A stretch of 64,000 bases of DNA from positions 4,248 to 68,247 of the forward strand of contig JAHFFE010000004.1 in the NCBI GenBank assembly GCA_023248155.1, given 5' to 3'. Under the pieces are notes generated by a model. The model searched no databases. It had not been told where the DNA came from and saw only the letters and a program-made list of their open reading frames with translations. Shown one piece after another: positions 1 through 64,000 of the stretch; within the stretch, counting starts at the first letter, position 1; each line of letters opens with the position of its first letter. This DNA is from Candidatus Omnitrophota bacterium (lineage in GTDB: Bacteria > Omnitrophota > Gorgyraeia > 1-14-0-20-64-10). Both the position numbers and the translations under genes were made by a program.

Positions 1-2
1 CG

Positions 3-3000
3 GACAGCGGCGCGGATCCGGCTTTTGTGATCGGCTATGATGCCGCCGGCCGTCCGGAATCCGTTACGCTCAACCGCTACGAGTTTGTACCGGCTGAGTA
101 TCGTTATGTGCTGCGTCAAAACTCAGTTTTCTCGGTGCAAGGTTCGGAAGGCGCCGACTTGGGTAATGTACCGCTGGCCAATCGCCGCTATCCGCTGCTG
201 GTTCCGTTGATCGTCAACGACACGCTGGCCGCCATTAATGAATTTGATAATACCGGACGCCGTACCCTGACGCATAATTTTACGCTCGATACGACCTCAG
301 GCGGAACATGGGCGGTCAAGCGCAGCGGCCATACGGAATATTTTTATCAGGCCGACAATACCTCGACGGATGAGGATGAGAGTTTCCGTCTGTTGATGAC
401 ACGGCAGCGGCTGGGCGATAACGCCAATCCCGCGCTGAACCGCCTGGGGACGGATACGGTTTTCGGCAAAGACGGCACGCACGGCATTTATTCGATTGCC
501 TATGACGCGGCCGGCGCTGCGGAAGCGCTGAGCATTTTACGCTACCCGGCGGCCGTGGATAATCCCAACACGCCGCAGAATGAAACGCAGGCGGCTTCGC
601 AAGTGTGGCAGTATCAAATTGAAGGCGCTCCGGACAATCCGATTGTCTGCGTCGGCACGACCTGCACAGCGCCCAATTATGCGCTGGTTGAAGACGCGCT
701 CGGCGGCGTCAAAATCGCGGGCGATGACCGGCTGTTCCGCAAGACGGTCAATAACGCCGCCGGCACGGAAGCGCTCTACAATCTCGATTACGACAGTTCC
801 TTTGGCGCCGGCAACGAGAAAATAGTCTCCATGAGTGTCCTTCGTTATGGCGAGCAAACGGTTGCCGGAACGGTCACGCAGACCATTCCCGCGGCCGGCA
901 CCACGGCGGCCGTGACCCAAAATAACGCGGCTGTGACAGGCGGCATCAAGCGCCGGATGAATACCGAGACCTGGATCTATGACGCCATCGACAGACTTAC
1001 CGGAATTGCCCAGCCTGATCCTGTAGCCGAAGAGCCGCTGGGCGGCCGCAAGCTGGACGGTAATGATGTCTTGGCGCGCAAGGTTTTCAATGACAAAGTC
1101 TTTGGCCGCGTCAGCTATGAGATCGGCTATGATGCCGATACCGGCAAAGCCGTGCTTTTGACGCACAACCATTACGCGCTTGCGGATGACGCGGCGACCG
1201 CTGCGATCGATGAGCGGCTGGTGCGCATGTCCAGCGCCGAATACGTTATTACGGATGATAGCCAGCCTGTCGTGCTAGTTCCGGGTGCGCCTCTTATTCC
1301 GACCGGACTGCCTCCGGGCGTGACACAACCGCTGCCGGAGCGTGTCAGCGGCGCAGTTTTCCTCAGCCGTTGGATGGAGTTCGACGACCGCGGCCGCACC
1401 AAGGCCTTTACCACCTTTGCCCGGGACTCGGACCAAAACGATCCTAAGGCGGTCTTCTACTCGGTGTTTGATTATGCCAGCTATAATCCCGCGGATCGCG
1501 TGACCTTCGGTATGAACAGCACAATTCACCAATACAAGGTCAAAGACCAGGCCGATGGATTGGCGGCTGGCACACCGTATCAAAAAATTGCCGGCGACGA
1601 TGAGCTAATCTCCAAAACCGAACTCGATACCACGCCGGGCAACGGCAACGATGAACTCAAAACGTTTACTTACGAAGACCAGGCGGGTACGCCGGTTGTT
1701 GTTACGCGCACGGATTATGAATATAACCTGGACAGTGCCTCCCATCGCCTGTCGCTTAAATCTGCGAAGACGTACCGGATGTTCGGCGCAGCCCAAGTTC
1801 TTTTCCAAAAGACCGAATATGTGGGCGCGCAGCGCCGCCGTGAAAAAGTGAACCGGGTGATTACGTATCGTGCCGATGGTGTCACGGTCAGCCACACATC
1901 CATGTACTCCTATAACCTTGATGGAACACTGAGCAAGGTGACGGAATATTATCCGGACGGCACGCTGCGGTCCGAAACACAATACAAACAAGTCGGCATT
2001 CAATCTTTGGTTTCCAGGCAGATCCGCTATCGCCTGGATGGTTTTGTGGACGTTGCCTCCGATTATGAATATGAAGGCACGGCCATCCGCAAGATCATCC
2101 AGCGTGACCGCATGGGCCGCATTCTGGCCATCGGAGTCTATGAAGGTTTGGCCGAAGACGAATTGCAGAAAACCCAGACCACCTACGGCCTCGACGGGCA
2201 GGTCAGCGAGATTACGACCTTTTTTTATGACGTCGATAAGGTGCTGATCCGCACCGAAGCCGAATCCGTGACCGGAGTGATTACGACATCCACCTTTGAA
2301 GGTGAACGCCGGCATGAACGCGTCAAGGAAGTCAAGGTCCAGCAGAAAGATTCCATGGGCATGGTGAGTGACGAGACGCTGACCAAGTATATTTACAAGA
2401 CGACAGACAACTCCGGCAATCCGATCCCGTTTGATCTGCAGATGCTGGAGCGGACCGAGACCCGTAACCTTAAATCAACGATTACCACGCTGGCGGGCCC
2501 GATCAATCCTTTGATGCAGATCCAATACTTTACCGGCGCGCGCGGCGAAGAAGTGCTGGATTACGTGAAGCATTTCAGCGTGGATGATGCGGGCCGTGAA
2601 CAGCTTGTCGCCATGGATTTAAAACTTTATCGCAGCCGGAATAACCCGTTCCAAGTCAGCGGCCTAAACTACGGCCTGGATGCCAATCTGGCTTATGACC
2701 GCGCAGCAGATGCGGACTTCCAGGCGCCGCTTGTGGCGGAGTTGAGTTTCGCCTACCGCAATAAGCCTGTGCCGCCCGCAGGCCAGTTTCCGGATCAGCT
2801 TGTGCCGCTGACGCTCGTGGTCTACGACATTGCGCAGGGCCAGCCGCGCCGCCGTCTGGTTAGAAACTTTTATGAAGTCACGGCGGCTCCGATGAATGTT
2901 ACGAACTTCCTGGGCTTTGCCAACGTAAGCGCGGCCAATCTCGGCGAACCGATTACGACTGCGGAGTATACGTATGTCGAGGATGCGCTGAACAAAGTTG

Positions 3001-6000
3001 TGACCTTTGACAAAGCCACGCTGGATGTGCGATCCGTCACGCTTTATTCGGGCTTGCCCGGCAAGGAACGCATCACGTCGGTGACGACTTACAAGCTGCC
3101 GGATTCCAGTTCGGCCACGCATGATTTCCGCACGCGTATGCTGGCCGATATCAATCACGACGGCATTGTAAACAATTACGACGTTTATTTGCTGCAGCAG
3201 TCGATCAACGTGCTGGGTTTTGGGATTCCGGCCTCCGGTACCGGCGTGGCCGTGGGCTTGCGTGATCTGAACGGCGACGGCCGCGTGGATGCCCAGGACG
3301 CCCAGGCGCTGGAACAGGCGGTCAATGCTTTGCGCAGTGTTTCTACCACCAATCTATCGGCACTGCTTTCCGGCGCCGTCATGCAAGTGGATGCCAACGG
3401 CGATGGCGTCGTCGACCAGGCGGAATTAAATGCTTATGGCACAGCGGTACGCAATTATGTAGACGTGGATTTCAGCGGCAGTGTGGGGGCGGGGGATATT
3501 CAAATGATCCAGCGCGCCATGCTGGCCCTGTCGAATTTCGATTCCGACGGCGACAGCGTCAGCGATCTGGCCGAAACCTTTGCCGGCACGGATCCACTCA
3601 GCCCGGTCAGCGGCCCGGATACGGATGGGGACACGATCCCGGATACGGTTGAAATGTCGCTTGGTTCTAACCCGTATGACAGCGCGGATACGCCCGCGAC
3701 CATGATCGATTCGGACCGCGACAGCCGCAGTGACGCCTATGAAAATGCGGCACATACGGACCCCAACGACGCGTTGGAATATCCGGGCAATGCGATTGAT
3801 TCCGATTTTGACGGCTATTCCGATAATGTGGAAACGCGTTATGCGCATACAAGTCCGCGCGATAACTCGGATTTCCCCGGAACCAGCGTCGATACGGACG
3901 GCGACGGCTATAGCGATTCTTATGAACGTCTGACCGGAACGCGTTTTGACGCGGGCGGGGCAAGTGATAATCTGGGCTCGGCAAGTTATCGTGATCAAGA
4001 TGTGGACGGCTTCAGCGATCTTTATGAAAAATTCAGGGGCACGGATTTCAAAGATGCCCGGGATACGCCTGAAGTTTCGACCGACACGGATGCCGACGGC
4101 ATCAGCGACGCTTTTGAATTAAGACTGGGCTCGAATCCGTTCAACGCTTCCGACCTGCCCAATGCGGCCTGGACCGGACCTGCGATCGATGCGGATTCCG
4201 ACGGTCTCAGTGACGCCCTCGAATTATTTGCCGGCTCCAATCCCTTTGATTCGCGGGATATTCCGGATTTGGCGACTTACCGGCCGGTACGGGATACGGA
4301 TCTGGACGGCGTAAGCGACAGCCTTGAACTTCACTATCACGTGAATCCCTATGATGCGTTGGACACGCTCAACTCCGCACGCACGGGGATGGCCAATCCC
4401 GCATTGCAGGATCCGGACGGAGATTTGTTATCCAGCAGTCTTGAACTTTTTATCGGGATCAACCCCAATGATTCCGCGGATCAAGCTGCGGGTGATTTGT
4501 GGGTGCTGGGGATGTCCGGCGCCGGGGTGATCCAATACACGTTAGAAAGCGCGGAAGGTCAATCCATCTATGATCTGTATCGCACGATTCTCGGCCGCGA
4601 TCCCAAAAAAGGCGAGTTGATCCGCGATCTTGTCGATCTCCAGTCCGGTAAAATCACTTTGGAAAGCTTGAAAACGCAGATGCTCTCCTCGGAAGAATAT
4701 GCCGAAACGCGCAGTCTGATGGCACGTGTTACCCACGCGGTCAGCGAAACCCTGCAGGCCTATACGGGCATGCAGCGCGCCGAACAGATTGCTTTTGCGG
4801 CCGGCTTCGGCATTTCTGCCGCCATGGCCGCCAGCCTGAATTTAGATTCGGTTTCTGCGATTGTCAGTTACCTGACGCAGCAAAGCCTGCACTTTGGCGT
4901 CAGCGCGTTTACGGCACTGACATTCATGTTTGAAAAACACGGCGCTGAGGAGTTGGCCTATGACGAATTGGCGCGCCGTGCGCTGCTGACGGATATTTTG
5001 GCCGGCGTCCTTAGGCCCGAAACCCAGGGCGAATTGGTCTTGTCCGCGTTTGCCCTTCAAAAAATAGCCGAACAGGCGGGCTTGAAACTGGCCGGACGGC
5101 AGGCGGCGTTTGAAGACCTTTCGCGATTTAACCTGCCGGCCATCATTCATTTGGACGGCGATCACTTTGCGGTGCTTGAGACTGTGAACGGCGAAACGGT
5201 AGCCATCCGTGAATATACCGGCGATTTGTTTGAACTTTCCAAAACTGAATTCCGCAAGCATTGGGATGGTTTCATCATGGCTCCGCAGAGTGCCTCTGAA
5301 CAAGGCCTGTTGGATGACGCAGCGCTCAAGCTGATCCGCGGGGCGGACATGGTTTTCCGTCTCTATCCTATGACGGATGCCGATGGCGACGGACTTAGCG
5401 ACAGCCTGGAAACCGCGTTGAAAGCGGCAGGCTATGACGTCGATCCCAACCGCGCGGATAATAAAAATATCATTGATTTTGATTTGGACGGTGACGGCGT
5501 TTCAGACCGCGATGAATTGCAGCTGGGAACCAACCCGCATGACGCCGCGGACAAACCCAAGGCCGATCTTTCCGGCCCCGAAACCGACGCCGATGGCGAC
5601 GGCTTCAGCGATAAACTCGAACTAGCGCTTGGAACCAGCCCGTCGCAGGCAGCGGATAAACCCAATGCCTCCAGGACACGGCCCGCCGTCGATCAGGATG
5701 CCGACGGCACAAGCGATATCCGCGAATTGGAACTGGGAACCGATCCGGCCGACGCGTTCAGCCGGCCGTCAATGGACAGTGACGGCGACGGCAGCAGCGA
5801 TGCGGCAGAAAAGACAGCCGGAACCAATGTCTATGACCCGGCAGATTTTACGGGCAGTAGTTCGTGGAGGGATTCGGACGGCGACGGTATTTCTGATTCG
5901 CGTGAAAAACTGGAAGGCACCGGCCCGAATGACGGGGCGGATTATACCGGCGGTCCGAATACGCGTGATTCTGACAATGACGGCTTCAGCGACCGCTATG

Positions 6001-9000
6001 AAGCCGCGCAGGGAACCGATCCGACTGAACGCAAAGATACGCCGCGTTTTAAGGTCGATAGTGATCAGGACGGGATCAGCGATTTGCGCGAAAAGAAACT
6101 GGGCACGAACTGGCTTGACCAGGCCGATCTGCCTGGGAGCGCCATCGATACGGACGGCGACGGCGCTAGTGACAGCCAGGAAAAATTACTACACACCAGT
6201 TACACCGATGCGGCGGACGCGCCGGCCACCAAGGTGGATGCGGACGGCGACGGCTGGAGCGATACGCTGGAAATGCGCCTTGGCACAGACCCGTTCAAAG
6301 CGCTGCAGAATCCGGGCATGGATTCTGACGGAGACGGGATCACGGATCTGGACGAGCGCCGCCTTGGTTCGAATATGTACAGCTCAAGAGAACAGCCGGG
6401 TAATTTTACCGACACTGATTTTGACGGCCGGAGCGATACGCTTGAAATGCTGGATGGCACCAATCCCGAGGACGCTGCGGATTATAAGGGCGCGCCGGGT
6501 TACGCGGATACGGACCGCGATGGCACCAGCGATGCGTATGAAATATTCCTAGGTCTCGACCCGAAGAATCCCTCTTCCAATCTGCGCACGGATACGGACA
6601 AAGACGGCATCCCGGATGTTGTGGAGAAAAAACTGGGTGTGGATAAAGACACCGACGGTGACGGGCTTAAGGATTGGGATGATCCGGATTCCGACAACGA
6701 TGGTTTCTCCGATGGGTACGAAGTCAGAGCCAATACCGATCCGCGCTCGGCGGGCTCTAAACCGCAGCGTCCCGCACTCTCGTCGGAAGCTGGCTGGGCC
6801 ATCCAAAGAGCAAGTCTTATTGCCGGTGGAAGTTTAGGGTATGCCGTCAATCTGAGCGCAATGCTGTATGCGGCCCTGGAAGAAACCCCGGTACAGGCCC
6901 AAATGCTTGCCGCGATTGTAGCCGTCCGCTCTCTTGAGGCCATGACAGCGCTGCTGGAAGGGGAGAGGAATTTCCTTGTGCCGGCCGACAAAGACGCGGT
7001 GGCGCAGATCATCTTACGTTTAACAGATTTGAAAGAGCCGGGTATGGCTGCCAGCATTGCGGTCCAAGCCCAAGACCTTGCGCGAGGCTTTATCAACCGT
7101 TATCAGCTGATGGGCTATCCGGCACCTGAGACCATAGCTAGGGCCGCGGATACCGTGATTTTAATGTATGCGCTTACGGTAGAAATCGACCCCCCTCTTG
7201 CAGCGACGGAGGCGGCCATTGCCAAAGCCAGGGAAGCGGCCTTTAATTTGGCGGAATTGATTCCGGGTTTTGACGCAAAAATGATCGAAGCGCAGTTTGA
7301 AAAACTGGCAAAGATCCGTGCGGATGCAATTGCAGCGGCAGCCGCGATGCAAGCGCTCTTAGCAGGTTTAGCGCAATCCCTGACAGTAAAAATTCAACCA
7401 GGCTCCGATGCCACGGAAGCGGTGGTCGCTGAGGCTAAAGAACTTGTCGCCGATTTGGCAAAATTGATTCCGGGTTTTGATGTGGAAAGAATCGAAATTG
7501 AGTTTGACAATTTAGAAGAAGCCCGCGCGAATGCTGCAAGCAATCCGGCAGCGGCCGCGGCCGCGTCGTCCCGCATTGAAACGCTGTTATCCGATATCAC
7601 GCAAGCCCTGACCAAAGAAATTAAACCCGGTTCAGATGCGACGGAAACAGTCATTGCCAAAGCCAAAGAAGCTGTTTTAGATTTGGCGGAATTGATTCCG
7701 AATGCTCCGACGGAAAACATCGAAGCCCAGTTTAAAAAGCTGGCAACGGTCCGTAAAGATGCCATGGCTGCCGCCGCTGCCGCCGGGACCCTGCAATCCG
7801 ATATTTCAACGGCCGGCAGCCCGAATGCTGTAACCGCCAAAGGCGCGGCGCTGGCCGCCCAGCTTACTGCGGAAATTTCCACGGCGGATACCGTGTCCGA
7901 ACAGGCGCCGGTGACGGCGGCGGTAATCGCGGCTTCGTCCTTGCAGACGCTGGCAGCCATTCTCAGTGCCGAGAGTATGCCGCAGGTTGTCCGTGATCGG
8001 GCCGGCGAGGCGCTTGTGCGCGCAGCCCAAATTGCATCTTCGGCGCAAGCAGCTTCGGCCGTGGCTAGCGCCAAAGAAGCGGCGGATTTGGCTCAAAGCC
8101 TGTTGTCCCAAGCGCGGGATTTGGATGCGGCTGTACCCGCGGCGGCCGCTGTCGCAGCCGATACGGCGGTTTTGGCGCAGGCTCTAGCCCAAGAACTTCA
8201 GCCCGGAAACCCTGCGAGCAAAGCGGCCATTGCAGCCGCCGCGCAAATCACAGCCTATTTAACCCAACTGACGCCCGGCTTCAGCGAGGACAGCGCGGCA
8301 ACGCTGCTGCAAAATCTTTCAGACGGAATGAGTTCGGGAATTACAACATTTGAGACCAAAGCCGCGCTGGCGGCCAAGGCTGTCAGCCTGGCGGCTGAGT
8401 TGGCTGAATCTCTGTCCACGCAGAGCCAGACAGCCGCAGTGATTGCGGCCCAAGCAGCAACTCAGGCCGTGGTTTCACTGGCTTTGGCGGCCGAGGAACT
8501 TTCCGCGGCCGGCCTGCCGGAAACCGTAAAATCCGCAGCGAACGCCGCCGCGTCGCGGGCTGCGGCGTTAGGCGCAAGTCTGGCCGGATCTTCAGTGACG
8601 GCCGAACGAGCTTCGGCCGCGGCGGAAGAAGCCGGTGCGCTGATTACAAATCTGGCGGCGCTTGTGGATGAAAATACGGGGTCTGTGCCGCCGGCCGTTC
8701 TGCGGGCGGTGCATGCGGCCGAATTGTCACAAGAGTTGATCGAGGCCGCCGTCCAGGATCGTATGGAGAATACCGCAGGCCTGGCGGCAGAAATCGCCTT
8801 GAATATGACGGCCTCTGCGCCGGGATTTGCGCCTGCCGGGATTGTTGAAGCCATGAACCGGCTGGTTCTTTCCGTGGTGGACGATCAGGATGGAGACGGC
8901 GTCAGTGATGCGCAGGAAACTGAACTTGGCTTGGATCCGCTTAAAGCCGACACGGACGGCGATGGCTTTGGCGACGGCGAGGAATTGTCGTTGGGTACGG

Positions 9001-12000
9001 ACGGCCGGGATAGTTCGAGCAGCGCGCGCGATTATGGCCGCTTCCAGTTGACGCCGCAATCGCTTGCGATTGCGGATATCGACGACAACGGCCTTGTCGA
9101 TCAGGCCGATTTTGCCATCCTGCATAATTTATTAACGAACTTCATCGACATCGACCGTTCCGGCACGCTGGATGAAGGTGATATTCAGCGCGAAAATGAG
9201 ATTGCGCGTTTCTTCAGCCTGGCCGCCAGCCAGCAGCAGCTCGACCGTGCCAATGTCAATGGTGATGATGTTGTTGACGACAAAGACATCGAGGCGATGG
9301 AGGCGGTCCTTAAGTATTACAAAGATGTCAGCGGCGACGGGGTGGTGAGTATGGAAGATGTTGCGATTCTGGACCGTTTGAGATCCCTAGCGGTGCCGAT
9401 CACGCCGGCCGAAGCCCGCAAAGCCGATGTTAACGGGGACGGCGTGATCAACCGGGACGATCTGGAGATGATTGAAGATATCCGCAAACGGCTGGTGGAC
9501 ATGAATGACGACGGCAAGGTGGATTCAACGGATATCGAGCGTTTCCGTGAAGTTCTCGAAGCCTGGAAATTAAAAGTGACGTCGCAGGAGCGCAGTCTGG
9601 CTGATTACAACAAGGATGGCGTCGTGGACGCGTTTGACCGTTTCGCACTGCTGAATGACCTTAAGCTAATGCAGGATGTCAACGGTGACGGCAGTATCGA
9701 CGGCATTGACATTCGCCGCATTGAAATGCTGGTCGGAACGGACAAACAATTTCAGGACATTACCGTGGCCATGGTCAACCGTTCCGACTTCAATGCCAGC
9801 GGCCTGATTGAGGTCGAGGATTACAATGCCATCCGCGATGCTTTCGAGCATACGGTCAATATTGACGGCAATGCCAGCGTGGATGCGGCCGACCTTGAGC
9901 GCCTGAAACTGATCATCACCTATGTCCGGGACGGCGTAGACCCGGAAGAATTGGTGCGCGCCGACGTCTTTCATGACGACCAACTCACCAAGGCGGATTA
10001 CGAGCACTGGAAGATCGCTTATGACACGCTCTATGGCCCAGGCGCCAAGCCTTTGGCGGATTTTGACGGCGATGGCAAGGTGACAAGTTTCGATCTTAAC
10101 CTTTTATCGAATCTGACGGCGCGCAATGCCGATCAGCAGCTTTTGCGTGACGCCATCCGCGCGGATGTCAACGGCACGCGCCTGATTGATCCGGCGGATT
10201 ACCGTTTGGTCAAAGACAACGTGGACACGCTGATTGACGTGGACGGCAGCGGCAAGACCACGAGCGCGGATCTTGACCGCATCGTCAAGATCATGGATCT
10301 GAATGACAACGCGCTCAGTTTCAGTGCAGAGACCGTGCGCCGCGCCGATCTGGACCGCGACGGGACGGTCAGTCCCGCCGACAGTAAGGCCTTCAAAGAC
10401 GCGCTTCTGCTGCTGTATTCGGGCTGGGGGCAGCCGAAGATTGATCTTAACGGCATTGATGTGAACCGCGACGGCATTTATGAACGGACCGGCGACCACA
10501 AAATCGATATCCTGGACATTCAGGAAATGGACAATATCCGCGATTTCCTTGAGTTCAAGACCGAGACGGATGCCGGGCCGCTGGAAAATTACGACGTGGA
10601 CGGAAACGGCACGGTCAATGATGCGGACCGCGATGAAATCGTGCGTAATCTGGAGCGGCTCAAGGACCTCAACCATGACCGCGTCATTAACCTCAAGGAT
10701 AAAGAGCGCCACGAATTGATCATTCACAACATTGCCGACGGTTATGTGGATCTGAAGTATTTTTATACGACGTCCGATGAACTCCTGCGTGCCAATCTAG
10801 AAGGCAATGACAATGATATTGACCAGAATGACTATGAGGCCCTGCGCGCGGGCGTGAATAGTTTCTCGACGGAATCCCGTTTTGACATTGATAACAACGG
10901 CCGGGTGGACCGCGAAGACCTGTACCGCATGAAATTCGTTCTGGAAAATCGCAGCCGCAATCAGCTGGTTAAAGCGTCTTATGTCGTCAAGGCGGATCTC
11001 AACAATGATGGCAAGATTTCGCTGGCGGACCGCACTCTGCTGCAAAATGCCATTCAGACCGGTTCAACACAGACGGCGCTCTATGACATCAACGAAGACG
11101 GCAGTGTGAACCAGGCTGACGGCGATACGCTCTTCCACATCTGGAAATACCTGGATTCTCGCGATCTGGTCAACGCTGACGTCAATCATGACGGCAAGCT
11201 GACGGATGCAGACGCTAACTTGCTGGAGAGCAAAATTCAGGCTGGCGGAGCGGACCTTCTGTTTGATATCAATGGCGATGACTTGATCAATGGCAATGAC
11301 GTGCTTGCACTGCGCAATATCGCTTCGCGCTGGGCCGTGCCTGGGATTACGCTGGCAGACCTGCGCCTGGCGGACGTAGACCTTGGTGTTGTGACGGGCA
11401 ACGGGCTCTTGGAAAGCGAAGATTTGACCGTGTTTGGCGCGGCCTATGACAAAATCATCCGCCTGGATGTTGACGGCGACGGCGTATTGACCGGCAGCGA
11501 ACTGGTCAAAATCAACGAAGTGCTCGGCGTCGTTCTTGGCCGGCGTGTATTCCCGCAGACGATCATTGATAAGGCCGATGTCAATCGCGACGGCACGGTC
11601 AACTCCGCCGATCAGGACATGACAGATCTTGCGCTCAAGCGGATTGCGGGACTTTATGATCCCGAACTAGAAAATGTGGAGGAGGCTAAAACCAAGATCG
11701 ACCGGATTATCCGTTTCCTGGATCTGCAGGCCGCGGCGGTTCTGCGCACCAAGGCGGATAAAGATCAAAACGGCGTGACCTCCGCCGGGGAATTGAATGA
11801 TCTGGCCGCGAGCCTGACCCTGCAAGGGTATGCCCAGGCGGAAGTCAACCGCATCATGACGGATGTCAATGCCGTACTTACGGATGCGGAGAAAGAACGC
11901 GGGGATATTGACCATGACGACGACGTGGATACGACAGACCGCGACCTTCTGGCCGCAGCTCTGAGCAAGGCCGCGCTCTACGATGTCAACGGCGACACGG

Positions 12001-15000
12001 TCAATGATCAGGCCGACGTGACGCGCATGACCGAAATCCTCAATGCCATTGCCGCGGGCATCATTCCCGATTATGTCTTCAACGGCAATCTGAATAAAGA
12101 CCTTCTGATTTCTCAGCCGGATGCGGATCTGATGGCGGAGCTGCTGCCGGAAGCCGCGGATGTCGACGGCGACGGCACGGTGGACCTGGCCGACTATGAG
12201 CGGCTTAAACAGCTGGTGGCTTTTGCAACGAACGCAATCTCGGTGGCTGAAATCCAGCGCGCCGATGTCAACCATGATACGTTTGTGGATCAGCACGACT
12301 ATGATGATCTCGACGCCGCGTTAGCGAGTGCGGCCCGCTTTGACGTCGACGGCAATCAAAAATTTGAACAGCGCGATGTCAATGCCGTCAGCGAAATGGT
12401 CGCCAAGCACATCACTTCAGCCACGCTGACCCGGGCCGATCTCAATGCGGACGGCCGGGTTGATCATCTGGATGCGCGCGCGTTGAGCGAGGCGCTGGGC
12501 CGGGGCGTGGACGTCAACGGCAACGGCAGTTTTGATGCGGCCGATGTCTACCGCATTGACGACGTGATCCGCGCCAACCGCATCGCGGCCACGGATTATG
12601 AATACCAGCTGCTGGACGTCAATGCCGACGGCTTGCGCAATGACCGCGATTTGAGCGACTTTATCGATGCCGTGCGCCGCGTGCCGTCGGACTTTAACCA
12701 AGACGGCCATTACGACAAGACGGATATGGAAGACCTTCAGGAGATTGTGACCCGCATGGCTGCGGCCGGCGTAACGCTGGATATGTTTGCCAAAGCCGAT
12801 GTCGACGGCAACGGCACGATCGAAACGGCGGACAGCACGAAATTGGAACAAGCCTTGAAATATGTCAAGGATATCGACGGCAACGGCATTGTCAACGAAC
12901 TCGACCTGACGCGCCTGCGTGATTTGCTGGAGTACCAAACTCTGCAGACCGGCCTGCGCCGCGATGCGCTGGCGAGTATGGATTTGACGGGGGAGGGCCA
13001 ATTGACGACGGCTGACCTTACCAAACTGCAGGGCTGGCTGGATAATCCCGCGTCGGCCACGGCGCTTGAGAAACACCGCGCCGATATCACGGGCGATGGC
13101 CGCTTCCAGGCCGATGACTACGATGCGCTCAATGCGATTTTGCAGATTTTGAAGAAAGACTTAAACGGCGATCTGCGCGTGGACCGCGCCGACCTTCAAT
13201 TCCTGATGGACCGCATTGCCGAAAGAACCGCGCTGCTGGCCAAATTCGATGTCAAAGCTGACAACGCGCTCACCGCCGGAGACACAACGGTCTTTGATAC
13301 GCTGCAGGCGGATTTTGGCGGGCTTATTTCGCCGCGGCGTTTTGATCTCAATAACGACGGCGCGGTCAATGCAGATGATGACAAACTGCTGGCCGATTAT
13401 GTCAGCGGACGCAGAACCGTGACGCCTGCGCTTTTTGATGTTCTCAATCTGAACGGCGATACCCTGGTAGGGCCTGCGGATCAAACCCTGCTGCAGGATG
13501 CGATCCGTATCCTTAAGGCCGATTTCAACGGCGACTTCCTGGTGGATGCAGCCGACCGCGGCTTGCTGGCCGATGGCGTGACGGGCGCGATCAAACGCTT
13601 TGAAACCCTTGACCTGACTTATGATTTTAACCAGAGCCAGACATTGACCGCGGATGACCGCGGGCCGCTCTTGGAAACCATGCGGGCGTTTGTGCGCGAT
13701 ATCCGGCCGTACAGCCGCGCGGATGTCAACCGCGATGGCGTCATCGGTGAAGAAGAACGCGCGGCCCTGCTGGATACAATCCGCTATTACGTGGATCTGG
13801 ACGGCATTGGCGGCGTGAATCAGGGCGATGTCCAGCTGCTGGAGCGTGTGCTGGCCTACCGCCGTTTGAATGTTCAGGATGCCGAAAGAGACCTGGCGGA
13901 TATCGACGGCGACGGCACGGTGGAACCGGACGATATCACGCAGCTGCAGGAAGGGCTGGCTTTGTTGAAACGCGCGGACATCACCGGCGACGGCCAATTG
14001 ACCAGCGCGGATACGGCGCGCGTGACGCAGATCGCCGATTTTCTGCGCCTTAATCCGGCGGCGGCCATGCCCTTTACGCTGGCGGAACTGAAGGCCGCGG
14101 ACGTGAACCTGGATGACGCTGTGGATGAAAAGGATATCGCCGTGATTCAGGACTATCTCAACAATCGCTATGACATCAACCGCAGCGGCGCGATTGATCA
14201 GACGGATCTGACCCGCTTTGCGAATATCATCAAGTACTTTGAATTGAAGGTCACGCCGGCAGATTTGATCCGGGCGGACTTTGACGGCGACGGCGTGCTG
14301 GAGGATGAAGACTTGACGATGCTGCGCGAGTATCTGCCGCGTTTTCAGCAGGGGGACATGAACGGCGATCACGTGCTTGACGGCGCTGATTTGGCGATCA
14401 TGCAGGATATTACGCGCTTCCTGGATGTGAAGAGTTTCGGCTTTAAGCAGATCGGCGGCCAGGATTATGACAACGACGGTATCGTGGATGTCTATCACAC
14501 GCTCTCACCCCTGCACCGCGCTGACATTAATCACGACGGCAAGATTACGGTCGAGGACCGGCATGAAATTGAAACGCTGATTCTGAGTCTGATCGATATC
14601 AACAACGACCAGGAGATTGACGAAGACGATCTGTCGCGCATGGCGGAAATTTTGGAAGCCGTAAAACTGAACGTCAAACAGTATGATCTGGCCAAGGCCG
14701 ATGTGGACGGCGACGGTTTCATCACGGGTTTCGACATTACGGAACTGGATAACGTCCTTGGCATTTTGCACGAATATGACCTGGACCGCGACGGCGATAC
14801 GGATGCGGACGACATCAAGATCGTCACGGATATTTTTGACAAGGCCCAGGCCATGCCGTTTACGCTGGAGGAACTGCGCATGGCCGACCTAAATCAGGAC
14901 GGCATTGTGGATGCGCGTGATCAGGCCGCCGTGCTGGACGTGCTTTCGAAGATTCGCGATGTCAACGGCGACGGCGTGACGGACATTTCGGACGTTGAAA

Positions 15001-18000
15001 AACTGGATCAATTACTGCGCATCACCGAGCTTAACCTCAAGCCTTACGAAATCAGCAATGCGGATGTGGACGCAAACGGCTTTGTGGATGAAATGGACAA
15101 ACTGCTGCTCGAACAAAGCATTGCGCTCTTCAGCAACGCCGATAATCTCGATGTGAACCGCGATGGCAAGGTCAATGAACTCGATGTGGAAGCCGTGCAA
15201 AGCCTGATTGCGGCTATTGCCCGCCAGGAGCAGATTCCGCTTGAGGAATTGACGCGCCGCGATATTACCCGGGACGGCACGGTCGATGACAAGGACGTGC
15301 AGGAAATCCTGAAAATTCTGCGTTTGCATACCGACGTCAACGGCGACGGCATCATCAACCAGGCCGATGTCAACCGTATTTGGGACGTGCAGAAATACCT
15401 GGCTTATAACATCAAACCCTCGGAACAAGCGCTGGCCGATGTCAATGAAGACGGAATCGTGGATACGGAAGATATTCTGGAACTGCGCCGCCGCCTGGCA
15501 GTTTTGCGGCGCGGCAATTTTGACAACGACCAGGACGTGGACGCCGATGACCTTGCCATCTTGCAAGCCACGGTGACTTTTGTCGAATCCATCAACCCGG
15601 AACTGCCCGGCCTGGCCCAGCGCATTGACTTTGACCGTTCCGGCCTGATCGATGAAACCGACCGTGCCCGGCTGCTGCAGATCTTGAGTTACCGGATTGA
15701 TTTGACAGGTGACGGCCTTGTGGATTCCGAGGATATCGATTATCTCTACCTGGCGATCGATGCGCTGGCCGCCGGCATTGCCAATCCGAACAAAGATATC
15801 GACGGCAATGGCGTGGTGGAAGGCACGGAGGATACCAATAACAACGGCATTCTGGATGAAGGCGAAGATCTGGATGCGGACGGCGTGCTGGATCTCGGAG
15901 ACGTCGGGCTGCTGAAGCAGAGCGTCGAGACCCTGCGTCAGTTTGATATGAATAGCGACAATGTCGTGGATCAAAGAGACCTGGATCTCTTGATGGACAT
16001 TATTTCTTATGCCTACGCTGACGGCGCGGTCTATGCGCGCGAATTCCGCCAGGCGGATATCAACGGCGACCGTGCGGTCAACGGCGCGGACAAGGAACTG
16101 GTTTTGGCCGCTGCCGGCAGCTGGTCTGTCCGCAAAACCGCCGCGCAGACCGCCGCGCGATTTGCCTTCACGGCCGGAGATCATCAGACGCTTTATTCTT
16201 CCGTCAACAATGCGTTCGTGGAATATGAACTGGCTTTGTCGCCGGCGGGCACCGGCACCTATGAAGTCGGTCTGTCCGCGCAGACGCATAACAATCTGAC
16301 GCCGCCTGCGGGTTACCAATACCGTTTCGATGCCTATGTGGACAATGTCTATCAGGGGCGCATTGAAATTCCGGCCTCGCGCACTTTAGCCACCGAAGGC
16401 TTCCTGAAGCTGGACCTCGAGCCGGGCCGCCATAACCTGCGGCTGGTTTGGACCAACAAAGAAGCGGGCACCAATGTCGAAATTAAAGAAATCTTTGCGC
16501 GCAATATCATGGACATTGCCGGCGCTGAAGGCTCGGCCTTTGCGCCGGATGGCCAAGTCAACGGGAATGATACCGATCTCATCGACCGCGTCATGGCCTT
16601 TTTCCCGAAAATCGACGTCAACGGCGACGGCTGGTTCCATCTGGACGATGCGCGCCAATACCGCCTCGACATTGCCCAGGCGCGCGTGCTCTACGGCTTA
16701 AATGACCGCGGCGACCTCAACCTGGCCGATGCGCCGGATGCCGCCGGACTGCTGGCGCGCTGGGACTTAAACCGTGACGGCGTCGTCAACCGCGCGGATG
16801 AAGACCATATGGAACAAATTGCCTTTTCAATCTATCAGGTGGACCGCTTGAACGGCGCGGACATGGACGGCAACGGACGCATTACGTCCCGGGATACGGA
16901 ACTGCTTGAAGAAGCCGTGCGCGCCCTGGTGGACGTGGACCAAAACGGCATCGTCGATGATAAAGACGTTTTCCGCATCCAGGATGTGATTGATTTCAAA
17001 TTGCTCAACCTCAAAGACGGCGAAAGCGAGCGCGCCGACATCAACCATGACGGCCGCGTCGATCATCTGGATAAAGATATTTTGGAACTCAACCTTGGCC
17101 TGATGCAGCAGTATGACGCCAACCGTGACCATGTCACCGATGCGCGTGATCTGAATCTGATCATCAATACGCTCAAGCTTTTTGCAGCCGACAGCGCCAA
17201 AATTGCGCTGGCGGATCTGAATAAAAACGGGTTTATCGACAGCGAAGACACCGCCCTGATTAAGGACAGTTTTTACCGCGGCGTGGATCTCAATGATGAC
17301 GGGCGTATTGATACCCGCGATGTCGAAATCGTGCGTGAGCTTAAAGCACGCGGCCTCTACAACACGCAAGCGGATCTGGAACCTGCGGGAGCGCCCAATG
17401 GCGTCATCAATCAAGCGGACATCGACGCCTTTGAAACCATTGTGCGCAATCGCGTGGATATCAACGGCGATGGGGTCATGGATGTCATTGATTTTGCCTA
17501 CACCATGGTCGAATTGGACCGCACGGTCTATGCCCAAGCCGATAAAGACGGCGATGGCGAAGTTACGGCCGCGGATCTGGAGGCGGTCAAGGCCGACCTG
17601 GCGCGGCTGGACGCCAACATGGACGGCATCGCCGACGTGTCTGATTTTGATCTTTATGAAGATGCAATTCGTCTGGTGTTGAATAACAATTTGACGGCCA
17701 ACGGCGCCACGGAAGCGCAGATCCTGAAGGCCTTGCGTATTTTGAAACCCACGCGGCCCAGCGATGACAGTCTGAGTTCGAACCTTTCCGTGCGCGGCAA
17801 TTTTGACGACGCGGCGATTTTGAGTTTGTTTACGCCGCAGGCCGGCGCCTGGCGCCAGGAAGGTATTTTTGCGGTGCAGTCCAATGCGCAAACCGAGGCC
17901 TGGAGCGAGGCGGGCGCCGCGGATTGGCGCGACATCGCGCTCGGAGCGGATCTGGAATTCCGCAGTTATAGCCGCCAGGCTGGGTTCCGTTTCCGTGTTC

Positions 18001-21000
18001 AGAATGACCGCAATTATTACTCCGTCATGCTGGCCGGCGACCGGTTGATTTTGGAAGCCGTGCGCAATAATGTGCGCAGCGTCCTGGCTGAAACGCAGCT
18101 TTCTGAGGCCACGCAGAATGAATCGCGCTATTACTTGGAAGTTTCCGCCATGGGCACCGAACTTCATGTGCGTTTAAACGGCCGTGACATGCTGACGGCA
18201 ACCGATGACAGTTTTGCTGCCGGTAAAATTGCCCTGCAGAGCACGGACTCCTACGTGAAATTTTCAAATCTGGCGCTGGATGCGGATGCAGACCTGGAGT
18301 ATTTGAGAACCACGCACATGCTCAAGACCGATCTTACGGGTGATGGCATCGTCAATAGCGCGGATGAGAACCTGCTGGCGGCGATTCAAGCGCTTGGACT
18401 CACCGACTTGAATTTGGACGGAAACGTGGATGCGGCGGACCGCAACTTGCTGCGCCTGAGCGCGTTTGCGGATTTTGACGGCGACACCCAGCTGGAACTT
18501 GAAGATTTGGATGCCGCAAATCTGCTGGTGCTGGATGGCGACGGCAACGGCCTTATGGACGGCCGCGACCTGACCGTGGTGGACGGCTACGTGCATCTGG
18601 CCGATCAAATTCAGTACGAAGTCTTTTCGATTCTGGATCGTGCGGATGTGGACGGATCGACCAAGGCCGAGATGGCGGATCTGACCAAGGCCACCCTGAT
18701 GGTCTGGCGCTATTTTGATTTTAACGGCGTTGATGGAGTTGACACGGATGACTGGGAGCGCTTGAAGATCGTGATCGCGGCCCGCCGCTTGTTCCCGAAT
18801 ACGGTCGTGATCGAAGACCTGATCAAGAAAATTGATTTTAATAAAAATGGCCGAGTCGATGATGCCGACAAAGCCCAGCTGGCGGATAACATCCGGGATT
18901 TTAACCTCGTCGATGTGAACCAGGACGGCATCATCAACGATAAAGACGTCAAGGCGGTCCAGGCCATTGTGGACACGATTTTATATATTCAGGAACTGAA
19001 TCCGTCTTCGATTATTTCTGAAGACCTTACCGGTGACGGCCTGATCGATATGCGGGATGTCAAGGAGGCGCTGGCGTTTCTGAATACGCTGGTGGACCGC
19101 AGCCCTCAAGACGGCATCGCCGATGCCTCAGCCATGGATGCCTTGCTGGAAGACTTGAAATCGATTGCGCTTTTCCAGCCGCCGCCCGAGGTCTGGGAGG
19201 CCGCGGATCTCAACAATGACCATCAAGTCGATATCGCCGATATCCAGATTTTCCTCAGCCGGCTGACAAGCTATGTTTTTACCGACCTCAATGATAACCA
19301 GCAGGTGACCAAGCAAGACCTTGAAATTGCGCGCACCTTGATTAATTACGTCAATCAATCGGTGCGCTATAGCGCCCGCCAGCTTGTGCTGGCGGATCTG
19401 GACGCCAGCGGCCAAGTGGATGCGGCCGATGCGCAGATCGCCGATGCGTTCCGCGATATCGACGGCAGCGGAACGGTCGAAGAACGTGACCGGCTGCTGG
19501 CGCAATACCTGGTCTTCCGCAGCCGGACTGATCTGGATGGCGACGGTGTGTTTGCGGCGAGCGACCGCGCGCTGGTGCGCTCGATGCTCGGCGCCCAATC
19601 ACTTGTGCAGTTCGGTACGCAAGCCACTCAATCGACGGCGCTCGAGCCGCTGGGCAATAACCTGATCGCCCAGGCGGCCGGCAGCCACTTTACCTACCGC
19701 TTTGAGATCACCGAAAGCGGTCTCTATGACGTCGGCGTTTCATTGAAGGCCTACGATAAAGTCGTGGCTGCGGGCTATGAATATCCGGTGGATGTTTATG
19801 TGGATGGTGAAAAGAAGGGCGAAATCCGCGTGGCCGGATCGAGCGTGGAATTTAACAGCGCCTCGCTCAAGCTGGAACTTCCCAAGGGGCCGCATCTGGT
19901 GAAGTTTGTGACGCGCACGCCGTCTGCGGATAATCACAAGATTCAGATGCACGAAGCGTTTGCACGCGCTGCCGCGGACTTAAATCAGGACGGCCTTGTG
20001 GACGTCAACGATGTCACGCTGATCGAGATGATTGCCGGCCGTTCGCTGGCAAGTGCCAAAGCCGATGTGACCGGCGAAGGCGCGGTGGACAATGCTGATG
20101 TGACTAAAATTCAGGAAATGACCGCGCAGTTCGCGCAGGCTTCACTGGCTCTGACCTATACGGATGCCGAAGGTCAAGTCCGGACGCTGGACAAGAACGG
20201 CGTTCTTGGCGCCCTGGCCTCCTTCGAAGGACTTAAACTCGATGGCGCGGATCTCAAAGTGCTGGAAACCTGGCGCGAGAATTTCAATACCAGCCTGGAA
20301 ACCAGTTTGTTGTCGCTTAACTCCCAGGCCCGCATTGAAGACGGCCGTCTTCAACTGTCGGCGCCGGCGGTGCCGGGCACGGCGGCCAAAGCGGAGTTCG
20401 GGTTTGCGGATTGGAAGACCGCAGGGGTTGAAACGCAGGTGCGGCTCGGTGGCGCCGGTACGGCGGAACGGTCGGCGGGCGTGATTCTGCGCGTTCAGGA
20501 TGAAAACAATTTTGTGCGCGTGCGTATCGTGCGCACCGGCGCGAGCCGCGACGCGCTGCGCGTTGAAAAAATTACCAACGGGGCTGTCACGCTGCTGTTG
20601 CCTGAGGTCCTGCTGGGCGCCGAAGTGCTGACCGATCCGTTCTACGGGTTGAAAGTTGAATTGGGCGCCGACACACTCAAAGTTTTTGTCAACGGCGCGC
20701 TGAAAGCGGAAAAAACAGGGTTAGGCGAGCCGGTTCAGGGCCGTTTGGCACTTTTTGCCGCCAACACCGAGGCGTCGTTCGATTCGCTGAGTGTGACGGC
20801 GGACATCCGCTTTGCGGATCTCGGCCCGGGCCTGCTTGTCCGCGATTTGGATAAAGACGGCAAACTCACGGCTTCCGACGATGCCATCCGCGCCGCGCTG
20901 ACTGCGTTCATGCAGGAAAATCAAAATACGGAATTTTTGCTGAATCTGGGCCGCGCGGATATCAATGCGGACGGCCGGTTAAATACGGAAGATGCCCAGC

Positions 21001-24000
21001 TGGTCAGCGACCGGATCAATGAAACGACGATTCGCGCCCGCGTGGACTTAAACAATGATAGCGTGCTGGAAGGAGCCGAGGCGCAGCGAATTGCGCAGGC
21101 CATCCGCGGCATGCAGGACGTCAACGAACAAAACGGCATTACTTCCGCGGATGCGGATCTGATCAAACAGATGGCGGCGCTGTCGCTCTTCCGCGACATT
21201 CCGGCCGGGGATTTAAACCGCGACGGCCTGGCCGGCAATCTGGATGCGGAGGAAATCAGGAAGTTTCTGGATTCGCTCTACCGCGGCTTGAATGTCTCAA
21301 GTCAGGAGCAGGCGCTGGCCGACGTCAATCAGGACGGCGTGGTCAACTATGTGGATATCGGCCTGCTGCTCAAGGCCAATACGCTTTATTTGCGCAGTGA
21401 CATTAACGGCGATGCTTCCGTCGATGAATTGGATCTTCTGCGTATGGACGGCATTTTGGAAGCGCTTTTCTCCGACGAATTGATCAACCGTGAAATCATC
21501 GCGCGCGCAGACCTGACGGGCGCGGATATCAATGCCGACGGCGTGGGCGACAAGGACGGTTTTATCCGTGCGGAGGATGAAGCCCTGTTTGCGAAATCGC
21601 TGGCGCTGTGGCGCGATCTTTCCGGGGACGGCAAGGTCGATGACAAGGACATCGCGTTGATTCAGCAGGGCCTGGATTTTCTGGCCAAGACCGGCGGCAT
21701 TTTACCCTCAGTTTCCAATTTTAACGGCGCGATGGTGGCGGCCGCGCTCAGACAGCTTAACGCGATAACTTACCGCGAAAAATCCCAGCGGCTTTTAACG
21801 GCCATGCTGTCGGAGCAAAACTTCGAGACCGATACCACGGGCTGGAGCTTTGACACCACCGGCTCCTGGCGCCGGATTGCCGGCCAACTGGTGCAGGAAA
21901 AAGCCATTACGCAGGAAATGACGAAAGCGACGATGGCCGGTACGGTCGAGAATTTCAATCTGAGCGTCAACTTCCGTTTTGACGGCACGAGCGGCCAGCC
22001 CGGCCGCGGCGGGTTTATTTTCAGGCTGGATCCTGTGACCGGCGATCATTACGACATTCTGGTAGACGGCGGCGTTTTCACTCTGCGCAAATTTACGGGC
22101 GGGAAGTATCAAAATCTGGCCACGCATGCGATTCAAGCCGACGAGGATTTCCATACGCTGGTTCTGCGCGCACACGAAGACAAGATTGAGGCTGTTTTGG
22201 ATGGCAGTGAAATTCTCTTCAAGATTCAGGATGGCGATCTGGAACGCGGCGGCCTGCAGATGTTTACCGGCCGCGGCACGATTGGCCGGTTTGAATCGGT
22301 GCGCGTCGACAACGTGGCCTTTCCGCCTGTCCAGGCCGGCTTGGCGCTCTTGGAACCGGTCGCGATGGAACAAAGCGTTGAAGACTTTGTCCTTGAAGCG
22401 GATCTGACGCTGGACGGCAGCCAGGTACCGCCCGTGATGACCGGGATGCCGCAGCCCAACGAAGGCCGCCAGGCCGGCGTCTTGTTTGCCTCGGCGGCCG
22501 ATGGTTCCGGATACCGCCTCAATTTCCGGCCCGACAGCGGCAAGATCGAACTTTACCGGCTGCAGGACAGCCAGGCGGAACGCTTGGGCTACGGCGTGAT
22601 TCCGGTCAGCGGCTGGGATAAACCGTATCATCTGGAAATCAAGCGCTCCGGCGGCCTGATCCGCGTTTTCGTCAACCACATGGAACTGATCAGCGTGGAT
22701 GACAGAGTTTTGGGCGGCGGGACGCTCAGTTTCTTTAGTGAAAATCAGACCGGCCTTGCGGCGGCCAACGTCCAACTGCGCAAAATGACGGCCTTTGACG
22801 ACATCGCCCGCAGCCTTTCGCTGAGCAAGGATTTGACCGGCGACGGCACCGTCAACGGCACGGATTACATGGTGCTGGCGGACCTGAATTCGGTGGTGAT
22901 CTCTGATTACAACGGCGACAAGATCCTGGATGAGCGCGATGCCGGCCTGTTCATGGCCCTGGCTTCCGGCCGGCTGGATGTCAACGGCGATCTTGCGCTG
23001 ACGCCGCAGGATTCCAGCGACTATGCCGACGCTTACCGGGGCCATGTGGACATTGATCAGGACGGCTTTGTCGACGCCCAGGATTTAGCGCGCCTGCAGT
23101 TTTTACGCCAGACGATCCGGGATTTCGGTGCGGCCGCGACGCCGCAGACTTTCTCGATGACGGATCTGCAAAAAGCCAATATCAATCAGGACAAGAGCGG
23201 GGCCGTCAACCAGGCGGATCTGTTCCTGCTGACCTCGGCCCACAATCTGATTACCAAACTGGTCTCCGCGCCTCTGATGTTTGACCTGCCGAGTTACCGG
23301 GCGATGACGGCTGAAGCCAAAGCGCAGTATGTGGCTGATTTTAACGAGGCCAAGAAAACGCACTACACAGCGGAGCAAATATCCTTTGCCGACGAAATCG
23401 ACTGGCGCGGCGACGTCAATGGCAGCGGGCTTACCGATCAAACGGACTTTGACTTGCTGCGTACGATCATTACGCTGACCCACACGGGCGCGGACGTCAA
23501 CAAGCTAAAACATGCGGACATCAACCGCGACGGCACGATCGATGCGGCCGATGTGGATTTTTACCGCAGTCTGCTGCCGGATCGAGTCGATGTGGATGAA
23601 AATGGTGTGGTCAATCATGACGACTATCTGGCCGTGCGCCAGGCCTACTTTCGCAGTGTGCTGGCCGATCTCAATGGCGACGGCTCGGTCGACGGTTTTG
23701 ATTTAGACAGCCTGCAGAACCTGCTGGGTCTGAAGGACGTCCGCATAGACGCGCTCAAGGCCTCCGACTGGCAGGGACGCGTCTCGGGCAGCGGTTTTGC
23801 CATGAGCGGCTCGGAAGCGGTGGCGGAGTCCGATGCCTGGATTGAATTTCCGCTGGCGATTGCCAACCGCGGCACGTATGACGTGGGTCTGGATGTGATT
23901 AATTTCGAAAAATTTGACCTGCCGGCGGGCTATCACTACCACTTTGAAGTCGAAATCAACGGCGCGCACGCGGGGGATATTTATCTGCCGGCATCGGCCG

Positions 24001-27000
24001 AAGCCTATCAGCGCGCGGCCCTGACGCTTAAACTCGACCCGGCCAATTACAAAGTACGGTTCAAATGGGTCAATGACGACGGCCGGCCCGAGACTGGGGT
24101 GCGCATCCGCACGATGTTTGCCGACCATCTCTTTGATACGGACAAAGACGGCATTGTCAGTGCCGCGGATCTGGCCCAGATCGAAGCCGCGATCCGGCTT
24201 TCGATGGCGGTCAAGGCCGGCGACCTGAACGGCGACACGGTCACCGACGGCGGTGATCTGACTTATTTTGATTCGCATCTGACGCAGGCGGCCACCGACT
24301 TTGACCGCGACGGCACGCCCGGAGAAACGGAAGATAAAGCCCTGCTGGCCCAGGTTGTGCACTATGCGCGCATGGCCGTGCGCGCCGATATTGACGGCAA
24401 CGGCCTGTTGAATATGGAAGATGCTTTCCGCATTGACCGGGCCTTGAGTTTTTCCAAGGACATTGACCTGGCTGCGCTGGACAAAATTGTGAGCTACTAC
24501 ACCAAGCAAGGTGAATTCGCCAAATCCGACGTCAACAAGCCGTTGCAGGCCAATCAGCCCAGCGATATTAATTACGGTCTTGATTTCAACAATATGCTGG
24601 TCAATCTTACGGATAAATGGGACAAAATCGAAAAAACCGAAGACAATACCAAAGAAGACGCCGGCATTTACCACATTTTCGAACTGCTGGCGCTGGGCGA
24701 CGTGACCACGATTATGGCCGTGCGCATGCTCGACCTGGACCTCAACGAAATGGTCCGCGATCAGGTGCTTTACAGCGCGGATGCGAACTTTGATTCGGTG
24801 CAGGGCATTGCGGCGGCGCTCGAAGCCACGCAGAACCGTGATTATTTCCTTTTGACCACGGCCGCGGATTTGGAACTGACGCCCATGCTGCTCAAGATGC
24901 TCGATACCAACCGCGACGGTATTTTTGATGTGCGCGACCTGCCGGAAGGCATCTCTTACCGCCAGTTGGAACGCTTTGACGTCAATCAAACCGACACGCT
25001 GTCCTACCTGGACCGCGATGTGCTGGCCAGCCGCAACGAAGAGAACGGCCAGTGGAACGGCGTCCTGGGCGACAGCCGCCTGACCGGCGCTTATTTCTTC
25101 CTCAACCGCATTCAGGAACAGATCCGCGAAAACTCCGATCTTACCGGCGACGGCCTGATTGATTTTAACGATGCCAATGCGCTGGCGCGCGCCATGGGGC
25201 TGTTCCTCGGCGACCGCGATGCCGACGGCATTACCGATATCGATGAAACGGCGCTCGGGCTGGCCGGTGATTTGGATGGCGACGGACTGCAGGGCTTGAT
25301 CGATCCGGATTCGGACAATGATGGCTTCTCGGACGGCGAAGAACTGGCGCGCGGTTTTGATCCCAAGAGCCGCGATTCGTATCCGCAGGCCGTGCTGGCC
25401 GATTCCGACGGCGACGGGATTGCGGATATCAGCGATGCGAACCGTACGGAAGCCGATGCGGATCATGACGGCTTCTCCGACGGCTGGGAAACAGCGCGGG
25501 GCACGAATCCTTTGGATGCGGCCAGCCGGCCGGTCAAGATCGTGACCGATCCGGATTCCGACGGTGACGGCCTGACGGATGCGGCCGAAAGCGCGCTGGG
25601 AACTTCCGCTGAAAATGCCGACACGGACGGCGACGGTTTTTCGGATAACGAAGAAAAACTATTGAATACGAATCCGATGGACCGCGATTCCAAACCGGCG
25701 CCGAAAGCCGATGACCGCGATGGCGACGGCATCAAGGATGCGGATGAGACTGCGGCGGGAACGGACCTGGACAAGGCGGACTCCGATGGTGACGGCTTCT
25801 CGGATGCGGAAGAAAAGCGTCTGAAGACCAACCCGCTGTTGTCATCGTCGCGGCCGGCGGCCCAAATGCGCGATACGGACGGCGACGGCGTTTCGGATAC
25901 GCAGGAGAGCGAATACGGCACGAACATCTCATCCGTGGACAGCGATCAAGACGGTTTTTGTGATGCCGAGGAAATTGCGCGGGGTTCAAGTCCGGTCTCT
26001 GCTGCGTCCAAGCCGGCCCGGACCTTTGCCGATTCGGACGGCGACGGCATTGCCGATTTGGTCGAAACGTCGCTCAGAGCCGATTTTAGCCTCGACGGAA
26101 TTCTGAATGAGCGCGATTTGGATCTCTTCAAGGTAAAAATGGCCGCGGCGGCAGCACTTACGGAGGCCGAGAAGGCCGTTTATGATCTCAACGGCGATGC
26201 GCTGCTGGATGCTAAGGATATGGCCATTTTCGCCGACATGCGCGCGCTGCTGGCGGAAAGCGAGTTTGGCCGGCCGCTGGCACTCGATCCGCTCAAAGCC
26301 GATACGGATGGCGACGGTTTCAGCGATTGGGAAGAATTGAATCGCGGGACGGATGCGGCGAATGCAGCCAAGTATCCGGTCTCGACCAAGGCGGACATTG
26401 ATGGCAGCGGCACGGTCAATGAACTTGATCTGCAGACCCTCGATCGCCTGACGCGCATGCTGACCGGCGCTGATTTCAACGGGGATCAGCTTTATGATCA
26501 AGAAGATGTGAAGGATCTGCGCGAGCTTTTCGGCGCCCAGTCGCTCAAATTGAAAGCCGTGGAGCGCAAGACCGGCAGTAATTTTACGGTTCAGGGCGAA
26601 ACGCTGGTGGCCGCCCGCCCGCCGCAGACGCCGGTCTGGGATGTGCGCGCGTCCTATGACGTGGAAACTTTCGGCGGCCTGTATCAAGTCGGCCTGTCGG
26701 CGCGCAGTTTTGACGCGATCAACCTGCCGCAGAGCGGTTACTACGAATTTGACGTCTTCGTTGACGGCGCATCGCGCGGCACGGTCACTATGCGCGCCAG
26801 CAACCTGCAATACAACACCGAGACGATTGAACTTAATTTGGGCGCCGGCATCCACAACATCGAATTCCGCTGGACGAATAACGGGGCTTACGCGCGCTCC
26901 TACGGCGAACGCGAATGGGAATATCTCGAGAACCGCAACAAAGAAATCCTGCCGTCCGTGCAGATCAAGGACATTGTGCTCAGGAGTTCGAATTTTGACG

Positions 27001-30000
27001 AGCGGGCGGACTTCAATCACGACAACCGCATTGATAAACTCGACGAACGCGTTCTGCAATCCACGCTGCGCGACCGCGACTATTACCGCTTGAGCGATCT
27101 GGATCAGGACGGCAAAGTGACGGCCGCGGATCTGGCGATTTATCAAAGCCTGCCGGAACGTTCGAGCACGCTGGCGGCCCAGGAGATGACGTTTGGCGGC
27201 CAGGTCTACCGCCTGCGTTATGACAAAAAGAATGCAGGCTGGCTGTTTGAAGACTCCACGGGCGGCGTGACGCGCTCTTACCGCGAGGATTTATACGGCA
27301 GCCGTAATTTCGTGGACATTCAGGGCGTGAAGTACCTGATTCTCGATCCGAATCCCGTGACCGGCATTTTCCGGATTGTGCGCGACCGCGACGGTGATAT
27401 TGACAAAGATGGCGTGATTGATGCGGCCGATGAAGCGGACATGCGCGCGGCCGCGGTCTTTCCGCGTGAACTCAAGGAAGGCGTGGATTTCCTGCGGCGC
27501 TCCGGAAGCTGGACGCTCGATGAGACTTCGGTCAAGACAAGTCAATCCGGCGCGGCGATCGATTACCGTTTTGACGTGCCGACGGCGGGTGACTACGAAA
27601 TCGGCCTGCGCGCTCTCAACGGCGCAGGCATAGCCGAAGGTTATCAATTTAAACTCAATATGTTTGTCGACGGCGAGTTCACGGAAACCCTGCAGGTGGA
27701 TGCCGGCGACCCGGCCAAGGATTACGGTGCTTACCAGAATCTGAATGCGGGCCTGGTCAATACGGCCGTGCTTGCGGATCTGATCGCCAATCCTGCGGAT
27801 GCGGCGGCGGTTTATGCCGACATCGCGGGCTGGAGAGTTTTCTATGATACGGGCAAAGCCCGCCTGGCCGCGCAAATGAAAGACGGGCGCGTAGGCCGTC
27901 TGATGGAATTCAAACACGATAACGCCGGCGCGGTCATTGCCGCTGATGTTTATGATCTCGGACAATCGCAGCCGGTGCTGGATACGCTGGCGGCTTACTG
28001 GAGTCTGGAACGCGGCCGCATCATTGCGCGCGATGCGCAGCTGGTTTCGCGCGTGTTTATGGCCAGTGGCAGTGCCATCGGCGCGGCCGATGTCAATGCG
28101 GACGGCCTGGTCAACCGCATTTACCGCGAGAGCGCGGGAATCCGGGATACGTACACGCTTGCGGCCGAACTTGCGCTGAGCGACAGCTTAAGCGCTTACG
28201 CCGGGGCGACGGCGCGCACGGCCCGGGCCTGGCTGGCCGCCGACGGCAGCGTGCGCGGCAGTACCAGTCTGAATGCCTCAGGTCTTGTGACCAGCCTGGC
28301 CCTGGATTATCCGGAAGCCGGTTATCAAGACCGCTACACGTTTAAAACGCCGGCGGCGCTGGGAACAGACATGGCGGGTTATCTTGGCGCCGGCGGTATT
28401 CCTGCGGCCGGGACGGCCCTTCTGACCGGCCGCACTTTCCGTAAAAATGGCCGGCCGTTTGTGGATCTGACCGTCAATAAAGACGGCCAGGCCATCGGCC
28501 TCGCCGCGCTGGTGACGGATGACGCCGGGAATATTTATTCCAGCGACCGCTATCGTTTTGCCGGCGCTTTGAACTTGACGGCGAATTATTTGGAATATTG
28601 GAATGACGCCGGCAATGCGCCGGTGCCTCAAAATGCCGAGTTGTGGTCGCGCCAATATTATGACGACGGCCTGCCCTGGATGGGCGTGGGGATTGCGGGC
28701 GGCCAGGCCGTTTCCGTGGACCGCTATCAAGCAGGCCTGTATGGCCAGGTGGCGGAGTCCTATCATTACGCTTTGAGCGAAGCCTCAACGCTTGCGGCGG
28801 ATCCGGCGTCCTATTGGAATTTCAATGCCGGCCGTCCGGCGGACGCGAGCGCCAAAAATTCCGCACGCCGGGCCTATGATGAAGACGGGGAATTGCTCTA
28901 TCAGGAGGTTTTCGCCTCCGCCGCGCTGGGCGCGGGCACGCGCGACGTGCGCTTTGTCTGGGCCAACCCGGTGTCGGCCAATGCCGAACTGGTGTTGAAA
29001 AAGGCCTTTCTGCGCGGCGCGGAAAAACGCACGGACCTCAATCAGGACGGATTTACCGACCGCGCCGATCTCGCCTTGTTCCTTAAAGACAGCGCGCTCG
29101 CGGGCCGGGTCGATACCGTCACGCTTGAAAATACGAACTTCCGCATCCTGCACCGTATGGACGGCACCTTTACGGTGACGGGCGGCACGCAAACCGTGGA
29201 AAGCGATGCCTCGGGCCGGTTTGTCACGCTGAAGATCGGCACTCAGGACAAAGCCTATATTCTGCAGAAAGATCCGGCGGATTCCCAGGGCGTCAAGATG
29301 CGTTTGGCGGAAAATGTCCGGACGGACACGGATAAAGACGGCTTTGTCGATGCCAAGGACCTGGCGCTCATGCGCCATGTGATCAGCGCTCCGCCGGTCG
29401 CGCTTAATGCAGTTGAGGCGCAGAGTTGGGAGCAAGGCAGCGTTTATGAAATGGACATCAGCGAACGCGGCGACTATGCGCTTGGTCTTTCCTACCAGCG
29501 CGATAGCAATGCCAGCGCGACCGGTACGGCCAAGTTCCAGATTTATTTAGACGGCACGTATGCGGGGCTGGTGGAGTTTTCGCATGCTCCCGCCACGCTG
29601 CAGACGGCCGGGCTGGCATTGCCCATGGGACCCGGCCGCCACCGCATCCAGATCTTCGGTTCGGAAACCGCGGATTATGGCATGGGCCCGGTGGTTTCCG
29701 GAACAGCCGCGCTGCAGGAACGCTGGATTTTTGACCGCCGCGGCGATCTGGATGGCAATCATCGCGTCACATACGAGGACTTTACCGTTTTTGCCAATGA
29801 GTTTGGCTCGTCCGCGCTGGTCTATCCGCTTGCGGCCCATAACTTCCCGGGAACGGGCAGCCGCCGCGTGTTTGTGCTCGACAACTTGGACGGCAGTTTC
29901 ACGGTTTCTGACGGGCAGAAAAACTGGATTTCAGCCAAAGACGGCAAGCTTGTATTCATCGAAGACGGGGCCGGCAAGCTGCAGGATTATATTTTGCAGG

Positions 30001-33000
30001 TCGATGCGGCTGCGCGCGAAGCGCGTTTGACGGAGCGTTTGCCGGAAGATCTCAATTATGACGGAACGGTGAACAGCGCTGACCGCACGGTGATGGAAGG
30101 CTACCTTGATCAAACTTATCTGGACCGTGCGGGTACGGATTTCAAGACGATCGATGCCGGCTGGCGCTATGTGAAAAGCGGCGTGATGGGCACGGCCGGC
30201 TCCAACAGCCTGACCTATGAATTCACGCTGGACGATGAACGCGATTACCTGGCCGGCGCTTTGGTCGGCGTGACCGGAACCCTGCCGGCGGACAAGAAAA
30301 TCAAAGTCGAACTCAGCCTCGATCCTTCCGGTATTCGCCAGACTGTGGAATTGACGCCGGATGCTTCCGGTCTGATCAATCTGCCGGCGCGCCTGAACAC
30401 GCATCTGGATCCGGGCACCTATCAACTGCGCGTGCGCTGGCTGAATTCAGTTGATTTCCCGGGTGCGGAGTTCCGCGTCAGCCAGGCCTTCGTGCGCGAC
30501 GGCGCGATTCCGGATTCTGCCGACTTGGACAAAAACGGCATTTTTAATTTTGACGATTACCACCGTTATCTGGATGAAGTGCCGGAAACTGCGCCGCAGG
30601 CTCTGAATGTGGGCGGGGCAGTTTATCATGTCGCGCGCACGCCAAAAGAGCCGGCCGCTTTCACCTTTACGGACATTCAGACCGGCCAGCGCATTCGCAC
30701 GGAGCCCGGCATGCGCGAAGTCAAACTTCTCCTCATGGACTACGCGATTCAGGAAACAGAAGGGGGCTTGATCCGCCTGGCCCAAATCAAGACGAGCGAT
30801 TTTAACCATGACGGCCTGGCCGATTTGGCCGACCGCCAGCTTTTTACCGCTAACCTGGCCCTTTTTACGGCGGAAAAAGCGGCCATGGATTATGCGCGCA
30901 AAGACGGCAGTTTTGCCGGTCAGGATCCCTGGGCCACCTCCGACGGCTTGAACCTGCGGACGTCCGTGGAACGCTCCGTGACGTATGCCTTTGACGTGCC
31001 GCAAGCCGGACGCTATGTGTTTGGCGCCAGCGGCGGAAATTTCTCCGCGGACGGAAGTTCCACTCTCGCGGATTCCGGCTACCAATTCCGTTTAGCCGTT
31101 GAAATCAACGGCCAGAAAAAAGGCGAAATCCGCCTGGATGCCGGCGGCACAATCCTTGGAGAAACCCCGCTGGATCTTACGCAAGGCTCCAATAACATCA
31201 CGCTGCGCTGGATCAATAAAGCCGAGGCGGGCGCGCCGGCAACCCTGAAGCTGAACCGGGTTTTTGTGCGCGCTGAGGCGCAGGATAGGCGTTTGGACTG
31301 GAACCGGGACGGTCTTGTGAGTTTGAGCGACGCAGACAGCGCGATACCGCAAAATATGCAGACGCTCTACCTGAGCGCGCAGAAGACCTGGAAGATTATC
31401 CAGCCCGTCGTGCCGGGAGCTCCGGTGGTTTTTTACAGCGGGACTGAACGGGTCGCCAGCGACGCGGACGGAAAATTTGTCACGCTGGACAATGTCCTTT
31501 ATGCGCTCAAGTATTATCCGGCGGAAGGGGTTTATACCGTCGAAGAAATTAAAGCAGGCGATCTGGATCGTGACGGTAAGACCGATTCGAATGATTACAG
31601 CGCGCTGCTGGCTGAAACACAGAAATTTTCACAGACGTTGAAGGGGACGGACTTTGACACCAAGGATACGGCCTTCCGTCTGCAGGGGGCCGGTGCGATT
31701 GTCAGTTCGAAAAATGCTTCCGCGCGTTACAGCGTCACGGTGCCTGAGGCGGGCTGGTACGAGATTGAACTGGACGGCGGCGCGTCCGATGCCGGCCAGG
31801 ACTTCTTTGCTTTCCACGTGGGTCTGGATGTCAACAATGCCGGCAGCGGAGAATATCATCTTGCGGCCGGGGCTTATAAGCCGGAACTAGGCCGCCGTAT
31901 TCTGCGCGTGCACTTGAATCAAGGCCGTAACCTGCTCGATTTTGACTGGACCAATTCGGCGGAGGCGGCGGGCCGGAATTTTGTGATCCGGTCCGTGGCG
32001 GTGCGTGCCGCGGCAGTGCAGGATCCGTTTGATTTAAATCACGACGGCTCGGTCACGCTGGCGGACGCTTCCCGCTGGCTGGAACTGAACCCGGAGGAAC
32101 GCGATTATCACAGCTTATCCGTCAACGGCGTGGCTTATACCGCGCGCCGTACTCCGGAGGGCGCGCTGGCCTTCCGTAAAAATCTGACGAACGTGGCCAC
32201 CTATGTCAAACCCGGCCAGGACGAAGTGATTCTGGAAGACAAAACCTGGCTGATTTTCAGCGACAGCCAGACGGGGGACATCAGCCTGCGCGAAAAACTG
32301 AACGGCGATATCAACCGCGACGGCCGCGTCAGCGCCGAAGATCTGGACGCGCTCAACGAAATGGCGGCCCGGGAATCCGTGCGTCTGCTGGCGCGCGATT
32401 ATGACGTCAAGGGGCCGGACTGGGTCATGACGCCCGAAGGCCGGCTCGTCAGCGAGAAAAATACCAGCATTACGTATGAATTCAACGTGGAAACCGACGG
32501 CTGGTATGACGCCGCTCTGGTTTACCGCAATACGGTGCCTATGGATTGGTACCGTTTCTTTCTGAACGTGCGCGTGGACGGCGCTTCGCCCGAAGCGCTG
32601 CGCGTTCCGAGTGCCGCGGCCTTTAATGAAACCGGCAGCCATGTTTATCTGACAGCCGGCCGTCACCGCGTCCAGTATGAGTGGATCAATGAAGGGGATT
32701 CAAATACCGATCTAGCCGCAGCCGCGGCAAACGTGGAGTTGACCGGGCCGGCTGCGCTCGAAGTCGACGGATTTATCCTGCGTCCGGCGGCCATGCCCCG
32801 GACTGCGGATTTGACCGGCGATGGCATTGTCGACGTTCAGGATGTGATCCGCTGGAAACTGCTCAATCCGGACAGCGCCTTCTTGCAGGCGTTGGAAGTT
32901 GGCGGCAAGCGTTACGAGGTTGAAAAATTGGCGAATGGCCGGTTTTTATTTTTTGATACGGCGGCGAATCAAACAACATCCAGTGAAACTGGCCGCCGGC

Positions 33001-36000
33001 GCGTGACGCTGGAAGGCCAGCCCTATGTCATTGTGGATGCAGCTGGCGGACTCGTGCAGCTGGTAACGCAGGATCCGGCGGATGTCAATCTGGATGGCGT
33101 TGTGAGCGCTGCCGACCGGGAATACGTTGATCGTCAGGCCGGCTATTATGGCGAACGTCTCAGCGGTCAGAATTATCTGACGCAAGACGGCGGCTGGACC
33201 CATGATGCCTACGGCAGCATGCTCAGCGGGACGCAGAGCATGCCGGGCAGCAGCAGCGCGATTCGCTATCGCTTTGATGTGCCGGCCACCGGCTACTACG
33301 ATCTCGGGCTTGTGATCCAAAGCGCCCTGCCGGAAGCCGCCGCGGCCGATAATCGTTTCTTTATCAATGCCACCGAAGGCGGAGAAGAACTCGGTCAATG
33401 GCGGTTTGACGCGGGTGCCTCCGGCCCGCAGACAAGAACCTTGCGAGTTTATCTTGAAAAGGGCCTGCGCGATCTGCAGTTTGCGCTTGAGAATCCGGCA
33501 GAAGCCGGTTCGGCCAACCGCTGGAAAATCCAGGAAATTTACCTGCGTGACCGCCGGTTTGATATATCGCTCGACCTCAATCAAAACCATTTGATCGATC
33601 AGGGTGATCGCGAGGCTTATCAGCGCAGCACCGGTTTCAGCGGAGAAATCGCAGCCGTGGATCTGGCGGGCGCGAAATATGCCGTGATCAAACTGCCGGG
33701 TGATCTTTATGAACTGCGGCCGTATGCCGGCGGCGCCGTGCGGCGCACGTCCGCAGACCACCGCGTGCTGATCGAGAACAGAGAATATATTCTTTTTGAA
33801 GTCAAAGAGGGCGCGGCCAAGGGGCAGGTCTATTTGACCGAACACGCGCCGGCCGATGTCAATCTGGACGGCCAGGTCAATGCGGGCGACCTCGAAATCA
33901 TGGACCGCTTGGCAGACCGCGCCCAGGCCCGCTTCAGCGCGCTGGAATACGCCAGTCTTGACGGCAGTATGTCCATCCCGGCAGCCGGCCAGGAGGAACA
34001 CGGCTGGAAGATCGGGGCGGGTTATACCACGCTTATCGCACAAAATGAAAATGCCGCCTTGGGCTTTGACTTTACGGCTGACCAGGCGGACACGTATGCC
34101 GTGGGCCTGAGTCTGCGCGATGCTTCGAACTTTGACATGCCGGCGGATTATCAATTTGCCTTGGAAGTGCTGGTGGATAACACCCATACCACGACCGTCA
34201 GCGCGCACCTAAATCGCAGCGGTTTTATCCAATTGGATACGAATGTGAAAATGGCTGCGGGGGATCATACGATCAAATTCCGCTGGGCCAATCCGGTGGA
34301 AAATACGCTGCGCCCGGCGCTGGAATTCGGCGATGTGCTGATCCGGCCCGCCGGTCTGGGGGTAGCCCCTGATTTTACGGGCGACGGCCTGGTGACGGAT
34401 GCGGACGTTGACGCGTTCCAGCGGCGGTTTGCAGATGCTTCGGCTTATCAGAAAATCCAGCTTGCGGGCGTGACGTATGCGGTCCTGCGCCATCCGGACG
34501 GCACGACCACCTTTATCTCCGGCCAGAACCGTGTGCGTTCTTCGGCGGATGCGTTCGTCACCCTGGGCGGCGTGGTCTACCATGTGGTGACGGATTCCGA
34601 AGGCCGCATTATTCTCGGCGAAAAACCCGCGGGGGATGTGAATCAGGATGCGCTGGTCAATTCCAGTGATGCCGCGTTTATTTACAGTCAGTTCGGCCGT
34701 CAAAACGCCGAGGCGGATCTGAACCGCGACGGCCGGGTGAACATGGCGGATCTGCTGCCGATTCTGCCGCAGGCCGGCGATACGCGGTTTGCCAGCGTGT
34801 TGACGCTCGACGGCCAGCAGACGCTGGTCTATCCGGAAGCGGACGGCCGCATTGCGGTGCAAAAAGGTGCGGAGTATGCCGTCAGTGACAGCACGAATAC
34901 CTGGGTGCAGGTAGACGGCAAGAAATACTGGATTCAAAAAGACAGCGCGCAGAATTGGAAACTTGTTGAGTTTACCGCCGGCGACGGCACGCATGACGGC
35001 ACGGTCGATAACGCGGATCGCAATCTGCTAGCCGCGCGGCTTGGCCAGCAAGCCCTGCAAAATTTCATGGCCGGCCAAACCACCGAAATGAACGGCTTTG
35101 CGGCCGCGGGCACAACGCTCAAAGCCATCGTGGCCGATCAGGCCAATTACCAGAATACCAATTATTTTTATGCGGATTTTGCGCCTGTAACCGGCGGTGC
35201 GCGTTATGACATTCAGATCAACGGCGCTTCGCCCGCCGATGCGTCACTGCCGCCGGAAGGTTATGCCTACCAGTTCAGCGTTTACGTGGAGAACACCCAG
35301 ACGCCGGCAGGCCAATTGACCCTGCCGCTTTCGGCGTCCGCAAGCATTTCCGGTAAACTCGAATTGGATTTAACCAGCCTGCCGCTTGCCGCGCACAAAC
35401 TGCGGCTGGTTTGGACCAATCCGATCTATAATCAAAATCCGGCTCAGCCGAAGTACGGCCTGCAGATTACCAGCGTGCAGGTCCGTTCCCAAGCGTATGA
35501 CGCGCTGCTTGATTTGGATCCGGACGGCATTCTGACCACGGCGGATCTGGCGATATGGGATGCGATTCCTGCGGCCAGCCGGCAGGGGCGCGTTTCGGTG
35601 CCAGCGCCGTCTGCCTGGACGGAAACCGGTGCGGCCCGGGCCTTGCTTCTGGCCACGCCGCTGAAAGTCAGCGGAACTTCGGCGTGGACGAGTGCCGGCC
35701 AATTCGCGCCGCTGAGCGGCAGCTGGCAGTATGACGGTCTGCGCATGAAGTCCACGGCCACGGCCCAGCAAGATCTGCCTGCGGCCGTCAACCAGCTGGC
35801 GGCGGCTGGGCAAGTGCCTCTTAATTTTGATCTGGAAGGCCGCCTGCAATGGGATTGGAGCACCGGCGCGGCCAAAGCCGGATTCTATGTGCGCTACCTG
35901 GATGCAAATAATCTGCTCAAAGTGGAATTGGACCGCACGTCCGGCCGCCTGGCCTTGATCAGCATTGCTGCCGGCAAGAGCCGCGAAATTTCCACGGTCA

Positions 36001-39000
36001 CGCTGGAGGACGGCATTGACTTCGGCCATATCTATGACTTAAAGATTGCCGCGCGCGGGGATGTCTATACGGTCCTGCTGGATGGCGTGGAGCAGCTGCA
36101 CGCGCGCGTTGAAGGGCCGGCGAGCGGCGCGGCCGCCATTTTTGCCGACGATGCGGCGATCAATTTTGACGGCCTCACGCTGACGTCGTATGCCGCGCAG
36201 GCCATGGACCTCTATGTCGTCCGCAAGAGCGGGGACCGTTTTATGTTTGAGCATGCGAGTGACGCGGAGCGCAACGCCGAGTCGGACCCCGCGAAGAATA
36301 CGGTCACGCTTGACGGCCGGGTTTTCCGTCTGCAGGACGGCCGGCCCGCGGCCGGGCTTTTGGCCGTATCCGTTGAGCCCAAAGCTTCCGCGCGCGTGCC
36401 GGGCATGCTGCTGGAAACGCGCGATACACTTTATGACGTGGAACGCAGTGAAGCCGGGGTTTATACGTTTACGGATACGGCCGGCATTGAAGCGCCGGTT
36501 TCGAGCACGCTTGAAAATAATGCTCCGGTGGCCGTGCTGAACGACCGCAAATTTAACATTCTAAGTTTAACTCCGGACACGCTCCGGCTGGTGCCGGTGG
36601 TGATCCAGGCGCCGTCGGTGACTCAGGACAAACTGGTCAGCGTGCAGGGCGTGGTTTACCAGGTCAACGCGATTGAGAACAATCAGTTCCGCCTGACGCA
36701 AATCGACACCGGCGCCGTGCAGGAAACAGTGCAGGGCCAGGTCAGCTTGAACGGCATCGTCTTTACGGTCCGCTCTGAAAACGGAATCATCCGGATTGTC
36801 CGGCCCGTGCTGACAAGCACGGCGTCTGCGGGGCAGATGATTCATGCGGCCGGCGGCTGGTATGAGGTTACTTATGACGCGGGGGCAGACCGTTATCATT
36901 TTGCGCGCCAGGACGGGCTGAGCGCTGACTCCAATGCCTTTGACGGCACGGTGGTCTTGGACGGCCGGCTGTATGAAATCCGCGTGCTGGACCCGGCCGG
37001 CCATATCCGCCTGCTGGCTAAAGGCTCTGCGGCCGGTGAGACGGCAGCGCATCGTGTTCTTCTGAATAACAGACTGTTCGAAATTAAAAAGCAGGGCAGT
37101 CAGTTTATTCTGACCAATACGGTCAATGCGGCGGAACACTACGAATCGCAAAACGGCCGTGTGACGGTGACGGATATTGCCTATGACATTACGACGGATG
37201 CCGCGGGATCCGTCATCCTGCGCCAAGCCAGCGCGGGGGCGATCGCCTCAGGCGAGGCCGTTATTCGTCTGGCGGACGGGGAGTATTTCTACACGCTGGA
37301 ATCCGGCCGTTGGCGTTTGCGCCATAAGGCGAGCGGCGCCGAGTATCTGGAAACGGCCGCGGGCCAGATTACAATCGAAACGGCAGTCTATGAAACGGAC
37401 CACAGCGCGCCGGAGACGCATTATCCGCGTCTGCGTTTTGCGCCGGTGCTGAGTACGGCGGCGGATGCGGGATCTTGGACGCCGCCGGTCAAAACTCCGC
37501 GCGTCATCGGGCCAGCGGCCAGCGGCACCAAGACACTGTTCGCTTACGGCAGATATTATGATGTGCGCGCTGAAGGCGATGAATTTGTCTTCACTGACGT
37601 GTTGACGCCGGCCACAACGTTTACCAGCGTCAACCGCCGGATCACTCAAATCGGCAGCCGTGAGCTGGCGGTGGAAGCAGGTTCGGATGGTTCAATCACG
37701 CTGCTCATGCCGCGCAAAACTTCTGAAGCGGTCAGCGTCCAATCCGTGGAAGTCTATGATCCGGCCGCAGGCAAAGGCCGGGTTTGGGATTACACGCGCT
37801 CAGGCAGCGTATTTACATTTACGTCCCAGGACAGCGCGGACGCGCTCAGCAGTGCGGACGGCAAGCAAGTAGTTCTGAGCGGGCGGACGTATGACATCAG
37901 CCTGATTAATGAAGCCTCGCTGTCCATTCAATTGTCGCTGGCCGCTGTTGAGGCCCAGCGGAACTTTGACCAGGTGATTCAAGCCGGCGGCGCGGAATAC
38001 AAAGTCAAAGCATTGTTTGCAAATGGCATCCCTACAGGCCATTACCAGTTCTTTGATGCCGCGGGTGTTCTGGCGGCTGCGACGTTCGCGGACATCGATC
38101 GTCCGGGCGAATTCCGCGTCACTCTAGACGGAGTGACCTATGAAATCAGCCATGATCCACTGACGCGTGATCTGGTGCTGGAACGCCTGCGCGCGCGCAG
38201 CCGTCCGCTGAATGACGACACGATCCTGATTTATACGGACAATCCTGAGAACGGCGTACGCTACCAGGTGAGTGCGGCCGCCGGCGGCGTTTATGTCTTC
38301 CGCAACGAAACCAGCGGCGTGGAATTCCGCAGCCTGGCGGACGGGCTGAGCGTGGTGATTGACGGGAAACTTTATACGATTCAAACCGGACGCACGCCGG
38401 TGCTTGTGACCGAAAAATCGCCTGCCGATATCACCGGCGACGGCCTGATGGACGGCCGTGATCGCCTGGCACTTGAAGACATGGCCGCCGAGCAGGCGTT
38501 TATCGATCGTGCCGACATTACGCAGGACGGCAAGGTCGATCGCGCCGACTACCGGCTGTTTGCCGGCAGCAAGGATGCCTTCCGCGACGTCAACGCGGAC
38601 GGATCGGTCAACAAGCAGGACTTGCAGGACCTGAATTTGGCCGCGGAGTATGCGCGCAACACCTACCGCCAGAATAAGGCGCTGGAATTTGATTCGGTGG
38701 TCAATCCATTCTACAGCGGCATGGCCTCGCAGCCCGCTTGGCTTTCCACATGGCTGTCGCGCTATCTGCCGGAATTTGATTCGCAAAAACTGGGCAACGG
38801 CCGCATTGAAATCGATGACGTGGTTGAATTCAAGCAGGCCTACCGCATGCTGGAATATCTGGACGATCTTGACGGCAGCGGCGCGGTGGATGAGGGCGAT
38901 CTTCAATATATCCGTGACCTCATGGGGCTTTTTAATCTGCTTAAAAAATACCGCGAAAATAATTCAGAACTGATGCCCAAGGCGCTGGTGGATAACTTCA

Positions 39001-42000
39001 ACATGAATAACGGCGATGTGGACCGGGACGGCTTTGTCACTGAGAAAGACAAGGCCCTGCTGCTGCAAAGCTTCCAGAATTATCTCAATTATGACTTTGT
39101 GGGCAATGACCGCGACGTCAATATCGCCGATGTCAAATACATTGACTCGGTCGTCAAACTGATTTTCCCGGCCAACCAGGCGCTCGAAGGCCGCCGCGCC
39201 GCGGATACGTTCAAGACCCAGGAAGGTTTCAGCACGGCCGGCCTGGTTCCCGGCAGCATCGGCGCCGGCACGCAGGGCGCTGCCGTGACCTATACGTTTG
39301 CCGTCACCGAACCCGGCGATTATTTTACGGGCCTTGCACTGCGGCCGGTTCCGGGAGAGTTCTTCGACCCGTCTTTTGTTTACCGCATCGAAGTTTCGGT
39401 GGACGGCCAATTTAAAAACTTCATCGACATTCCGGCCGTGGAATCCCGCCGCTTTGAAGAAGGCCGGCTGGCCCTGCACTTTGCGGATCAGGAGCCGGGG
39501 ACTCATGAAATCAGTTTTAAATTTGTCAATATTGACGCGCGCATGAGCGTGGAAGTGGGCAGTGTTTACCTGAATCAAAATGGGCTGGACCTGACGGGCG
39601 CGGATGTCAACGAGGACGGCCGGGTCTGGGTCGATGACGCAGACGCCTTGGATGCGCTGATTCTGGAGTTGGACCGCAACGGGGATAAACTTTTGAGCCA
39701 GGCGGATTCCGCGGCCCAGACCGAAGCCTCGCGCGCGCGTCTGCTGACGGCCCTGCGGCGTTTTGATTACGACCGCGACGGCGAGGTTACGCGCACCAAG
39801 GACGTCAAGGAAGTGCGCGAAATCGGCTGGTGGTATGTGAATGAAAAAATGCTGACGCCGTCGACCAACCGCCGCGAGGAATACCGCTACGGCGCGTCCA
39901 CGCCGGCGGCGCAATATGCCTGGGATTTCGCCATCGACGGCCAGCGGGACGGCCGCATTGACAGCAAAGACTTGCAGAAGCTGGTCGAAGCCGCGCGCGC
40001 CAAGGATTTAACAGATGACGGGCATGTGGGTCCGGAAGATCTGGTAAAACTCAACCGCCTCAAGACCTTCCTGGAACTGGACCTGCATGCGGCGGAATTA
40101 CGGCGTGCCAATGTCAATCACGATAATACCTTCAGCGTCTGGACCGGCTTTTCTAAAGACACCACGGCCGGCTCGCTTGAGTCGCTGACGCTGGCGGGCG
40201 TGGATTTCAGCGGGCACATTGACCCGATGCGCGGTGAAATTGTACTCGAACAAAAACATGCCGAGGCTTTGCTGCCCCCGGGCACGACCGTGCGTTTTGA
40301 CAATACCTATTATGCCGTGCGTCGAGGCGCTGACGGTCAGTTCATTCTCTGGACCGGCGCTCAGCCCGAGATCCATACGGAAGGCGCGCGTCATGAGGCT
40401 GTCATTAATGGCGTGCGCTATGCGATTGATCAGGATGTCGTGACAGGCCGGTATTTATTTGAGCCCGCGGCCAAAACCAGCCTGCCAGCCGGGGATTTTA
40501 TGATGCGCCTGGACGGAGAAGACTTTGCCGTGACGCTGAATGAACTGACCGGCGCCTACCGCTGGGCGAGCGGCGTTGATATCTATGAAAGCGATCCGGT
40601 AACCAGTACGGTTCGGATCCACGGCGCGGCCTATAAGATCCGGATAGCCGATGCCCAGAGCCGTCAAATTTTCCTGGAACGCTTCAGTGTTCCGGACGAA
40701 ACTGCGCAGCCGGCAAGCGTGCATGCCGCGGATCAAACCCTGCTGCTCGGGGGTACCAAGTTGACGCTCAGCCGTTTGGCGGATGGCCGCATCTTGTTCT
40801 CGGACGGCGCCAAAACCTATCTTTCGGATGCGCTGGCCAGCCGGGTCGTGATCGGGACCGGTACGTATGACATTCTGCCGGATGCCGCGAAAGATTGGAA
40901 AGTGATGCTTATGCCGGTGCCGCAGGTGAGTTCGCTGGAAGCGGCACAGGTGATTGAAATTGTTACGGAGTATCCGCCGCTGAGCGTGCACAGCGGCCGG
41001 CGCTATCTGGTGACGGGCGCGGCGGGCAGTCATATTTTCCGCGACGGCGAAAATCAATTGCGCTCAAAGATGGTCAATGGCCTTGAAATTCTGGAGACGC
41101 CTGAGAACCGCTACCAGGTCACGACCGCGGCCAACGGCGATGCGGCCCTGAGCGTGATTTTGCCGGATGACGCCGAGCTGGTGATTCCTTCCTATAGCGT
41201 GACGGCGGCCGACGGCGCCTTGAAACTGGGCGGGGACGTTTTTGAATGGGTTGAAAATCCGGCCGGGGAACCCGCGGGTTCGCTCAAACTCATGCGCGGA
41301 CTATGGTCGGCGGTGATCAAACCGGCGGATTCCAGCGTGCAGATTCTGGATAAAACTTATCTGGTCAGCCGGAACGAATACGGCTGGCCTGTGCTGACGC
41401 AAAGCCTGCCGCAAGCCGCAGCGGGCGCCGATCAAGTCATTGAAATCGGGCGTGCGCGTTATGAAGTGAGCCGTTCGGGCGATGAGATGACGTTTACGGC
41501 TGGCGCTATGACTTACACCCGTGTCGACGGAACGGTCACGCTGGAGGATGGCGTAATTTACCAGGTTGACGAAACTCAGACGGGCCGCGTGCAGTTGACG
41601 CCTGTGGCCGTGCCGGCGCTCATACAAATCCGGTCAACCGCCGATCAGCGCCTGAGCGTCGGCGCTTTGACCTACGAATTGCGCCGTACGCCGGCCGGCG
41701 CGCTTGAATTTTATCGCGAAGGCCTGCTGGCCGGCGCGGCTGCGGCGGGAGCCGCTTCGGTGACGCTGGATGGGACGGCGTATAAAATTGCGGTTCAGGA
41801 CACCGCGCGCAGTCTGGTGCGTCTTGAAGCCCTGAGCGCCTCGGCTGAGACCGTGGGCGCGGATGCGATTTTTGTCAATGGGCACTACTATACCGTTGCC
41901 ATCGACGAAGCCACGGGCCGCGTGACGCTGGACGACGGGCGTTTCCGCGTACAGTCGTCGCCGGTCAAGACCCAGACGGGCGAGCGCGTCATTCATTTAG

Positions 42001-45000
42001 ACGGTGTCACTTACAGTCTCAGCGTTTCGGATTACGGCGCTAAGATCCTGCTGGAGCAGCTGCACGGCCAAAGCAAGACGGAAGTTTTTGATCATGCGGT
42101 GATTGCCGGCGGCGTGCAGTACCGCACCTGGTACGACTATACCAGCGGCGTGTACTGGTTTGATGACGGTTATACCGTCACTGATAGCGAGCCGCTGGAT
42201 AATACGGTCAAACTGGGCGGGCTGGTCTACCAAATGGAACGCAATCCGCTGACGGATGAAATCATTCTGCATCAAAAGCAGGCCGCGCTGACTGAAAATT
42301 CCAAGATCGAACTGAAAGGAACGTTGTATTCGGTCGAAAAACGCGGCGTGACTTCCTACCGGTTTAAAGATGCGCTTGGCCACGAATACAACGGTTCGGC
42401 CGGCCGCGTGGTGACGATTGCGGGCACGGATTATCAGATCGAAGTCCTGGATGCGGTCAGTCTGCGCCTGCGTTTGAATGAAGTCAGTGCCTATACGGTT
42501 GAAGAGAACCGCGTGACGATCGGCGGTACGGAATGGACGCTGAGTGCCAACGGCCACCAGGGTTATGATTTTGCGGCCGCGCCCAAATCCGCCCGCAGCG
42601 CGGGGCCGGCTGTCGTTTATCTGGATGGCATGCGGTTTACGATCCATGTCAATGCCCAGAATGAAATGACGCTGGAAAAAGATTTTGAGAGCGTGCGTCC
42701 GCTGGATGCGGTTGAAATCGGCGGCAAACTATATGTCACGCGCTGGGATACGCTGCGTAACCGGCTGGTTTTCCTGGATGGCATGCGCCGCGTGCAAAGC
42801 GACGATTTTATGGAGACCGTCACGCTGGAAGACGTCAACGGCGCTTCGATCAATTACCGCATTACCTTTGACGGGCTGAAGCCTTCCGTGACCCTGACTG
42901 AACCGCATACGGCCGTGGAAACGGCGGTTTCTTCCGGGACTACGGTCCAGCTTGCGGGGATCAACGCTAGTTTTATCCGCGATGCTCAAAACCGGCTTGT
43001 GTTTTCAACCGCCGGCGGCACCAACATTCTGACACCCGAAGGCATCCTGTACCTGGGCGATAAGAAATACCAGGTCAGTGCCGATACCGTCAATCCGGAC
43101 GTCCTGCATTTCACGCGGATTTACGATAGCCGTGCGGTCAGCGGCCAAGTCATCCGGCTTTTCGGCCGGCTCTATGCCTTCAGCGACAACGGCGACGGCC
43201 GGGTGACGGAAGAGGATGCCGAGGCGCTCGAAGAAACGTATGCGGCGCTGGCGCAATACGATTTGACCGGCGATGGACGGCTCGACGAGCGCGACCTGGA
43301 TGCCGCCCGCGGGGATATTACGGCCCAAAAACGCGCGATCCGCAATCTCGAGACCGAGAAAGACCGGGTTGAACAGTTTATCGAAGGAACCTATGACCAG
43401 GAAATTTACAGCCGCGAATCGCTTGCGGCCGCGGATGTGGACGGCGATTTGAAACTTGAGGCCGAAGATCTGGCCGCTTGGGAAGAGAGTTTGAAACTTT
43501 TCCGCGAACTGGATGCTGAAGCGCTTGAAAAAGCCGTTGCGGCCTCGGACGCGCCGCAAATCACGGTCACAGGCCGGACGTACGGAATACGGCTCAATGC
43601 TGCCAACGAGGTGGTGCTCAAAGACGGCGAGTTGGAATGGAAATCCAATGCCGAGCGCACGCGCATTCAAATCGGGACCGTCGTGTATGATCTGAGTTTT
43701 GACGTTTTGAGCGGCCGGTACACGCTGACATCTTCAGAATCGACAACGGCCGTGGATGGCAGTGTGGTTCTCGACGGCCTGCGCTATGAAATCAAACCCT
43801 ATGACGCGCTGCGTTATGAACTCGTGCGCGGGCCTGACCATTTTATTCAGAGCGCCGGCGGCAGCGTCATCGTGGCCGGATCGGCCTGGCAGCTTGGGTC
43901 CGCCGCCGGCGCTTTTACGCTGACGCGTTCGCAAACGCTGCAATCATTGCCGGCCGCCGTTACGCTCAAAGGCGTGCGCTATGCGATTGAAAATCTAGCC
44001 GACGGTACGTTTGCGCTGGTTTCGCCCGAGGGGCTGCGGACGGTCTGGAGCGCGGCCCAACCGTCGGCGGAGATTGAACATCTGGTCTGGGATGTGACGC
44101 GCGATGCGGCGGCAGGCATTTACACGTTTAACCGCCGGGTGCAATTTGAGGCCTCCGGCAATCAGGTCCGCGTGCTCAACCGCACATTCGACATTACCGT
44201 CACGGACGACACCTTCCGCTTGTCCGATGCCCAGGGCCAGTATGACAGCTGGCGGCCGTCCGGCTTACAGCACCGCCTGCGCATCGGCACGTTCACCTAT
44301 GATGTCTCCACCGATCCCAGCGATGGCCATCTGATCCTGCGGGAACGCAATTTCGCGTCCGTGCCGGAAGGATTTACGCCGGAATTGGCGCGCAAACTGG
44401 CCCGCGAAGTGGTCTATGAAACGCTGGCGGATGTCAATAAAGACGGCATTCTCGACAAGAAAGACCGCGCGGCGCTCTATGATCCGCCGTATGAAGGCGT
44501 TTTGGCGGCCAGCGACATCAACCGCGACGGCCGGCCGGCGACAGAAGATTTCCAGGATGAGATGATCGTGGCGGCCATGATTGAGCGCGCGCGTCTCATG
44601 CGTAAGGCGGATGTGAATCAGGATAACGTTCTTGATCCCAACGACGTCACGCGTTACGAAAACAATTTACGCAACGGCATCCGCCTTGATCTTGACGGCG
44701 ACGGCGGCGGCAATGAAAAAGACCTGGAATACCTGAAAATCCTGGTCATGGAAGAGATGTTTAAAGTGCGCTTGCGCGAAAAACTCAATGCCGACAACAG
44801 CGAACGCCTGTCGAACGCGGAAGCCGATGTGCTCAACGTCACCTTGTCGCGCATGGTGGATCTCAATCAGGACGGCGTGCTTACGGCCTCGGATGCCAAG
44901 GCCATGGAGTCCCTGCACGCGTATTTTGCGTCCCTGCCGTATACCGCGGAAACCCTGGCCAAAGCCGACTTGAACCGCGACCATGTGGTCAACGGCCGTG

Positions 45001-48000
45001 ACATTGCGCTGTTCGAAGATGCCTTGCGTTATGCGAAAGATATCGTGGGCGGCGACGGCCTGGTCACGCAGGCAGACATTGATGCGGTCCGCGATATGAT
45101 CCTCGGCGGGCCGGCGGCGCCGCACCGCATTCCGCAGTTTTATCTGTCCTTTGATCAGATTTCAAAGGCGGATTACAACAAGGACGGCCGTATTTCCAAT
45201 GAGGACGTGACGGCGCTCGATAGCAGCGCCGAAGTCCGGATCAGCAAAAAAGATGCGGGGCTGGCAAATGAATTCTCAGGTTTCACGCGCGCAGGCACGA
45301 AGCTGGTCACGTCGCAGGCGGACGGACGCATTCTGTTTGAAGCGGTGGAAGCCGTGCAGGACGGCCGCTATCTCGTGGGCCTGGACCTGCTGGCTTCGGC
45401 GCCGGCCACGGTGCGTTTTGAAGTGCGTGTGGATGGCGTCAAAGCCGCCGTGATTACGGCCGACGCGGAAGCCGGGGCGCTTGTGCGCGGGACGGCGGCC
45501 ATTGAACTCGACAAAGGCGTTCATAAGATTGAGTTTGTGCGTTTGGACCGGCCCGATGCGGCGCTGGATCTCGAGGTCCATAAGTTTGCCATCACGGCGC
45601 CGCCGCGCTCGGAAGATGACATCAACTCCGACGGAATTTTGGATCAAAACGACTGGGCTTTGATCGGCCAGCTGATCGAAGGCGCCCGTATTTTGAACCA
45701 GGCCGACCTCAATCGTGACGGCCGCGTGGATAGTGCCGACCTGACGGCCTATGACAGCAGTGATGCCTCGCTGGTGCGCGACATCAACCGCAGCGGCGCG
45801 ACCACGCCTGATGACCGCGCAATGCTGGTTCAAATTCTGACCCAAAAAGAAACCGGCCGCAAAGCGGACGTCAATGAAGACGGTTTTGTGGATCTGGCGG
45901 ATGTCAGCGCGCTGGAAACCGCTTTCCGCTACCGCGTGAATTTGACAGAAGACACGGTCAGTGACGCGGCCGATCTGCAGCGCATGAAAGAAATCAGCCG
46001 CCGCTACCATACGCTTTACACCGACGACTTGGACCGTTACGACTTAAATGCAGACGGTGTGATTGACGGCCGTGACAGCGCCCTCCTCGCGGCTCAAGCC
46101 CAGGACAACGGGCTTGCTCGCGCCGCAGCCTTCATGGCCGCTCCGTCCGCCAATTTTCCGATTCAAATCGGCACGCGCCGGCTTTCCGCGGATGAGACCG
46201 CGCAAATTTTAGGCCGTGCCGGCGAACTGCGGGTCGAAGACGGGCAGTTGTGGGTGGCCCGCGAAGAACTCGAAACCTTCGATTCGGCGCAGCTGGCGGA
46301 TTTCAAAATTGAAAACGGCCTTTTCCGCGTTCAAGCCGGCGCTTTGCGCCAGAACGATACCGGCGAACGTCCGGCGCTGGCGTTTATGCAGACCGATCCG
46401 CTCAGCGATTTTACGGTCAGTACCGACATCCTGTTTACCGGTAAAAATGCCGGCGATTCCGTGGCCCAGCAAACGGCCGGTCTGTCGTTCCGGGCGCTGG
46501 ATGCCGAGGAATACTATGACGTGGTGGTCAACCGCTCCACGCGGTCTCTTGAACTGCGCAAACTGACGCGCGGCGCGGCGCCGGTGGTGCTATTTGCTCA
46601 GGCATTGACCGGAGCGGCCGGTGCCGGGTCGGGTGCGGGTGCGGCCGGGATGCCCTATCAGGGCGCTTTGCCGGACAACAGCTACTTTAATCTGGCCGTC
46701 GAAGCCCGGGGCACAAGCTTCAAGGTCTTTGTCAACGGCACCTTTGCTTTTGAGGGTACGCATGCGCTCTTCGGCCAAGGGCTGACCGGCCTGACCAGCC
46801 AGGGCGTCGAAGCCTATTTCGATAATTTTTCTGTCCAGACCTTCCGCACGGCGCAGGACATTGTGCGCAACCGCAGTGATTTGAATGATCTCAATGCCGA
46901 CGGCCGTGTCGATGCCTTTGACTATGCCGCGCTCTCCGCGCTTTCCGGGCTTGCGGCCAAAGACCTGACCGGCGATGAGTTTGTCAACCAGGACGATGCC
47001 GCGCTGCTGATGGCGCTGGCCCGCGCGGATGTCAATGCCGACGGCCGCATCAATGCGGCAGATGTGGCCCGTATGGATGTCTCCGGCAACGGCATTTTGG
47101 ATGCGGCCGATTTCGCAGCGCAAAAACAAGCAGTGACCGTCAGCCTGACCATGCTGAATTTCAATACGGCGGATGTGACCGGAGACCGCCAGGTGGATGA
47201 AAACGACATGACCTTGCTTAAAGCGGCCTTGGCCGGCCAGCGCGACGTCAACGGCGACGGCCTCTGGAACCGGCTGGACGTCAACCGTATCCGGGATGTG
47301 CTGGACTGGGCCGCCATTCAATACTCAACGCTTGTTTGGAATACGGCCAACAACACCGGCCTGGCCGATATCAACGGCGACCGCCGCATCAGCCTGCAGG
47401 ACGTTACGGATCTGGAATGGGCGATTGCGCGGCATCAGGAACACGAGGGCGAAGGTTTTCGCTTTGATATGGACGCGAACGGCAAGGTCAATCCTACGGA
47501 CCTGCTGGCGCTGGAAGAGATGCTGGATCTGATCCGCCGCGAAGAAGTGGCTCTGCCGGCGGACATGGCGCTGGGCGATATGGATCACAGCGGTACGACC
47601 GATGCCGGCGACAGCGCGCTTTTGGCCCGTGTGCTCGAAGAGGCCGCAACGGATGCCACCGGCTTTACGCTGGCGGCGCTGGATGTGGCACGCTACGACC
47701 AAAACCGCGACGGCCGCTTGGATGACAAAGATTTGACCCGGATTAATAAAGTGGTGGCGCTGATTCGCGGCAACAAGACGCGCAGCCAGGAGGATGTCAA
47801 CCGGCTGGATACGACCGGCGATGGAATCATTGACAGCGCCGACCTGACGCTGGCCGAAAAAGTTTTCGCCTATTATGCGAATGTCAACGGAACGGGCTCC
47901 GTGGATGCGGCGGACGTCCAGCAGATTCGCGACGTGCTGCGCAAACAGGACCTGGCCGTGACCGGCGATTTAATCCGCCGCGCGGATCTGGATAACTCCG

Positions 48001-51000
48001 GGACCGTGGGCACCGAAGACCTGCAGCTCTTTGAAAATGCCTGGGGCATCGCGCCGGTCATTGACGAAAATGCGGACGGCTGGATGTCCGCGGCCGAAAG
48101 CGGCGCCTATTTGTCGCTGATTCAGGGCTATATCGACCGGGGCATCCGCACGATTGATCTTTTCCAGCGCTATGACTTGAACGGCGACCGTTTGATTACC
48201 CGCGCTGATCTTGCCGTGCTGGATACGTCCATCCGGTCGCGTCTGGGCACGGTCCGCAGCCGCGAAGACTATCTGAATTTTGATGCGCCCAAGTTTACCG
48301 GCCTGCTGGAAGGCGCCGTGGATATCAACGGGGACGGCCGCCGTCTGGCCGCGGATGCGGCACGCATCCGCAGTATGGTTGCGTACAACGACTTCCTTGA
48401 GACCGGTATTTCCCGTGAGTTGTTTGCCGCTGCGGATATTGACGAAAACTTTGTGATCAACGCAACGGACGTCGAATTGCTGCAGCGGCGCCTGAATGAA
48501 ACAGAAATTTACGACATGAATTTTGACGGAGAGGTCGACGAGCGCGATGTGCAGATGCTGCGCGACATGGTGGGCGGCGTACGTAACGGCGACTTGCTTG
48601 AAATTCCCGAATACCTGAAACGCGACCTGACGGGCGACGGGCGTGTGACGGCCGCCGATACGCAGAAAATCGAGGATGTGCGCCGGGCTCACCGCGATCT
48701 TTCCATCCCGCAGGACGGCATCGTCGATTATTCGGGAACGGGTGCGGACCTCAAGATGATCGACGATTTGATCCTGCTTGAAACGGAACTTGCGAAATTC
48801 GGCCTTGGCAAAACGACCGAAGGCGTGCTGGACATTCTACGCAAGGTCGATCTCAACCGTTCCGGCCGCACGAGCGACCTGTGGAGTTTTATGGACCAGG
48901 AAGATATCGACATGCTCGAATTTGCCATGGCCGTGCGTGACAACGATTTCTACGACATCACGCGCGACGGCGTGTTTAACGAGCGCGACGTGTTTCTGGC
49001 CAATGAACTTGTGCGCGATGTGGCCAGCCCGCGCCAGCGCATCCTGAATCCGGAAGATTACGACCGCTACGACGTGGACAATAACCTCGAAATCGACTGG
49101 TACGATTACGAAGCGGTCGAAGATGCACGCAATAAGATGATGTCGTTGAATGCCACCGGCTTGATCCGTGAACGCGATGCGCTCAATATCGAGAAAATGC
49201 AAGCCTACGGCCTGGCTTTTGACCGTTCTCAATTTGACCGCCTGGATTTCAACGGCGACGGCAAGATCACCGGTTTCCTGCCGGTTGATCCCGATCATGT
49301 GGGGACTTCCGAGCGCCGGCTCGATATGCAGCAGCCGCAGCTGAAAGAATACGGCGACTACAAGTCATCCAATTACGGCAATTACAAGATTCTGTCTGAC
49401 GTCAATGCCTACTACCATCACTGGTTTAGCCGCGTCCAGCAGCATGTTGAGCGCGCGGACCGCAACGGCGACGGCTATGTCAACCAAGTCGACCAGGATT
49501 ATGTGGCCAATACCGTGCGGCAGGTGACTAACGGCGAGGAGATCAGCCTGACGGAGCGCCGCATGGCCAATCTGGACGGCAATGCGCAAATCCAGACTGC
49601 AGACCGCGACCTGCTGGAGTTTGTCAAGACCTGGGCGCGCGACATCAACGGCGACAAGCGCATCGATGAGGGCGATTCGGAAATGGCCCAGGACGTGCGC
49701 AACCGGGTCCTCCAAGCGCGCCGTATCCAGCAGGATATAACGAAGATCGATGCGATGGATTTTTATGACAATCCGCCCGTGCCGCTGGCCAGCACCTGGG
49801 TGGTCGACCAGGTGATTCGCGTGCGTTCTACGCACAAGCTTTATCGCGTCAGCCAATCCGGCTCGCGCACTGTTTTTGACAATGGCTCGACGGCGGTTGA
49901 ATCCAATGATGCGGGTACAGAGGTCACGCTCGACGGGCAGCTCTATCAGATCACCGCTTCGGGTCTGACGCGCATTGATCTGCGCATCGCGGATGAAATC
50001 GTCAGTGACACGCTGGCTCCCAACCGGGTGTTGAAATTGAGCGGCATGCTTTATGAAGTCATTCCGGCCGGAACCGGCGCGTATGTGTTTAAAGCCGGGG
50101 ATGGGCTGGGAACCGAGTGGAAGAGCCTGGCCTCGACCAAGAGCGTGGATATCGACATAAACGGCGTGAAGAAAATTTTCGGCGTGGAGTATCTGCCGGC
50201 CACCGAAGAAGTGCGTTTGACCGAACGGTTCGCCCTCGAAGGCGGCGATGCCAAGACCCTGCTGGGCTTGATCGAAGATTATCTGCAGGGCGGCCTGGAT
50301 GTGGCCGGCTATGAAGAGGAAGCCATCGGCCATGCGCTGGAATCGCTGCTGGACCAAAACTCCAATGACCAGGCGGATGCCAATGATCTCAAAGCACTGG
50401 CCGGTTTGATCGAACAGTTCAAAGTCAGCGTCACGCGCCCCGAACCGCCGCGGCCCCAGACCACGCTTTTAACGGAGGATGCCGACCGTGAAAAAGCCAA
50501 GGAAGCTTTTAATTTCATGGATTTTGACCTGAACCGCAACGGCACGATCGACGCCGATGAAGAAAGCCGTGCCCGCGGCATTCTGAATCAAATGCTCAAG
50601 TACAGTTTGACGACCCAGACCCAGCTGACGCGCGCTGACATCAATGGCGACGGCCTCGTCAACGGCATTGATTCCAGCCTGCTTGGTAAATCCATCGGCC
50701 GTTATTTTGACGTGGATGGCGATACGCTCGTCGATCAAACCGACCTGGGCCTGTTCGGAAAACTCCAGGAATACCTGAGTTATAACATCACGGCGGATGA
50801 AGTTGCGCATGCGGATCAAAATCAGAACGGCGCGTTTACGTCCGATGATTCGGACATCTTTTTCCACCTGCTTGAGAATTTCCGCACGGCCGATTTCAAC
50901 CGCGACGATAAACTGTCAGCCGAGGACCTTTTTGAAATCCAGGCGGCCGTGCGCGCGGCCCAGGCCGGCAATGCCGAAGACATCCAGGCCAAGGCGGCGC

Positions 51001-54000
51001 GTTACGATCTCAACGGCGACGGCAATGTCAACGCCAAGGATGCCGAACTGCTTGAAATTGCGCTGGCGCGAAATGTAGACGTCAACGGCGACGGTTATGT
51101 CAATCCGCAAGATGTGAAGCGTATCGGCGATGTGATGCGCGCGGCGGAACTCAATATCGGCGACCCGGCGGATGCCAGCGCGCGGGCGGATATCAATAAT
51201 GACGGCGTTGTCAACTACAGCGACCAGCTGCAACTCTCAGATGCCTTGCTCAAGGCGCGCGACATTGACGGCGATCTGATCAAAGATGCCAAAGACGTGC
51301 AATCGATCCGCGACCTGCTCGAGATGATCAACTCCTTCCGGGCCGGCGTGCGGCGTACGCCCCTTGAAAGCGTGGCGCTCTATGATGCGGTGCTTGAAGT
51401 GCAGGGCCGCGTCATTTTCGTGCAGCGAGACGAGCAAGACCATATCTTTTTGATCACCGAAGACGGCCAGAAAGCCCAGCTGAACGAAGAAAGCGCACTG
51501 GTGGATTTGGGCGGCGTGCGCTACCGGGTGGCCACCGATCCTGAAACCGGCGTTTATCAGCTGACGAAAATTTCCGCGGATGCGGTCCAGATTTATGACG
51601 GCGTGATTGCGCTTGGCGAACGCAAATTGAGCGTGCGCAAGCAAGCGGACGGCAGTTATACGCTGGAAGATGCGGAAGGCCAAATTTATCAGGTCCAGGC
51701 CGGGCTGGATGAAACGTTGATTGACGGCGTGCCCTACCGGCTGACGCACAGCGCGGCCGGGTATCAGCTTGAAGAAATCCTTTACCGGACGCCGCAAATT
51801 TCGCAGGAAGGCGTGCAGTGGATACGCCTCGGCGAAAAGACTTTTGAAATCCGCCGGCTGTCTGAAGCGGTTGAAGGCCTGGAGGGCATCGCCAGTTATG
51901 TGTTCTCCGACGGCGTTAAAACGTACCACAATATTTACGGTGAAGACACGGTCCGCATCGAAGATAAGCGCTACCTGATTGAAGTGGCCGCGCAAACGGG
52001 CGCGGTGCGGCTCGTCGAACAGCTTGCGGGCGATTTTAACCGCGACGGCGATGTGGATGCCGATGACCTTGCTTATCTGGAAGCGGCGCGCGACGGCGTT
52101 TCCATCCAGATGGATGCGGCCGCCGATGCCCTGCAGTATGTTGAAATCGACGGCGTGCGCTATAACGTTTTCAAAAATAACGATGGCACTCTGCGGCTGG
52201 AAGAACGCACCGACCGCTCGATTTCGTCTCAAGTGATCGAGATCAACGGCGCGTATTACCGCGTTGATTACGAGGCGCCTGACGCGGCGCTCTCCGGCCT
52301 GCTGCGCCAGCCTAACTTTACCTTTACGCCGCTCGTCATGACCGAAGGCGGCGCGTTGAAACCGCTGGCCGGCGCCATGGACGGCAAGCGGCCGGGCGCG
52401 GCGGCGGATACCTATGTGCCGGCGCCGGAGGATGCGTTTGTCATTCTGCCGGACGGCCTGGCTTATCAGCCTGTATTTAATGAAGCCGGTGCTTTCGTGA
52501 AATTCAAACGCACGGCGCTGATGAGCACGGCCGTAAACGGCACAACCCTGCGGCTGGGCTACCGCTTCTTCAGCGTGCAGGACATCACGGGCCAGCCGCT
52601 GAAACTGACCGAATCCGGCACGGACTATCTTTCCAATGCGGCGCGCACGGAAATCCAGATCGGTGATCTGCGTTTTGCCTTGACTCTCAAACAGGATAAT
52701 ACCTGGCAGTTGACTGAAAAACTCTATCCGCAGCTTTCGGAAAATGCCAAGGGCCGTCTGGTGGATGTGGCCGGCCGCAGTTTTACGCTGATTCAGAAGG
52801 CCCAGGGGGGATTGCTGCTTGTCTCCGGCGAGGAACGCTACGAATCGCAGGCCGGCGATGCTTCGATTCAAATCGCGGGCCGCACTTACCGAATTATTTA
52901 TGAGCCCGCGCCGAAAAATGTCGGTGATCCGGTGCGCGATGTGGTGCTGGTGGAAGAAGCGCCGGACCTCAAACTCAGCAGTCAAATTTTCCAGGCCTTC
53001 TCGGCCAACGGCCTTGTGACCCTGCATGATTCGTTTAATCCGGACCGGGAATATGCCCTGCAGTTTAATCCGGATGAAACCTATACGCTGACTTCGACGG
53101 ATGCGTCGCACGGCTATCAATTTACCAGCCGCATCGTTAACGGCGAGCATTTGATTTTCTTTCCTACGGGCCGGCGCGACCGCGAAAATTGGCCGGAGTA
53201 TTACGCGCGCTACCGCCTGAAGAGCGATGCGCTCGGCAATGTGACCTTTACGCGGCTGAAGGATGCCATGGTAAGTATTTATGATTACTCCGGCGAGCCC
53301 GGCATGGCCGGCATGGGAGGCGGACCGAGTTATTATGACGTCAGTTTCGGCAGCGATATCCTTTTCCCGAACTCCGAAACGATTCCGGGCGAACTTGTGG
53401 TCAACGGCCGCTATTACCAATTTACTTCTTCGGGATACAATGACGAAGCGGCGGGCATGGAGGGCGGATGGGCGCCCGATCCAAACTCCTACCGGTTTGT
53501 GGATGCCGCCGGCCAGCCGGATGAATATGGACAGCTGCCGGTCTATACTTCAAATCCGCAAACAGGGCTGGTCACCCTGGCCGACGGCTTGACTTACCGC
53601 GTGGTTGCGCCGGATTCCGCCATCTCCGGCGGGGAACACGTGCTGCTGGTGGAAGTGCGCCAGGACAAACAAATCATCAATCCCTTCCAGCAAAGCGGCT
53701 GGAAGGCGCTCGAGATCGATGGCTTGTCTTATCTGGTTGAACTGCGCGATCAAAAACCTTATGCCCTGCATCGCGAGGGCGTGACCGCGCTTTTTGATGA
53801 AGACGGCCGCATCGTGATCGACGGCAAGACTTACCGCATCGGCATGAACGACTATTATTACAATTCAGTCAAAACGGGAGAGGATGGCCGGGTGCAGGCG
53901 GTTTATACCGATGAGCGCATCACCTACGGCAGTTATCCGAATATCCGCGTCTTTCCGCCCAATGCCTTTACGGCCGCCGACCGCGAGTACTTCCTGGTGG

Positions 54001-57000
54001 AAGATTTGGGACAGGCGGAACTTTACCGCACCGAACATCATTGGCTCCCGGCGGGATATACCCAGATTTTTGGCAAAACCACGCTCAAGATTGATTACGA
54101 AGATTACGAAATTGCCAAAGTCACGCACCGCGGCTTGGAACTCGTGGCGTTTATCAAATTGGATGCGCTTGGCAATCGCACGCAGATGGCCTATTACATG
54201 CGGCCCGACGATCAGGAAATCACGCTCTCCGGCGGACGCCGCTTCCGCATTGTGGGCGATGTGACCGGTATTCAAAAATCGGCAACGCTGGTGGAGATCA
54301 GCCGCGCGGGCACGCTCGGCAGTGTGAGCGGTTTTGAAATCCTGAACGGTGAAAAACTGACGCCGGGTTACGGCTATACGCATGCAAGTCAGCCGCTGGC
54401 CGTCGTGCTGGACGGCGTGACCTATGAAGTCTTTCCGCGCAATGCCGCGGGCCGTATTTTTGCCACCGACGGCCGCACGGTGTTGGCCAGCGATGCGGAC
54501 GGTATTTTGAATATCAACGGCCGCCGTTTCCGTCTCGAAGAAGAAGCCGTCACGTATGAGATTTTCAACGATACGCGTGTTTCGCATTTGAACTACTACC
54601 TGACGGAAGACTCCTCGCGCCGCTACCGGTTGAATTCCGTGAGCGATGCGGCGGGCCTGCCGCAGGCTGAACTTCAGCCGCTGACAAGCGACGGAAAATA
54701 TTTTGCCGCGGCGGACGAAGTCACGCTTTTTGACGGCCTGCGCTACCGCATGACGGTGAGCGCCAAAGGTGAGGTTTCCTTGACCGAAATCAATCCGCCG
54801 GCGCGGCGCGAAGCGCTGGTCAGCAAAGCTCCCGGTTTTCAATTGACGCGTCTGGCGCTGGAAGCGGGTGATGGTTCCGCCGGCCGCAATCAACTTGTGG
54901 CCAGCCGCCAGACGGGCGCCGTGACAACCGATACGCTGGGCCTGCGGCATACTCCGCTTGTGATTTTGGGCGAATCCTATGAAGTCGTGGAGCGCAGCGA
55001 CGGCACGTTTGAATTTTATCCGGCCCGCAAAGTCAATGTGGATGAAATTCTGGCAGCTTCCGGCATTCAAAATGCGGCGGAAGCCAATGCCTGGCGTGCG
55101 GCGGTGGAGAAGAGTTTCACGGCCCAAAGCGTTGCCAGCGATAAGATTTCGGGGACGGTTGTTCTGGACGGCATCCGCTACCGTATTTCCAAACATCCTG
55201 TGACCGGTGCGGTCGAACTTGCCGGCCGGGATACACGGGTCAAGCCGGACGCCGATCCCTTGGTGGCCGGCAGTATTGATTTGACGGTCTGGAAAAATAC
55301 GGACGGGAGTTATTCGGTTTACTGGCCGCTGGACAAGACCGTTTACCGCGGCGACGGCGTCACCAAGACGGTGGTGCTGGGCAACTCGGTCAAATACGAT
55401 ATCGCTGAAGACGCGGCGGGACGCATCACGCTCAAGGAATCCACCCGGGTGATTGCCGCGCCGCCTTTGGCCCAGGTCATCGAAGTCTATGGCCGCAATT
55501 ACGGTGTGGTCAAAAATACGGACGGCACGTACGCCTTCTATGACGGTTTGTATACGTATAAGTCGGATGCCCAGGGCAAGACCGTGAAACTGGGCGAATT
55601 TATTCTGGCCAGCTATGACGACTACCTCAAACGCAGCGCCGAAGGGACGCTGGATGAAGTCCGCGGCGTGCTCTATGACATTGAGGCCGACGGACCGAAC
55701 CATGTCCGCCTGGTTGATCATCGTGAGGCTGAAACCAAGATACAGCTTTTTGAATTGGGCGGGCGTTTCTATACCAGCGGCCGTGATACGGTTGGCCGTA
55801 TCACGCTCAGTGACTATGCCACGGGGGAAATCGTCCTGCGTATTCCGCAGGGCACGAGCGAACTTGTCTTTGACCGCGAGACCTATACGTTGAGCGTTGA
55901 CAGTGTGACCGGTTTTATCCGCCTGGTTTCGAGCCAAAGCCAGAATGCCTCGCGTGACGCGCAGGTTTTGCGCCTGGGCGAGCAAATCTATCTGGCTTCG
56001 GCCATGGGTGACGGCCGTTTCCAGTTTTATCTGGACGGGCAGCCGTTTATTTCCCAGGCGGCGGCCGGACGCGTGACGCTGGGCGACGGCCTTGAATATC
56101 ATGTGACCGCCGGCGCTGACGGCCGCATTCAGCTTGAGCAAAAATATATTGACGCCTTTTCCGAGGAACGCATGTCCATTCTGCTGGACGGCCAGATCTA
56201 TGACATCCTGCACACCGGCAGCCACCGCTGGCGCTTTACGGATGCCGCGGGATTGTCTTTCGACAGCGATGCCGTAACGATGAAAGTCACAATCGGCACG
56301 CTTATGTATGACTTGGTCGAACATGCGGACGGCAGCGTCACCGCGATTGCTCAAAACGATATTTCGACCTCGCTCATCCGCAAGGTGGTCAATATTGGCG
56401 GCCTGCTTTATGTGGTCACGCGCCAGACGGACGGCCGCTTTGCCTTTACGGCCGGCAATGTCACGGCTTATGCCGCGCTCTCCGGCCGGCTGGATCTCGA
56501 TAAGGTCTTTACGGTCACGTTCAACGAAACCACCGGCCAGGTGCGCGTCACGGAAACGGTCGTGCGCCGCAGTGCGCCGGTCGAACTCCTCGAAATCAAA
56601 CAGCCGTCGCTGACGCGCCGCATGACAGTTGCCGGAAAAACCTATGACCTGAAGTATGACCGCGTGGACATGCTTGAAACCAGTCTGACCGGCGCGGAAA
56701 TTCACAAACAGCGGCCGCTTTTCCAGTTTACGGATGCGGGTTCGGGGACGGTCTATGAAAACCGCACTTATAAATTCGGCGGGTCGGTCGGGGCCTGCTC
56801 CAACGAAGAGTGCGAGAGCCAGGATATTTTAAGCACGGACCGTAATCAATTTGCCATGGATCTGCCGGAGGCCACGTTGAAACTCGAGGATTGGCCGCGG
56901 GTCTTTGCCTTTACCATCATGATCGACGGCAAATCCTACCTGATGTCCGAGACCGAGGCGCACAAGCATACGTTCTTCAGCGAGGACAAGTATTACCACT

Positions 57001-60000
57001 CGTGGATCCAGCCGTGCGGCGAAAAGTGTATTCAGGAGTTTGTCGAACTGCCCGACGGCAAAGGCGGTTTTGTTAAATTCGAACTTTATTACAGCAACAA
57101 GTACTACGACGAACCGGCTTCACAGGCGGATTTTGTGGGTGACCGGCTGCTGGTGAGAATTGACGATGCGGCCGGGGCGGCCGACATCCGCGTCATTCCC
57201 AAGATGGAAATTCCGACCGAGCCGGTGGAAACGTCGCAGTATTATCTGGCGGAACGTTCGGCGCAGGACGGCCGTTTGACCCTGCGTGAGGAAGCGACCG
57301 GGCGTGCGTATGAGGTCAAACAGCGCATTTCGATCGACGGCCGCAATTACGAGGCGTCCGTGGATAGCGCAGCCGGCAAAGTTTCGCTGACCGAAGAACA
57401 CGCGGCCAGCACGCGGGTGCCGGGGCGGCTGGCCGTGCGCGTGGGCCGGGATGCCGCCGGTTACAGTTATGAACTCAAGACCGACGGCCGGTTTGAATTT
57501 TCCGACGGCATTCATACCTATTACAGCACGCGCGAAACCGGCCGGCCGCAGGTCATCTTGTCGGATGGAAACGTCTACACCATCGCTTACAACGCCGAAA
57601 CCCAGGAATTGGCGTTGACCGAGCGCTATGAAATTTCCACGCCGGCCGGAGCGGGCCGTTTGAATGTCGGCGGTACGGTGTTTACGTATACGATCCGCGC
57701 CGATGGCAGCGTGCGTTTGACGGCCGGTACGAAAACCTATGACAGCCAGGGTGAGATGGACCTTGTCTCGGCGCTCAAACAGCCCATTCAGTACAAACTG
57801 CGCGAAGGACAAACACTGCCGGCCGGAGAAACGTCCACGGTGCCGGGTTATAGCGGCTTACGCTGGGAAGACGCGGGTATGGGCGTGACCAAGCCCTATC
57901 TGGTGAAGTTTGATCCGGCGGCAGGAACGTATACCGTGCGTGAAAAACCGCTGCCGGTGGACCCGCAGGACTATGTGGCCATCCGCGGTTTTGCCAAGAC
58001 CTTGCAGGAAATCAAAGCTGCCTACGGCGCTTTCGGCGACACGAGTGATATTTATGATGCTGAAAATCTGAGTTCACTCAATTACGACCGGCTCTATGAC
58101 GCGGAGTATGAGCACAACAGCCTGAGCGGCTACAACAGCCAGTTCCTGTCTAACTTCAATGCCTATGAACTGACGCTGCGCACAGGCCTTGCGCCCTGGC
58201 AGGACAGCCCGGTGGCCCTGGTGGATTACCGGGACGGCGTGCCGGACAGCAGCCTTGTCGGCTCTCAGGCGAAACTCGCGGGCGCTTATGACATTCTCTT
58301 TGATACGCCCAACCATACGCCGGGCAGCAGTTATCTGCCGGTGCGCGAATTGCAGGTCTATCAGGATGAACTGCGCATCATGCACCCCTGGATTAACGGC
58401 GTGGAGCGTGTGTTTGAACCGGTCTACAACGACAATGCGGGCATTAGCCTGGAAACCGGTCCGTTTGCGGTTTTTGCCGGTGATACGTCAACCAACTACC
58501 GCAACCGCGGCGTGACGCTGAATGGCAAAGCCTATGACGTGGCCATGGATCCTGTGACCAAGGCGCCGGTCTTTACGGAACTTTCGTCCTACCGCGCGGC
58601 GAATGCGGATGAAGACGTTCTGCTGGTCTACCACCTCAAGGATGCGGAAGGCAACGAAACCGGCGTGGAGTACAATTTATTCGATGCCACATTTACCGCG
58701 CTGGATGTTTTCAAAGGGGTGATTCAGGCCCGCGCCAAACTTGGCGAGGCCTATGACTATAAGAACCCGGCCAATACCTGGGAGAAGTTGTCCCTGGCGG
58801 ACATCGAGGCCCAAGCGCAGACATTCCAGTACAATGCCCTGACGCGCAACTTTACCCTGCATGGCGTCAACTACCGCGTGTTTGAACAGCCGGTGAGCGG
58901 CGAAGTTTCAATTCTGCGCGCGGGCGGTACTCCGCCTGTGGTGCTGAACGCTCTGAATACGATCGAACACAATGACCGGCTGTATGAAATCCGCAGGAAT
59001 GAAGACGGCCGTATCATCCTGACCAGCGATACGGGGGAAGAGTTCCCGAGCGATCCGGACGGACAGACGCTCAGTATCGACGATTACCATTTCGATATCA
59101 GCCGTGATCCGCTGACGCAGGCCTGGAAACTGAAGGAGCAGAGGGTTGAAAGCTACTACGGCGATTTGGCCGTTGTGGATGAAACTTCAGACGGCGGCGG
59201 CCGCATCTCTGCCCATTTTCATTCCGTCGCCAATCCGGGCGTACCCCTTGGGTTTGAAGTGCCGGGTGCCGGAACCCAGGTTGAATTTTTGAATCAAGCC
59301 GTGATTGCCGGGCCGGACGGGCAGGAACATGGTTTATTTGTGTTCCGGATTGGCAGCAGTTTTGTGCTTTCTGACGGGCTTAACGGCGGTATTACACAAG
59401 TGCCGGATCAATACCGTCAGATTACGATCGACGGCCAGCGCTACCAGGTTCAGGTGTTTACGAACTCTTCGGGCCAGACCCTGGCGCGCATTGAAAAAGT
59501 GCTGCGTACCCTGGATTCCAAGCCAGGCGTGCGCGCGGACGGCAAACTGTATCAGGTGCAGGACACGCCCGGCAGTTATACCGTTCAGGTTGGCGGCAGT
59601 AAGCGCAAAATTACATGGGTGATGGCCGTCTGTGCCGGCGCCATGTGCCGTGATGTGGACCCCACGCCGTCTTACCTGCCGTTGGAATTAGAATCCAATC
59701 CGTCGCGCAATACCATTACGCTCAACGACGGCATTGAACGGACGCTGGTCATTGATCCCGATGAACCCACGAATGTGGATATCCTGCCGGATCAGATCAC
59801 GAGTTTTGATCTGCCGGATTTGAAACTGGGTAAACGTTTCTTCTACAGCACGGTCCATGCGAACGGGTCAGTCACGCTGACTGAAACCTATAGCGCCGAT
59901 CCGCAGACTTACATCTCCGATCCGCTGACGCGCGAAGTGACGATCAACGGAAGAGTGTGGAGCGTTCAGGTGGCGGGCGGCAAGGCCGTGCTTACGGCGC

Positions 60001-63000
60001 GGAACATCAAGGAAAGCAGCGCGCTGCCGGGAACTTATGCGGAAGTGGACGGCCGTATTTACCAGATTGAAGCGGATGCCCAAAACCGCTGGGTTTTCAG
60101 CGACGTGTATCTGTCCGGCGTGGCTTTCACGAGCACAGCCGACGGCAAGAGCGTGACGATTCATGAGCATGTTTACGATATCAGCGCTGCAGCGGGTAAG
60201 GTTTCTCTGAAGGAGCAGCCGCGCTCCTATCCGGTGAAGGAAGATCACGTCATTCTGAACAGCCGCATTTACAAGGTGCAGATCGTGCGCGATATCCTGG
60301 GGCTGGAACGCGCCTGGCTGTCGGACGGCACGAACCTGATGGTCTCCGGCGAATTTAAAGATGCGGATGCGGTCAGCGGCGAAAACAAACAGGCGCGCGC
60401 CGAAGTCGTCATTGACGGTAAAACCTTCCTGGTTTCGATTGAGCGCGATCCGTCTATTTACAGCACTTTGTCGGATGAATTCCTGATTGTGAAACAGATT
60501 AAGCCCGCGCCGGCGCAGGGCGGCGGCACGAGCGGTATGGAAGGCTATGAAAGCGGGGACGGCGATCAGGACATTTTTGAGGAGTTAGGGCTGAACGACA
60601 TGCCCGGCGGCGGAGGGTCCGAAATTCCCGATTGGCAGCAAGAACAACAATGGCAATTTGAAAATCCGGCGATTGCGCAAACGTCTACGCCGCAAATTAC
60701 GGAAGTCCTCAAAACGGATGGCAACGAACGCTGGGTACGCATCCGCGCCCGGGTTTGGAAGTCGGGGGCTGCTGCGGTCAGTCTGGACGCGCCCCGTATT
60801 CAATCGAGCGCCGCTGAACGTCTAAGCGTCAACGGACAGGATGTTTTTGCAATTCAGGAACCGGCTGAAACCAGCGGCCGGCCAGACGGACAGCCGGGCG
60901 CCCAGGGCTATGTGCTCAATCCCAATGCGGGCATGCTGCGGTTTGTGACGCCCACGAAAGTTTTTTGGACGGAAGGGGCCACTTCAAGTGTTTCGTTTGG
61001 AGATGGGATTGTCTACCGCGTGAGCGGCGAGCCGGGAAGCCATGTCACTCTGCGTGAGACCGGTACGGCTTCCATGGCTGTGCAAACCATGCAAATCGAC
61101 GGGCGTTTCTATACGGCTTGGCAGGACCCGGATGATCCCAGCCATGGTTTCCGCTTTAACGACGGGTTTGGCGAATACGCCAGCGTCCGCGATACATTCG
61201 GTTTCTATGAACGCAACGGCGTGCTGACGTCCGCGCCTTCGCGGATGGGCGCGGGCCGTTCCAATCCCGAAGGCATGGCCGCAGCCGACATTCTGCCGCA
61301 AGCGGGCGCGCGCGAATTGGGAGAAAAGTATACGGCCAATGAAATGAATTACCGCATCAACCTGACGGCCGACGGTTTCTACCAGGTGGGCTTGTCGGCC
61401 GCGCTCAGTGACGACATGACGGACGCCATCCGCCGTGCAGGCGCTCTGAAACTGGAACCGGAATATGTTTTTCATGTGTTTCTGGACGGCCACTTCTACG
61501 GCGACTTCTATCTGCAGCCCGGCGAAGATTTCCGCCAGGCGGCCGTGAAACTGCGCCTGACCCCGGGCGAGCATGATTTGAAGATCGTCTGGGATGTGCC
61601 GGAATTTTATCAGCAGAATCAGCTCACGGGCGGTGCGGACCTGCGGGTGCGCCGCGTGTTCGTCATGGCGGACCAGACTTACCAGGCGGATCTCAATGGG
61701 GACGGAGCGGTCAATGATGCGGACGAAGCCCTTTTGACGGCCCGGCTGACACCGGCCGGATTTCAGGCTGAGACTTCGCAGATCACCGGCGCGCCCGAAC
61801 GCGAAGAAGTTGAAGGCGCGGTCAGCCGGCTGGTGGCGGACAATGTGCTGGAAGCCAACGGCATCCGTTACGAAGTTAGCCGCCAAAATGGCAAGTTCAT
61901 GCTGGATAACGGCCGCAAAGTCTATGAGGTGGCGCCCGATGCCGCGCAGGTCAATTTGGATGGTTACGTCTACACCTTGGTGATTGAAAACGGGCGGCTG
62001 ACCGGCATGGTGGAAATCCTGCCGGATGTACGTCCGGTGGATTTGGATGTGATTGAAGCTGCCGGCCGCGTGCTTTCCGTTCAGCAGTCGGCGGACAATC
62101 CGCACGAATACCGCTTCAGCGACGGCACGAATCTATTCCTGAGTTCGGCGGCGAGCATGACGGTTTCACTGTATGGTTTGGTTTACGACATTGAAGAATT
62201 GGGCGGCGGCGGTGTTCATGTCAGCGAAGCGGCGGTTGAACTGGAACGCCCGAGCGATACGGAACTGAACCTCAATGGCACGCGCTATCTGGTGCAGCGC
62301 CTGGGTGATGGATCGTATGTGTTCTCCGAACCCGTGGAGTTTGAAGATTCTGCGATCCGTGACGGACTGGAACAAGTCGAGATTGGCGATGTGAATTATT
62401 TTGTGGTGCGGGATCAAACAAACCGCATCCAACTGCTTAAAGAAGTCCCGGAAACCAGCCGGCTTCTAGCCCAGACGGTGGTTTTCATTGGCGGGACGAG
62501 CTATGCCGTCACGCCGGATGCGGATCATGCCGGCGAATGGATTTTCCGCAGCCCTGCGGCGCAGTCGGCCACACAGAATCGTGAAATCACTCTGAGCGGC
62601 AAGAAATACCGCGTTGATCTGGATCCGGCAAGCAGCGTCTTGACGGTCGCGCCGGTCAGCTTCGGCAGTCTGGATGTGGATAAGAACGGTCTTGCTGACG
62701 CGCAGGATTTTGCGGCCATTCAGAGCCGCTTTAATGCGCAAATTGTGACAAAAGATCCGCAGCAAGCGCAGCAGCTCGGGGCGCAGGTTGATTTTTGGTG
62801 GACCCGCATTGCCGCGGCCGCAGGCACGGAGTACGGGGACTATGGCTTTACGTATACGTTTGATGCGCCGTCGGCCGGTGATTTTATGCTGGGTCTGAAG
62901 ACGGCCATGCTGCCGGTGTCCGGCGCGCCGGTTCAGTTTGATCATTTTGATTTCGACGTTTTTGTGGATGGGTCCGCCGTACGCGCTGGAATTCTGCGCG

Positions 63001-63998
63001 CCGATGCGTCCAGCGGTTATGTCACCCATGAAATGCCGGTAACCCTTGCGGCCGGCACGCATCAATTCCGGTTTGTCTGGTCCAATCCCGTGCCGCGCGT
63101 CAGTTTTGGCGTGCAGTCCGCCAGCTTGCGTGACAGCGATTACCTGGCTGCAGCGGATCTGAATCAGGACCGGCGCATTGATGAAAAAGACCAGGCTCTG
63201 TTCCTGGATCAGACCGGCTCAAGCGCCTGGACCCAGGCCCTTGCGATTGGCGCCAAAACCTACACGCTTTACCGCCGTCCGTCCGGCGCCATGCGGCTGG
63301 TGGATGCGGCCGGTACGGTGATTCCGAGCGACGATCAGGGCCGGTTCTTTGTGGTGAGCGGCAAGAAATACTGGATTTCGGGCGCTAAAGATTCGGCGGT
63401 CACGCTGGTGGCCGATCATGCGGCAGATCTCAATAAAGACGGTTTGATCAATGAAGCCGATGATGCTTTTCTGGCCGCTGCTCTGGCCGCGCATCAAGTG
63501 GACACCTTTGCCGAATTGCAGGAATTTGAAGCCTATGAAAAAGCCTCGGATACCGGCGCCAGCATTCATGGCCTTGTTTCGAAAGGAACCAATGCCAGCG
63601 GCGAAGGCGCCATGGGCTTCATGATGGGCTTTGGCGGGGGCGAAGAAGGCAGCCTGATGGCCAACGGCCCCTCGATCAGCTTTGATGAGACTTTGGCGGA
63701 GGCGGGCGATTACCGTATCGGCCTCTCCGCCCGCAGTTTCAGCCACGAGTTTCTGCCGGCCTGGCAGGGCTGGCAGGTGACCGGCGGTTCCAGCAGCGCG
63801 TTTACGCCCGAAGGCGCAATTTCCGTGCAGCCGGGTAATCACTGGTCGAATATGCAAAGCTGGATTGAAATCAATGGTTTGAATTTTGCCGCGGACAACC
63901 GCACGGTCCTGCTGCTGAATATGTTGACCGATGCCGGCAGTTCGGGCCGCGTCTACTTCAAGCGCACGGGCGATACCGCCTGGGATGAAGAACGCAGC
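3..63998 (+). CDS. Internal fragment of one giant ORF (at least 21,332 codons; start and stop both outside the window) encoding a multi-repeat, probably extracellular Ca2+-binding mega-protein
   Basis: Frame +3 was read codon by codon from nt 3 to 63998 and no TAA, TAG or TGA was seen. The ORF track lists + strand ORFs only in frames 1 and 2, which fits a frame 3 that never closes inside the window. The translation carries coherent, recognisable protein repeat families along its whole length. Minus-strand track ORFs translate to Arg/Ala/Gly-rich low-complexity text. Confidence 0.9.
1590..2330 (+). repeat. YD/RHS-like repeat region (e.g. YEYNLDSASHRLS, YSYNLDGTLSKVTEYYPDGTL, IRYRLDGFVDVASDYEYEGTAIRKI, TTYGLDGQVSEITTFFYD)
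   Basis: Recurrent Y-x-Y-x-L-D-G/x-x-L ... Y-x-D-G-T-L spacing resembling the RHS/YD repeat consensus; assigned by eye only. Confidence 0.35.
3130..3540 (+). repeat. Four dockerin/EF-hand-type Ca2+ loops (DINHDGIVNNYD, DLNGDGRVDAQD, DANGDGVVDQAE, DFSGSVGAGD)
   Basis: 12-residue loops matching the EF-hand/dockerin type I pattern D-x-N/D-x-D-G-x-I/V-D/N-x-x-D/E, each followed by a short amphipathic stretch. Confidence 0.6.
3540..4470 (+). repeat. Thrombospondin type-3 (TSP3)-like calcium-binding repeat array A (about 10 units: DSDGDSVSDLAETFAGTDPLSP, DTDGDGYSDSYERLTGT, DTDADGISDAFELRLGSNPFNASDLP, DADSDGLSDALELFAGSNPFDSRDIP ...)
   Basis: Tandem D-x-D-x-D-G-x-S-D-x-x-E-x-x-x-G-T/S-N/D-P units typical of bacterial TSP3-type repeats. 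Confidence 0.6.
4555..4715 (+). other. DUF4214-like motif (IYDLYRTILGRDPKKGELIRDLVDLQSGKITLESLKTQMLSSEEYAE)
   Basis: Matches the Y-x-x-x-L-G-R-x-P-D-x-x-G ... L-x-x-G ... S-x-E-F/Y pattern characteristic of DUF4214. Confidence 0.5.
4860..5290 (+). other. Peptidase C39-like (bacteriocin-processing cysteine peptidase fold) domain, probably degenerate: His and Asp motifs conserved, canonical Cys position occupied by Phe
   Basis: QQSLHFGVSAFTALTFMFEKHG aligns to the C39 Q...dCGvaaLamilk..yG block with F in place of C. LPAIIHLDGDHFAVLETVNGETVAIREYTGD...SKTEFRKHWDGFIMAP aligns to the C39 lPaIah..nHfVVl...vyiaDP...s.eeF...WtG block. Confidence 0.55.
5350..6760 (+). repeat. TSP3-like calcium-binding repeat array B (about 20 or more units, e.g. 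DADGDGLSDSLETAL, DLDGDGVSDRDELQLGTNPHDAADKP, DADGDGFSDKLELALGTSPSQAADKP, DSDGDGISDSREKLEGTGPNDGADYTG ...)
   Basis: Uninterrupted tandem D-x-D-G-D-G-x-S-D-x-x-E-x-x-x-G-T-x-P units. The underlying DNA repeats gacggcgacggc many times. Confidence 0.65.
6780..8870 (+). other. Ala-rich (Ala/Glu/Leu/Ser) predicted alpha-helical spacer with three tandem ~60-aa repeats at about 7190-7800 (unit ...KPGSDATE.V.A.AKE.V.DLAELIPGFD...IE.QF.KLA..R.DA.AAAAA)
   Basis: Translation is low in Gly/Pro and rich in Ala. The repeated unit is visible as AKAREAAFNLAELIPGFDAKMIEAQFEKLAKIRADAIAAAAAM / AKELVADLAKLIPGFDVERIEIEFDNLEEARANAAS / AKEAVLDLAELIPNAPTENIEAQFKKLATVRKDAMAAAAAA. Confidence 0.5.
8880..9010 (+). repeat. 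Two TSP3-like units ([41 protein letters not shown])
   Basis: Same D-x-D-G-D-G-x-S/G-D-x-x-E motif as arrays A and B. Confidence 0.55.
9070..16120 (+). repeat. Mega-array of roughly 70 dockerin/EF-hand-type Ca2+ loops arranged as paired loop-helix units (tandem dockerin-like modules)
   Basis: About 7 kb of consecutive loops such as ADVNGDGVINRDDLEMIEDIRKRLVDMNDDGKVDSTDIERFREVL, DVNGDGSIDGIDIRRIEMLV, DVDGDGTVDLADYERLKQLV, DVNGDGVTDISDVEKLDQLL. Loop spacing of about 22-35 aa mirrors the duplicated segment of type I dockerins. Confidence 0.65.
16160..16500 (+). other. CBM6/CBM35-like beta-sandwich module 1 (FAFTAGDHQTLYSS...YEVGLSAQTHNNLTPPAGYQYRFDAYVDNVYQGRIEIP...LDLEPGRHNLRLVWTNKEAGTNVEIKEIFAR)
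   Basis: Signature Y-x-F-x-V...G-x-Y-x-V-G-L ... P-x-G-Y-x-F ... V-D-G ... L-x-L-x-x-G-x-H-x-L-x-L-x-W-x-N ... V-x-I as in galactose-binding-like CBM6/35 modules; assigned by eye. Confidence 0.45.
16500..17790 (+). repeat. Dockerin/EF-hand-type Ca2+ loop array
   Basis: DVNGDGWFHLDD, DLNRDGVVNRAD, DMDGNGRITSRD, DVDQNGIVDDKD, DINHDGRVDHLD, DLNKNGFIDSED, DLNDDGRIDTRD, DINGDGVMDVID, DKDGDGEVTAAD. Confidence 0.6.
17830..18290 (+). other. Concanavalin-A-like (DUF1080/LamG-type) domain 1
   Basis: GIFAVQSNAQTEAWSEAGAADWRDIALGADLEFRSYSRQAGFRFRVQNDRNYYSVMLAGDRLILEAVRNNVRS...YYLEVSAMGTELHVRLNGRDMLTATDDSFAAGKIALQSTDSYVKFSNLAL. The W...G...DF-x-L...G-F-x-F-R...Y-Y...G...L...G...h-x-V-x-L-N-G...G-x-I-x-L-Q ... 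V-x-F-x-N-h pattern is typical of the DUF1080 family. Confidence 0.5.
18290..19650 (+). repeat. Dockerin/EF-hand-type Ca2+ loop array
   Basis: DLTGDGIVNSAD, NLDGNVDAAD, DFDGDTQLELED, DGDGNGLMDGRD, DFNKNGRVDDAD, DVNQDGIINDKD, DLTGDGLIDMRD, DLNNDHQVDIAD, DLDGDGVFAASD. Confidence 0.6.
19680..19970 (+). other. CBM6/CBM35-like beta-sandwich module 2 (YRFEITESGLYDVGVSLKAYDKVVAAGYEYPVDVYVDGEKKGEIRVAGSSVEFNSASLKLELPKGPHLVKFVTRTPSADNHKIQMHEAFARA)
   Basis: Same signature as module 1. Confidence 0.45.
20320..20820 (+). other. Concanavalin-A-like (DUF1080-type) domain 2
   Basis: WKTAGVETQVRLGGAGTAERSAGVILRVQDENNFVRVRIVRTGASRDALRVEKITNGAVTLLLPEVLLGAEVLTDPFYGLKVELGADTLKVFVNGALKAEKTGLGEPVQGRLALFAANTEASFDSLSV. 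Confidence 0.45.
20820..21720 (+). repeat. Dockerin/EF-hand-type Ca2+ loop array
   Basis: DLDKDGKLTASD, DINADGRLNTED, DLNRDGLAGNLD, DVNQDGVVNYVD, DINGDASVDELD, DINADGVGDKDG, DLSGDGKVDDKD. Confidence 0.55.
21790..22790 (+). other. Two tandem concanavalin-A-like (DUF1080-type) domains 3 and 4
   Basis: Domain 3: TTGWSFDTTGSWRRIAGQLVQ...NFNLSVNFRFDGTSGQPGRGGFIFRLDPVTGDHYDILVDGGVFTLRKFTGGKYQNLATHAIQADEDFHTLVLRAHEDKIEAVLDGSEILFKIQDGDLERGGLQMFTGRGTIGRFESVRVDNV. Domain 4: SVEDFVLEADLTLDG...GRQAGVLFASAADGSGYRLNFRPDSGKIELYRLQDSQAERLGYGVIPVSGWDKPYHLEIKRSGGLIRVFVNHMELISVDDRVLGGGTLSFFSENQTGLAAANVQLRKM. Confidence 0.5.
22800..23770 (+). repeat. Dockerin/EF-hand-type Ca2+ loop array
   Basis: DLTGDGTVNGTD, DYNGDKILDERD, DVNGDLALTPQD, DIDQDGFVDAQD, NINQDKSGAVNQAD, DVNGSGLTDQTD, DINRDGTIDAAD, DVDENGVVNHDD, DLNGDGSVDGFD. 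Confidence 0.6.
23830..24125 (+). other. CBM6/CBM35-like beta-sandwich module 3 (WIEFPLAIANRGTYDVGLDVINFEKFDLPAGYHYHFEVEINGAHAGDIYLPAS...LTLKLDPANYKVRFKWVNDDGRPETGVRIRTMFA)
   Basis: Same signature as module 1. Confidence 0.45.
24500..25130 (+). other. Unique non-repetitive segment of unknown function (YYTKQGEFAKSDVNKPLQANQPSDINYGLDFNNMLVNLTDKWDKIEKTEDNTKEDAGIYHIFELLALGDVTTIMAVRMLDLDLNEMVRDQVLYSADANFDSVQGIAAALEATQNRDYFLLTTAADLELTPMLLKMLDTNRDG...)
   Basis: No similarity to the repeat families seen elsewhere in the window; Lys/Glu/Leu-rich, probably helical. Confidence 0.3.
25200..26060 (+). repeat. TSP3-like calcium-binding repeat array C (about 13 units; DLDGDGLQGLIDPDSDNDGFSDGEELARGFDP, DSDGDGIADISDAN, DADHDGFSDGWETARGTNPLDAASRP, DSDGDGLTDAAESALGTS, DTDGDGFSDNEEKLLNTNPMDRDSKP ...), plus one more unit at about 26285-26380
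   Basis: Same motif as arrays A and B. Confidence 0.6.
26060..26560 (+). repeat. Dockerin/EF-hand-type Ca2+ loops
   Basis: SLDGILNERD, DLNGDALLDAKD, DIDGSGTVNELD, DFNGDQLYDQED. Confidence 0.5.
26640..26990 (+). other. CBM6/CBM35-like beta-sandwich module 4 (YDVETFGGLYQVGLSARSFDAINLPQSGYYEFDVFVDGASRGTVTMRASNLQYNTETIELNLGAGIHNIEFRWTNNGAY...ILPSVQIKDIVLR)
   Basis: Same signature as module 1. Confidence 0.45.
27550..29010 (+). other. Divergent or partial CBM-like start (IDYRFDVPTAGDYEIGLRALNGAGIAEGYQFKLNMFVDGEFTETLQVDAGD) followed by a unique ~400-aa non-repetitive domain of unknown function, ending ...TRDVRFVWANPVSANAELVLKKAFLR
   Basis: Longest stretch in the window with no detectable internal repeat; contains W/Y-rich segments (YLEYWNDAGNAPVPQNAELWSRQYYDDGLPWMGVGIAGG). 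Confidence 0.35.
29440..35490 (+). repeat. Eight consecutive ~750-800 nt super-repeats. Each is a CBM6/35-like module (starting near 29445, 30210, 30975, 31725, 32468, 33258, 34060, 35160), then a Ca2+ loop, then 2-3 Y-containing beta-hairpins (e.g. LSVNGVAYTARRTPEGALAFRKNL, LEVGGKRYEVEKLANGRFLFFDTA, VDLAGAKYAVIKLPGDLYELRPYA), then another Ca2+ loop.
   Basis: Modules: YEMDISERGDYALGLSYQRD...LALPMGPGRHRIQIFGSE; LTYEFTLDDERDYLAGALVGV...LDPGTYQLRVRWLNS; YAFDVPQAGRYVFGASGG...LTQGSNNITLRWINK; YSVTVPEAGWYEIELDGG...LNQGRNLLDFDWTNS; YEFNVETDGWYDAALVYRN...LTAGRHRVQYEWINE; YRFDVPATGYYDLGLVIQS...LEKGLRDLQFALENP; FDFTADQADTYAVGLSLRD...MAAGDHTIKFRWANP; YFYADFAPVTGGARYDIQINGA...LPLAAHKLRLVWTNP. Confidence 0.55.
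35680..36195 (+). other. Concanavalin-A-like (DUF1080-type) domain 5
   Basis: WTSAGQFAPLSGSWQYDGLRMKS...NFDLEGRLQWDWSTGAAKAGFYVRYLDANNLLKVELDRTSGRLALISIAAGKSREISTVTLEDGIDFGHIYDLKIAARGDVYTVLLDGVEQLHARVEGPASGAAAIFADDAAINFDGLTLTSY. Confidence 0.5.
36250..38400 (+). repeat. Beta-hairpin repeat block A: about 25 copies of a ~25-aa unit h-x-h-D/N-G-x-x-Y-x-h-x-x-x-x-x-G-x-h-x-L (family unassigned)
   Basis: VTLDGRVFRLQDGRPA, LLETRDTLYDVERSEAGVYTFTD, VSVQGVVYQVNAIENNQFRLTQ, VSLNGIVFTVRSENGIIRIVRP, IHAAGGWYEVTYDAGADRYHFAR, VVLDGRLYEIRVLDPAGHIRLLA, VLLNNRLFEIKKQGSQFILTN, VTVTDIAYDITTDAAGSVILRQ, VTLDGVTYEISHDPLTRDLVLER. Confidence 0.55.
38400..39280 (+). repeat. Dockerin/EF-hand-type Ca2+ loop array
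   Basis: DITGDGLMDGRD, DITQDGKVDRAD, DVNADGSVNKQD, DLDGSGAVDEGD, NMNNGDVDRDGFVTEKD. Confidence 0.55.
39285..39575 (+). other. CBM6/CBM35-like beta-sandwich module (VTYTFAVTEPGDYFTGLALRPVPGEFFDPSFVYRIEVSVDGQFKNFIDIPA...LHFADQEPGTHEISFKFVNIDARMSVEVGSVYL)
   Basis: Same signature as module 1. Confidence 0.45.
39590..40100 (+). repeat. Dockerin/EF-hand-type Ca2+ loops
   Basis: DVNEDGRVWVDD, DRNGDKLLSQAD, DYDRDGEVTRTKD, DGQRDGRIDSKD, DLTDDGHVGPED. Confidence 0.5.
40100..44340 (+). repeat. Beta-hairpin repeat block B (about 45 copies), with a short dockerin-like insert at about 43180-43520
   Basis: VRFDNTYYAVRRGADGQFILWT, AVINGVRYAIDQDVVTGRYLFEP, MRLDGEDFAVTLNELTGAYRWAS, VRIHGAAYKIRIADAQSRQIFLER, VTLDGTAYKIAVQDTARSLVRLEA, IFVNGHYYTVAIDEATGRVTLDD, IHLDGVTYSLSVSDYGAKILLEQ, VVLDGLRYEIKPYDALRYELVRG, VTLKGVRYAIENLADGTFALVSP. 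Confidence 0.55.
44400..45300 (+). repeat. Dockerin/EF-hand-type Ca2+ loop array
   Basis: DVNKDGILDKKD, DINRDGRPATED, DVNQDNVLDPND, DLDGDGGGNEKD, DLNQDGVLTASD, DLNRDHVVNGRD, DYNKDGRISNED. Confidence 0.55.
45320..45600 (+). other. CBM6/CBM35-like beta-sandwich module (ILFEAVEAVQDGRYLVGLDLLASAPATVRFEVRVDGVKAAVITADAEAGALVRGTAAIELDKGVHKIEFVRLDRPDAALDLEVHKFAI)
   Basis: Same signature as module 1. Confidence 0.4.
45600..46200 (+). repeat. Dockerin/EF-hand-type Ca2+ loops
   Basis: DINSDGILDQND, DLNRDGRVDSAD, DINRSGATTPDD, DVNEDGFVDLAD, DLNADGVIDGRD. Confidence 0.55.
46230..46850 (+). other. Concanavalin-A-like (DUF1080-type) domain 6, interrupted by a Gly/Ala linker (TGAAGAGSGAGAAGMP)
   Basis: VEDGQLWVAREELETFDSAQLADFKIENGLFRVQAG...SDFTVSTDILFTGKNAGDSVAQQTAGLSFRALDAEEYYDVVVNRSTRSLELRKL...YFNLAVEARGTSFKVFVNGTFAFEGTHALFGQGLTGLTSQGVEAYFDNFSVQTF. 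Confidence 0.5.
46850..49760 (+). repeat. Dockerin/EF-hand-type Ca2+ loop array (about 30 loops)
   Basis: DLNADGRVDAFD, DVNADGRINAAD, DVSGNGILDAAD, DVNGDGLWNRLD, DINGDRRISLQD, DMDANGKVNPTD, DQNRDGRLDDKD, DTTGDGIIDSAD, DINGDGRRLAAD, NFDGEVDERD, DLTGDGRVTAAD, DFNGDGKITGF, DRNGDGYVNQVD, DINGDKRIDEGD. Confidence 0.6.
50480..51350 (+). repeat. Dockerin/EF-hand-type Ca2+ loop array inserted within hairpin block C
   Basis: DFDLNRNGTIDADE, DINGDGLVNGID, DVDGDTLVDQTD, DQNQNGAFTSDD, DFNRDDKLSAED, DLNGDGNVNAKD, DVNGDGYVNPQD, DINNDGVVNYSD, DIDGDLIKDAKD. Confidence 0.55.
56770..57040 (+). other. Cysteine-containing insert with three closely spaced Cys pairs or knuckles (FGGSVGACSNEECESQDIL ... WIQPCGEKCIQEFVELPDGKGGFVKFELYYSNKYYDEP) in an otherwise nearly Cys-free protein
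   Basis: In-frame tgc/tgt codons: ACSNEEC (C-x4-C) and PCGEKC (C-x3-C). Other Cys I noticed in the window are also paired: CVGTTC (about nt 645-665) and CAGAMC (about nt 59630-59650). One lone Cys in FCDAEE (about nt 25955). Confidence 0.45.
60490..60620 (+). other. Gly-rich acidic flexible linker (PAQGGGTSGMEGYESGDGDQDIFEELGLNDMPGGGGSEIPDW)
   Basis: Low-complexity Gly/Asp/Glu composition between hairpin block C and the C-terminal (in window) CBM-like region. Confidence 0.5.
61350..61665 (+). other. CBM6/CBM35-like beta-sandwich module (MNYRINLTADGFYQVGLSAALSDD...EPEYVFHVFLDGHFYGDFYLQPGEDFRQAAVKLRLTPGEHDLKIVWDVPEF...LRVRRVFVMA)
   Basis: Same signature as module 1. Confidence 0.45.
62840..63135 (+). 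other. CBM6/CBM35-like beta-sandwich module (YGFTYTFDAPSAGDFMLGLKTAMLPVSGAPVQFDHFDFDVFVDGSAVRAGILRADASSGYVTHEMPVTLAAGTHQFRFVWSNPVPRVSFGVQSASLR)
   Basis: Same signature as module 1. Confidence 0.45.
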
Positions 63999-64000
63999 GT
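63670..64000 (+). other. Start of a further CBM6/35-like module, truncated by the window edge (ISFDETLAEAGDYRIGLSARSFSHEFLPAWQGWQV...)
   Basis: Begins with the same x-F-x-x-x-x-x-x-A-G-D-Y-x-I-G-L-S-A-R-S-F signature; the ORF continues past nt 64000. Confidence 0.35.

What the first reader, a model, noticed from the sequence alone, without database searches (positions are those of the whole stretch)
1..64000. A single ORF runs through the whole 64 kb window with no start or stop: a giant gene of more than 21,000 codons
Frame +3 was read end to end and no stop codon was seen. The ORF track independently shows that no frame-3 ORF ever opens or closes inside the window, while frames 1 and 2 are chopped into short junk ORFs. 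The translation is coherent modular protein sequence throughout. A real gene longer than 64 kb would be among the largest prokaryotic genes known; tens-of-kb genes of this kind have been reported, for example in Chlorobium chlorochromatii and in Omnitrophota. Proteins of this class are usually cell-surface or extracellular fibres used in adhesion, epibiosis or predation.
Basis: seen in the sequence. Interest (0 to 1): 0.9.

Follow-up and report, generated by a model that had tools for sequence, protein, structure and literature searches.

The report
Internal piece of giant dockerin-type gene
The whole 64 kb window is the middle of one real gene of more than 21,000 codons for a huge, acidic, calcium-binding surface protein of the "dockerin-type giant protein" kind already described in Omnitrophota bacteria, so it is striking in size but belongs to a known class.

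Summary
Frame +3 has no stop codon in 64,000 nt (21,332 codons). The other frames have 157-1,077 stops, and the chance probability is about 1e-348.

The ORF is a real gene fragment:
- It has a strong codon-position signal.
- It has no long DNA repeats.
- At least 31 stretches match the Pfam dockerin model, about 107-184 EF-hand-type calcium loops are present, and there are 34 bacterial TSP3 repeat cores.
- It carries a C39-like domain whose catalytic Cys is replaced by Ser.
- It carries a DUF1080 lectin-like domain.
- It carries 19 domains modelled as CBM6/35-like.
- It carries 63 copies of a 56-residue beta unit that is absent from Pfam.
- It has no transmembrane helices.

Independent contigs carry collinear homologues at 25-53% identity. 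Every one that carries a source name comes from an Omnitrophota MAG, apart from one MAG labelled Planctomycetia. In one ortholog the coding continues at least 5,400 residues past the window end, after a 4-nt ORF overlap with a frame change.

This architecture matches the "Dockerin-type giant proteins" of West-Roberts et al. 2023. It is therefore a new member of a known kind. The probable role is a calcium-stiffened, glycan-binding attachment fibre, which is inferred and not shown. Both gene termini lie outside the window.

The parts
3..63998 (+). One uninterrupted reading frame of 21,332 codons. Neither the start nor the stop lies inside the window.
   Evidence: There are 0 stops in frame +3 against 157-1,077 in the other frames. 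Codon-position GC is 0.64/0.41/0.68 and P(no stop) is about 1e-348. Collinear homologues exist on independent contigs.
3..2957 (+). aa 1-985: beta-rich region with YD-like motifs (my own reading of the sequence) and no recognised domain.
   Evidence: There are no hits in Pfam, NCBIfam or PDB sequences. The word-based search found no homologue. The relative P0039 has an unannotated repeat region in the same position, upstream of its dockerin/TSP3/C39 block.
3144..3527 (+). aa 1048-1175: first cluster of dockerin/EF-hand calcium loops.
   Evidence: Sequence read, motif map. It aligns with P0039 aa 1655-1889 at 30% identity.
3534..4502 (+). aa 1178-1500: bacterial thrombospondin type 3 (TSP3) repeat array 1.
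   Evidence: Pfam TSP3_bac E=2.1e-61 for aa 1-5000. DxDxDGxxDxxE cores are mapped.
4860..5312 (+). aa 1620-1770: peptidase C39-like domain with Ser1634 in place of the catalytic Cys, His1721 kept, and Glu1737 at the Asp position.
   Evidence: Pfam Peptidase_C39 E=2e-12, covering profile positions 45-131 only. NCBIfam gives weak hits to the N-terminal domains of T1SS/bacteriocin ABC exporters. The best PDB match is 3b79. The alignment with relative P0039, which keeps Q..CG..H..D, is. There is no Cys between aa 221 and 8653.
5370..6752 (+). aa 1790-2250: TSP3 repeat array 2.
6753..8882 (+). aa 2251-2960: Ala-rich region with divergent internal repeats; the helical character is my reading of the composition.
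   Evidence: A = 21% of residues 2001-3000. An internal repeat matches at 46% identity. The only DNA-level repeat pair of the window lies here (145 nt, 76% identity). Pfam gives only sub-threshold hits beyond the TSP3 repeats at its start.
9060..15692 (+). aa 3020-5230: long tandem array of dockerin-type loop-helix calcium sites.
   Evidence: Pfam Dockerin_1 E=6e-82 with 12 stretches in aa 1-5000. There are 7-14 loops per 500 aa. Sequence read. Orthologous fragments are P0002 (53% identity), P0024 (52%) and P0001 (41%).
15693..25199 (+). aa 5231-8399: mixed region of dockerin loops plus isolated CBM-like modules (aa 5405-5500, 6562-6655, 7945-8040).
21828..22217 (+). aa 7276-7405: DUF1080 / 3-keto-disaccharide hydrolase-like (concanavalin-like) domain.
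   Evidence: Pfam PF06439 E=6.6e-12, 46.3 bits against a cutoff of 26.8. It is seen again.
25200..26102 (+). aa 8400-8700: TSP3 repeat array 3.
   Evidence: Pfam TSP3_bac E=4.4e-42 with 8 stretches. Core motifs are mapped.
26643..35657 (+). aa 8881-11885: mostly tandem array (interrupted around aa 9280-9625) of a ~255-aa composite module. Each module is a CBM6/35-like jelly roll, an EF loop-helix, a 56-aa beta unit and a second EF loop-helix.
36210..44342 (+). aa 12070-14780: first long run of the 56-aa beta unit.
   Evidence: The HMM built from window copies finds 63 copies in all, lying between aa 9063 and 21135. Pfam and NCBIfam are silent here.
44400..51392 (+). aa 14800-17130: second dockerin-loop region, containing a sub-threshold full-length DUF1080-like domain (aa 15425-15611).
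   Evidence: Pfam results are (PF06439 at 20.2 bits, profile positions 5-186 of 187). Orthologues P0003 (47% identity) and P0023 (42%) carry PF06439.
51393..62642 (+). aa 17131-20880: second long run of the 56-aa beta unit, with three CxxxC/CxxxxC Cys pairs.
61341..63761 (+). aa 20447-21253: last CBM-like/dockerin-loop modules before the window end.
   Evidence: The last 354 aa align at 35% identity with the first ORF of L005, which is followed by a further 5,283-aa ORF.

Best explanation
The window is an internal 64-kb segment of a single, real, giant protein-coding gene. Neither end of the gene is in the window. By its closest relatives the organism is most likely a member of Candidatus Omnitrophota.

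The product is at least 21,332 aa within the window. A homologous locus suggests it is probably more than 26,000 aa. It belongs to the 'Dockerin-type giant protein' class of West-Roberts et al. 2023.

Shown:
- The polypeptide is very acidic (D+E 16.0%, K+R 9.4%) and almost free of Cys.
- It has no transmembrane helix in 21,332 residues.
- It is built from hundreds of calcium-binding loops (dockerin/EF-hand type and TSP3 type).
- These are interspersed with 19 CBM6/35-like jelly rolls, DUF1080 lectin-like domains, 63 copies of a 56-residue beta unit, an Ala-rich region and one C39-like domain whose nucleophile Cys is Ser.

Inferred mechanism:
- After export, calcium loads the loops and stiffens the chain into a very long extracellular fibre.
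- The CBM-like and DUF1080 domains give multivalent binding to glycans on another cell's surface, for attachment to a host or prey, or on polymeric substrates.
- The beta units and dockerin arrays act mainly as spacers or stalk.
- The C39-like domain is more likely a recognition or docking module than a cysteine protease.
- Anchoring and export elements are expected outside the window. In described relatives these are TM segments and SecA-like domains near the C terminus.
For: - The ORF and its coding signal are established.
- No long DNA repeats were found.
- Domain content: Dockerin_1 in at least 31 stretches, TSP3_bac, Peptidase_C39, PF06439 and EF-hand.
- Motif counts: 107 strict or 184 loose EF loops and 34 TSP3 cores, against 0.4 and 0 in shuffles.
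- No KD-window peak typical of a TM helix, and the Cys residues lie almost entirely in close pairs.
- 63 beta units.
- Collinear homologues: P0024 at 52% over window aa 3693-6508; P0002 at 53% over 3003-3738; P0003 at 47% over 15303-16259; P0023 at 42% over 13382-17377; and the 25-30% relatives P0026, P0027, P0028, P0035, P0039, L011 and L006.
- Every relative that carries a source name is a Candidatus Omnitrophica/Omnitrophota protein.
- L011 and L006 are also stop-free across their whole 21-23 kb loci.
- L005 shows 5,283 further residues downstream of the equivalent of the window end, carrying ILEI, DUF1080 and dockerins.
- The class definition comes from 10.1101/2023.11.21.568195, section 'Dockerin-type giant proteins'.
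Against: - The window holds no marker gene, so taxonomy rests only on homologues. One collinear homologue (L006) sits in a MAG labelled Planctomycetia. The window's GC (57.8%) is higher than that of every relative examined (39-55%).
- No signal peptide, anchor, secretion signal or partner cohesin can be seen, because both termini are outside the window.
- No expression or protein evidence exists.
- Carbohydrate binding is inferred from fold similarity of a medium-confidence model (pLDDT 76.6, pTM 0.46). No Pfam CBM model hits.
- In several relatives the homologous locus is cut into consecutive ORFs by single stops or frame changes (L003, L004, L005, L019, L020). Whether the family is always made as one polypeptide is therefore open.
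- TM prediction used only a Kyte-Doolittle window.
Confidence: 0.8

Rival explanations
1. The stop-free frame is an artefact: a chimeric or repeat-expanded assembly, or non-coding sequence that happens to lack stops.
For: The protein is highly repetitive at domain level. West-Roberts et al. report that their three dockerin-type giants could not be completed because of repeats.
Against: The probability of no stop by chance is about 1e-348, and codon-position bias is uniform. Self-BLASTN finds only one 145-nt pair at 76% identity, TRF finds nothing, and the remaining DNA repeats are 32-96 nt at roughly 60-90% identity, all but two families sited on the calcium loops. Paralogous modules are only 20-48% identical as protein. 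Independent assemblies reproduce the segment order over window aa 990-11102 (L003), 11904-17653 (L004), 13210-19396 (L011), 12754-18998 (L006) and 20979-21332 (L005).
Confidence: 0.03
2. It is a cellulosome-like scaffold or cargo system. In this reading the dockerins bind cohesins, so that the giant protein recruits enzymes or is itself recruited onto a scaffoldin, and its main role is polysaccharide degradation rather than cell attachment.
For: Dockerin type I is the dominant Pfam hit. CBM35/6-like folds and DUF1080 are typical companions of glycoside hydrolases. One relative is named 'family 16 glycoside hydrolase' by its source. West-Roberts et al. propose a role in processing cell-surface polymers.
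Against: Pfam found no cohesin domain and no recognisable catalytic glycoside hydrolase, lyase or esterase domain anywhere in the 21,332 residues. The dockerin loops occur as long uninterrupted arrays and as half-sites split by a beta unit, unlike the single C-terminal dockerin of cellulosomal enzymes.
Confidence: 0.12
3. The locus is really a string of several adjacent genes, or a decaying pseudogene family, that happens to be fused into one frame in this genome. The product would then not function as a single polypeptide of more than 21 kaa.
For: Homologous loci in other MAGs are split into consecutive same-strand ORFs. L003 has ORFs of 3026, 3985, 942, 1013 and 14271 aa, and L004, L005, L019 and L020 show single stops or frame changes between ORFs.
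Against: The window has no stop at all in 64 kb. Two other relatives on long contigs are also stop-free over 21-23 kb. The breaks in L004 fall in the middle of continuous homology (window aa 13383 to 13382 and 17377 to 17377). That pattern fits sequencing or assembly frameshifts, or recent lesions, better than ancestral gene boundaries. A frame of this length cannot stay open without selection.
Confidence: 0.05

Closest known systems
Dockerin-type giant proteins of Candidatus Omnitrophota (West-Roberts et al. 2023, bioRxiv 10.1101/2023.11.21.568195). The same architecture is recovered as the PF00404+PF18884 cluster in Nielsen & Lui 2026, bioRxiv 10.64898/2026.06.07.730766.
   Same: Both have many dockerin/EF-hand repeats plus bacterial TSP3 repeats, DUF1080, a C39-like domain and no TM helices over a very long stretch. 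ILEI appears in the downstream part of an ortholog. All named relatives come from Omnitrophota MAGs.
   Different: No discoidin or GNAT domain was found in the window. The C39-like domain lies toward the upstream end of the window and has Ser for Cys, whereas the paper describes C-terminal C39-like domains in one example. Pfam counts at least 31 dockerin stretches here, against 'up to 15 copies' reported in the 2026 catalogue, although the counting methods differ. The 19 CBM6/35-like domains and the 63 beta units are not mentioned in the sections of those papers that I read. The C-terminal TM and SecA-like part cannot be checked.
Archaeovorin-type giant proteins of Omnitrophota (Velamenicoccus archaeovorus and relatives)
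   Same: They are giant genes of the same phylum, with a proposed role in contact with other cells, and some carry C39-like domains.
   Different: By definition Archaeovorins lack dockerin domains, and they carry numerous TM regions and SecA DEAD domains. The window has many dockerins, no TM helix and no SecA domain.
Clostridial cellulosome components (type I dockerin, cohesin scaffoldins, CBM-bearing enzymes)
   Same: Both have the type I dockerin calcium-binding loop-helix motif. The CBM35 of a C. thermocellum dockerin protein (2wz8) is among the best structural matches.
   Different: The window has no cohesin and no catalytic module. Its dockerin motifs occur in arrays of dozens rather than one per protein, and the protein is orders of magnitude larger.
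Giant calcium-dependent adhesins of Gram-negative bacteria exported by type I secretion (the LapA, SiiE and MpIBP class; from my own knowledge), and the 36,805-aa protein of Chlorobium chlorochromatii
   Different: Pfam found no RTX nonapeptide repeats, Big/BIg domains, VCBS repeats or haemagglutinin repeats in the window. Calcium sites here are of the EF-hand/dockerin and TSP3 types. The secretion route is unknown.

Membership tests
Dockerin-type giant protein (West-Roberts et al. 2023) | Multiple dockerin / EF-hand repeats | tested here: met
   Pfam Dockerin_1 E down to 6e-82, with at least 31 stretches. There are 107 strict loops against 0.4 in shuffles.
Dockerin-type giant protein (West-Roberts et al. 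2023) | Bacterial thrombospondin type 3 repeats | tested here: met
   TSP3_bac E=2.1e-61 and 5.1e-32 and 4.4e-42. There are 34 core motifs.
Dockerin-type giant protein (West-Roberts et al. 2023) | Size: at least 10,000 aa ('large') or at least 30,000 aa ('giant') | tested here: inconclusive
   The window alone gives at least 21,332 aa, so the 'large' threshold is met. The 30,000-aa threshold is not shown. In ortholog L005 the coding continues at least 5,400 aa past the window end, after a frame change. Both termini are unknown.
Dockerin-type giant protein (West-Roberts et al. 2023) | Glycan-related accessory domains (DUF1080, ILEI, discoidin, GNAT) | tested here: inconclusive
   DUF1080/PF06439 is present above the curated cutoff. 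ILEI is seen only in the downstream ORF of ortholog L005. Discoidin and GNAT were not found in the window.
Dockerin-type giant protein (West-Roberts et al. 2023) | No TM helices over most of the N-terminal part | tested here: met
   Over 21,332 aa the Kyte-Doolittle 19-residue window gives only three marginal Ala-rich peaks of 1.62-1.71. The method is crude.
Dockerin-type giant protein (West-Roberts et al. 2023) | C-terminal TM anchor followed by SecA-related domains | not testable with these tools
   The C terminus lies outside the window. The source contig was not found in any collection. The downstream ortholog fragment P0033 ends at its contig edge and shows only one moderately hydrophobic segment.
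Dockerin-type giant protein (West-Roberts et al. 2023) | Encoded in an Omnitrophota genome | tested here: inconclusive
   The window has no marker gene. All named homologues are Omnitrophica/Omnitrophota proteins, and the closest are 47-53% identical. One 25%-identity homologue is in a MAG labelled Planctomycetia.
Archaeovorin-type giant protein | Absence of dockerins; numerous TM regions; SecA DEAD domain | tested here: not met
   Dockerins are abundant, and there is no TM helix and no SecA domain in the window.
Peptidase family C39 (active bacteriocin-processing cysteine peptidase) | Catalytic Cys and His (plus Asp) in the conserved motifs | tested here: not met
   The Pfam match covers profile positions 45-131 only. 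In the alignment with relative P0039, which has CG...H...D, the window has Ser1634, His1721 and Glu1737. There is no Cys within thousands of residues.
Carbohydrate-binding modules CBM6/CBM35 | Beta-jelly-roll fold of the family | tested here: met
Carbohydrate-binding modules CBM6/CBM35 | Sequence membership and conserved ligand or calcium-binding residues | tested here: inconclusive
   No Pfam CBM model hit any tile. Binding residues were not examined. Ligand binding cannot be tested with these tools.
Cellulosome (dockerin-cohesin) system | Cohesin partner and catalytic modules | tested here: not met
   Pfam found no cohesin and no glycoside hydrolase domain in the window. The rest of the genome was not available.
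RTX / type I-secreted giant adhesins | RTX nonapeptide repeats and C-terminal T1SS signal | tested here: inconclusive
   No RTX (HemolysinCabind) hit occurs in the window. The C terminus, where these elements would lie, is outside the window.

The most novel reading that the evidence does not exclude
This dockerin-type giant gene may be one member of a conserved, collinear orthologous family, rather than a one-off, sequence-unique giant. The family spans divergent Omnitrophota (25-53% identity, GC 39-58%) and possibly Planctomycetota. It is built in part from two elements not yet in Pfam. The first is a 56-residue beta unit present 63 times in the window and 8-29 times in relatives, with no convincing match in the PDB. 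The second is a ~255-residue composite module in which a CBM6/35-like jelly roll is followed by two dockerin half-sites split by that beta unit. If the source contig is intact, this could be the first dockerin-type giant readable end to end, since the three published examples of at least 30 kaa were all incomplete.
Probability: 0.45. Interest if true: 0.55.

Novelty: new member of a known kind. Interest (0 to 1): 0.42.

Why it matters
Giant genes test the limits of transcription, translation, export and folding. In Omnitrophota they are thought to mediate attachment to, and attack on, other cells.

The dockerin-type class is the least well resolved. West-Roberts et al. had three examples of at least 30 kaa, and all three were broken by assembly. 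An unbroken 64-kb stretch with no DNA-level repeats gives several things:
- A clean template for the class.
- Evidence that the segment order is conserved among distant relatives.
- Defined modules that could be expressed and tested for calcium and glycan binding: the CBM-like jelly roll, the 56-aa beta unit and the Ser-variant C39-like domain.

It does not change the current picture. It adds a well-behaved member and some new domain definitions.

Tried and rejected
**Finding the source contig and the gene ends.** All attempts failed.
- The search for homologous proteins with aa 1-1200 found nothing.
- A chimeric query made of the first 250 and last 250 aa found nothing in genome contigs or in metagenome contigs.
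- The source is therefore absent from these collections, or masked in them.

**Walking downstream** from the ortholog fragment P0033 (its C-terminal 1,083 aa) found no homologue.

**A blind spot in the word-based search.** It returned only proteins shorter than 1,000 aa and missed P0024, which is 52% identical over the query. The exhaustive HMMER search was needed to find the long relatives.

Its list of relatives is therefore incomplete. It also shows only 10 kb either side of each match, so the termini of the long-contig relatives L011 and L006 could not be read.

**Libraries that gave nothing.**
- PDB sequence searches of aa 1-1000 and of the DUF1080 region found nothing.
- NCBIfam found nothing in the N-terminal, Ala-rich or beta-unit regions.

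**Readings I rejected.**
- RHS/YD-repeat toxin for aa 1-985: the YD-like motifs are visible by eye, but there is no Pfam or NCBIfam support.
- Real antisense genes in frame -3: the two largest have no Pfam hit and all lie in the shadow frame.
- RNA genes or tRNAs in the window: none found.

**dN/dS** against the orthologs was not attempted, because 41-53% protein identity implies saturated synonymous sites.
Full report
**1. Observation**

Frame +3 of the window (nt 3-63998) contains no TAA, TAG or TGA in 21,332 codons. The other five frames contain 157 to 1,077 stops, and frames +1 and +2 never stay open for more than 927 and 390 nt. From base composition about 786 stops would be expected, so the probability of none is about 1e-348. 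With no stop of any kind, the frame is open under any genetic code.

The frame carries a clear coding signature. GC at codon positions 1/2/3 is 0.64/0.41/0.68, G occupies 42% of first positions, and GC3 is even (0.63-0.70) along the whole window. The only other long ORFs (up to 946 aa) all lie in antisense frame -3, and the two largest have no Pfam match. I treat them as shadow ORFs. No tRNA gene or Rfam family is present.

**2. Assembly artefact?**

- At DNA level the window is essentially free of repeats. Self-BLASTN finds one 145-nt pair at 76% identity. Tandem Repeats Finder finds nothing. The seed-based repeat finder reports only 32-96 nt families at roughly 60-90% identity, and all but two of those families coincide with the calcium-binding loop motif.
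- The protein is repetitive only at domain level, with paralogous modules 20-48% identical.
- Independent assemblies from other samples reproduce the segment order:

| Locus | Window aa covered |
|---|---|
| L003 | 990-11102 |
| L004 | 11904-17653 |
| L011 | 13210-19396 |
| L006 | 12754-18998 |
| L005 | 20979-21332 |

A chimera or an expanded repeat is therefore very unlikely, although read-level evidence from the source sample was not available.

**3. What the protein is made of** (aa numbering in frame +3; nt = 3+(aa-1)x3)

*Composition.* The protein is Ala, Asp, Leu and Gly-rich. D+E number 3,415 against 2,006 K+R. There are only 9 Cys, and 8 of them lie in CxxxC or CxxxxC pairs. A Kyte-Doolittle scan finds no convincing TM helix in 21,332 residues.

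*Pfam hits.* Pfam recognises Dockerin_1 (at least 31 stretches), EF-hand families, TSP3_bac, one Peptidase_C39 and PF06439 (DUF1080 / 3-keto-disaccharide hydrolase). Everything else is unannotated. Motif counting gives 107 strict or 184 loose EF-hand/dockerin loops and 34 TSP3 cores, against 0.4 and 0 in shuffled sequence.

*Order of regions.*

| aa | Content |
|---|---|
| 1-985 | Unannotated beta-rich region |
| 1048-1175 | Dockerin loops |
| 1178-1500 | TSP3 array 1 |
| 1620-1770 | C39-like domain |
| 1790-2250 | TSP3 array 2 |
| 2251-2960 | Ala-rich repeats |
| 3020-5230 | Near-continuous array of dockerin loop-helix sites |
| 5231-8399 | Dockerin loops with isolated CBM-like modules; DUF1080 at 7276-7405 |
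| 8400-8700 | TSP3 array 3 |
| 8881-11885 | Mostly tandem ~255-aa composite modules |
| 12070-14780 | Run of beta units |
| 14800-17130 | Dockerin loops, with a sub-threshold full-length DUF1080-like domain at 15425-15611 |
| 17131-20880 | Second run of beta units |
| 20447-21253 | Final composite modules |

**4. The unannotated modules**

*Composite module.* I aligned 14 paralogous copies and used them as the alignment for AlphaFold2 (pLDDT 76.6, pTM 0.46).
- This is followed by an EF loop plus helix, a 7-stranded beta unit, and a second EF loop plus helix.
- An HMM of the jelly roll finds 19 copies in the window.

*Beta unit.* An HMM of the beta unit (56 match positions, made of two similar halves of pattern h-x-h-x-G-x-x-Y-x-V...G-x-h-x-F) finds 63 copies between aa 9063 and 21135.
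- A second model of four tandem units (pLDDT 77.6) shows four separate beta-strand units (mostly seven strands each) joined by low-confidence linkers.
- Foldseek finds only local similarity to beta-propeller blades, at TM about 0.12-0.19 among the matches at E below 0.001.
- Whether the units are beads on a string or close into a larger fold is not resolved. No Pfam or NCBIfam model covers them.

**5. The C39-like domain**

- Pfam matches only profile positions 45-131.
- NCBIfam gives weak matches to the N-terminal peptidase or peptidase-like domains of bacteriocin and type I secretion ABC exporters.
- The only PDB sequence match is 3b79.
- I aligned it with the homologous domain of relative P0039, which keeps the Q...CG...H...D pattern. 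The window has Ser1634 at the Cys position, His1721, and Glu1737 at the Asp position.
- No Cys lies between aa 221 and 8653.

It therefore fails the defining feature of an active C39 cysteine peptidase. A docking or recognition role, or a Ser-based activity, are both possible and cannot be separated here.

**6. Relatives and origin**

The source contig was not found in any searchable collection. The word-based protein search returned only short fragments. The best were P0001 and several proteins labelled 'Candidatus Omnitrophica bacterium'. The exhaustive HMMER search with aa 15200-16399 found 110 proteins, many of them thousands of residues long.

BLASTP and BLASTX show the long ones to be collinear with the window:

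| Relative | Identity | Window aa |
|---|---|---|
| P0024 | 52% | 3693-6508 |
| P0002 | 53% | 3003-3738 |
| P0003 | 47% | 15303-16259 |
| P0023 | 42% | 13382-17377 |
| P0001 | 41% | 4701-5606 |
| P0026, P0027, P0028, P0025, P0029, P0037 | ~25% | fragments falling within 12761-19092 |
| P0035 | 23-29% | 4839-8156 |
| P0039 | 25-30% | 986-4531, including the C39 region |

- Every relative that carries a source name is a protein of a Candidatus Omnitrophica/Omnitrophota MAG, and most are marked partial and fill or nearly fill their contig.
- A genome scan added two more loci. L011 is on a 192-kb contig of an Omnitrophica MAG. L006 is on a 229-kb contig of a MAG labelled Planctomycetia. Both are stop-free over the entire 21-23 kb that could be read.
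- The window's GC (57.8%) exceeds that of all these relatives (39-55%).

I conclude that the organism is most likely an Omnitrophota lineage without a close sequenced relative. No marker gene supports this directly.

**7. Beyond the window**

The first 1,032 nt of L005 match the last 354 residues of the window at 35% identity. L005 comes from the same MAG series as P0024, judging by the shared HYZ84 locus-tag prefix. That ORF runs on for about 180 more residues. After a 4-nt overlap with a frame change, it is followed by the 5,283-aa ORF P0033, which reaches the contig end. P0033 carries ILEI, DUF1080 and dockerin domains and a long low-complexity C-terminal tail that I read as helical, with one moderately hydrophobic segment.

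P0039 extends about 670 residues further upstream than the window start, and it has no start codon of its own. The full gene is therefore likely to exceed 26,000-27,000 codons. This is an inference from homologues and is not shown for this genome.

In several relatives the locus is cut into consecutive same-strand ORFs by single stops or frame changes (L003, L004, L005, L019, L020). In L004 the breaks fall inside continuous homology, which suggests sequence errors or recent lesions rather than ancestral gene boundaries.

**8. Comparison with what is known**

West-Roberts et al. (bioRxiv 10.1101/2023.11.21.568195) define 'Dockerin-type giant proteins' of Omnitrophota by these features:
- dockerin/EF-hand repeats and bacterial TSP3 repeats;
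- DUF1080, ILEI, discoidin and GNAT domains;
- a C39-like domain in one case;
- no TM helices over most of the N-terminal part;
- TM plus SecA-like domains near complete C termini.

They had three examples of at least 30 kaa, and all three were incomplete. Nielsen & Lui (bioRxiv 10.64898/2026.06.07.730766) report 3,650 proteins of at least 10 kaa and a maximum of 147,155 aa. They also report a 17-protein dockerin+TSP3 architecture cluster and up to 15 dockerin copies per protein.

The window meets every feature of the dockerin-type class that can be tested inside it. The exceptions are discoidin and GNAT, which are not present, and the 30 kaa threshold, which is not shown. It does not fit four other groups:
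- Archaeovorins, because dockerins are present and TM and SecA elements are absent.
- Cellulosome components, because there is no cohesin and no catalytic module.
- RTX adhesins, because there are no RTX repeats in the window.
- Active C39 peptidases, because the Cys is absent.

I file it as a new member of a known kind.

**9. Likely mechanism** (inferred unless marked as shown)

Shown: the chain is extremely acidic, nearly Cys-free and lacks TM segments. It carries 140-220 predicted calcium sites and about 20 lectin-like or CBM-like domains.

Inferred:
- After export, calcium binding orders the dockerin and TSP3 loops and stiffens the chain.
- The CBM-like and DUF1080 domains give multivalent, low-affinity glycan binding that sums to strong attachment to the envelope of a host or prey cell, or to polymers.
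- The beta units and dockerin arrays act as stalk.
- Anchoring and export functions lie in the unseen termini.

This agrees with the attachment role proposed in the literature for this class. The main rival is a cellulosome-like enzyme-recruiting scaffold. It is weakened by the absence of cohesins and catalytic domains in 21,332 residues.

**10. Verdict**

The phenomenon is already described, so the surprise to a specialist is moderate.

The value of the window lies in four points:
- It is an unbroken, repeat-free 64-kb stretch of the least well assembled class.
- It shows that the class forms a collinear family across distant genomes.
- It defines new modules: the 56-aa beta unit and the composite of a CBM-like domain with a split dockerin.
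- It shows the Ser variant of the C39-like domain.

Interest 0.42.

Noticed in passing
window 53865-56705 (-), 51237-53420 (-) and 12 other minus-strand ORFs of 260-587 aa: Antisense frame -3 has only 157 stops and holds ORFs up to 946 aa. All lie in the same shadow frame opposite the giant ORF, and the two largest have no Pfam hit.
   Followed up: partly
window aa 216/221, 18932/18937, 19005/19009, 19877/19882 (nt about 648-665, 56796-56813, 57015-57029, 59631-59648): Eight of the nine Cys residues in 21,332 aa occur as CxxxC or CxxxxC pairs, which suggests small disulfide or metal-binding loops. The ninth (aa 8653) is alone.
   Followed up: no
window aa ~20170-20215 and ~21190-21215 (nt ~60510-60650 and ~63570-63650); similar inserts in relatives P0023 and P0033: Short Gly/Glu/Asp/Met/Tyr-rich low-complexity inserts, such as 'GEGAMGFMMGFGGGEEGS' and 'MEGYESGDGDQDIFEEL...GGGGSE', interrupt modules. 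Relatives carry comparable 'GDYYGDGFGSSDYDGEYDGSGY' inserts at other places.
   Followed up: no
L003 (JADGBR010000015.1), L004 (JGI Ga0558120_18200), L005 (JACPXL010000010.1), L019, L020: In related MAG contigs the homologous locus is split into consecutive same-strand ORFs by single in-frame stops, 4-nt overlaps or frame changes. L003 has ORFs of 3026, 3985, 942, 1013 and 14271 aa that fill a 69.9-kb contig. Whether these are errors, decay or real multi-ORF organisation is not known.
   Followed up: partly
L006 (CAYPCX010000002.1, 229-kb contig): A collinear homologue that is stop-free over the 23-kb locus sits in a MAG labelled 'uncultured Planctomycetia bacterium' (GC 55%). The family may therefore reach beyond Omnitrophota, or the bin label may be wrong.
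   Followed up: no
whole window versus relatives: The window's GC (57.8%, GC3 68%) is well above that of every relative examined (39-55%). Its closest relatives reach only 47-53% protein identity, so the source lineage appears to be unsampled in the collections searched.
   Followed up: partly
tool behaviour: The word-indexed protein search returned only proteins shorter than 1,000 aa. It missed P0024 (2,796 aa, 52% identical across the whole query), which the exhaustive HMMER search later found. Negative results from the word-based tool for giant proteins should not be trusted.
   Followed up: yes
window aa 11900-12065 (nt ~35700-36200): A segment reading 'WDWSTGAAKAGFYVRYLDANNLLKVELDRTSGRLALISIAAGK...YDLKIAARGDVYTVLLDG' looks to me like a further concanavalin/LamG-like domain, but it gave no Pfam hit at E<=0.05.
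   Followed up: partly

Follow-up and report, generated by a model that had tools for sequence, protein, structure and literature searches.

The 64,000-nucleotide stretch of DNA analysed here (the window) is spanned by an open-ended frame on the + strand (nt 3..63998, frame +3), for which a six-frame scan gave 21,332 uninterrupted codons with neither a start nor a stop inside the window. The Pfam matches of this frame are to Dockerin_1, TSP3_bac, EF-hand_7 and PF06439 (DUF1080), with no ABC transporter domain among them. Judged by its domain content, the encoded protein is a dockerin/TSP3/EF-hand/DUF1080 giant of the "Dockerin-type", combining the dockerin/EF-hand repeats, bacterial TSP3 repeats and DUF1080 of the Omnitrophota giant proteins of this architecture described in the retrieved passages of West-Roberts et al. 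2023 (bioRxiv 10.1101/2023.11.21.568195). Its Cys content is very low (9 residues in 21,332 aa). Relatives of the protein begin with signal-peptide-like N-termini, and the location of the domain described below is probably extracytoplasmic. A search for close relatives of the stretch itself returned only a weak unrelated Stenotrophomonas match among genome contigs and none among metagenome contigs. For the C39-like domain, the nearest relative (48% identity) belongs to Candidatus Omnitrophota / Gorgyraea, as do 7 of the 7 named relatives, and the organism carrying this giant surface protein is most likely a member of the Omnitrophota.

The region of interest (all features on the + strand) lies between two arrays of calcium-binding TSP3 repeats, as the initial annotation had stated. 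The upstream array (aa ~1180-1497, nt 3540..4493) is recognized by DxDxDxxxD motifs at aa 1180-1431 and a Pfam TSP3_bac score of 76.7 bits, and the downstream array (aa ~1792-2255, nt 5376..6767) by the same motifs at aa 1792-2229 and a score of 136.6 bits. The peptide quoted in that annotation, QQSLHFGVS, is indeed present in frame +3 starting at nt 4878. The first element between the arrays is a conserved upstream partner (aa 1506-1596, nt 4518..4790) composed of a divergent DUF4214-like element and a helical linker; a family HMM of this upstream region has one match in the window (80.8 bits). The DUF4214-like element proper (aa 1521-1568, nt 4563..4706, with the core "IYDLYRTILGRDP...E") scores 12.6-15.5 bits against Pfam PF13946, below the cut-off of 23.2. 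On the other hand, the upstream regions of 17 out of 22 relatives match PF13946 at E <= 0.1 (the best at 1.1e-5), which supports the element as a real but divergent partner, and its "Y..ILGR.P...E" core is conserved in the relatives.

The partner is followed by a C39-like papain-fold domain (aa 1598-1761, nt 4794..5285). Word-indexed homologue searches yielded no matches with the domain and one with the family alignment; the alignment itself, of 116 related domain copies at ~30% identity, was obtained by exhaustive HMMER search. The window contains the module only once. Several lines of evidence agree with the C39-like fold that had been proposed. The domain matches Pfam Peptidase_C39 (PF03412) with 52 bits (E 8e-14, cut-off 22), and aligning the family to canonical C39 with hhalign gives a probability of 98.7-98.9. 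AlphaFold2 supplied with the family alignment produced a confident model (pLDDT 95.3, pTM 0.87), whereas the single-sequence model (pLDDT 48) was useless. All Foldseek matches to the PDB with E <= 1e-3 (31 of 31) are C39 or C39-like domains, the best being 3b79, 3zua, PCAT1, LahT and ComA; for 3b79, 3zua, 6mpz and 5xe9 the E-values range from 4e-7 to 3e-6 with a target-normalised TM of 0.66-0.76, and for full-length PCAT1 chains the query-normalised TM is ~0.6. In searches of PDB sequences with the family profile, the peptidases PCAT1 (40 bits), LahT (38) and ComA (28) score above the CLDs of RTX exporters (HlyB 18, Vibrio 3b79 17).

The alignment to Peptidase_C39 is thus significant, but it covers only profile positions 45-131 of 133, that is, the C-terminal half (the same part is matched by six out of six relatives tested), and does not reach the Cys position. 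As the Pfam, NCBIfam and PDB sequence matches are confined to this half, they do not place the catalytic Cys, and profile-profile alignment together with the family columns was needed. Both point to Ser1634 (codon AGC, nt 4902..4904, one base change from the Cys codon TGC). By hhalign, it stands opposite the catalytic Cys of P0151, PCAT1 and ComA, and its column contains Ser in 89, Cys in 26 and Thr in one of the 116 copies, with no other residue. In the AlphaFold2 model, Ser1634 forms the N-terminus of a helix (model residues 36-48), the place of the catalytic Cys in canonical C39, and it is separated from Gly1647 by 13 residues, exactly as the Cys is from the Gly in "DCGAACLSSIAQYYG" of PCAT1. 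The initial annotation was therefore right that the catalytic Cys is missing, but its register was off by three in reporting a replacement by Phe. The residue concerned, Phe1631 (TTT, nt 4893..4895), is a conserved hydrophobic position in the loop before helix 1 (column F89/V16/I6/L4), three residues before the Cys column, rather than the nucleophile position. Its reading as the Cys position, which would leave an inactive C39 whose active site bears a hydrophobic side chain, draws on the local likeness of "HFG" to "dCG" and on Gln1626 located five residues before it; set against the hhalign register, the purely hydrophobic column, the Cys-to-Gly spacing and a helix N-terminus at model residues 36-37, this reading is extremely improbable.

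The remaining catalytic positions are retained. His1721 (nt 5163..5165), in the His block DGDHFAVL that had been pointed out earlier, is invariant (116/116) and aligns to the His of "AHFVVI" in PCAT1 (H99). In the Asp block, the residue found is Glu1737 (nt 5211..5213) rather than Asp. It aligns to the Asp of the PCAT1 "VADPGKG" and occupies a column (D63/E50) that is acidic in 113 of 116 copies. The spacing of 16 residues between His1721 and Glu1737 equals that of H99 and D115 in PCAT1 (native numbering, PMC6959990). The oxyanion-hole Gln, expected about six residues before the nucleophile, is not clearly retained, a point against catalysis: Gln1627 lies at -7 (column only Q56/R30), and His1630 at -4 from Ser1634 is the better conserved of the two (H90/N11). 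Cys is carried at column 1634 by 26 of the 116 copies, and there were at least three independent Ser/Cys switches within the family. For example, a single protein has two paralogous copies, 98% identical, of which one reads INCA and the other INSA.

Eight residues past the domain begins a double-glycine-leader-like motif, L1770-D-D-A-A-L1775-K-L-I1778-R-G1780-A1781 (nt 5310..5345), which is conserved in the relatives and whose spacing is identical to that of the published consensus sequences L(-12)xxxE(-8)L(-7)xxxxG(-2)G(-1) (PMC6959990) and ...ELX3E(I/L)X2(I/V)XG(G/A) (PMC3140520). The predicted scissile bond is Ala1781-Asp1782 (after nt 5345), 10 residues ahead of the downstream TSP3 array. 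In 99 of 109 relatives it stands in register, with preferences for L/I at -12, S/T/N at -11, E/Q at -8, I/V/L at -4 and A/S at -1. Gly(-2) is found in 105 of 109 relatives; among the Ser-type members, 83 of 86 have Gly at -2 followed by a small residue at -1. Within the 21,332 aa of the host protein, the strict leader pattern occurs once, against 0.145 occurrences expected by chance. At its length the motif cannot reach significance in an HMM search, and it was identified by position-by-position agreement with the published consensus. A scan of the tails against NCBIfam found no known leader family (one relative has a sub-threshold match to the mersacidin/lichenicidin lantibiotics, E 0.045), and a 20-column tail profile gave only chance matches (E >= 0.3) among PDB sequences. 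The hunt for Gly-Gly-type motifs in the protein was thus productive right next to the domain. The many other GG dipeptides of the protein (89 versus 137 expected) were rejected as cut sites; their recurrent h-x-h-GG-x-x-Y-x-V pattern shows beta-hairpin periodicity and is without the -4/-7/-12 pattern. The linker between the domain and the motif measures ~8 residues here versus 12-25 in relatives, and may be too short for docking in cis.

In an analysis of covariation between the tail and the domain, the pair formed by tail position -7 and domain column 1686 came first among the 1,968 such pairs (6.5 SD unweighted, 4.2 SD weighted), with Glu(-7) paired with Arg or Lys at column 1686 in 11 of 12 cases. 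Columns 1686 and 1682 align to Ile59 and Ala55 of PCAT1, which are the residues reported to contact leader positions L(-7) and L(-12), respectively (PMC6959990). With a reduced alphabet the signal slips to ninth place, and with 53 cluster representatives it is gone. The covariation is partly clade-driven, and, given its loss with one representative per cluster, we count it as only suggestive of a tail contact at the leader-binding groove.

Among the closest known systems are the C39 domains of PCAT/AMS exporters (PCAT1, ComA, LahT, CvaB; PF03412, MEROPS C39). They and the domain in the window share the fold (target-normalised TM of 0.66-0.74 with the isolated ComA, LahT and PCAT1 domains), the His block with the "IIHxxxxHF" signature, the 16-residue His-to-acid spacing and a substrate-type motif L(-12)..E(-8)[LA](-7)..I(-4).G(-2)[GAS](-1), and the residues aligned to A55 and I59 of the PCAT1 groove are present here. 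The differences concern both chemistry and context. The exporter domains have Cys and Asp in place of Ser and Glu and lack the extra N-terminal helical extension and the conserved "D-I-L-x-G" insertion of the domain in the window. They are cytoplasmic and typically fused N-terminally to an ABC transporter, whereas the latter is probably extracytoplasmic and internal (aa 1598-1761) to an exported chain that exceeds 21,000 aa. Finally, the exporters recognize a leader at the N-terminal end of a small peptide distinct from the protease, while here the leader-like motif follows the protease within one and the same polypeptide.

We consider it somewhat probable that the domain is a Ser-His-Glu autoprotease of the C39 type cutting after Ala1781. 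The module, inserted between the two TSP3 arrays of the exported giant, would consist of the DUF4214-like element, the peptidase (Ser1634-His1721-Glu1737) and its own substrate, the leader motif LDDAALKLIRGA. Residues -12 to -4, an amphipathic segment, would bind to the domain's hydrophobic groove in the way that bacteriocin leaders dock on PCAT1 or LahT, and Gly1780-Ala1781 would enter the narrow active-site cleft. A single cut after Ala1781, in cis or between neighbouring copies, would separate an N-terminal piece, comprising repeats, dockerins, the upstream TSP3 array and the protease, from a remainder of more than 19,500 residues. The Ser form, which we infer to be catalytically competent, would make the cleavage step insensitive to oxidation, and this fits an extracellular, almost Cys-free protein. 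Of the two roles originally suggested, a cryptic autoprocessing site using a nearby Ser is the one favoured by the column restricted to Ser, Cys and Thr, by the invariant His and by the adjoining leader-like Gly-Ala motif.

The other role, non-catalytic docking as in RTX exporters, would make the domain a binding module that holds on to the leader-like helix beside it, or to such a motif of a partner protein, and serves as an intramolecular latch or docking site in the manner of the HlyB-type CLD. In favour of this reading, the two best Foldseek matches, also by E-value, are CLDs (HlyB 3zua and Vibrio 3b79), which likewise have a C39 fold without the Cys. According to what Lecher et al. are said to have reported in 2012, CLDs keep the His and are not proteases. 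The residue at the catalytic-Cys position of HlyB is Tyr, which is at variance with a column of Ser, Cys and Thr only, and a binding function leaves both this restriction and the repeated Ser/Cys switching unexplained. It would not account for the retention of Asp or Glu in 113 of 116 copies, or of Gly plus a small residue in 83 of 86 Ser-type members. Furthermore, CLDs are the N-terminal parts of ABC transporters that bind unfolded RTX substrates without cutting them, while the domain in the window is without a transporter context, has a leader-type Gly-Ala motif attached and belongs to a family whose profile is closer to active peptidases (28-40 bits) than to CLDs (17-18 bits). A further argument for binding is that replacement of Cys by Ser usually cripples papain-fold enzymes, and among the natural Ser-bearing papain-like families none is proven active (PMC10318531). 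These families (menin, APC5867/PF09641, DUF2145, DUF2272, DUF3750) resemble the present one in the conserved Ser and the retained His and acid; however, they are uniformly Ser, with an unproven or non-protease function, as opposed to the Ser/Cys interchange and the attached substrate motif seen here. The tail-groove covariation would support binding and not necessarily cleavage. Taken together, we regard a purely binding role as rather unlikely.

Quite unlikely, in our view, is a peptidase or effector acting in trans, which would cut other proteins at Gly-Gly (surface proteins of prey or host, or co-secreted leader peptides), with the adjacent motif serving for auto-release, being auto-inhibitory or unrelated. 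In its favour are the Foldseek and HMM matches to the C39 toxins 8ssk and 9l5u (StbD-CT/Cpe1), as well as the proposal, in the retrieved passages of bioRxiv 10.1101/2023.11.21.568195, that Omnitrophota giants participate in predation and that their C39 domains "may cleave other protein substrates". StbD-CT, likewise part of a very large secreted protein, performs both auto-processing and target cleavage: its C39 domain cuts its own linker in cis between GG and A, is switched off by oxidation of a redox-gated Cys, and acts as a C-terminal toxin, paired with an immunity protein, on GyrB and ParE (bioRxiv 10.64898/2026.05.07.723447). The cis cleavage by StbD-CT also serves as a precedent for the self-cleavage reading. 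On the other hand, the domain in the window is internal rather than C-terminal, its motif lies downstream with the full leader pattern rather than in an upstream linker, and its nucleophile position is Ser. The toxin matches (23-27 bits with the family profile) are weaker than those to PCATs, no small immunity-like gene follows in either of the two relatives' loci considered (L003 and L004), and the sole leader-like site in 21,332 aa adjoins the domain itself.

The self-cleavage reading also has a functional analogue in the C80 domains of MARTX and large clostridial toxins, which are internal proteases auto-processing giant secreted multi-domain proteins. These belong to a different fold family with no sequence or structure relationship to the domain in the window; they are activated by InsP6, use a Cys nucleophile and cut after Leu. 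C39 domains in Omnitrophota giant proteins have already been reported (bioRxiv 10.1101/2023.11.21.568195, and as a PF03412 architecture cluster in bioRxiv 10.64898/2026.06.07.730766) and are almost certainly of the same family. The retrieved passages of these preprints mention neither a change from Cys to Ser nor a DUF4214 partner, nor a leader-like motif next to the domain from which the cut site can be predicted, and on this basis both the Ser at the nucleophile position and the leader motif in cis seem to be new. Several named Omnitrophota relatives are annotated as "cysteine peptidase family C39 domain-containing protein", a designation that is chemically wrong for the Ser-type members.

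In 61 out of 83 Ser-type relatives, the motif is followed by a hydrophobic Gly/Ala/Ser-rich "glycine-zipper" stretch, for example ...IRGA followed by FFPLLFAAIFGAISSIGSAIGAVIAGIG past the predicted cut. This suggests a further, speculative and on balance unlikely scenario, in which an extracytoplasmic, naturally Ser-based C39 autoprotease would, in most members, unmask a glycine-zipper N-terminus. Like the proteolysis that exposes the fusion peptides of viruses, this would be a priming step, by which predatory or episymbiotic Omnitrophota could insert part of a giant surface protein into a prey membrane. The copy in the window would then have taken on another task, the severing of a TSP3/dockerin adhesin.

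Whether the 20,000-150,000-residue proteins of Omnitrophota operate as single chains or as cut pieces has been a matter of speculation only in the retrieved portions of the published work. The prediction is now specific: it singles out one bond, which is Ala1781-Asp1782 here and the one following the aligned G-[AS] in ~100 relatives, together with a single nucleophile (Ser1634) and a single recognition helix. If true, this would be the first C39 clade with a natural interchange of Ser and Cys nucleophiles, and thus a system for exploring the tolerance of the papain fold to Ser. It would also mean that a double-glycine leader and a C39 peptidase, a pair of the bacteriocin type, can be joined in a single polypeptide to form a cassette that cleaves itself.

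The C39-like domain is embedded in a reading frame that runs uninterrupted through frame 3 of the forward strand (nt 3–63998; 21,332 codons, the first nucleotide of residue i being 3+3(i−1)). Both start and stop are absent, and the host gene extends past the window. Ala makes up 11% and Asp 10% of the encoded protein, and Cys occurs only nine times in it. Pfam matches along its length include many Dockerin_1, EF-hand and bacterial TSP3 repeats and a single PF06439 (3-keto-disaccharide hydrolase/DUF1080) domain (nt ~21828–22217, aa ~7276–7405; E 6.6e-12), which is also described in Omnitrophota Dockerin-type giant proteins; the overall architecture agrees with the account of these proteins in passages of West-Roberts et al. 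(bioRxiv 10.1101/2023.11.21.568195). Eight of the nine cysteines form closely spaced CxxxxC or CxxxC pairs (aa 216/221, 18932/18937, 19005/19009 and 19877/19882; nt 648–665, 56796–56813, 57015–57029 and 59631–59648), which hints at a small number of local disulfide or metal sites, the protein being otherwise Cys-free. An Ala-rich, apparently helical region without a Pfam match (nt ~6810–8880, aa ~2270–2960) contains ~100-residue repeats, each with 'LAELIPGFD...IE.QF..L'; its two weakly TM-like hydrophobic windows (aa 2637–2655 and 2811–2830) are the only ones in the host protein. A motif 'h-x-h-G-G-x-x-Y-x-V' (e.g. QALNVGGAVYHVART, ALVDLGGVRYRVATD) recurs over aa ~9000–20800 (nt ~27000–62400); it bears no resemblance to a leader-type cleavage site, was rejected as such, and seems to form the turn of a beta-hairpin unit that is repeated through the protein's Pfam-dark bulk. 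Unusually long antisense stop-free stretches (up to 987 codons, in one frame; e.g. minus strand 53868–56828, 51240–53549 and 23706–25658) are probably not genes but a consequence of the codon make-up and repeats of the giant gene.

The initial annotation correctly recognized a C39 domain between two TSP3 arrays (motifs at aa 1180–1431 upstream and 1792–2229 downstream). Pfam Peptidase_C39 matches the segment with 52 bits (E 8e-14; cut-off 22), although this significant alignment covers only profile positions 45–131 of 133, the part with the His and Asp blocks. Matches to PDB sequences by phmmer and by a family profile (PCAT1, LahT, ComA and the Cpe1/StbD toxins; more weakly the non-catalytic C39-like domains of HlyB and Vibrio) are likewise confined to the C-terminal half. 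An AlphaFold2 model from a 28-sequence alignment (pLDDT 95.3, pTM 0.87) retrieved only C39 peptidases, C39-like domains or C39 toxins from the PDB (31/31 Foldseek matches at E ≤ 1e-3), with a target-normalised TM of 0.66–0.76 over 133–147 columns for single-domain chains. An hhalign comparison of a 116-copy family with a small canonical C39 alignment (P0151, PCAT1 and S. mutans ComA) gave probabilities of 98.7–98.9. Relative to canonical C39 the family carries a specific insertion, 'DILAG' (aa 1664–1668, nt 4992–5006; family form 'D-I-L-t-G'), with near-invariant Asp and Gly (113/116 each). An exhaustive HMMER search detected 366 relatives (122 at E ≤ 1e-10), nearly all inside proteins of 2,000–7,000 aa, some of which contain two or three copies.

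The peptide QQSLHFGVS, in which the catalytic Cys had been read as replaced by Phe1631, is present as quoted (from nt 4878, aa 1626, frame 3), but four independent lines point to Ser1634 as the Cys-equivalent residue, making the substitution Cys to Ser. Whether run globally or locally, hhalign places Ser1634 opposite the Cys of 'DCG' (with a moderate posterior of about 0.5–0.6). Across the 116 copies, column 1634 holds exclusively Ser (89), Cys (26) or Thr (1), whereas Phe1631 lies in a hydrophobic column (Phe 89, Val 16, Ile 6, Leu 4). In clan CA papain-fold enzymes the nucleophile sits at a helix N-terminus, and helix 36–48 of the model starts at Val1633/Ser1634. Finally, the 13 residues from Ser1634 to Gly1647 are identical to the Cys-to-Gly spacing of PCAT1 'DCGAACLSSIAQYYG'. 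With all four lines against it, the Phe register is hardly credible. The other two triad positions are retained: His1721 is His in 116/116 copies, and Glu1737 (column Asp 63, Glu 50) follows it by 16 residues, the spacing of H99/D115 in PCAT1. The family splits into a Ser group ('sLHFGxSAF') and a Cys group ('tNVINCA'), beyond which at least three Ser/Cys switches are seen among relatives: between two 98% identical copies in P0012 (INCA vs INSA), in P0060 (HFGECA on a Ser-type background), and in P0104, where a Cys form has a Ser form as its nearest neighbour. The Ser1634 codon, AGC, is a single change away from TGC. A helix N-cap role would tolerate Asp/Asn, and a purely structural role Ala/Gly; because neither pair occurs in column 1634 of the 116 copies, which is our main argument, this position is putatively still a nucleophile.

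The most informative result of the analysis is a leader-like motif downstream of the domain. A Gly-Gly-type site, for which the initial annotation had proposed a search, was found 36 nt past the end of the interval it had delimited: L1770-DDAAL-KL-I-R-G1780-A1781, followed by D1782. The motif is common to the relatives, ~8–25 residues past the domain, and, counted back from the predicted cut Ala1781/Asp1782, its composition in 109 copies is L82/I18 at −12, S41/T29/N17 at −11, E46/Q29 at −8, A41/L19/T16/M10 at −7, I80/V17/L8 at −4, R61/K30 at −3, G105 at −2 and A63/S37 at −1. Judged simply by an in-register [ILVM]-x-G-[ASG], 99/109 copies have the motif (Ser-type 83/86, Cys-type 15/22). Position for position, the window motif agrees with the published pattern of double-glycine leaders, which C39 domains cut after Gly-Gly/Ala/Ser: L(−12)xxxE(−8)L(−7)xxxxG(−2)G(−1), in which a helix spanning −10 to −4 docks into a hydrophobic groove (PMC6959990), or ...ELX3E(I/L)X2(I/V)XG(G/A) (Dirix 2004, as quoted in PMC3140520). 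A strict regular expression matched once in 21,332 residues (0.145 expected from shuffles), and a motif HMM over the same residues returned no second match. In 61/83 Ser-type relatives a long hydrophobic, Gly/Ala/Ser-rich 'glycine-zipper' stretch directly follows G-[AS] (e.g. FFFFFVPMIIGALSSIGGVVASVIAGVGALIGSVGALVG...; noted at aa 2068–2300 of P0014, nt ~16200–16900 of locus L003), reminiscent of bacteriocin cores and viral fusion peptides; in the window protein this stretch is absent and the second TSP3 array lies behind the motif. In the multi-copy proteins P0003, P0004, P0006 and P0011 the motif stands behind the first C39-like copy only. The later Cys-type copies (second or third; 'MGxYVINCA') lack it and have Pro-rich sequence behind them, so that their action may be in trans or directed at another site.

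Docking of this tail on the domain was assessed in 101 paired sequences by APC-corrected mutual information, computed for 12 tail positions against 164 domain columns. Among the 1,968 pairs, −7 with column 1686 came first (6.5 SD; next pair 3.5 SD) and kept rank 1 upon sequence weighting (Neff 69; 4.2 SD). The residue pairs are chemically sensible: Glu with Arg/Lys in 11/12 cases (Fisher 5e-8, uncorrected for phylogeny), Thr with Asn, and Ala with Ser. Column 1686 is opposite PCAT1 chain residue 62, i.e. native Ile59 (offset +3, verified via Cys21 and His99), and column 1682 opposite native Ala55, the two residues reported to contact leader L(−7) and L(−12) in the PCAT1–substrate structure (PMC6959990); a random top pair would land on one of these four combinations with a chance of ~0.2%. 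Because the signal is lost with 53 cluster representatives and falls to rank 9 under a reduced alphabet (a run dominated by the Ser/Cys subfamily split), the covariation is suggestive, supporting but not proving such docking.

Upstream of the domain, the DUF4214-like motif of the initial annotation holds up in part: the window match is below threshold (12.6–15.5 bits), but the 'Y..ILGRDP...E' core is kept in Ser-type relatives, 17/22 of whose upstream regions match PF13946 (best E 1.1e-5). The closest relative, at 48% identity, is P0001 (MBI3306558.1), which belongs to a Candidatus Omnitrophica MAG; P0003 belongs to Ca. Gorgyraea atricola, and 7/7 named relatives are Omnitrophota. Several, including the Ser-type P0017 and P0019 (MDP2928511.1, MFH0763460.1), are annotated as 'cysteine peptidase family C39 domain-containing protein'. 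Relatives start with signal-peptide-like N-termini, which makes export of the module probable. In both relatives' loci examined, the long gene with the C39 domain is preceded by a PLDc_2 (phospholipase-D-like) gene (L003 8364–9818, L004 2525–4270), two cases being too few to call conservation. The presence of C39 domains in such proteins is already known: passages of West-Roberts et al. note them and suggest that they might cleave the giant proteins, and those of a 2026 preprint (bioRxiv 10.64898/2026.06.07.730766) describe a PF03412-only group of long Omnitrophota proteins as the largest architecture cluster. The term-searched passages of both contain no mention of serine, a DUF4214 partner or an adjacent motif; relative to these passages, what appears new is the interchange of Ser and Cys at the nucleophile position, together with the in-cis leader motif and the exact cut site predicted from it.

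We propose that the segment is a self-processing cassette, in which the leader-like helix would dock onto the C39-like domain and a triad Ser1634-His1721-Glu1737 would cut after Ala1781. Of the two roles originally envisaged, a docking site and autoprocessing by a nearby Ser, the latter is the better supported, by the Ser/Cys/Thr column and the adjacent motif. Against it, natural papain-like families with Ser for Cys are known, but activity has been proven for none of them, and C-to-S mutants made by engineering show weak activity at best (PMC10318531); low activity may be enough for a single-turnover cis reaction. A pseudo-peptidase that only binds the tail or a partner is possible but doubtful given the restriction of column 1634. 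A protease or effector acting in trans is still less probable for a domain with its candidate site directly behind it. StbD-CT provides an experimental precedent for cleavage in cis by a C39 domain that sits in a large secreted protein; it relies on Cys and is inactive under oxidising conditions (bioRxiv 10.64898/2026.05.07.723447). In contrast to this redox-sensitive enzyme, the window domain has Ser at the nucleophile position, which would abolish the redox sensitivity of cleavage; for this reason a Ser-based step would fit an extracellular, Cys-poor protein.

What the first reader, a model, noticed from the sequence alone, without database searches (positions are those of the whole stretch)
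9070..16120. About 7 kb uninterrupted array of dockerin/EF-hand-type calcium loops (about 70 here, about 200 or more across the window)
Canonical dockerins occur once per protein, as a duplicated ~22-aa Ca2+-binding loop-helix pair. Here the D-x-N-x-D-G-x-[IV]-[DN]-x-x-D loop recurs every ~25-35 aa for thousands of residues, for example ADVNGDGVINRDDLEMIEDIRKRLVDMNDDGKVDSTDIERF. Further arrays lie at 16.5-17.8, 18.3-19.65, 20.8-21.7, 22.8-23.8, 38.4-39.3, 44.4-45.3, 45.6-46.2, 46.85-49.76 and 50.5-51.35 kb. This implies a very large Ca2+-loading capacity and Ca2+-dependent folding or rigidification of a fibre. It could instead be a poly-dockerin scaffold able to bind many cohesin-like partners, which would invert the usual cellulosome logic.
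Basis: partly seen in the sequence, partly recalled or inferred. Interest (0 to 1): 0.75.

Follow-up and report, generated by a model that had tools for sequence, protein, structure and literature searches.

The report
Giant protein's 39-unit calcium-loop (dockerin) array
The flagged 7 kb really encodes 39 back-to-back dockerin-type calcium-binding modules inside one enormous gene that fills the whole 64-kb window, but it belongs to an already described class (the "Dockerin-type giant proteins" of Omnitrophota bacteria) and most likely acts as a calcium-stiffened stalk, not as a docking platform.

Summary
The whole window is one open frame (+3, nt 3-63998, 21,332 codons, no stop, cut at both ends). 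Nt 8946-16112 encode 39 abutting dockerin units (69 complete Ca2+ loops; Pfam Dockerin_1 E=3e-118). Loops alternate between 24-aa and 35-37-aa spacing, and units are mostly joined by 3-5 residues. There is no DNA-level repeat; units are about 26% identical.

The loops are dockerin/EF-hand-type, not RTX or low complexity. The architecture (dockerin + bacterial TSP3 + DUF1080 + C39-like) is the published Omnitrophota "Dockerin-type giant protein" class, and the closest relatives are Omnitrophota MAG fragments collinear at 43-54% identity.

Between orthologues the Ca2+ ligands and helix core are conserved, while the canonical cohesin-contact positions are the least conserved. No cohesin was found in the ORF or in relatives' loci. 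I therefore favour a Ca2+-dependent structural extender of a surface attachment protein over an inverted-cellulosome scaffold.

Structure prediction was locally confident but did not reproduce a compact dockerin fold, so the fold test is inconclusive. Verdict: a new member of a known kind, of moderate interest.

The parts
3..63998 (+). One uninterrupted open reading frame (21,332 codons) cut by both window ends: a partial giant gene of more than 64 kb
   Evidence: 0 stops in frame +3, against 749 and 1,077 in the other + frames. The minus-strand ORFs are antisense artefacts.
8946..16112 (+). Main array: 39 abutting two-loop dockerin units (69 loops with a full Ca2+-ligand set), with alternating 24 / 35-37 aa loop spacing. 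This is the flagged finding.
   Evidence: Pfam Dockerin_1 E=3e-118; custom HMMs; PDB dockerin sequence matches.
3144..3521 (+). Isolated pair of dockerin units upstream of the TSP3 tracts
3798..4328 (+). Bacterial thrombospondin type 3 (TSP3) Ca2+-binding repeats, 6 motif copies
   Evidence: Pfam TSP3_bac E=3e-49 for chunk 3003-6002; motif map
5040..5300 (+). C39-like domain with no cysteine (approximate bounds)
   Evidence: Pfam Peptidase_C39 E=4.6e-13; PDB 3b79 toxin-secretion ABC protein domain; no Cys between aa 220 and 8652
5376..6722 (+). TSP3 repeat tract, 15 motif copies
16545..17600 (+). Dockerin array, 6 units
18132..18275 (+). Partial DUF1080 / 3-keto-disaccharide hydrolase-like (lectin-fold) match
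   Evidence: Pfam PF06439 E=1.5e-6, 28.8 bits (cut-off 26.8)
18327..19589 (+). Dockerin array, 7 units
20841..21674 (+). Dockerin array, 5 units
22902..23726 (+). Two pairs of dockerin units
25212..26336 (+). TSP3 repeat tract, 11 motif copies
   Evidence: Pfam TSP3_bac E=4.7e-42
27006..35042 (+). Zone of single dockerin units spaced about 110-260 aa apart, separated by unannotated repeat segments (a second internal repeat family)
38424..39074 (+). Dockerin units (3)
44382..45227 (+). Dockerin array, 5 units
45618..46097 (+). Dockerin array, 3 units
46275..46835 (+). Weak, sub-threshold DUF1080 / 3keto-disac_hyd-like match that spans almost the whole profile (positions 5-186 of 187)
   Evidence: E=0.0038, 17.7 bits, below the 26.8-bit cut-off
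46830..49622 (+). Dockerin arrays (10 + 2 + 1 units)
50523..51383 (+). Dockerin array, 5 units

Best explanation
The region is the longest of many arrays of dockerin-type (F-hand, EF-hand clan) Ca2+-binding modules in a partial ORF of more than 21,332 aa. The ORF belongs to the Omnitrophota 'Dockerin-type giant protein' class.

Shown:
- There are 39 two-loop units joined head to tail with almost no linker, giving about 70 complete Ca2+ sites in 2,390 aa. Asp+Glu make up 21% of the array and Pro 1.5%.
- Unit number, order and length are conserved in orthologues.
- The Ca2+ ligands and the helix core are conserved, but the exposed helix faces are not.

Inferred mechanism:
- The chain stays unfolded at the very low cytoplasmic Ca2+ concentration and folds unit by unit once it is outside the cell, as isolated dockerins and RTX repeats are known to do.
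- It would then form a long, Ca2+-stiffened stalk. At about 2.5-3 nm per unit the array would be roughly 100 nm long (my own estimate, not computed).
- The stalk would space and project the lectin-like (DUF1080/LamG) and other modules of a surface attachment protein towards a host or prey cell.
- On this reading the dockerin units act as structural spacers rather than cohesin receptors.

The confidence of 0.55 is for the mechanism. The identity of the feature (a dockerin-type array in an Omnitrophota-type giant protein) I hold at about 0.9.
For: Identity:
- Pfam Dockerin_1 E=3e-118, and Dockerin_1 in most 1,000-aa chunks across the ORF.
- PDB dockerins are the best sequence matches.
- The ligand positions are conserved.
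- The helix-loop periodicity is reproduced by AlphaFold2 (the two-unit model has pLDDT 84.7).

Class:
- TSP3_bac, a C39-like domain, one above-threshold DUF1080 match (and a second, weaker one) and dockerin arrays sit in one ORF. This is the architecture of West-Roberts et al. 2023 and of the dockerin+TSP3 cluster in the 2026 preprint.
- The ten best-matching relatives looked up include eight labelled Candidatus Omnitrophota/Omnitrophica, one unlabelled JGI protein and one labelled Ca. Uhrbacteria. Several are collinear with the ORF at 43-54% identity.

Structural role:
- Units abut with mostly 3-5 aa gaps and no Pro/Thr-rich linkers.
- Orthologue alignments have almost no indels: 2,781 of 2,796 residues of P0002 align.
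- Paralogous units are only 26% identical, with no recent duplication. The array has therefore been held at fixed length and order for a long time.
- Per-position orthologue identity is 0.96-1.0 at ligand positions 1 and 12 and 0.5-0.6 at core positions, but 0.23-0.37 at exposed positions 10, 11, 14, 17, 18 and 21. The background is 0.47.
- No cohesin was found in the ORF or in relatives' loci.
- A solved tandem dockerin (8x39) packs its two units into a body of limited mobility (PMC12484212).

Likely extracellular: only three weak hydrophobic segments in 21,332 aa, and a net charge of -1,409.
Against: - No experiment or transcript supports expression, export or Ca2+ binding.
- The five-unit AlphaFold2 model was poor (pLDDT 53, pTM 0.24).
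- The two-unit model has pTM 0.43, so the orientation between units is not defined. That does not support a rigid rod.
- Fast-evolving exposed positions are equally compatible with diversifying selection on binding surfaces.
- The rest of the genome, where cohesin-like partners could lie, could not be examined, because the source contig was not found.
Confidence: 0.55

Rival explanations
1. Poly-dockerin scaffold (inverted cellulosome). Each unit, or subsets of units, binds a cohesin-like module on separate proteins of the cell, or of the host or prey, so that dozens of partners assemble along the giant protein.
For: - The units are genuine PF00404 members, and the family's one known biochemical function is cohesin binding.
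- At least one unit of a solved double dockerin binds cohesin (PMC12484212).
- West-Roberts et al. report beta-barrel modules flanked by dockerin-like helices in a protein of this class. The zone at nt 27006-35042, with single dockerin units between about 200-aa segments, could be analogous.
- Variation at the contact positions could encode many different specificities.
Against: - Contact positions 10/11 are not Ser-Thr-like and differ from unit to unit.
- They are also the least conserved positions between orthologous units. If each unit had a dedicated partner, the opposite would be expected.
- There is no cohesin Pfam hit or PDB sequence hit anywhere in the ORF or in relatives' contigs.
- With 3-5-aa joints between units, there is little room for about 39 cohesins of roughly 150 aa each.
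Confidence: 0.17
2. Variable adhesive surface. The exposed helix faces are themselves ligand-binding sites for host or prey surface polymers or proteins, and they evolve quickly under diversifying selection. The Ca2+ loops only provide the scaffold.
For: - Exposed positions evolve faster than the linker background (0.23-0.37 against 0.47).
- The class has been proposed to mediate attachment to host or prey.
- Omnitrophota are inferred to be host-dependent or predatory.
Against: - No test for positive selection was possible, because synonymous sites are saturated at about 50% amino-acid identity.
- Exposed helix positions are the least constrained in most helical repeat proteins, so no special explanation is needed.
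- Dedicated lectin-like modules (DUF1080/LamG) are already present for binding.
Confidence: 0.15
3. Ca2+ store, buffer or mineral-nucleating polyanion. The array exists mainly to sequester Ca2+.
For: About 215 complete loops plus 32 TSP3 motifs in the ORF, and a net charge of -1,409.
Against: - Strict conservation of unit order, unit length and the hydrophobic core between orthologues is not needed for bulk ion binding.
- The array is embedded among lectin-like and other modules typical of surface adhesins.
Confidence: 0.03
4. Not a real gene: an assembly artefact or a non-coding acidic low-complexity tract.
For: Published giant dockerin-type genes are said to be hard to assemble because of their repeats.
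Against: - There are 0 stops in 21,332 codons in one frame only.
- There is no DNA-level repetition.
- Independent Omnitrophota assemblies carry collinear orthologues at 43-54% identity.
Confidence: 0.01

Closest known systems
Omnitrophota 'Dockerin-type giant proteins' (West-Roberts et al. 2023, bioRxiv 10.1101/2023.11.21.568195; recovered as the dockerin+TSP3 cluster in bioRxiv 10.64898/2026.06.07.730766)
   Same: A huge ORF with many dockerin/EF-hand repeats and bacterial TSP3 repeats, plus DUF1080 and a C39-like domain. There are few transmembrane segments over the N-terminal bulk. The nearest relatives are Omnitrophota.
   Different: - The exact sequence was not found in any collection searched, and the closest fragments are 52-54% identical.
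- Here the C39-like domain lies in the first 10% of the visible ORF and has no Cys.
- No discoidin, ILEI, GNAT or SecA domains are seen in this window.
- In what I read of the papers, I did not see the 24/35-aa alternation, the 39-unit linker-free run, or the orthologue-based evidence against cohesin-type interfaces. The 2026 catalogue reports at most 15 Pfam copies per protein.
Cellulosomal type I dockerin (Pfam PF00404; e.g. C. thermocellum Xyn10B dockerin, PDB 1OHZ/2CCL)
   Same: A duplicated 12-residue Ca2+ loop plus helix, with D/N at positions 1, 3, 5, 9 and 12, Gly6 and a hydrophobic residue at position 8. The loops within a unit are about 35 aa apart. The sequence matches are significant.
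   Different: - There are 39 units in tandem instead of one C-terminal module.
- Successive units are fused, so that a helix leads straight into the next loop (24-aa spacing).
- The recognition residues are not conserved.
- No cohesin partner has been identified.
- The compact fold was not reproduced by the model.
Multi-dockerin proteins: the C. thermocellum double dockerin dDoc_0689 (PDB 8X39/8X3A), triple to septuple dockerins, and rumen 'polydockerins' with up to 13 modules
   Same: These are tandem dockerins with no other recognisable module. In the solved case the two units pack against each other with limited mobility. The function of the longer arrays is unknown.
   Different: The array here is 3-20 times longer, sits inside a protein of more than 21,000 aa, and comes from a non-cellulolytic lineage. 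In the double dockerin the two Foldseek-aligned units lie about 74 aa apart, whereas here the period is about 60 aa.
Ca2+-rigidified extender regions of giant RTX adhesins (tandem Ig-like domains of MpIBP, LapA and SiiE). This is a functional analogue cited from my own knowledge, not tested here.
   Same: Very long tandem arrays in giant, acidic, Cys-poor surface proteins. They need extracellular Ca2+ to fold and stiffen, and they project ligand-binding modules away from the cell.
   Different: The fold is unrelated (all-beta Ig-like against helical F-hand), there are no RTX nonapeptides here, and the secretion route is unknown.

Membership tests
Dockerin type I (Pfam PF00404, EF-hand clan) | Sequence match to the family profile above the curated threshold | tested here: met
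   386.4 bits against a 22.9-bit cut-off, with 14 independently significant stretches in nt 9069-16121. The family is also found in most other 1,000-aa chunks.
Dockerin type I (Pfam PF00404, EF-hand clan) | Two tandem segments, each a 12-residue Ca2+ loop (ligands at positions 1, 3, 5, 9, 12) followed by a helix, with loops about 33-35 aa apart | tested here: met
   Residue frequencies in A/B loops: D1 91-93%, N/D3 about 82%, D/N5 87-90%, G6 77-79%, D/N9 77-83%, D12 97-100%. The B-to-A' spacing is 35-37 aa. PDB dockerins align across this spacing. Helices follow each loop.
Dockerin type I (Pfam PF00404, EF-hand clan) | Compact three-helix dockerin fold | tested here: inconclusive
Dockerin type I (Pfam PF00404, EF-hand clan) | Conserved cohesin-recognition residues (positions 10/11, 17/18, 21/22) and a cohesin partner | tested here: not met
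   Positions 10/11 carry 0.75-1.3 bits of information and have no Ser-Thr consensus. Orthologue identity is 0.28/0.32 at positions 10/11 and 0.30-0.37 at 17, 18 and 21, below the 0.47 background. No cohesin was found in the ORF or in relatives' loci. The rest of the genome was not available.
Dockerin type I (Pfam PF00404, EF-hand clan) | Ca2+ binding and Ca2+-dependent folding | not testable with these tools
   Inferred only from the intact ligand sets: 69 in the array and 215 in the ORF.
Omnitrophota Dockerin-type giant proteins (West-Roberts 2023) | Many dockerin/EF-hand repeats together with bacterial TSP3 repeats in one giant ORF | tested here: met
   127 dockerin units. TSP3_bac E=3e-49, 2e-33 and 5e-42, with 32 TSP3 motifs in three tracts.
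Omnitrophota Dockerin-type giant proteins (West-Roberts 2023) | Accessory DUF1080 and C39-like domains, and few transmembrane segments in the N-terminal bulk | tested here: met
   PF06439 passes its cut-off once (28.8 bits) and gives a second, sub-threshold match (17.7 bits); PF03412 is found. Only three marginal hydrophobic segments are present.
Omnitrophota Dockerin-type giant proteins (West-Roberts 2023) | Length of at least 30,000 aa | not testable with these tools
   The ORF is cut at both window ends. At least 21,332 aa are shown, and the source contig was not found.
Omnitrophota Dockerin-type giant proteins (West-Roberts 2023) | Encoded by an Omnitrophota genome | tested here: inconclusive
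   The source is unidentified. Of the ten relatives looked up, eight are labelled Candidatus Omnitrophota/Omnitrophica, one (P0006, JGI) has no organism label, and one (P0012) is labelled Ca. Uhrbacteria.
RTX beta-roll repeats (Pfam PF00353 HemolysinCabind) | GGxGxDxUx nonapeptides forming a parallel beta-roll | tested here: not met
   No PF00353 hit in any chunk. The segment is predicted as helix-loop repeats with no strands.
Canonical EF-hand pair (Pfam PF13499 EF-hand_7) | Helix-loop-helix pairs matching the EF-hand profiles better than related families | tested here: not met
   EF-hand_7 passes its threshold (70 bits against 30), but it is far weaker than Dockerin_1 (386 bits) on the same residues. 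It belongs to the same clan, so this is a shared-ancestry signal.

The most novel reading that the evidence does not exclude
The linker-free dockerin chain is a new kind of Ca2+-driven mechanical element. One version: sequential Ca2+-triggered folding outside the cell acts as a ratchet that helps pull a polypeptide of more than 21,000 aa (more than 64 kb of gene) through its export channel. The other version: the array really is an inverted cellulosome that recruits dozens of cohesin-like partners, from the cell itself or from its host or prey, onto one molecule. Neither is excluded, because the fold, the partners, the secretion route and the rest of the genome could not be examined.
Probability: 0.12. 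Interest if true: 0.75.

Novelty: new member of a known kind. Interest (0 to 1): 0.4.

Why it matters
Omnitrophota giant genes are among the longest predicted in any organism, and their function is unknown. The dockerin-rich subclass is rare: the 2023 preprint had three incomplete examples.

This window adds more than 64 kb of uninterrupted frame and allows a clean dissection of its dominant repeat. It gives a defined unit with about a 60-aa period and fused joints, roughly 70 Ca2+ sites in the array and more than 200 in the window, and orthologue evidence that selection preserves the Ca2+ sites, the core and the array length but not the faces that dockerins normally use to bind cohesin.

That turns the question 'what are poly-dockerins for?', which is also open for the rumen polydockerins, into a testable choice between a structural Ca2+ stalk and a docking platform. 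It also provides ready-made fragments for biophysics. It does not reveal a new kind of system.

Tried and rejected
- Source hunt. All three attempts failed to find the source: a peptide-pattern scan of GTDB representative genomes (only TSP3-level similarity, best L001 = JBAYGD010000001.1), an exact 60-mer in the JGI metagenomes (0 hits), and a word-indexed protein search with 337 aa of the array (one weak hit, P0001).
- First alignment for structure prediction (A1). MAFFT aligned overlapping segments by their identical overlap. The alignment was still in module register, so I used it, but the five-unit model was poor (pLDDT 53) and I did not pass it to fold search.
- Four-module non-overlapping tiles gave only 8 rows and were dropped in favour of 45 two-unit tiles (A3).
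- RTX beta-roll, plain low complexity and a recent DNA tandem expansion were all considered and rejected.
- A higher-order super-repeat was rejected: unit identity is flat, at about 26%, for lags 1-8.
- Cohesin search. No hit in the ORF by Pfam or by PDB sequence search (one search was a frame error on my part).
- Neighbourhoods of relatives gave no outside context, because their contigs consist entirely of the giant gene.
- I first noted 'no cysteine'. That was a rounding artefact: there are 9 Cys.

Full report
**Observation**

The 64-kb window is a single open reading frame. Frame +3 (nt 3-63998) has no stop in 21,332 codons, while the other two + frames have 749 and 1,077 stops. The gene runs off both ends of the window. 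The many minus-strand ORFs listed mechanically are antisense artefacts.

The flagged interval translates into an uninterrupted series of D-x-N-x-D-G-x-[IV]-[DN]-x-x-D loops, each followed by a short helix. The counts are as follows.

| Measure | Flagged region / main array | Whole ORF | Shuffled control |
|---|---|---|---|
| Strict loop motif | 25 | 80 | 0 |
| Relaxed full-ligand motif | 69 | 215 | mean 4.9 (region), mean 21 (ORF) |
| Iterated loop HMM | 53 | 164 | not run |

**Anatomy**

- Loop-to-loop spacing alternates between 24 aa and 35-37 aa. The 35-37-aa pair is the canonical dockerin spacing: PDB dockerins 2y3n_B, 1ohz_B and 2ccl_B align across it.
- The 24-aa step means that the last helix of one unit runs straight into the first loop of the next. 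Gaps between unit envelopes are mostly 3-5 aa. Pro is 1.5% of the array and there are no Pro/Thr-rich linkers.
- Ligand positions 1, 3, 5, 9 and 12, Gly6 and the hydrophobic position 8 are strongly conserved. Positions 10/11 are not.
- The array is 21% Asp+Glu, and the ORF has a net charge of -1,409 and only 9 Cys.
- At the DNA level there is no tandem repeat. Units are on average 26% identical at every lag, with a maximum of 44% within the array, so there is no super-repeat and no recent duplication.

**What it is**

Pfam gives Dockerin_1 at E=3e-118 (386 bits, 14 independent stretches) for the region. EF-hand_7 is much weaker, at 70 bits.

Scanning the whole ORF in 1,000-aa chunks shows:
- Dockerin_1 in most chunks between nt 3003 and 54002, and again after nt 60003.
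- Bacterial TSP3 repeats. The tracts are at nt 3798-4328, 5376-6722 and 25212-26336.
- A C39-like domain at about nt 5040-5300.
- One above-threshold DUF1080/3keto-disac_hyd match (28.8 bits) and a second, weaker one (17.7 bits, below the 26.8-bit cut-off).
- No RTX repeats and no cohesin.

This combination is the 'Dockerin-type giant protein' class that West-Roberts et al. defined for Omnitrophota. They describe many dockerin/EF-hand and TSP3 repeats, DUF1080 and C39, three incomplete examples of at least 30,000 aa, and a proposed role in attachment to host or prey (bioRxiv 10.1101/2023.11.21.568195). A 2026 preprint recovers it as a dockerin+TSP3 cluster, with up to 15 Pfam dockerin copies per protein.

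**Relatives**

The source sequence itself was not found in GTDB representative genomes, in the JGI metagenomes or by a word-indexed protein search.

An exhaustive HMMER search of 1.84 billion representative proteins with a 23-unit profile (A2) found 20,130 proteins at E<=1e-3, 150 at E<=1e-30, and about two dozen with 20 or more matched units. The best hit, P0002, has 43 units in 2,796 aa.

I looked up ten of the best hits. Eight are partial proteins from Candidatus Omnitrophota/Omnitrophica MAGs, one (P0006, from JGI) carries no organism label, and one (P0012) is labelled Candidatus Uhrbacteria.

Several hits are collinear with specific stretches of this ORF:

| Protein | ORF stretch (aa) | Identity |
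|---|---|---|
| P0002 | 3693-6508 | 53% (2,781 of its 2,796 residues aligned) |
| P0014 | 3003-3738 | 54% |
| P0027 | 6985-7650 | 50% |
| P0025 | 15303-16259 | 49% |
| P0006 | 13572-17377 | 44% |
| P0012 | 4701-5606 | 43% |

Orthologous units are therefore about twice as similar as neighbouring paralogous units, and unit number, order and length are preserved. The array predates the divergence of these lineages and is held in place by selection.

Contigs of relatives are filled end to end by equivalent genes. JADGBR010000015.1, for example, is 69,855 nt and carries five abutting ORFs totalling about 23,200 aa. They gave no outside context and no cohesin neighbour.

**Mechanism**

Mapping orthologue identity onto loop and helix positions gives:
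- 0.96 and 1.00 at ligand positions 1 and 12.
- 0.5-0.7 at the other ligand positions and the hydrophobic core positions.
- Only 0.23-0.37 at positions 10, 11, 14, 17, 18 and 21, below the 0.47 background outside the loop-helix units.

Positions 10/11, 17/18 and 21/22 are the ones that contact cohesin in type I dockerins (established knowledge of the family). Selection therefore preserves Ca2+ binding, the core, and the length and order of the array, but not a cohesin-type interface. No cohesin-like sequence exists in the ORF by Pfam or PDB sequence search.

Isolated dockerins are known to depend on Ca2+ for folding, and the solved double dockerin 8X39 shows a low-mobility interface between its two units (PMC12484212). 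Taking these together, I favour a Ca2+-dependent structural extender. On this model the chain is unfolded at cytoplasmic Ca2+ levels and folds and stiffens outside the cell. It then spaces and projects the lectin-like and other modules of a surface attachment protein. This is analogous in function, but not in fold, to the Ca2+-rigidified extender regions of giant RTX adhesins (my own knowledge, not tested here).

The sequence facts are shown. Export, Ca2+ binding, rigidity and the roughly 100-nm length are inferred.

**Limits**

- AlphaFold2 on five units was poor (pLDDT 53, pTM 0.24).
- On two units, with a 45-row paralogue alignment, it was locally confident (pLDDT 84.7) but had pTM 0.43.
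- Foldseek ranked EF-hand proteins and dockerins first, including the double dockerin 8x39/8x3a, but without significance (E>=0.29, TM about 0.2).
- The fold test is therefore inconclusive, and the geometry between units, which is the crux of 'rod versus beads', is unresolved.
- Fast-evolving exposed positions also fit diversifying selection on an adhesive surface. I keep that, and the poly-dockerin scaffold, as live rivals.

**Comparison and novelty**

Multi-dockerin proteins are known: double to septuple in cellulosomal bacteria and up to 13 modules in rumen 'polydockerins' of unknown function. The Omnitrophota giant class is described in two preprints. This sequence is a new, divergent member, at most 54% identical to anything retrieved, and the 39-unit linker-free run is a quantitative extreme. 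The kind of system is already known.

In what I read of those papers, I did not see the following points:
- The 24/35-aa alternation with fused joints.
- The positional stability of the array between orthologues.
- The conservation pattern that argues against cohesin docking.
- The absence of any cysteine in the C39-like domain.

**Verdict**

This is a new member of a known kind, with interest 0.4.

Noticed in passing
window 3-63998 (+): The entire 64-kb window is one stop-free reading frame of 21,332 codons, cut at both ends. GC skew is positive in all but the first (near-zero) of the 2-kb windows, so cumulative skew rises almost monotonically. The 47 minus-strand ORFs of 150 aa or more in the mechanical list are antisense artefacts; one minus frame has only 157 stops.
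   Followed up: yes
window ~5040-5300 (+): The C39 peptidase-like domain (Pfam E=4.6e-13; best PDB match 3b79, the N-terminal domain of a toxin-secretion ABC protein) has no cysteine. The nearest Cys residues are at aa 220 and 8652. It cannot be an active cysteine peptidase, which bears on the published idea that C39 domains self-cleave these giant proteins. It resembles the inactive C39-like domains of RTX exporters.
   Followed up: partly
window aa 215/220, 18931/18936, 19004/19008, 19876/19881 (nt ~648-665, 56796-56813, 57015-57029, 59631-59648): There are only 9 Cys in 21,332 residues, and eight of them sit in four CxxxC/CxxxxC pairs. These could be small disulfide or metal-binding knots in otherwise unannotated sequence.
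   Followed up: no
window 27006-35042 and 62500-63998 (+): This is a second internal repeat family. Single dockerin units recur every 110-260 aa between unannotated segments of about 200 aa, and the same family reappears at the window's 3' end. It may correspond to the 'beta-barrel flanked by dockerin-like helices' ladder reported for a Dockerin-type giant protein, but I had no structure-prediction jobs left to test that.
   Followed up: no
window ~51400-61600 (+): About 3,400 aa with no Pfam family apart from one isolated dockerin unit near the start (nt 51939-52088), almost no internal repeats, and no PDB sequence match beyond the dockerin at its start. This is unannotated 'dark' sequence inside the giant ORF.
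   Followed up: partly
window 3798-4328, 5376-6722, 25212-26336 (+): Three tracts of bacterial thrombospondin type 3 Ca2+-binding repeats (6, 15 and 11 motif copies) add further Ca2+ sites outside the dockerin arrays. The first two flank the C39-like domain.
   Followed up: partly
P0012 (KKW34662.1), compared with window aa 4701-5606: A 900-aa partial protein labelled Candidatus Uhrbacteria (CPR) is collinear with part of the main array at 43% identity, like the Omnitrophota orthologues. The 5.9-kb contig is either misbinned or reflects transfer between phyla.
   Followed up: no
L061/L064 (JADGBR010000015.1, GCA_015231405.1, Omnitrophota MAG): A 69,855-nt contig is filled end to end by five abutting or overlapping same-strand ORFs (3,026 + 3,985 + 942 + 1,013 + 14,271 aa) with the same dockerin/TSP3/DUF1080 content. 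This is either a giant gene split by frameshifts or a true operon of pieces. L062 (JGI) shows the same overlapping-ORF pattern.
   Followed up: partly

Follow-up and report, generated by a model that had tools for sequence, protein, structure and literature searches.

An array of putative dockerin-splitting CBM6/35-like beta-sandwiches in a giant open reading frame of Omnitrophota

The open reading frame and its published relatives

Omnitrophota encode "Dockerin-type giant proteins", of which CAILPI010000004_73 is an example (West-Roberts et al. 2023, bioRxiv 10.1101/2023.11.21.568195). They are rich in Dockerin, EF-hand and bacterial TSP3 repeats, and some contain a C39 peptidase. Beta-barrels repeat along a further, unannotated run of ~2–2.5 kaa, and in structure these barrels match CBM35 best. 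In the published AF2 models, helices flank the CBM35-like barrel and are jointly dockerin-like; the preprint uses the terms "dockerin/cohesin-like folded subunits" and ladder-like macrostructure (West-Roberts et al. 2023). Omnitrophota giant proteins are believed to attach to the walls of other cells and to degrade them. No part of them is known to have been biochemically characterised.

The window (the whole 64-kb stretch of DNA analysed here) is occupied by one ORF alone and contains no marker gene. Frame +3, whose first codon starts at nt 3, is free of stops over 21,332 codons, and every other frame has 157–1077 stops. The product is strongly acidic and nearly Cys-free, as is expected for a Ca-binding secreted protein, and is probably of an extracellular type with putative secretion. 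The Pfam scan of the window yields Dockerin_1, with as many as 15 stretches in a 3-kaa chunk, as well as TSP3_bac, EF-hand_7 and Peptidase_C39. A guess from sequence that aa ~11,900–12,060 form a DUF1080/ConA-like domain was dropped because Pfam gives no match. The Ca loop pattern D-x-[NDST]-x-[DNS]-G-x5-[DE] has 188 matches in the window, where shuffled sequence predicts 1.5; together with the significant Dockerin_1 matches, this bears out the Ca loops of the initial annotation. The ORF is part of a giant protein of surface type, longer than 21,000 aa, such as has already been described in Omnitrophota.

Modules, split dockerins and linkers

An iterated HMM started from one module converges on 19 copies of a ~110–130-aa module in the window (Table 1). 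The initial annotation had counted at least 18, nearly exactly at these positions; all of its modules were recovered, and those at 27.5 and 28.7 kb were absent from its list. Each module is recovered by its leave-one-out profile, with E values from 1.4e-5 to 5.7e-29, whereas shuffled and reversed sequence controls give no match. Eight of the 19 modules lie within 29.4–35.5 kb, at spacings of 759, 768, 744, 747, 792, 792 and 1116 nt. The spacing is regular (~770 nt) until the last, which is longer because an extra dockerin and a second hairpin domain are inserted there; the eight ~780-nt units described initially are retained except for this gap. Three less regular units are found directly upstream of the array, from about nt 26.4 kb. 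The motifs quoted initially for the modules are real. Over 18 modules, Y41 is kept in 17; F/Y61, L93 and G96 in 15; Y31, G39, G44-L45 and N106 in 14; D68 in 13; G69 and W104 in 12; and H98 in 11.

Table 1. Coordinates of the features in the window
Feature	Nucleotides	Residues	Envelope start	Strand	Remarks
Single ORF	3–63998			+	Open at both window ends; fragment of giant gene
Dispersed module	16137–16514		16167	+	Profile, leave-one-out
Dispersed module	19614–19988		19647	+	Profile, leave-one-out
Dispersed module	23763–24146		23793	+	Profile, leave-one-out
Upstream module, less regular unit	26553–27020	8851–9006	26580	+	Profile, leave-one-out
Upstream module	27477–27854		27510	+	C-terminal half degenerate; profile, leave-one-out
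Upstream module	28644–29045		28737	+	Profile, leave-one-out
CBM6/35-like module 1	29355–29756	9785–9918	29403	+	Leave-one-out E 1e-10; without W-x-N
CBM6/35-like module 2	30129–30533	10043–10177	30162	+	Leave-one-out E 7e-14; orthologue 32%
CBM6/35-like module 3	30900–31304	10300–10434	30930	+	Leave-one-out E 4e-24; AF2 model, Foldseek; orthologue 39%
CBM6/35-like module 4	31641–32042	10547–10680	31674	+	Core of high-confidence AF2 model
CBM6/35-like module 5	32391–32768	10797–10922	32421	+	Leave-one-out E 1e-19; orthologue 41–43%
CBM6/35-like module 6	33165–33584	11055–11194	33213	+	Leave-one-out E 2e-18; orthologue 38–40%
CBM6/35-like module 7	33978–34379	11326–11459	34005	+	Leave-one-out E 2e-21; orthologue 29–44%
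CBM6/35-like module 8	35070–35519	11690–11839	35121	+	Leave-one-out E 3e-13; orthologue 32%
Dispersed module	39198–39611		39246	+	Profile, leave-one-out
Dispersed module	45246–45626		45279	+	Profile, leave-one-out
Dispersed module	61254–61700		61308	+	Profile, leave-one-out
Dispersed module	62769–63167		62802	+	Profile, leave-one-out
Dispersed module, partial	63627–63848		63627	+	Profile, leave-one-out
N-terminal F-hand, module 1	29325–29396			+	Ca loop and helix
N-terminal F-hand, module 2	30048–30119			+	
N-terminal F-hand, module 3	30798–30869			+	
N-terminal F-hand, module 4	31560–31631			+	
N-terminal F-hand, module 5	32307–32378			+	
N-terminal F-hand, module 6	33081–33152			+	
N-terminal F-hand, module 7	33855–33926			+	
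N-terminal F-hand, module 8	34983–35054			+	
C-terminal F-hand, module 1	29745–29816			+	
C-terminal F-hand, module 2	30522–30593			+	
C-terminal F-hand, module 3	31296–31367			+	
C-terminal F-hand, module 4	32031–32102			+	
C-terminal F-hand, module 5	32808–32879			+	
C-terminal F-hand, module 6	33573–33644			+	
C-terminal F-hand, module 7	34371–34442			+	
C-terminal F-hand, module 8	35511–35582			+	
Contiguous dockerin without CBM	34635–34778	11545–11592		+	Dockerin_1 profile 1–50/57; indel against orthologue P0001
Hairpin linker	29118–29285			+	
Hairpin linker (~58 aa)	29856–30032			+	64 copies in window, E 1e-9 to 4e-19
Hairpin linker	30603–30779			+	
Hairpin linker	31377–31541			+	
Hairpin linker	32115–32291			+	
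Hairpin linker	32892–33065			+	
Hairpin linker	33657–33839			+	
Hairpin linker	34455–34616			+	
Hairpin linker	34800–34964			+	
Example composite unit		10516–10702			

The AF2 model of the module is a beta-jelly-roll, which Foldseek superposes on solved CBM6, CBM35 and CBM36. The module profile matches CBM35/CBM6 chains in PDB (5x7o, 9.5e-6; 2vzp, 2.6e-3; 2cdo, 3.2e-2), as does the profile of the whole unit (5x7o, 1.9e-6; 2cdo, 2.2e-5), and it retrieves P0017, a canonical protein with nine CBM_6 domains, at 8.6e-41. Both a CBM-family profile match and a predicted beta-sandwich, on which the initial annotation stood or fell, are thus found. Based on profiles and the predicted fold, the module is a CBM6/CBM35-like beta-sandwich. 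Scanned singly against Pfam, none of the 18 modules reaches the gathering score of CBM_6 (PF03422) or CBM_35 (PF16990); the best single-module E for CBM_6 is 0.13, and CBM_35 has no match at all. GH115_C is the only Pfam profile of this kind over its cut-off, when summed across a 3-kaa chunk (25.5 vs 24.1 bits). The relatives P0007, P0022, P0012, P0013 and P0026 do pass Pfam CBM_6. The window modules, none of which reaches a Pfam CBM threshold alone, are considered a divergent subfamily. The original description as "classic CBM6/CBM35 modules" agrees with the fold, the matches to solved CBM35/CBM6 and a transitive link to CBM_6 proteins, and goes too far with respect to the Pfam scores.

Ca loops are present on both flanks of 14 of the 18 modules, and each half of the region has a significant Dockerin_1 match (E 3.2e-10 and 2.4e-18). 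In the unit profile, both ends match solved dockerins (top 2y3n_B, 2.1e-8) while the middle matches CBM35/6. At aa 11545–11592, two F-hands are contiguous and are read by Pfam as a full dockerin. Exactly between these two F-hands the orthologue P0001 carries a 131-aa beta-sandwich insert, which appears as a clean alignment indel. The composite unit is predicted by AF2 as one compact body (pTM 0.84), with pLDDT ~90 for the 187 aa. The pairing of the flanking helices into a dockerin is based on these pTM/pLDDT values, the indel and the West-Roberts preprint. Judged from sequence and models, a dockerin forms the natural unit, and a beta-sandwich is inserted in it, separating the two segments that bind Ca. 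The order [sandwich]-[loop]-[hairpins]-[loop] proposed initially is replaced by [dockerin half - beta-sandwich - dockerin half] plus a hairpin linker, in accordance with the indel, the unit profile and AF2. Home-made HMMs for the first-half and second-half dockerin segments were uninformative because TSP3 repeats had contaminated the sequences used for training and the halves are too alike; the question was settled by the orthologue indel.

The "Y-hairpins" noticed initially correspond to a real beta domain, the hairpin linker, which has six strands in the AF2 model and matches no Pfam family. It is highly probable that the array is the most regular stretch of a Dockerin-type giant protein, composed of repeats of a sandwich-split dockerin and a hairpin linker. 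Each ~255-aa super-repeat would consist of a type-I-like dockerin, with its two Ca-binding F-hands parted by a ~130-aa CBM6/35-like beta-jelly-roll, and a ~58-aa six-stranded beta-hairpin linker domain.

Age and family of the array

Collinearity with the orthologue extends over 8.6 kaa, at 35–47% protein identity. Its in-register modules are 29–44% identical to those of the window, and paralogue modules average 20%. This difference indicates that the array is old. Similarity between units at the DNA level is limited to one 24-nt match. TRF, which covers periods of up to 500 nt, finds no tandem repeat in the window. As initially stated, the units are not recent identical duplications; on the evidence of these identities, the array is ancient and has been kept unit by unit. 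Conservation against the orthologue is flat over the sandwich, the F-hands and the hairpins (32–43%).

Word-indexed searches with the module profile and with the whole 2017-aa region returned no homologue, so an exhaustive search of cluster representatives with the module profile was needed. It gave 2059 matches, many of which pass Pfam CBM_6. Among the matches, modules are joined to a GH123 catalytic domain, a GDSL esterase, a galactose-oxidase-like domain, an S8 protease and a type IV pilin-like N-terminus. The transitive link of the module lineage to CBM_6-passing proteins suggests a binding ancestry. An exact 60-mer of the region occurs neither in the GTDB species genomes nor in the JGI metagenome contigs, and a protein-pattern scan of genome contigs detected no relative. 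The closest named sequences are proteins from Omnitrophota MAGs, with 36–38% identity in register.

Possible roles and comparison with known systems

The analysis shows the repeats and their fold, the topology of the insertion, and how old the array is and to which families it is linked. It is inferred that Ca2+ in both F-hands of every unit generates a stiff, elongated ("ladder-like") stalk, displaying one beta-sandwich every ~255 residues. The sandwiches might make low-affinity multivalent contacts to polysaccharide or glycoconjugate on the surface of another cell, in adhesion to prey or host. The glycan-binding step, taken alone, is a real possibility somewhat short of probable.

The canonical CBM6/35 binding signature, which comprises the two most conserved elements of the loop binding site, is the region A Trp and the region C Asn (PMC9843283). 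The N-terminal strand of the module aligns poorly. With the loop alignment being approximate, the region A Trp is seen in none of the 18 modules (Tyr or Phe occupies the aligned loop in about half), and the region C Asn is at the aligned column in 2–4 of 18. The conserved positions alternate along the strands and resemble core or turn residues of the strand framework. No conserved surface site is found among the modules, and the flat conservation against the orthologue gives no sign of a special constraint on the sandwich loops. The initial view of many glycan-binding sites on a lectin-like fibre therefore gains no support from the residues. Because a CBM6/35-like module without these signatures binds pectate (polygalacturonate) (PMC9843283), the window modules may bind glycan all the same. 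Lectin function is plausible but unproven, since no module passes the Pfam CBM threshold and the canonical signature is missing.

The sandwiches could instead be rigid spacers that have lost carbohydrate binding and are packed on the split dockerin, for which they would be a cohesin-like partner within the same chain. In that case, a stalk stiffened by Ca would be formed by the array and would project terminal functional domains, like the extender repeats of RTX adhesins. This purely structural role is a serious, if tentative, candidate. It agrees with the missing signature, the framework nature of the conserved residues, the uniform conservation across the repeat parts and the prediction of one compact body, as well as with the subunits and the ladder of the preprint; moreover, one unit has lost (or never gained) its sandwich while the array is unbroken. 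However, the module lineage is appended elsewhere to enzymes and a pilin-like protein, where binding is the usual reading, and the pectate-binding module binds without the signatures. The long maintenance of distinct units is compatible with either role.

In an extension of the adhesive stalk, the ~19 sandwiches would be individually specialised non-canonical sites on a Ca-stiffened "barcode" lectin rod that reads the surface polymers of prey or host as a composite pattern, with CBM insertion into the dockerin linker as an evolutionary device that can be reused. This is considered unlikely. If true, the sites were already distinct before the lineages of the window and L001 separated and have stayed so, and individual units gained or lost the CBM insertion, as at aa 11545–11592.

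Less likely still, the split dockerins recruit cohesin-bearing partners such as enzymes, as an inside-out cellulosome in which the sandwich tunes or masks docking. The match of both F-hands to solved cohesin-binding dockerins and the many more ordinary dockerins in the same protein point in this direction. Against it, one ORF fills the window, which has no gene for a partner, and dozens of dockerins per polypeptide reverse the known stoichiometry of cellulosomes, where scaffoldins carry the cohesins. Giant genes with many repeats collapse easily in assemblies and the orthologous contig is interrupted by frame changes, but a mis-assembled repeat or non-coding open frame is rejected as having a negligible chance, given 64 kb free of stops in a single frame, the lack of inter-unit DNA similarity able to mislead an assembler, the collinear protein-level orthologue with independent MAG fragments, and the confidently predicted folds.

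The adhesive stalk can be probed with small, expressible pieces of this region that are predicted to fold well (the 187-aa composite unit and the 58-aa linker).

CBM6, CBM35 and CBM36 of glycoside hydrolases (2vzp, 2w1w, 2cdo, 1ux7, 7ay3) share with the window modules the aG-x-Y strand, the V-D/N-G turn and the L-x-aG-x-H/N-x-I strand. In contrast, the window modules carry an extra P-x-G-Y-x-F segment and a W-x-N motif, score below the Pfam thresholds, do not conserve the region A Trp and region C Asn, and are nested inside a dockerin, with at least 19 repeats in one chain instead of being appended to an enzyme. The type I dockerin (PF00404) of cellulosomal enzymes has the same two F-hand Ca loops, of the form D-x-N-x-D-G-x5-D, and helices, and solved examples are matched significantly. 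It is a contiguous domain of ~60–70 aa, whereas in most units of the window an inserted domain of ~130 aa lies between the segments, which are contiguous in the array only where the sandwich is absent and occur in very many copies per polypeptide.

Extender regions of RTX-type giant adhesins, such as the Marinomonas ice-binding adhesin, are stiffened by Ca and are thought to hold the binding region away from the cell. They are likewise long, acidic and Cys-poor, and consist of small beta domains that have Ca sites and are arranged in tandem. Their fold is Ig-like, in contrast to the jelly-roll-in-dockerin and hairpin domain here, and no RTX nonapeptides were seen in the present protein.

With the Dockerin-type giants of Omnitrophota, the ORF shares the size class, the Dockerin/EF-hand/TSP3/C39 set and the repeating CBM35-like barrels between dockerin-like helices, although the nearest retrievable sequences are only 35–47% identical. 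No new kind of system emerges from the region; its architecture is already known in kind from West-Roberts et al. 2023, and the window protein is either the published example itself or a further member. To the published description are added a sequence bridge from the "unannotated" barrels to CBM6, a natural indel (the CBM-less dockerin) showing the barrel as an insertion in a dockerin, the hairpin linker as a separate 64-copy family, a caution about the classic sugar-binding residues missing from the barrels, and a comparison of orthologues and paralogues indicating an old array maintained unit by unit.

Giant reading frame and sandwich array

The plus-strand frame from nt 3 has no stop over 21,332 codons (window 3-63998) and is open at both ends; the remaining five frames contain 157-1077 stops. 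The many minus-strand ORFs of 150-950 aa merely shadow it. With 10.4% D and 5.7% E, the product is strongly acidic (net charge near -1400). Cys is rare, with nine residues in total, eight of which lie as four close pairs (aa 216/221, 18932/18937, 19005/19009, 19877/19882). Scanned in seven chunks of ~3 kaa, it matches only four types of Pfam families: Dockerin_1 (as many as 15 stretches in one chunk, E as low as 5.9e-129), bacterial TSP3 repeats, EF-hand pairs, and one Peptidase_C39. Loops of the EF-hand/dockerin pattern number 188 in the window vs 1.5 expected from shuffles, and loops within the TSP3 arrays are 28-35 aa apart. Peptidase_C39 domains are known from Omnitrophota giants, with polyprotein cleavage or secretion as proposed roles.

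Features of the giant reading frame (nt of the window, unless aa of the product)
Feature	Position	Strand	Remarks
Bacterial TSP3 Ca-binding repeat arrays	~3.8-6.7 kb and 25.1-26.1 kb	+	Pfam E 5.4e-74 and 4e-35
Peptidase_C39 domain	5040-5294 (aa 1680-1764)	+	Pfam E 3.6e-14, profile 46-131/133
Hairpin domain copies	27186-63410	+	often tandem, ~70-aa period
Hairpin tandem arrays, examples	aa 12070-12795, 13430-14779, 17131-17636, 18374-18850	+
Stretch after degenerate module	27855-28640 (aa ~9285-9545)	+	Dockerin_1 weak match only, E 0.0017

Iterated HMM searches, started from one candidate sandwich module and run to convergence, found 19 copies of a ~110-aa core in the window. The positions listed in the initial annotation coincide with HMM copies, the motifs it quoted are conserved columns of the profile alignment, and two extra copies were found at 27.5 and 28.7 kb. 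Its eight consecutive units at 29.4-35.5 kb are spaced by 759, 768, 744, 747, 792, 792, and 1116 nt. Upstream, from ~nt 26.4 kb, are three less regular copies of the same unit type. Leave-one-out profiles recovered every module (E 1.4e-5 to 5.7e-29), and shuffled and reversed sequences gave no match. Pairwise identity among the units is 11-30% (mean 20%), with no shared similarity at the DNA level. The C-terminal half of the module at aa 9159-9284 is degenerate, and the next ~260 aa contain short G-x-x-x-x-Y/L repeats.

Single window modules have no significant match in Pfam (best CBM_6, E = 0.13; further weak matches to Golvesin_C, GH115_C, and CBM60). When an 18-module profile is compared with solved structures, chains bearing CBM35 or CBM6 head the list: 5x7o (9.5e-6), the 2vzp CBM35 (2.6e-3), the CITase CBM35 (1.3e-2), and the 2cdo CBM6 (3.2e-2). 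An AlphaFold model of one whole super-repeat (8-sequence alignment, pLDDT 70) was searched with Foldseek, and the top 50 matches are all CBM35, CBM6, or CBM36 (best E 1.9e-8, probability 1.0). An exhaustive module-profile search of 1.84 billion representatives collected 2059 proteins at E <= 1e-3. Among them is P0017, which is canonical for CBM_6 (nine copies, 609 bits in Pfam), and the aligned modules of six other relatives (P0007, P0022, P0012, P0013, P0021, and P0026) exceed the CBM_6 gathering score. With profile and Foldseek searches both matching, the CBM6/35-like beta-sandwich fold proposed initially is supported.

Sandwich modules between dockerin halves

The nearest relative, P0001, is encoded on the ENA contig L001. 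The contig is collinear with aa 6852-15479 of the window product at 35-47% identity, and P0001 contains one additional sandwich (aa 1591-1719) between the positions of modules seven and eight, flanked on each side by an F-hand, a dockerin Ca loop plus helix. Aligned with P0001 aa 1555-1742, the window at nt 34635-34778 shows a clean 131-residue gap and a bare dockerin. The two adjoining F-hands here, DVNQDALVNSSDAAFIYSQFGRQ-NAEADLNRDGRVNMADLLPIL, are matched by Pfam as a nearly complete Dockerin_1 (1-50 of the 57 profile positions). Because the P0001 sandwich splits F-hands that are contiguous in the window and read by Pfam as Dockerin_1, the sandwich is an insertion within the inter-segment linker of a dockerin. 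The F-hands before and after a sandwich together make up a single dockerin.

The model of this composite unit, one compact body with pLDDT 85-96 at both ends, agrees with the insertion. In the unit profile, both termini match solved dockerins (best 2y3n_B, 2.1e-8) and the middle matches CBM35/6. Ca loops are present on both sides of 14 of the 18 window modules, as well as of 61 modules in 39 other proteins.

In eight large proteins (P0027, P0028, P0033, P0036, P0057, P0062, P0070, and P0074), the sandwich is flanked by TSP3-type repeats, with the pattern D-x-D-x-D-G-L-x-D-x-E-E replacing the dockerin F-hands. A nested position between Ca-binding repeats may thus be more widespread in the module lineage.

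A ~58-aa beta domain, six-stranded in the model, links one composite unit to the next; it corresponds to no Pfam family and is what the initial annotation called Y-hairpins. The window has 64 copies of this hairpin domain, some isolated and others in long tandem runs. It may be the structure that a 2023 preprint predicted as an "antiparallel beta-helix with external paired beta sheets".

The best match of each orthologue module is the window module at the same position. In-register identity is 29-44% (P0001, P0003, and P0038) vs ~20% out of register, bearing out the earlier view that the units are not recent duplications. Because orthologue modules are most alike in register, the array was present unit for unit before these lineages split. 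Identity between orthologues is flat over the repeat: 37% for the sandwich, 43% and 32% for the N- and C-terminal F-hands, 33% for the hairpin, and 39% for linkers. On L001 (55 kb), frame changes at 9590-9875 and 17521-17534 divide the giant gene into three gene calls (>7601, 2506, and >4868 aa). These are either assembly/sequencing errors or a real interruption; the equivalent places in the window are uninterrupted.

Glycan binding or structural role

The most conserved features of CBM6/35 binding sites are Trp in region A and Asn in region C (PMC9843283). In profile alignments, the canonical CBM_6 modules of P0017 contain TT[WY]QT and GN-x-N-W, and the intermediate family of P0007 type retains TT-x-[YF]-QTG and D-A-N-I. 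Among the 18 window modules, none has Trp in the region A loop, where about half have Tyr or Phe, and only 2-4 have Asn in the region C column. The positions that are conserved either alternate along strands (Y31, Y41, F61, V65/67, L93, F102, and W104) or fall in tight turns (G39, D68-G69, and G96-x-H98). Because of this placement, the conserved positions appear to be framework. The residue pattern argues against a canonical conserved binding site.

The closest non-giant relatives carry the module attached to a GH123 domain, a GDSL esterase, a galactose-oxidase-like domain, an S8 protease, or a pilin-like N-terminus, and binding is the usual reading for modules appended to such proteins. Because of these attachments, and because BT0996-C binds polygalacturonate though it lacks both region A and region C signatures (PMC9843283), the window modules might still bind. 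The lectin-like fibre of the initial annotation is plausible but unsupported by the residues. A lectin function is a tentative reading, and a purely structural role of the modules is about equally likely. P0136 (271 aa) is type IV pilin-like (N_methyl and ComP_DUS matches) with one module copy at its C-terminus, a hint that the lineage may act in adhesion.

Comparison with published giant proteins

The Dockerin-type giant proteins of Omnitrophota are defined by numerous dockerin/EF-hand and TSP3 repeats, and one of them contains C39 peptidase-like domains (West-Roberts et al., 10.1101/2023.11.21.568195). In CAILPI010000004_73, an unannotated region of ~2500 aa consists of repeating beta-barrels whose best structural match is CBM35 and whose flanking helices are jointly dockerin-like (10.1101/2023.11.21.568195). 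A dockerin plus TSP3 architecture cluster is also described in new Omnitrophota genomes (2026 preprint). The architecture of the region is already in the literature; the practical value here is in small expressible units, such as one composite unit (aa 10516-10702) or three with their linkers (aa 10516-11216), for testing the adhesion hypothesis of giant Omnitrophota proteins. The nearest named relatives of the window modules are proteins of Omnitrophota MAGs (MBI3312942.1, MBI3312941.1, MFA6609733.1, MBF0216762.1, and MDD5422017.1). Since the domain set, the CBM35-like/dockerin repeats, and the Omnitrophota relatives all agree, the window ORF is a member of the published class of Dockerin-type giant proteins.
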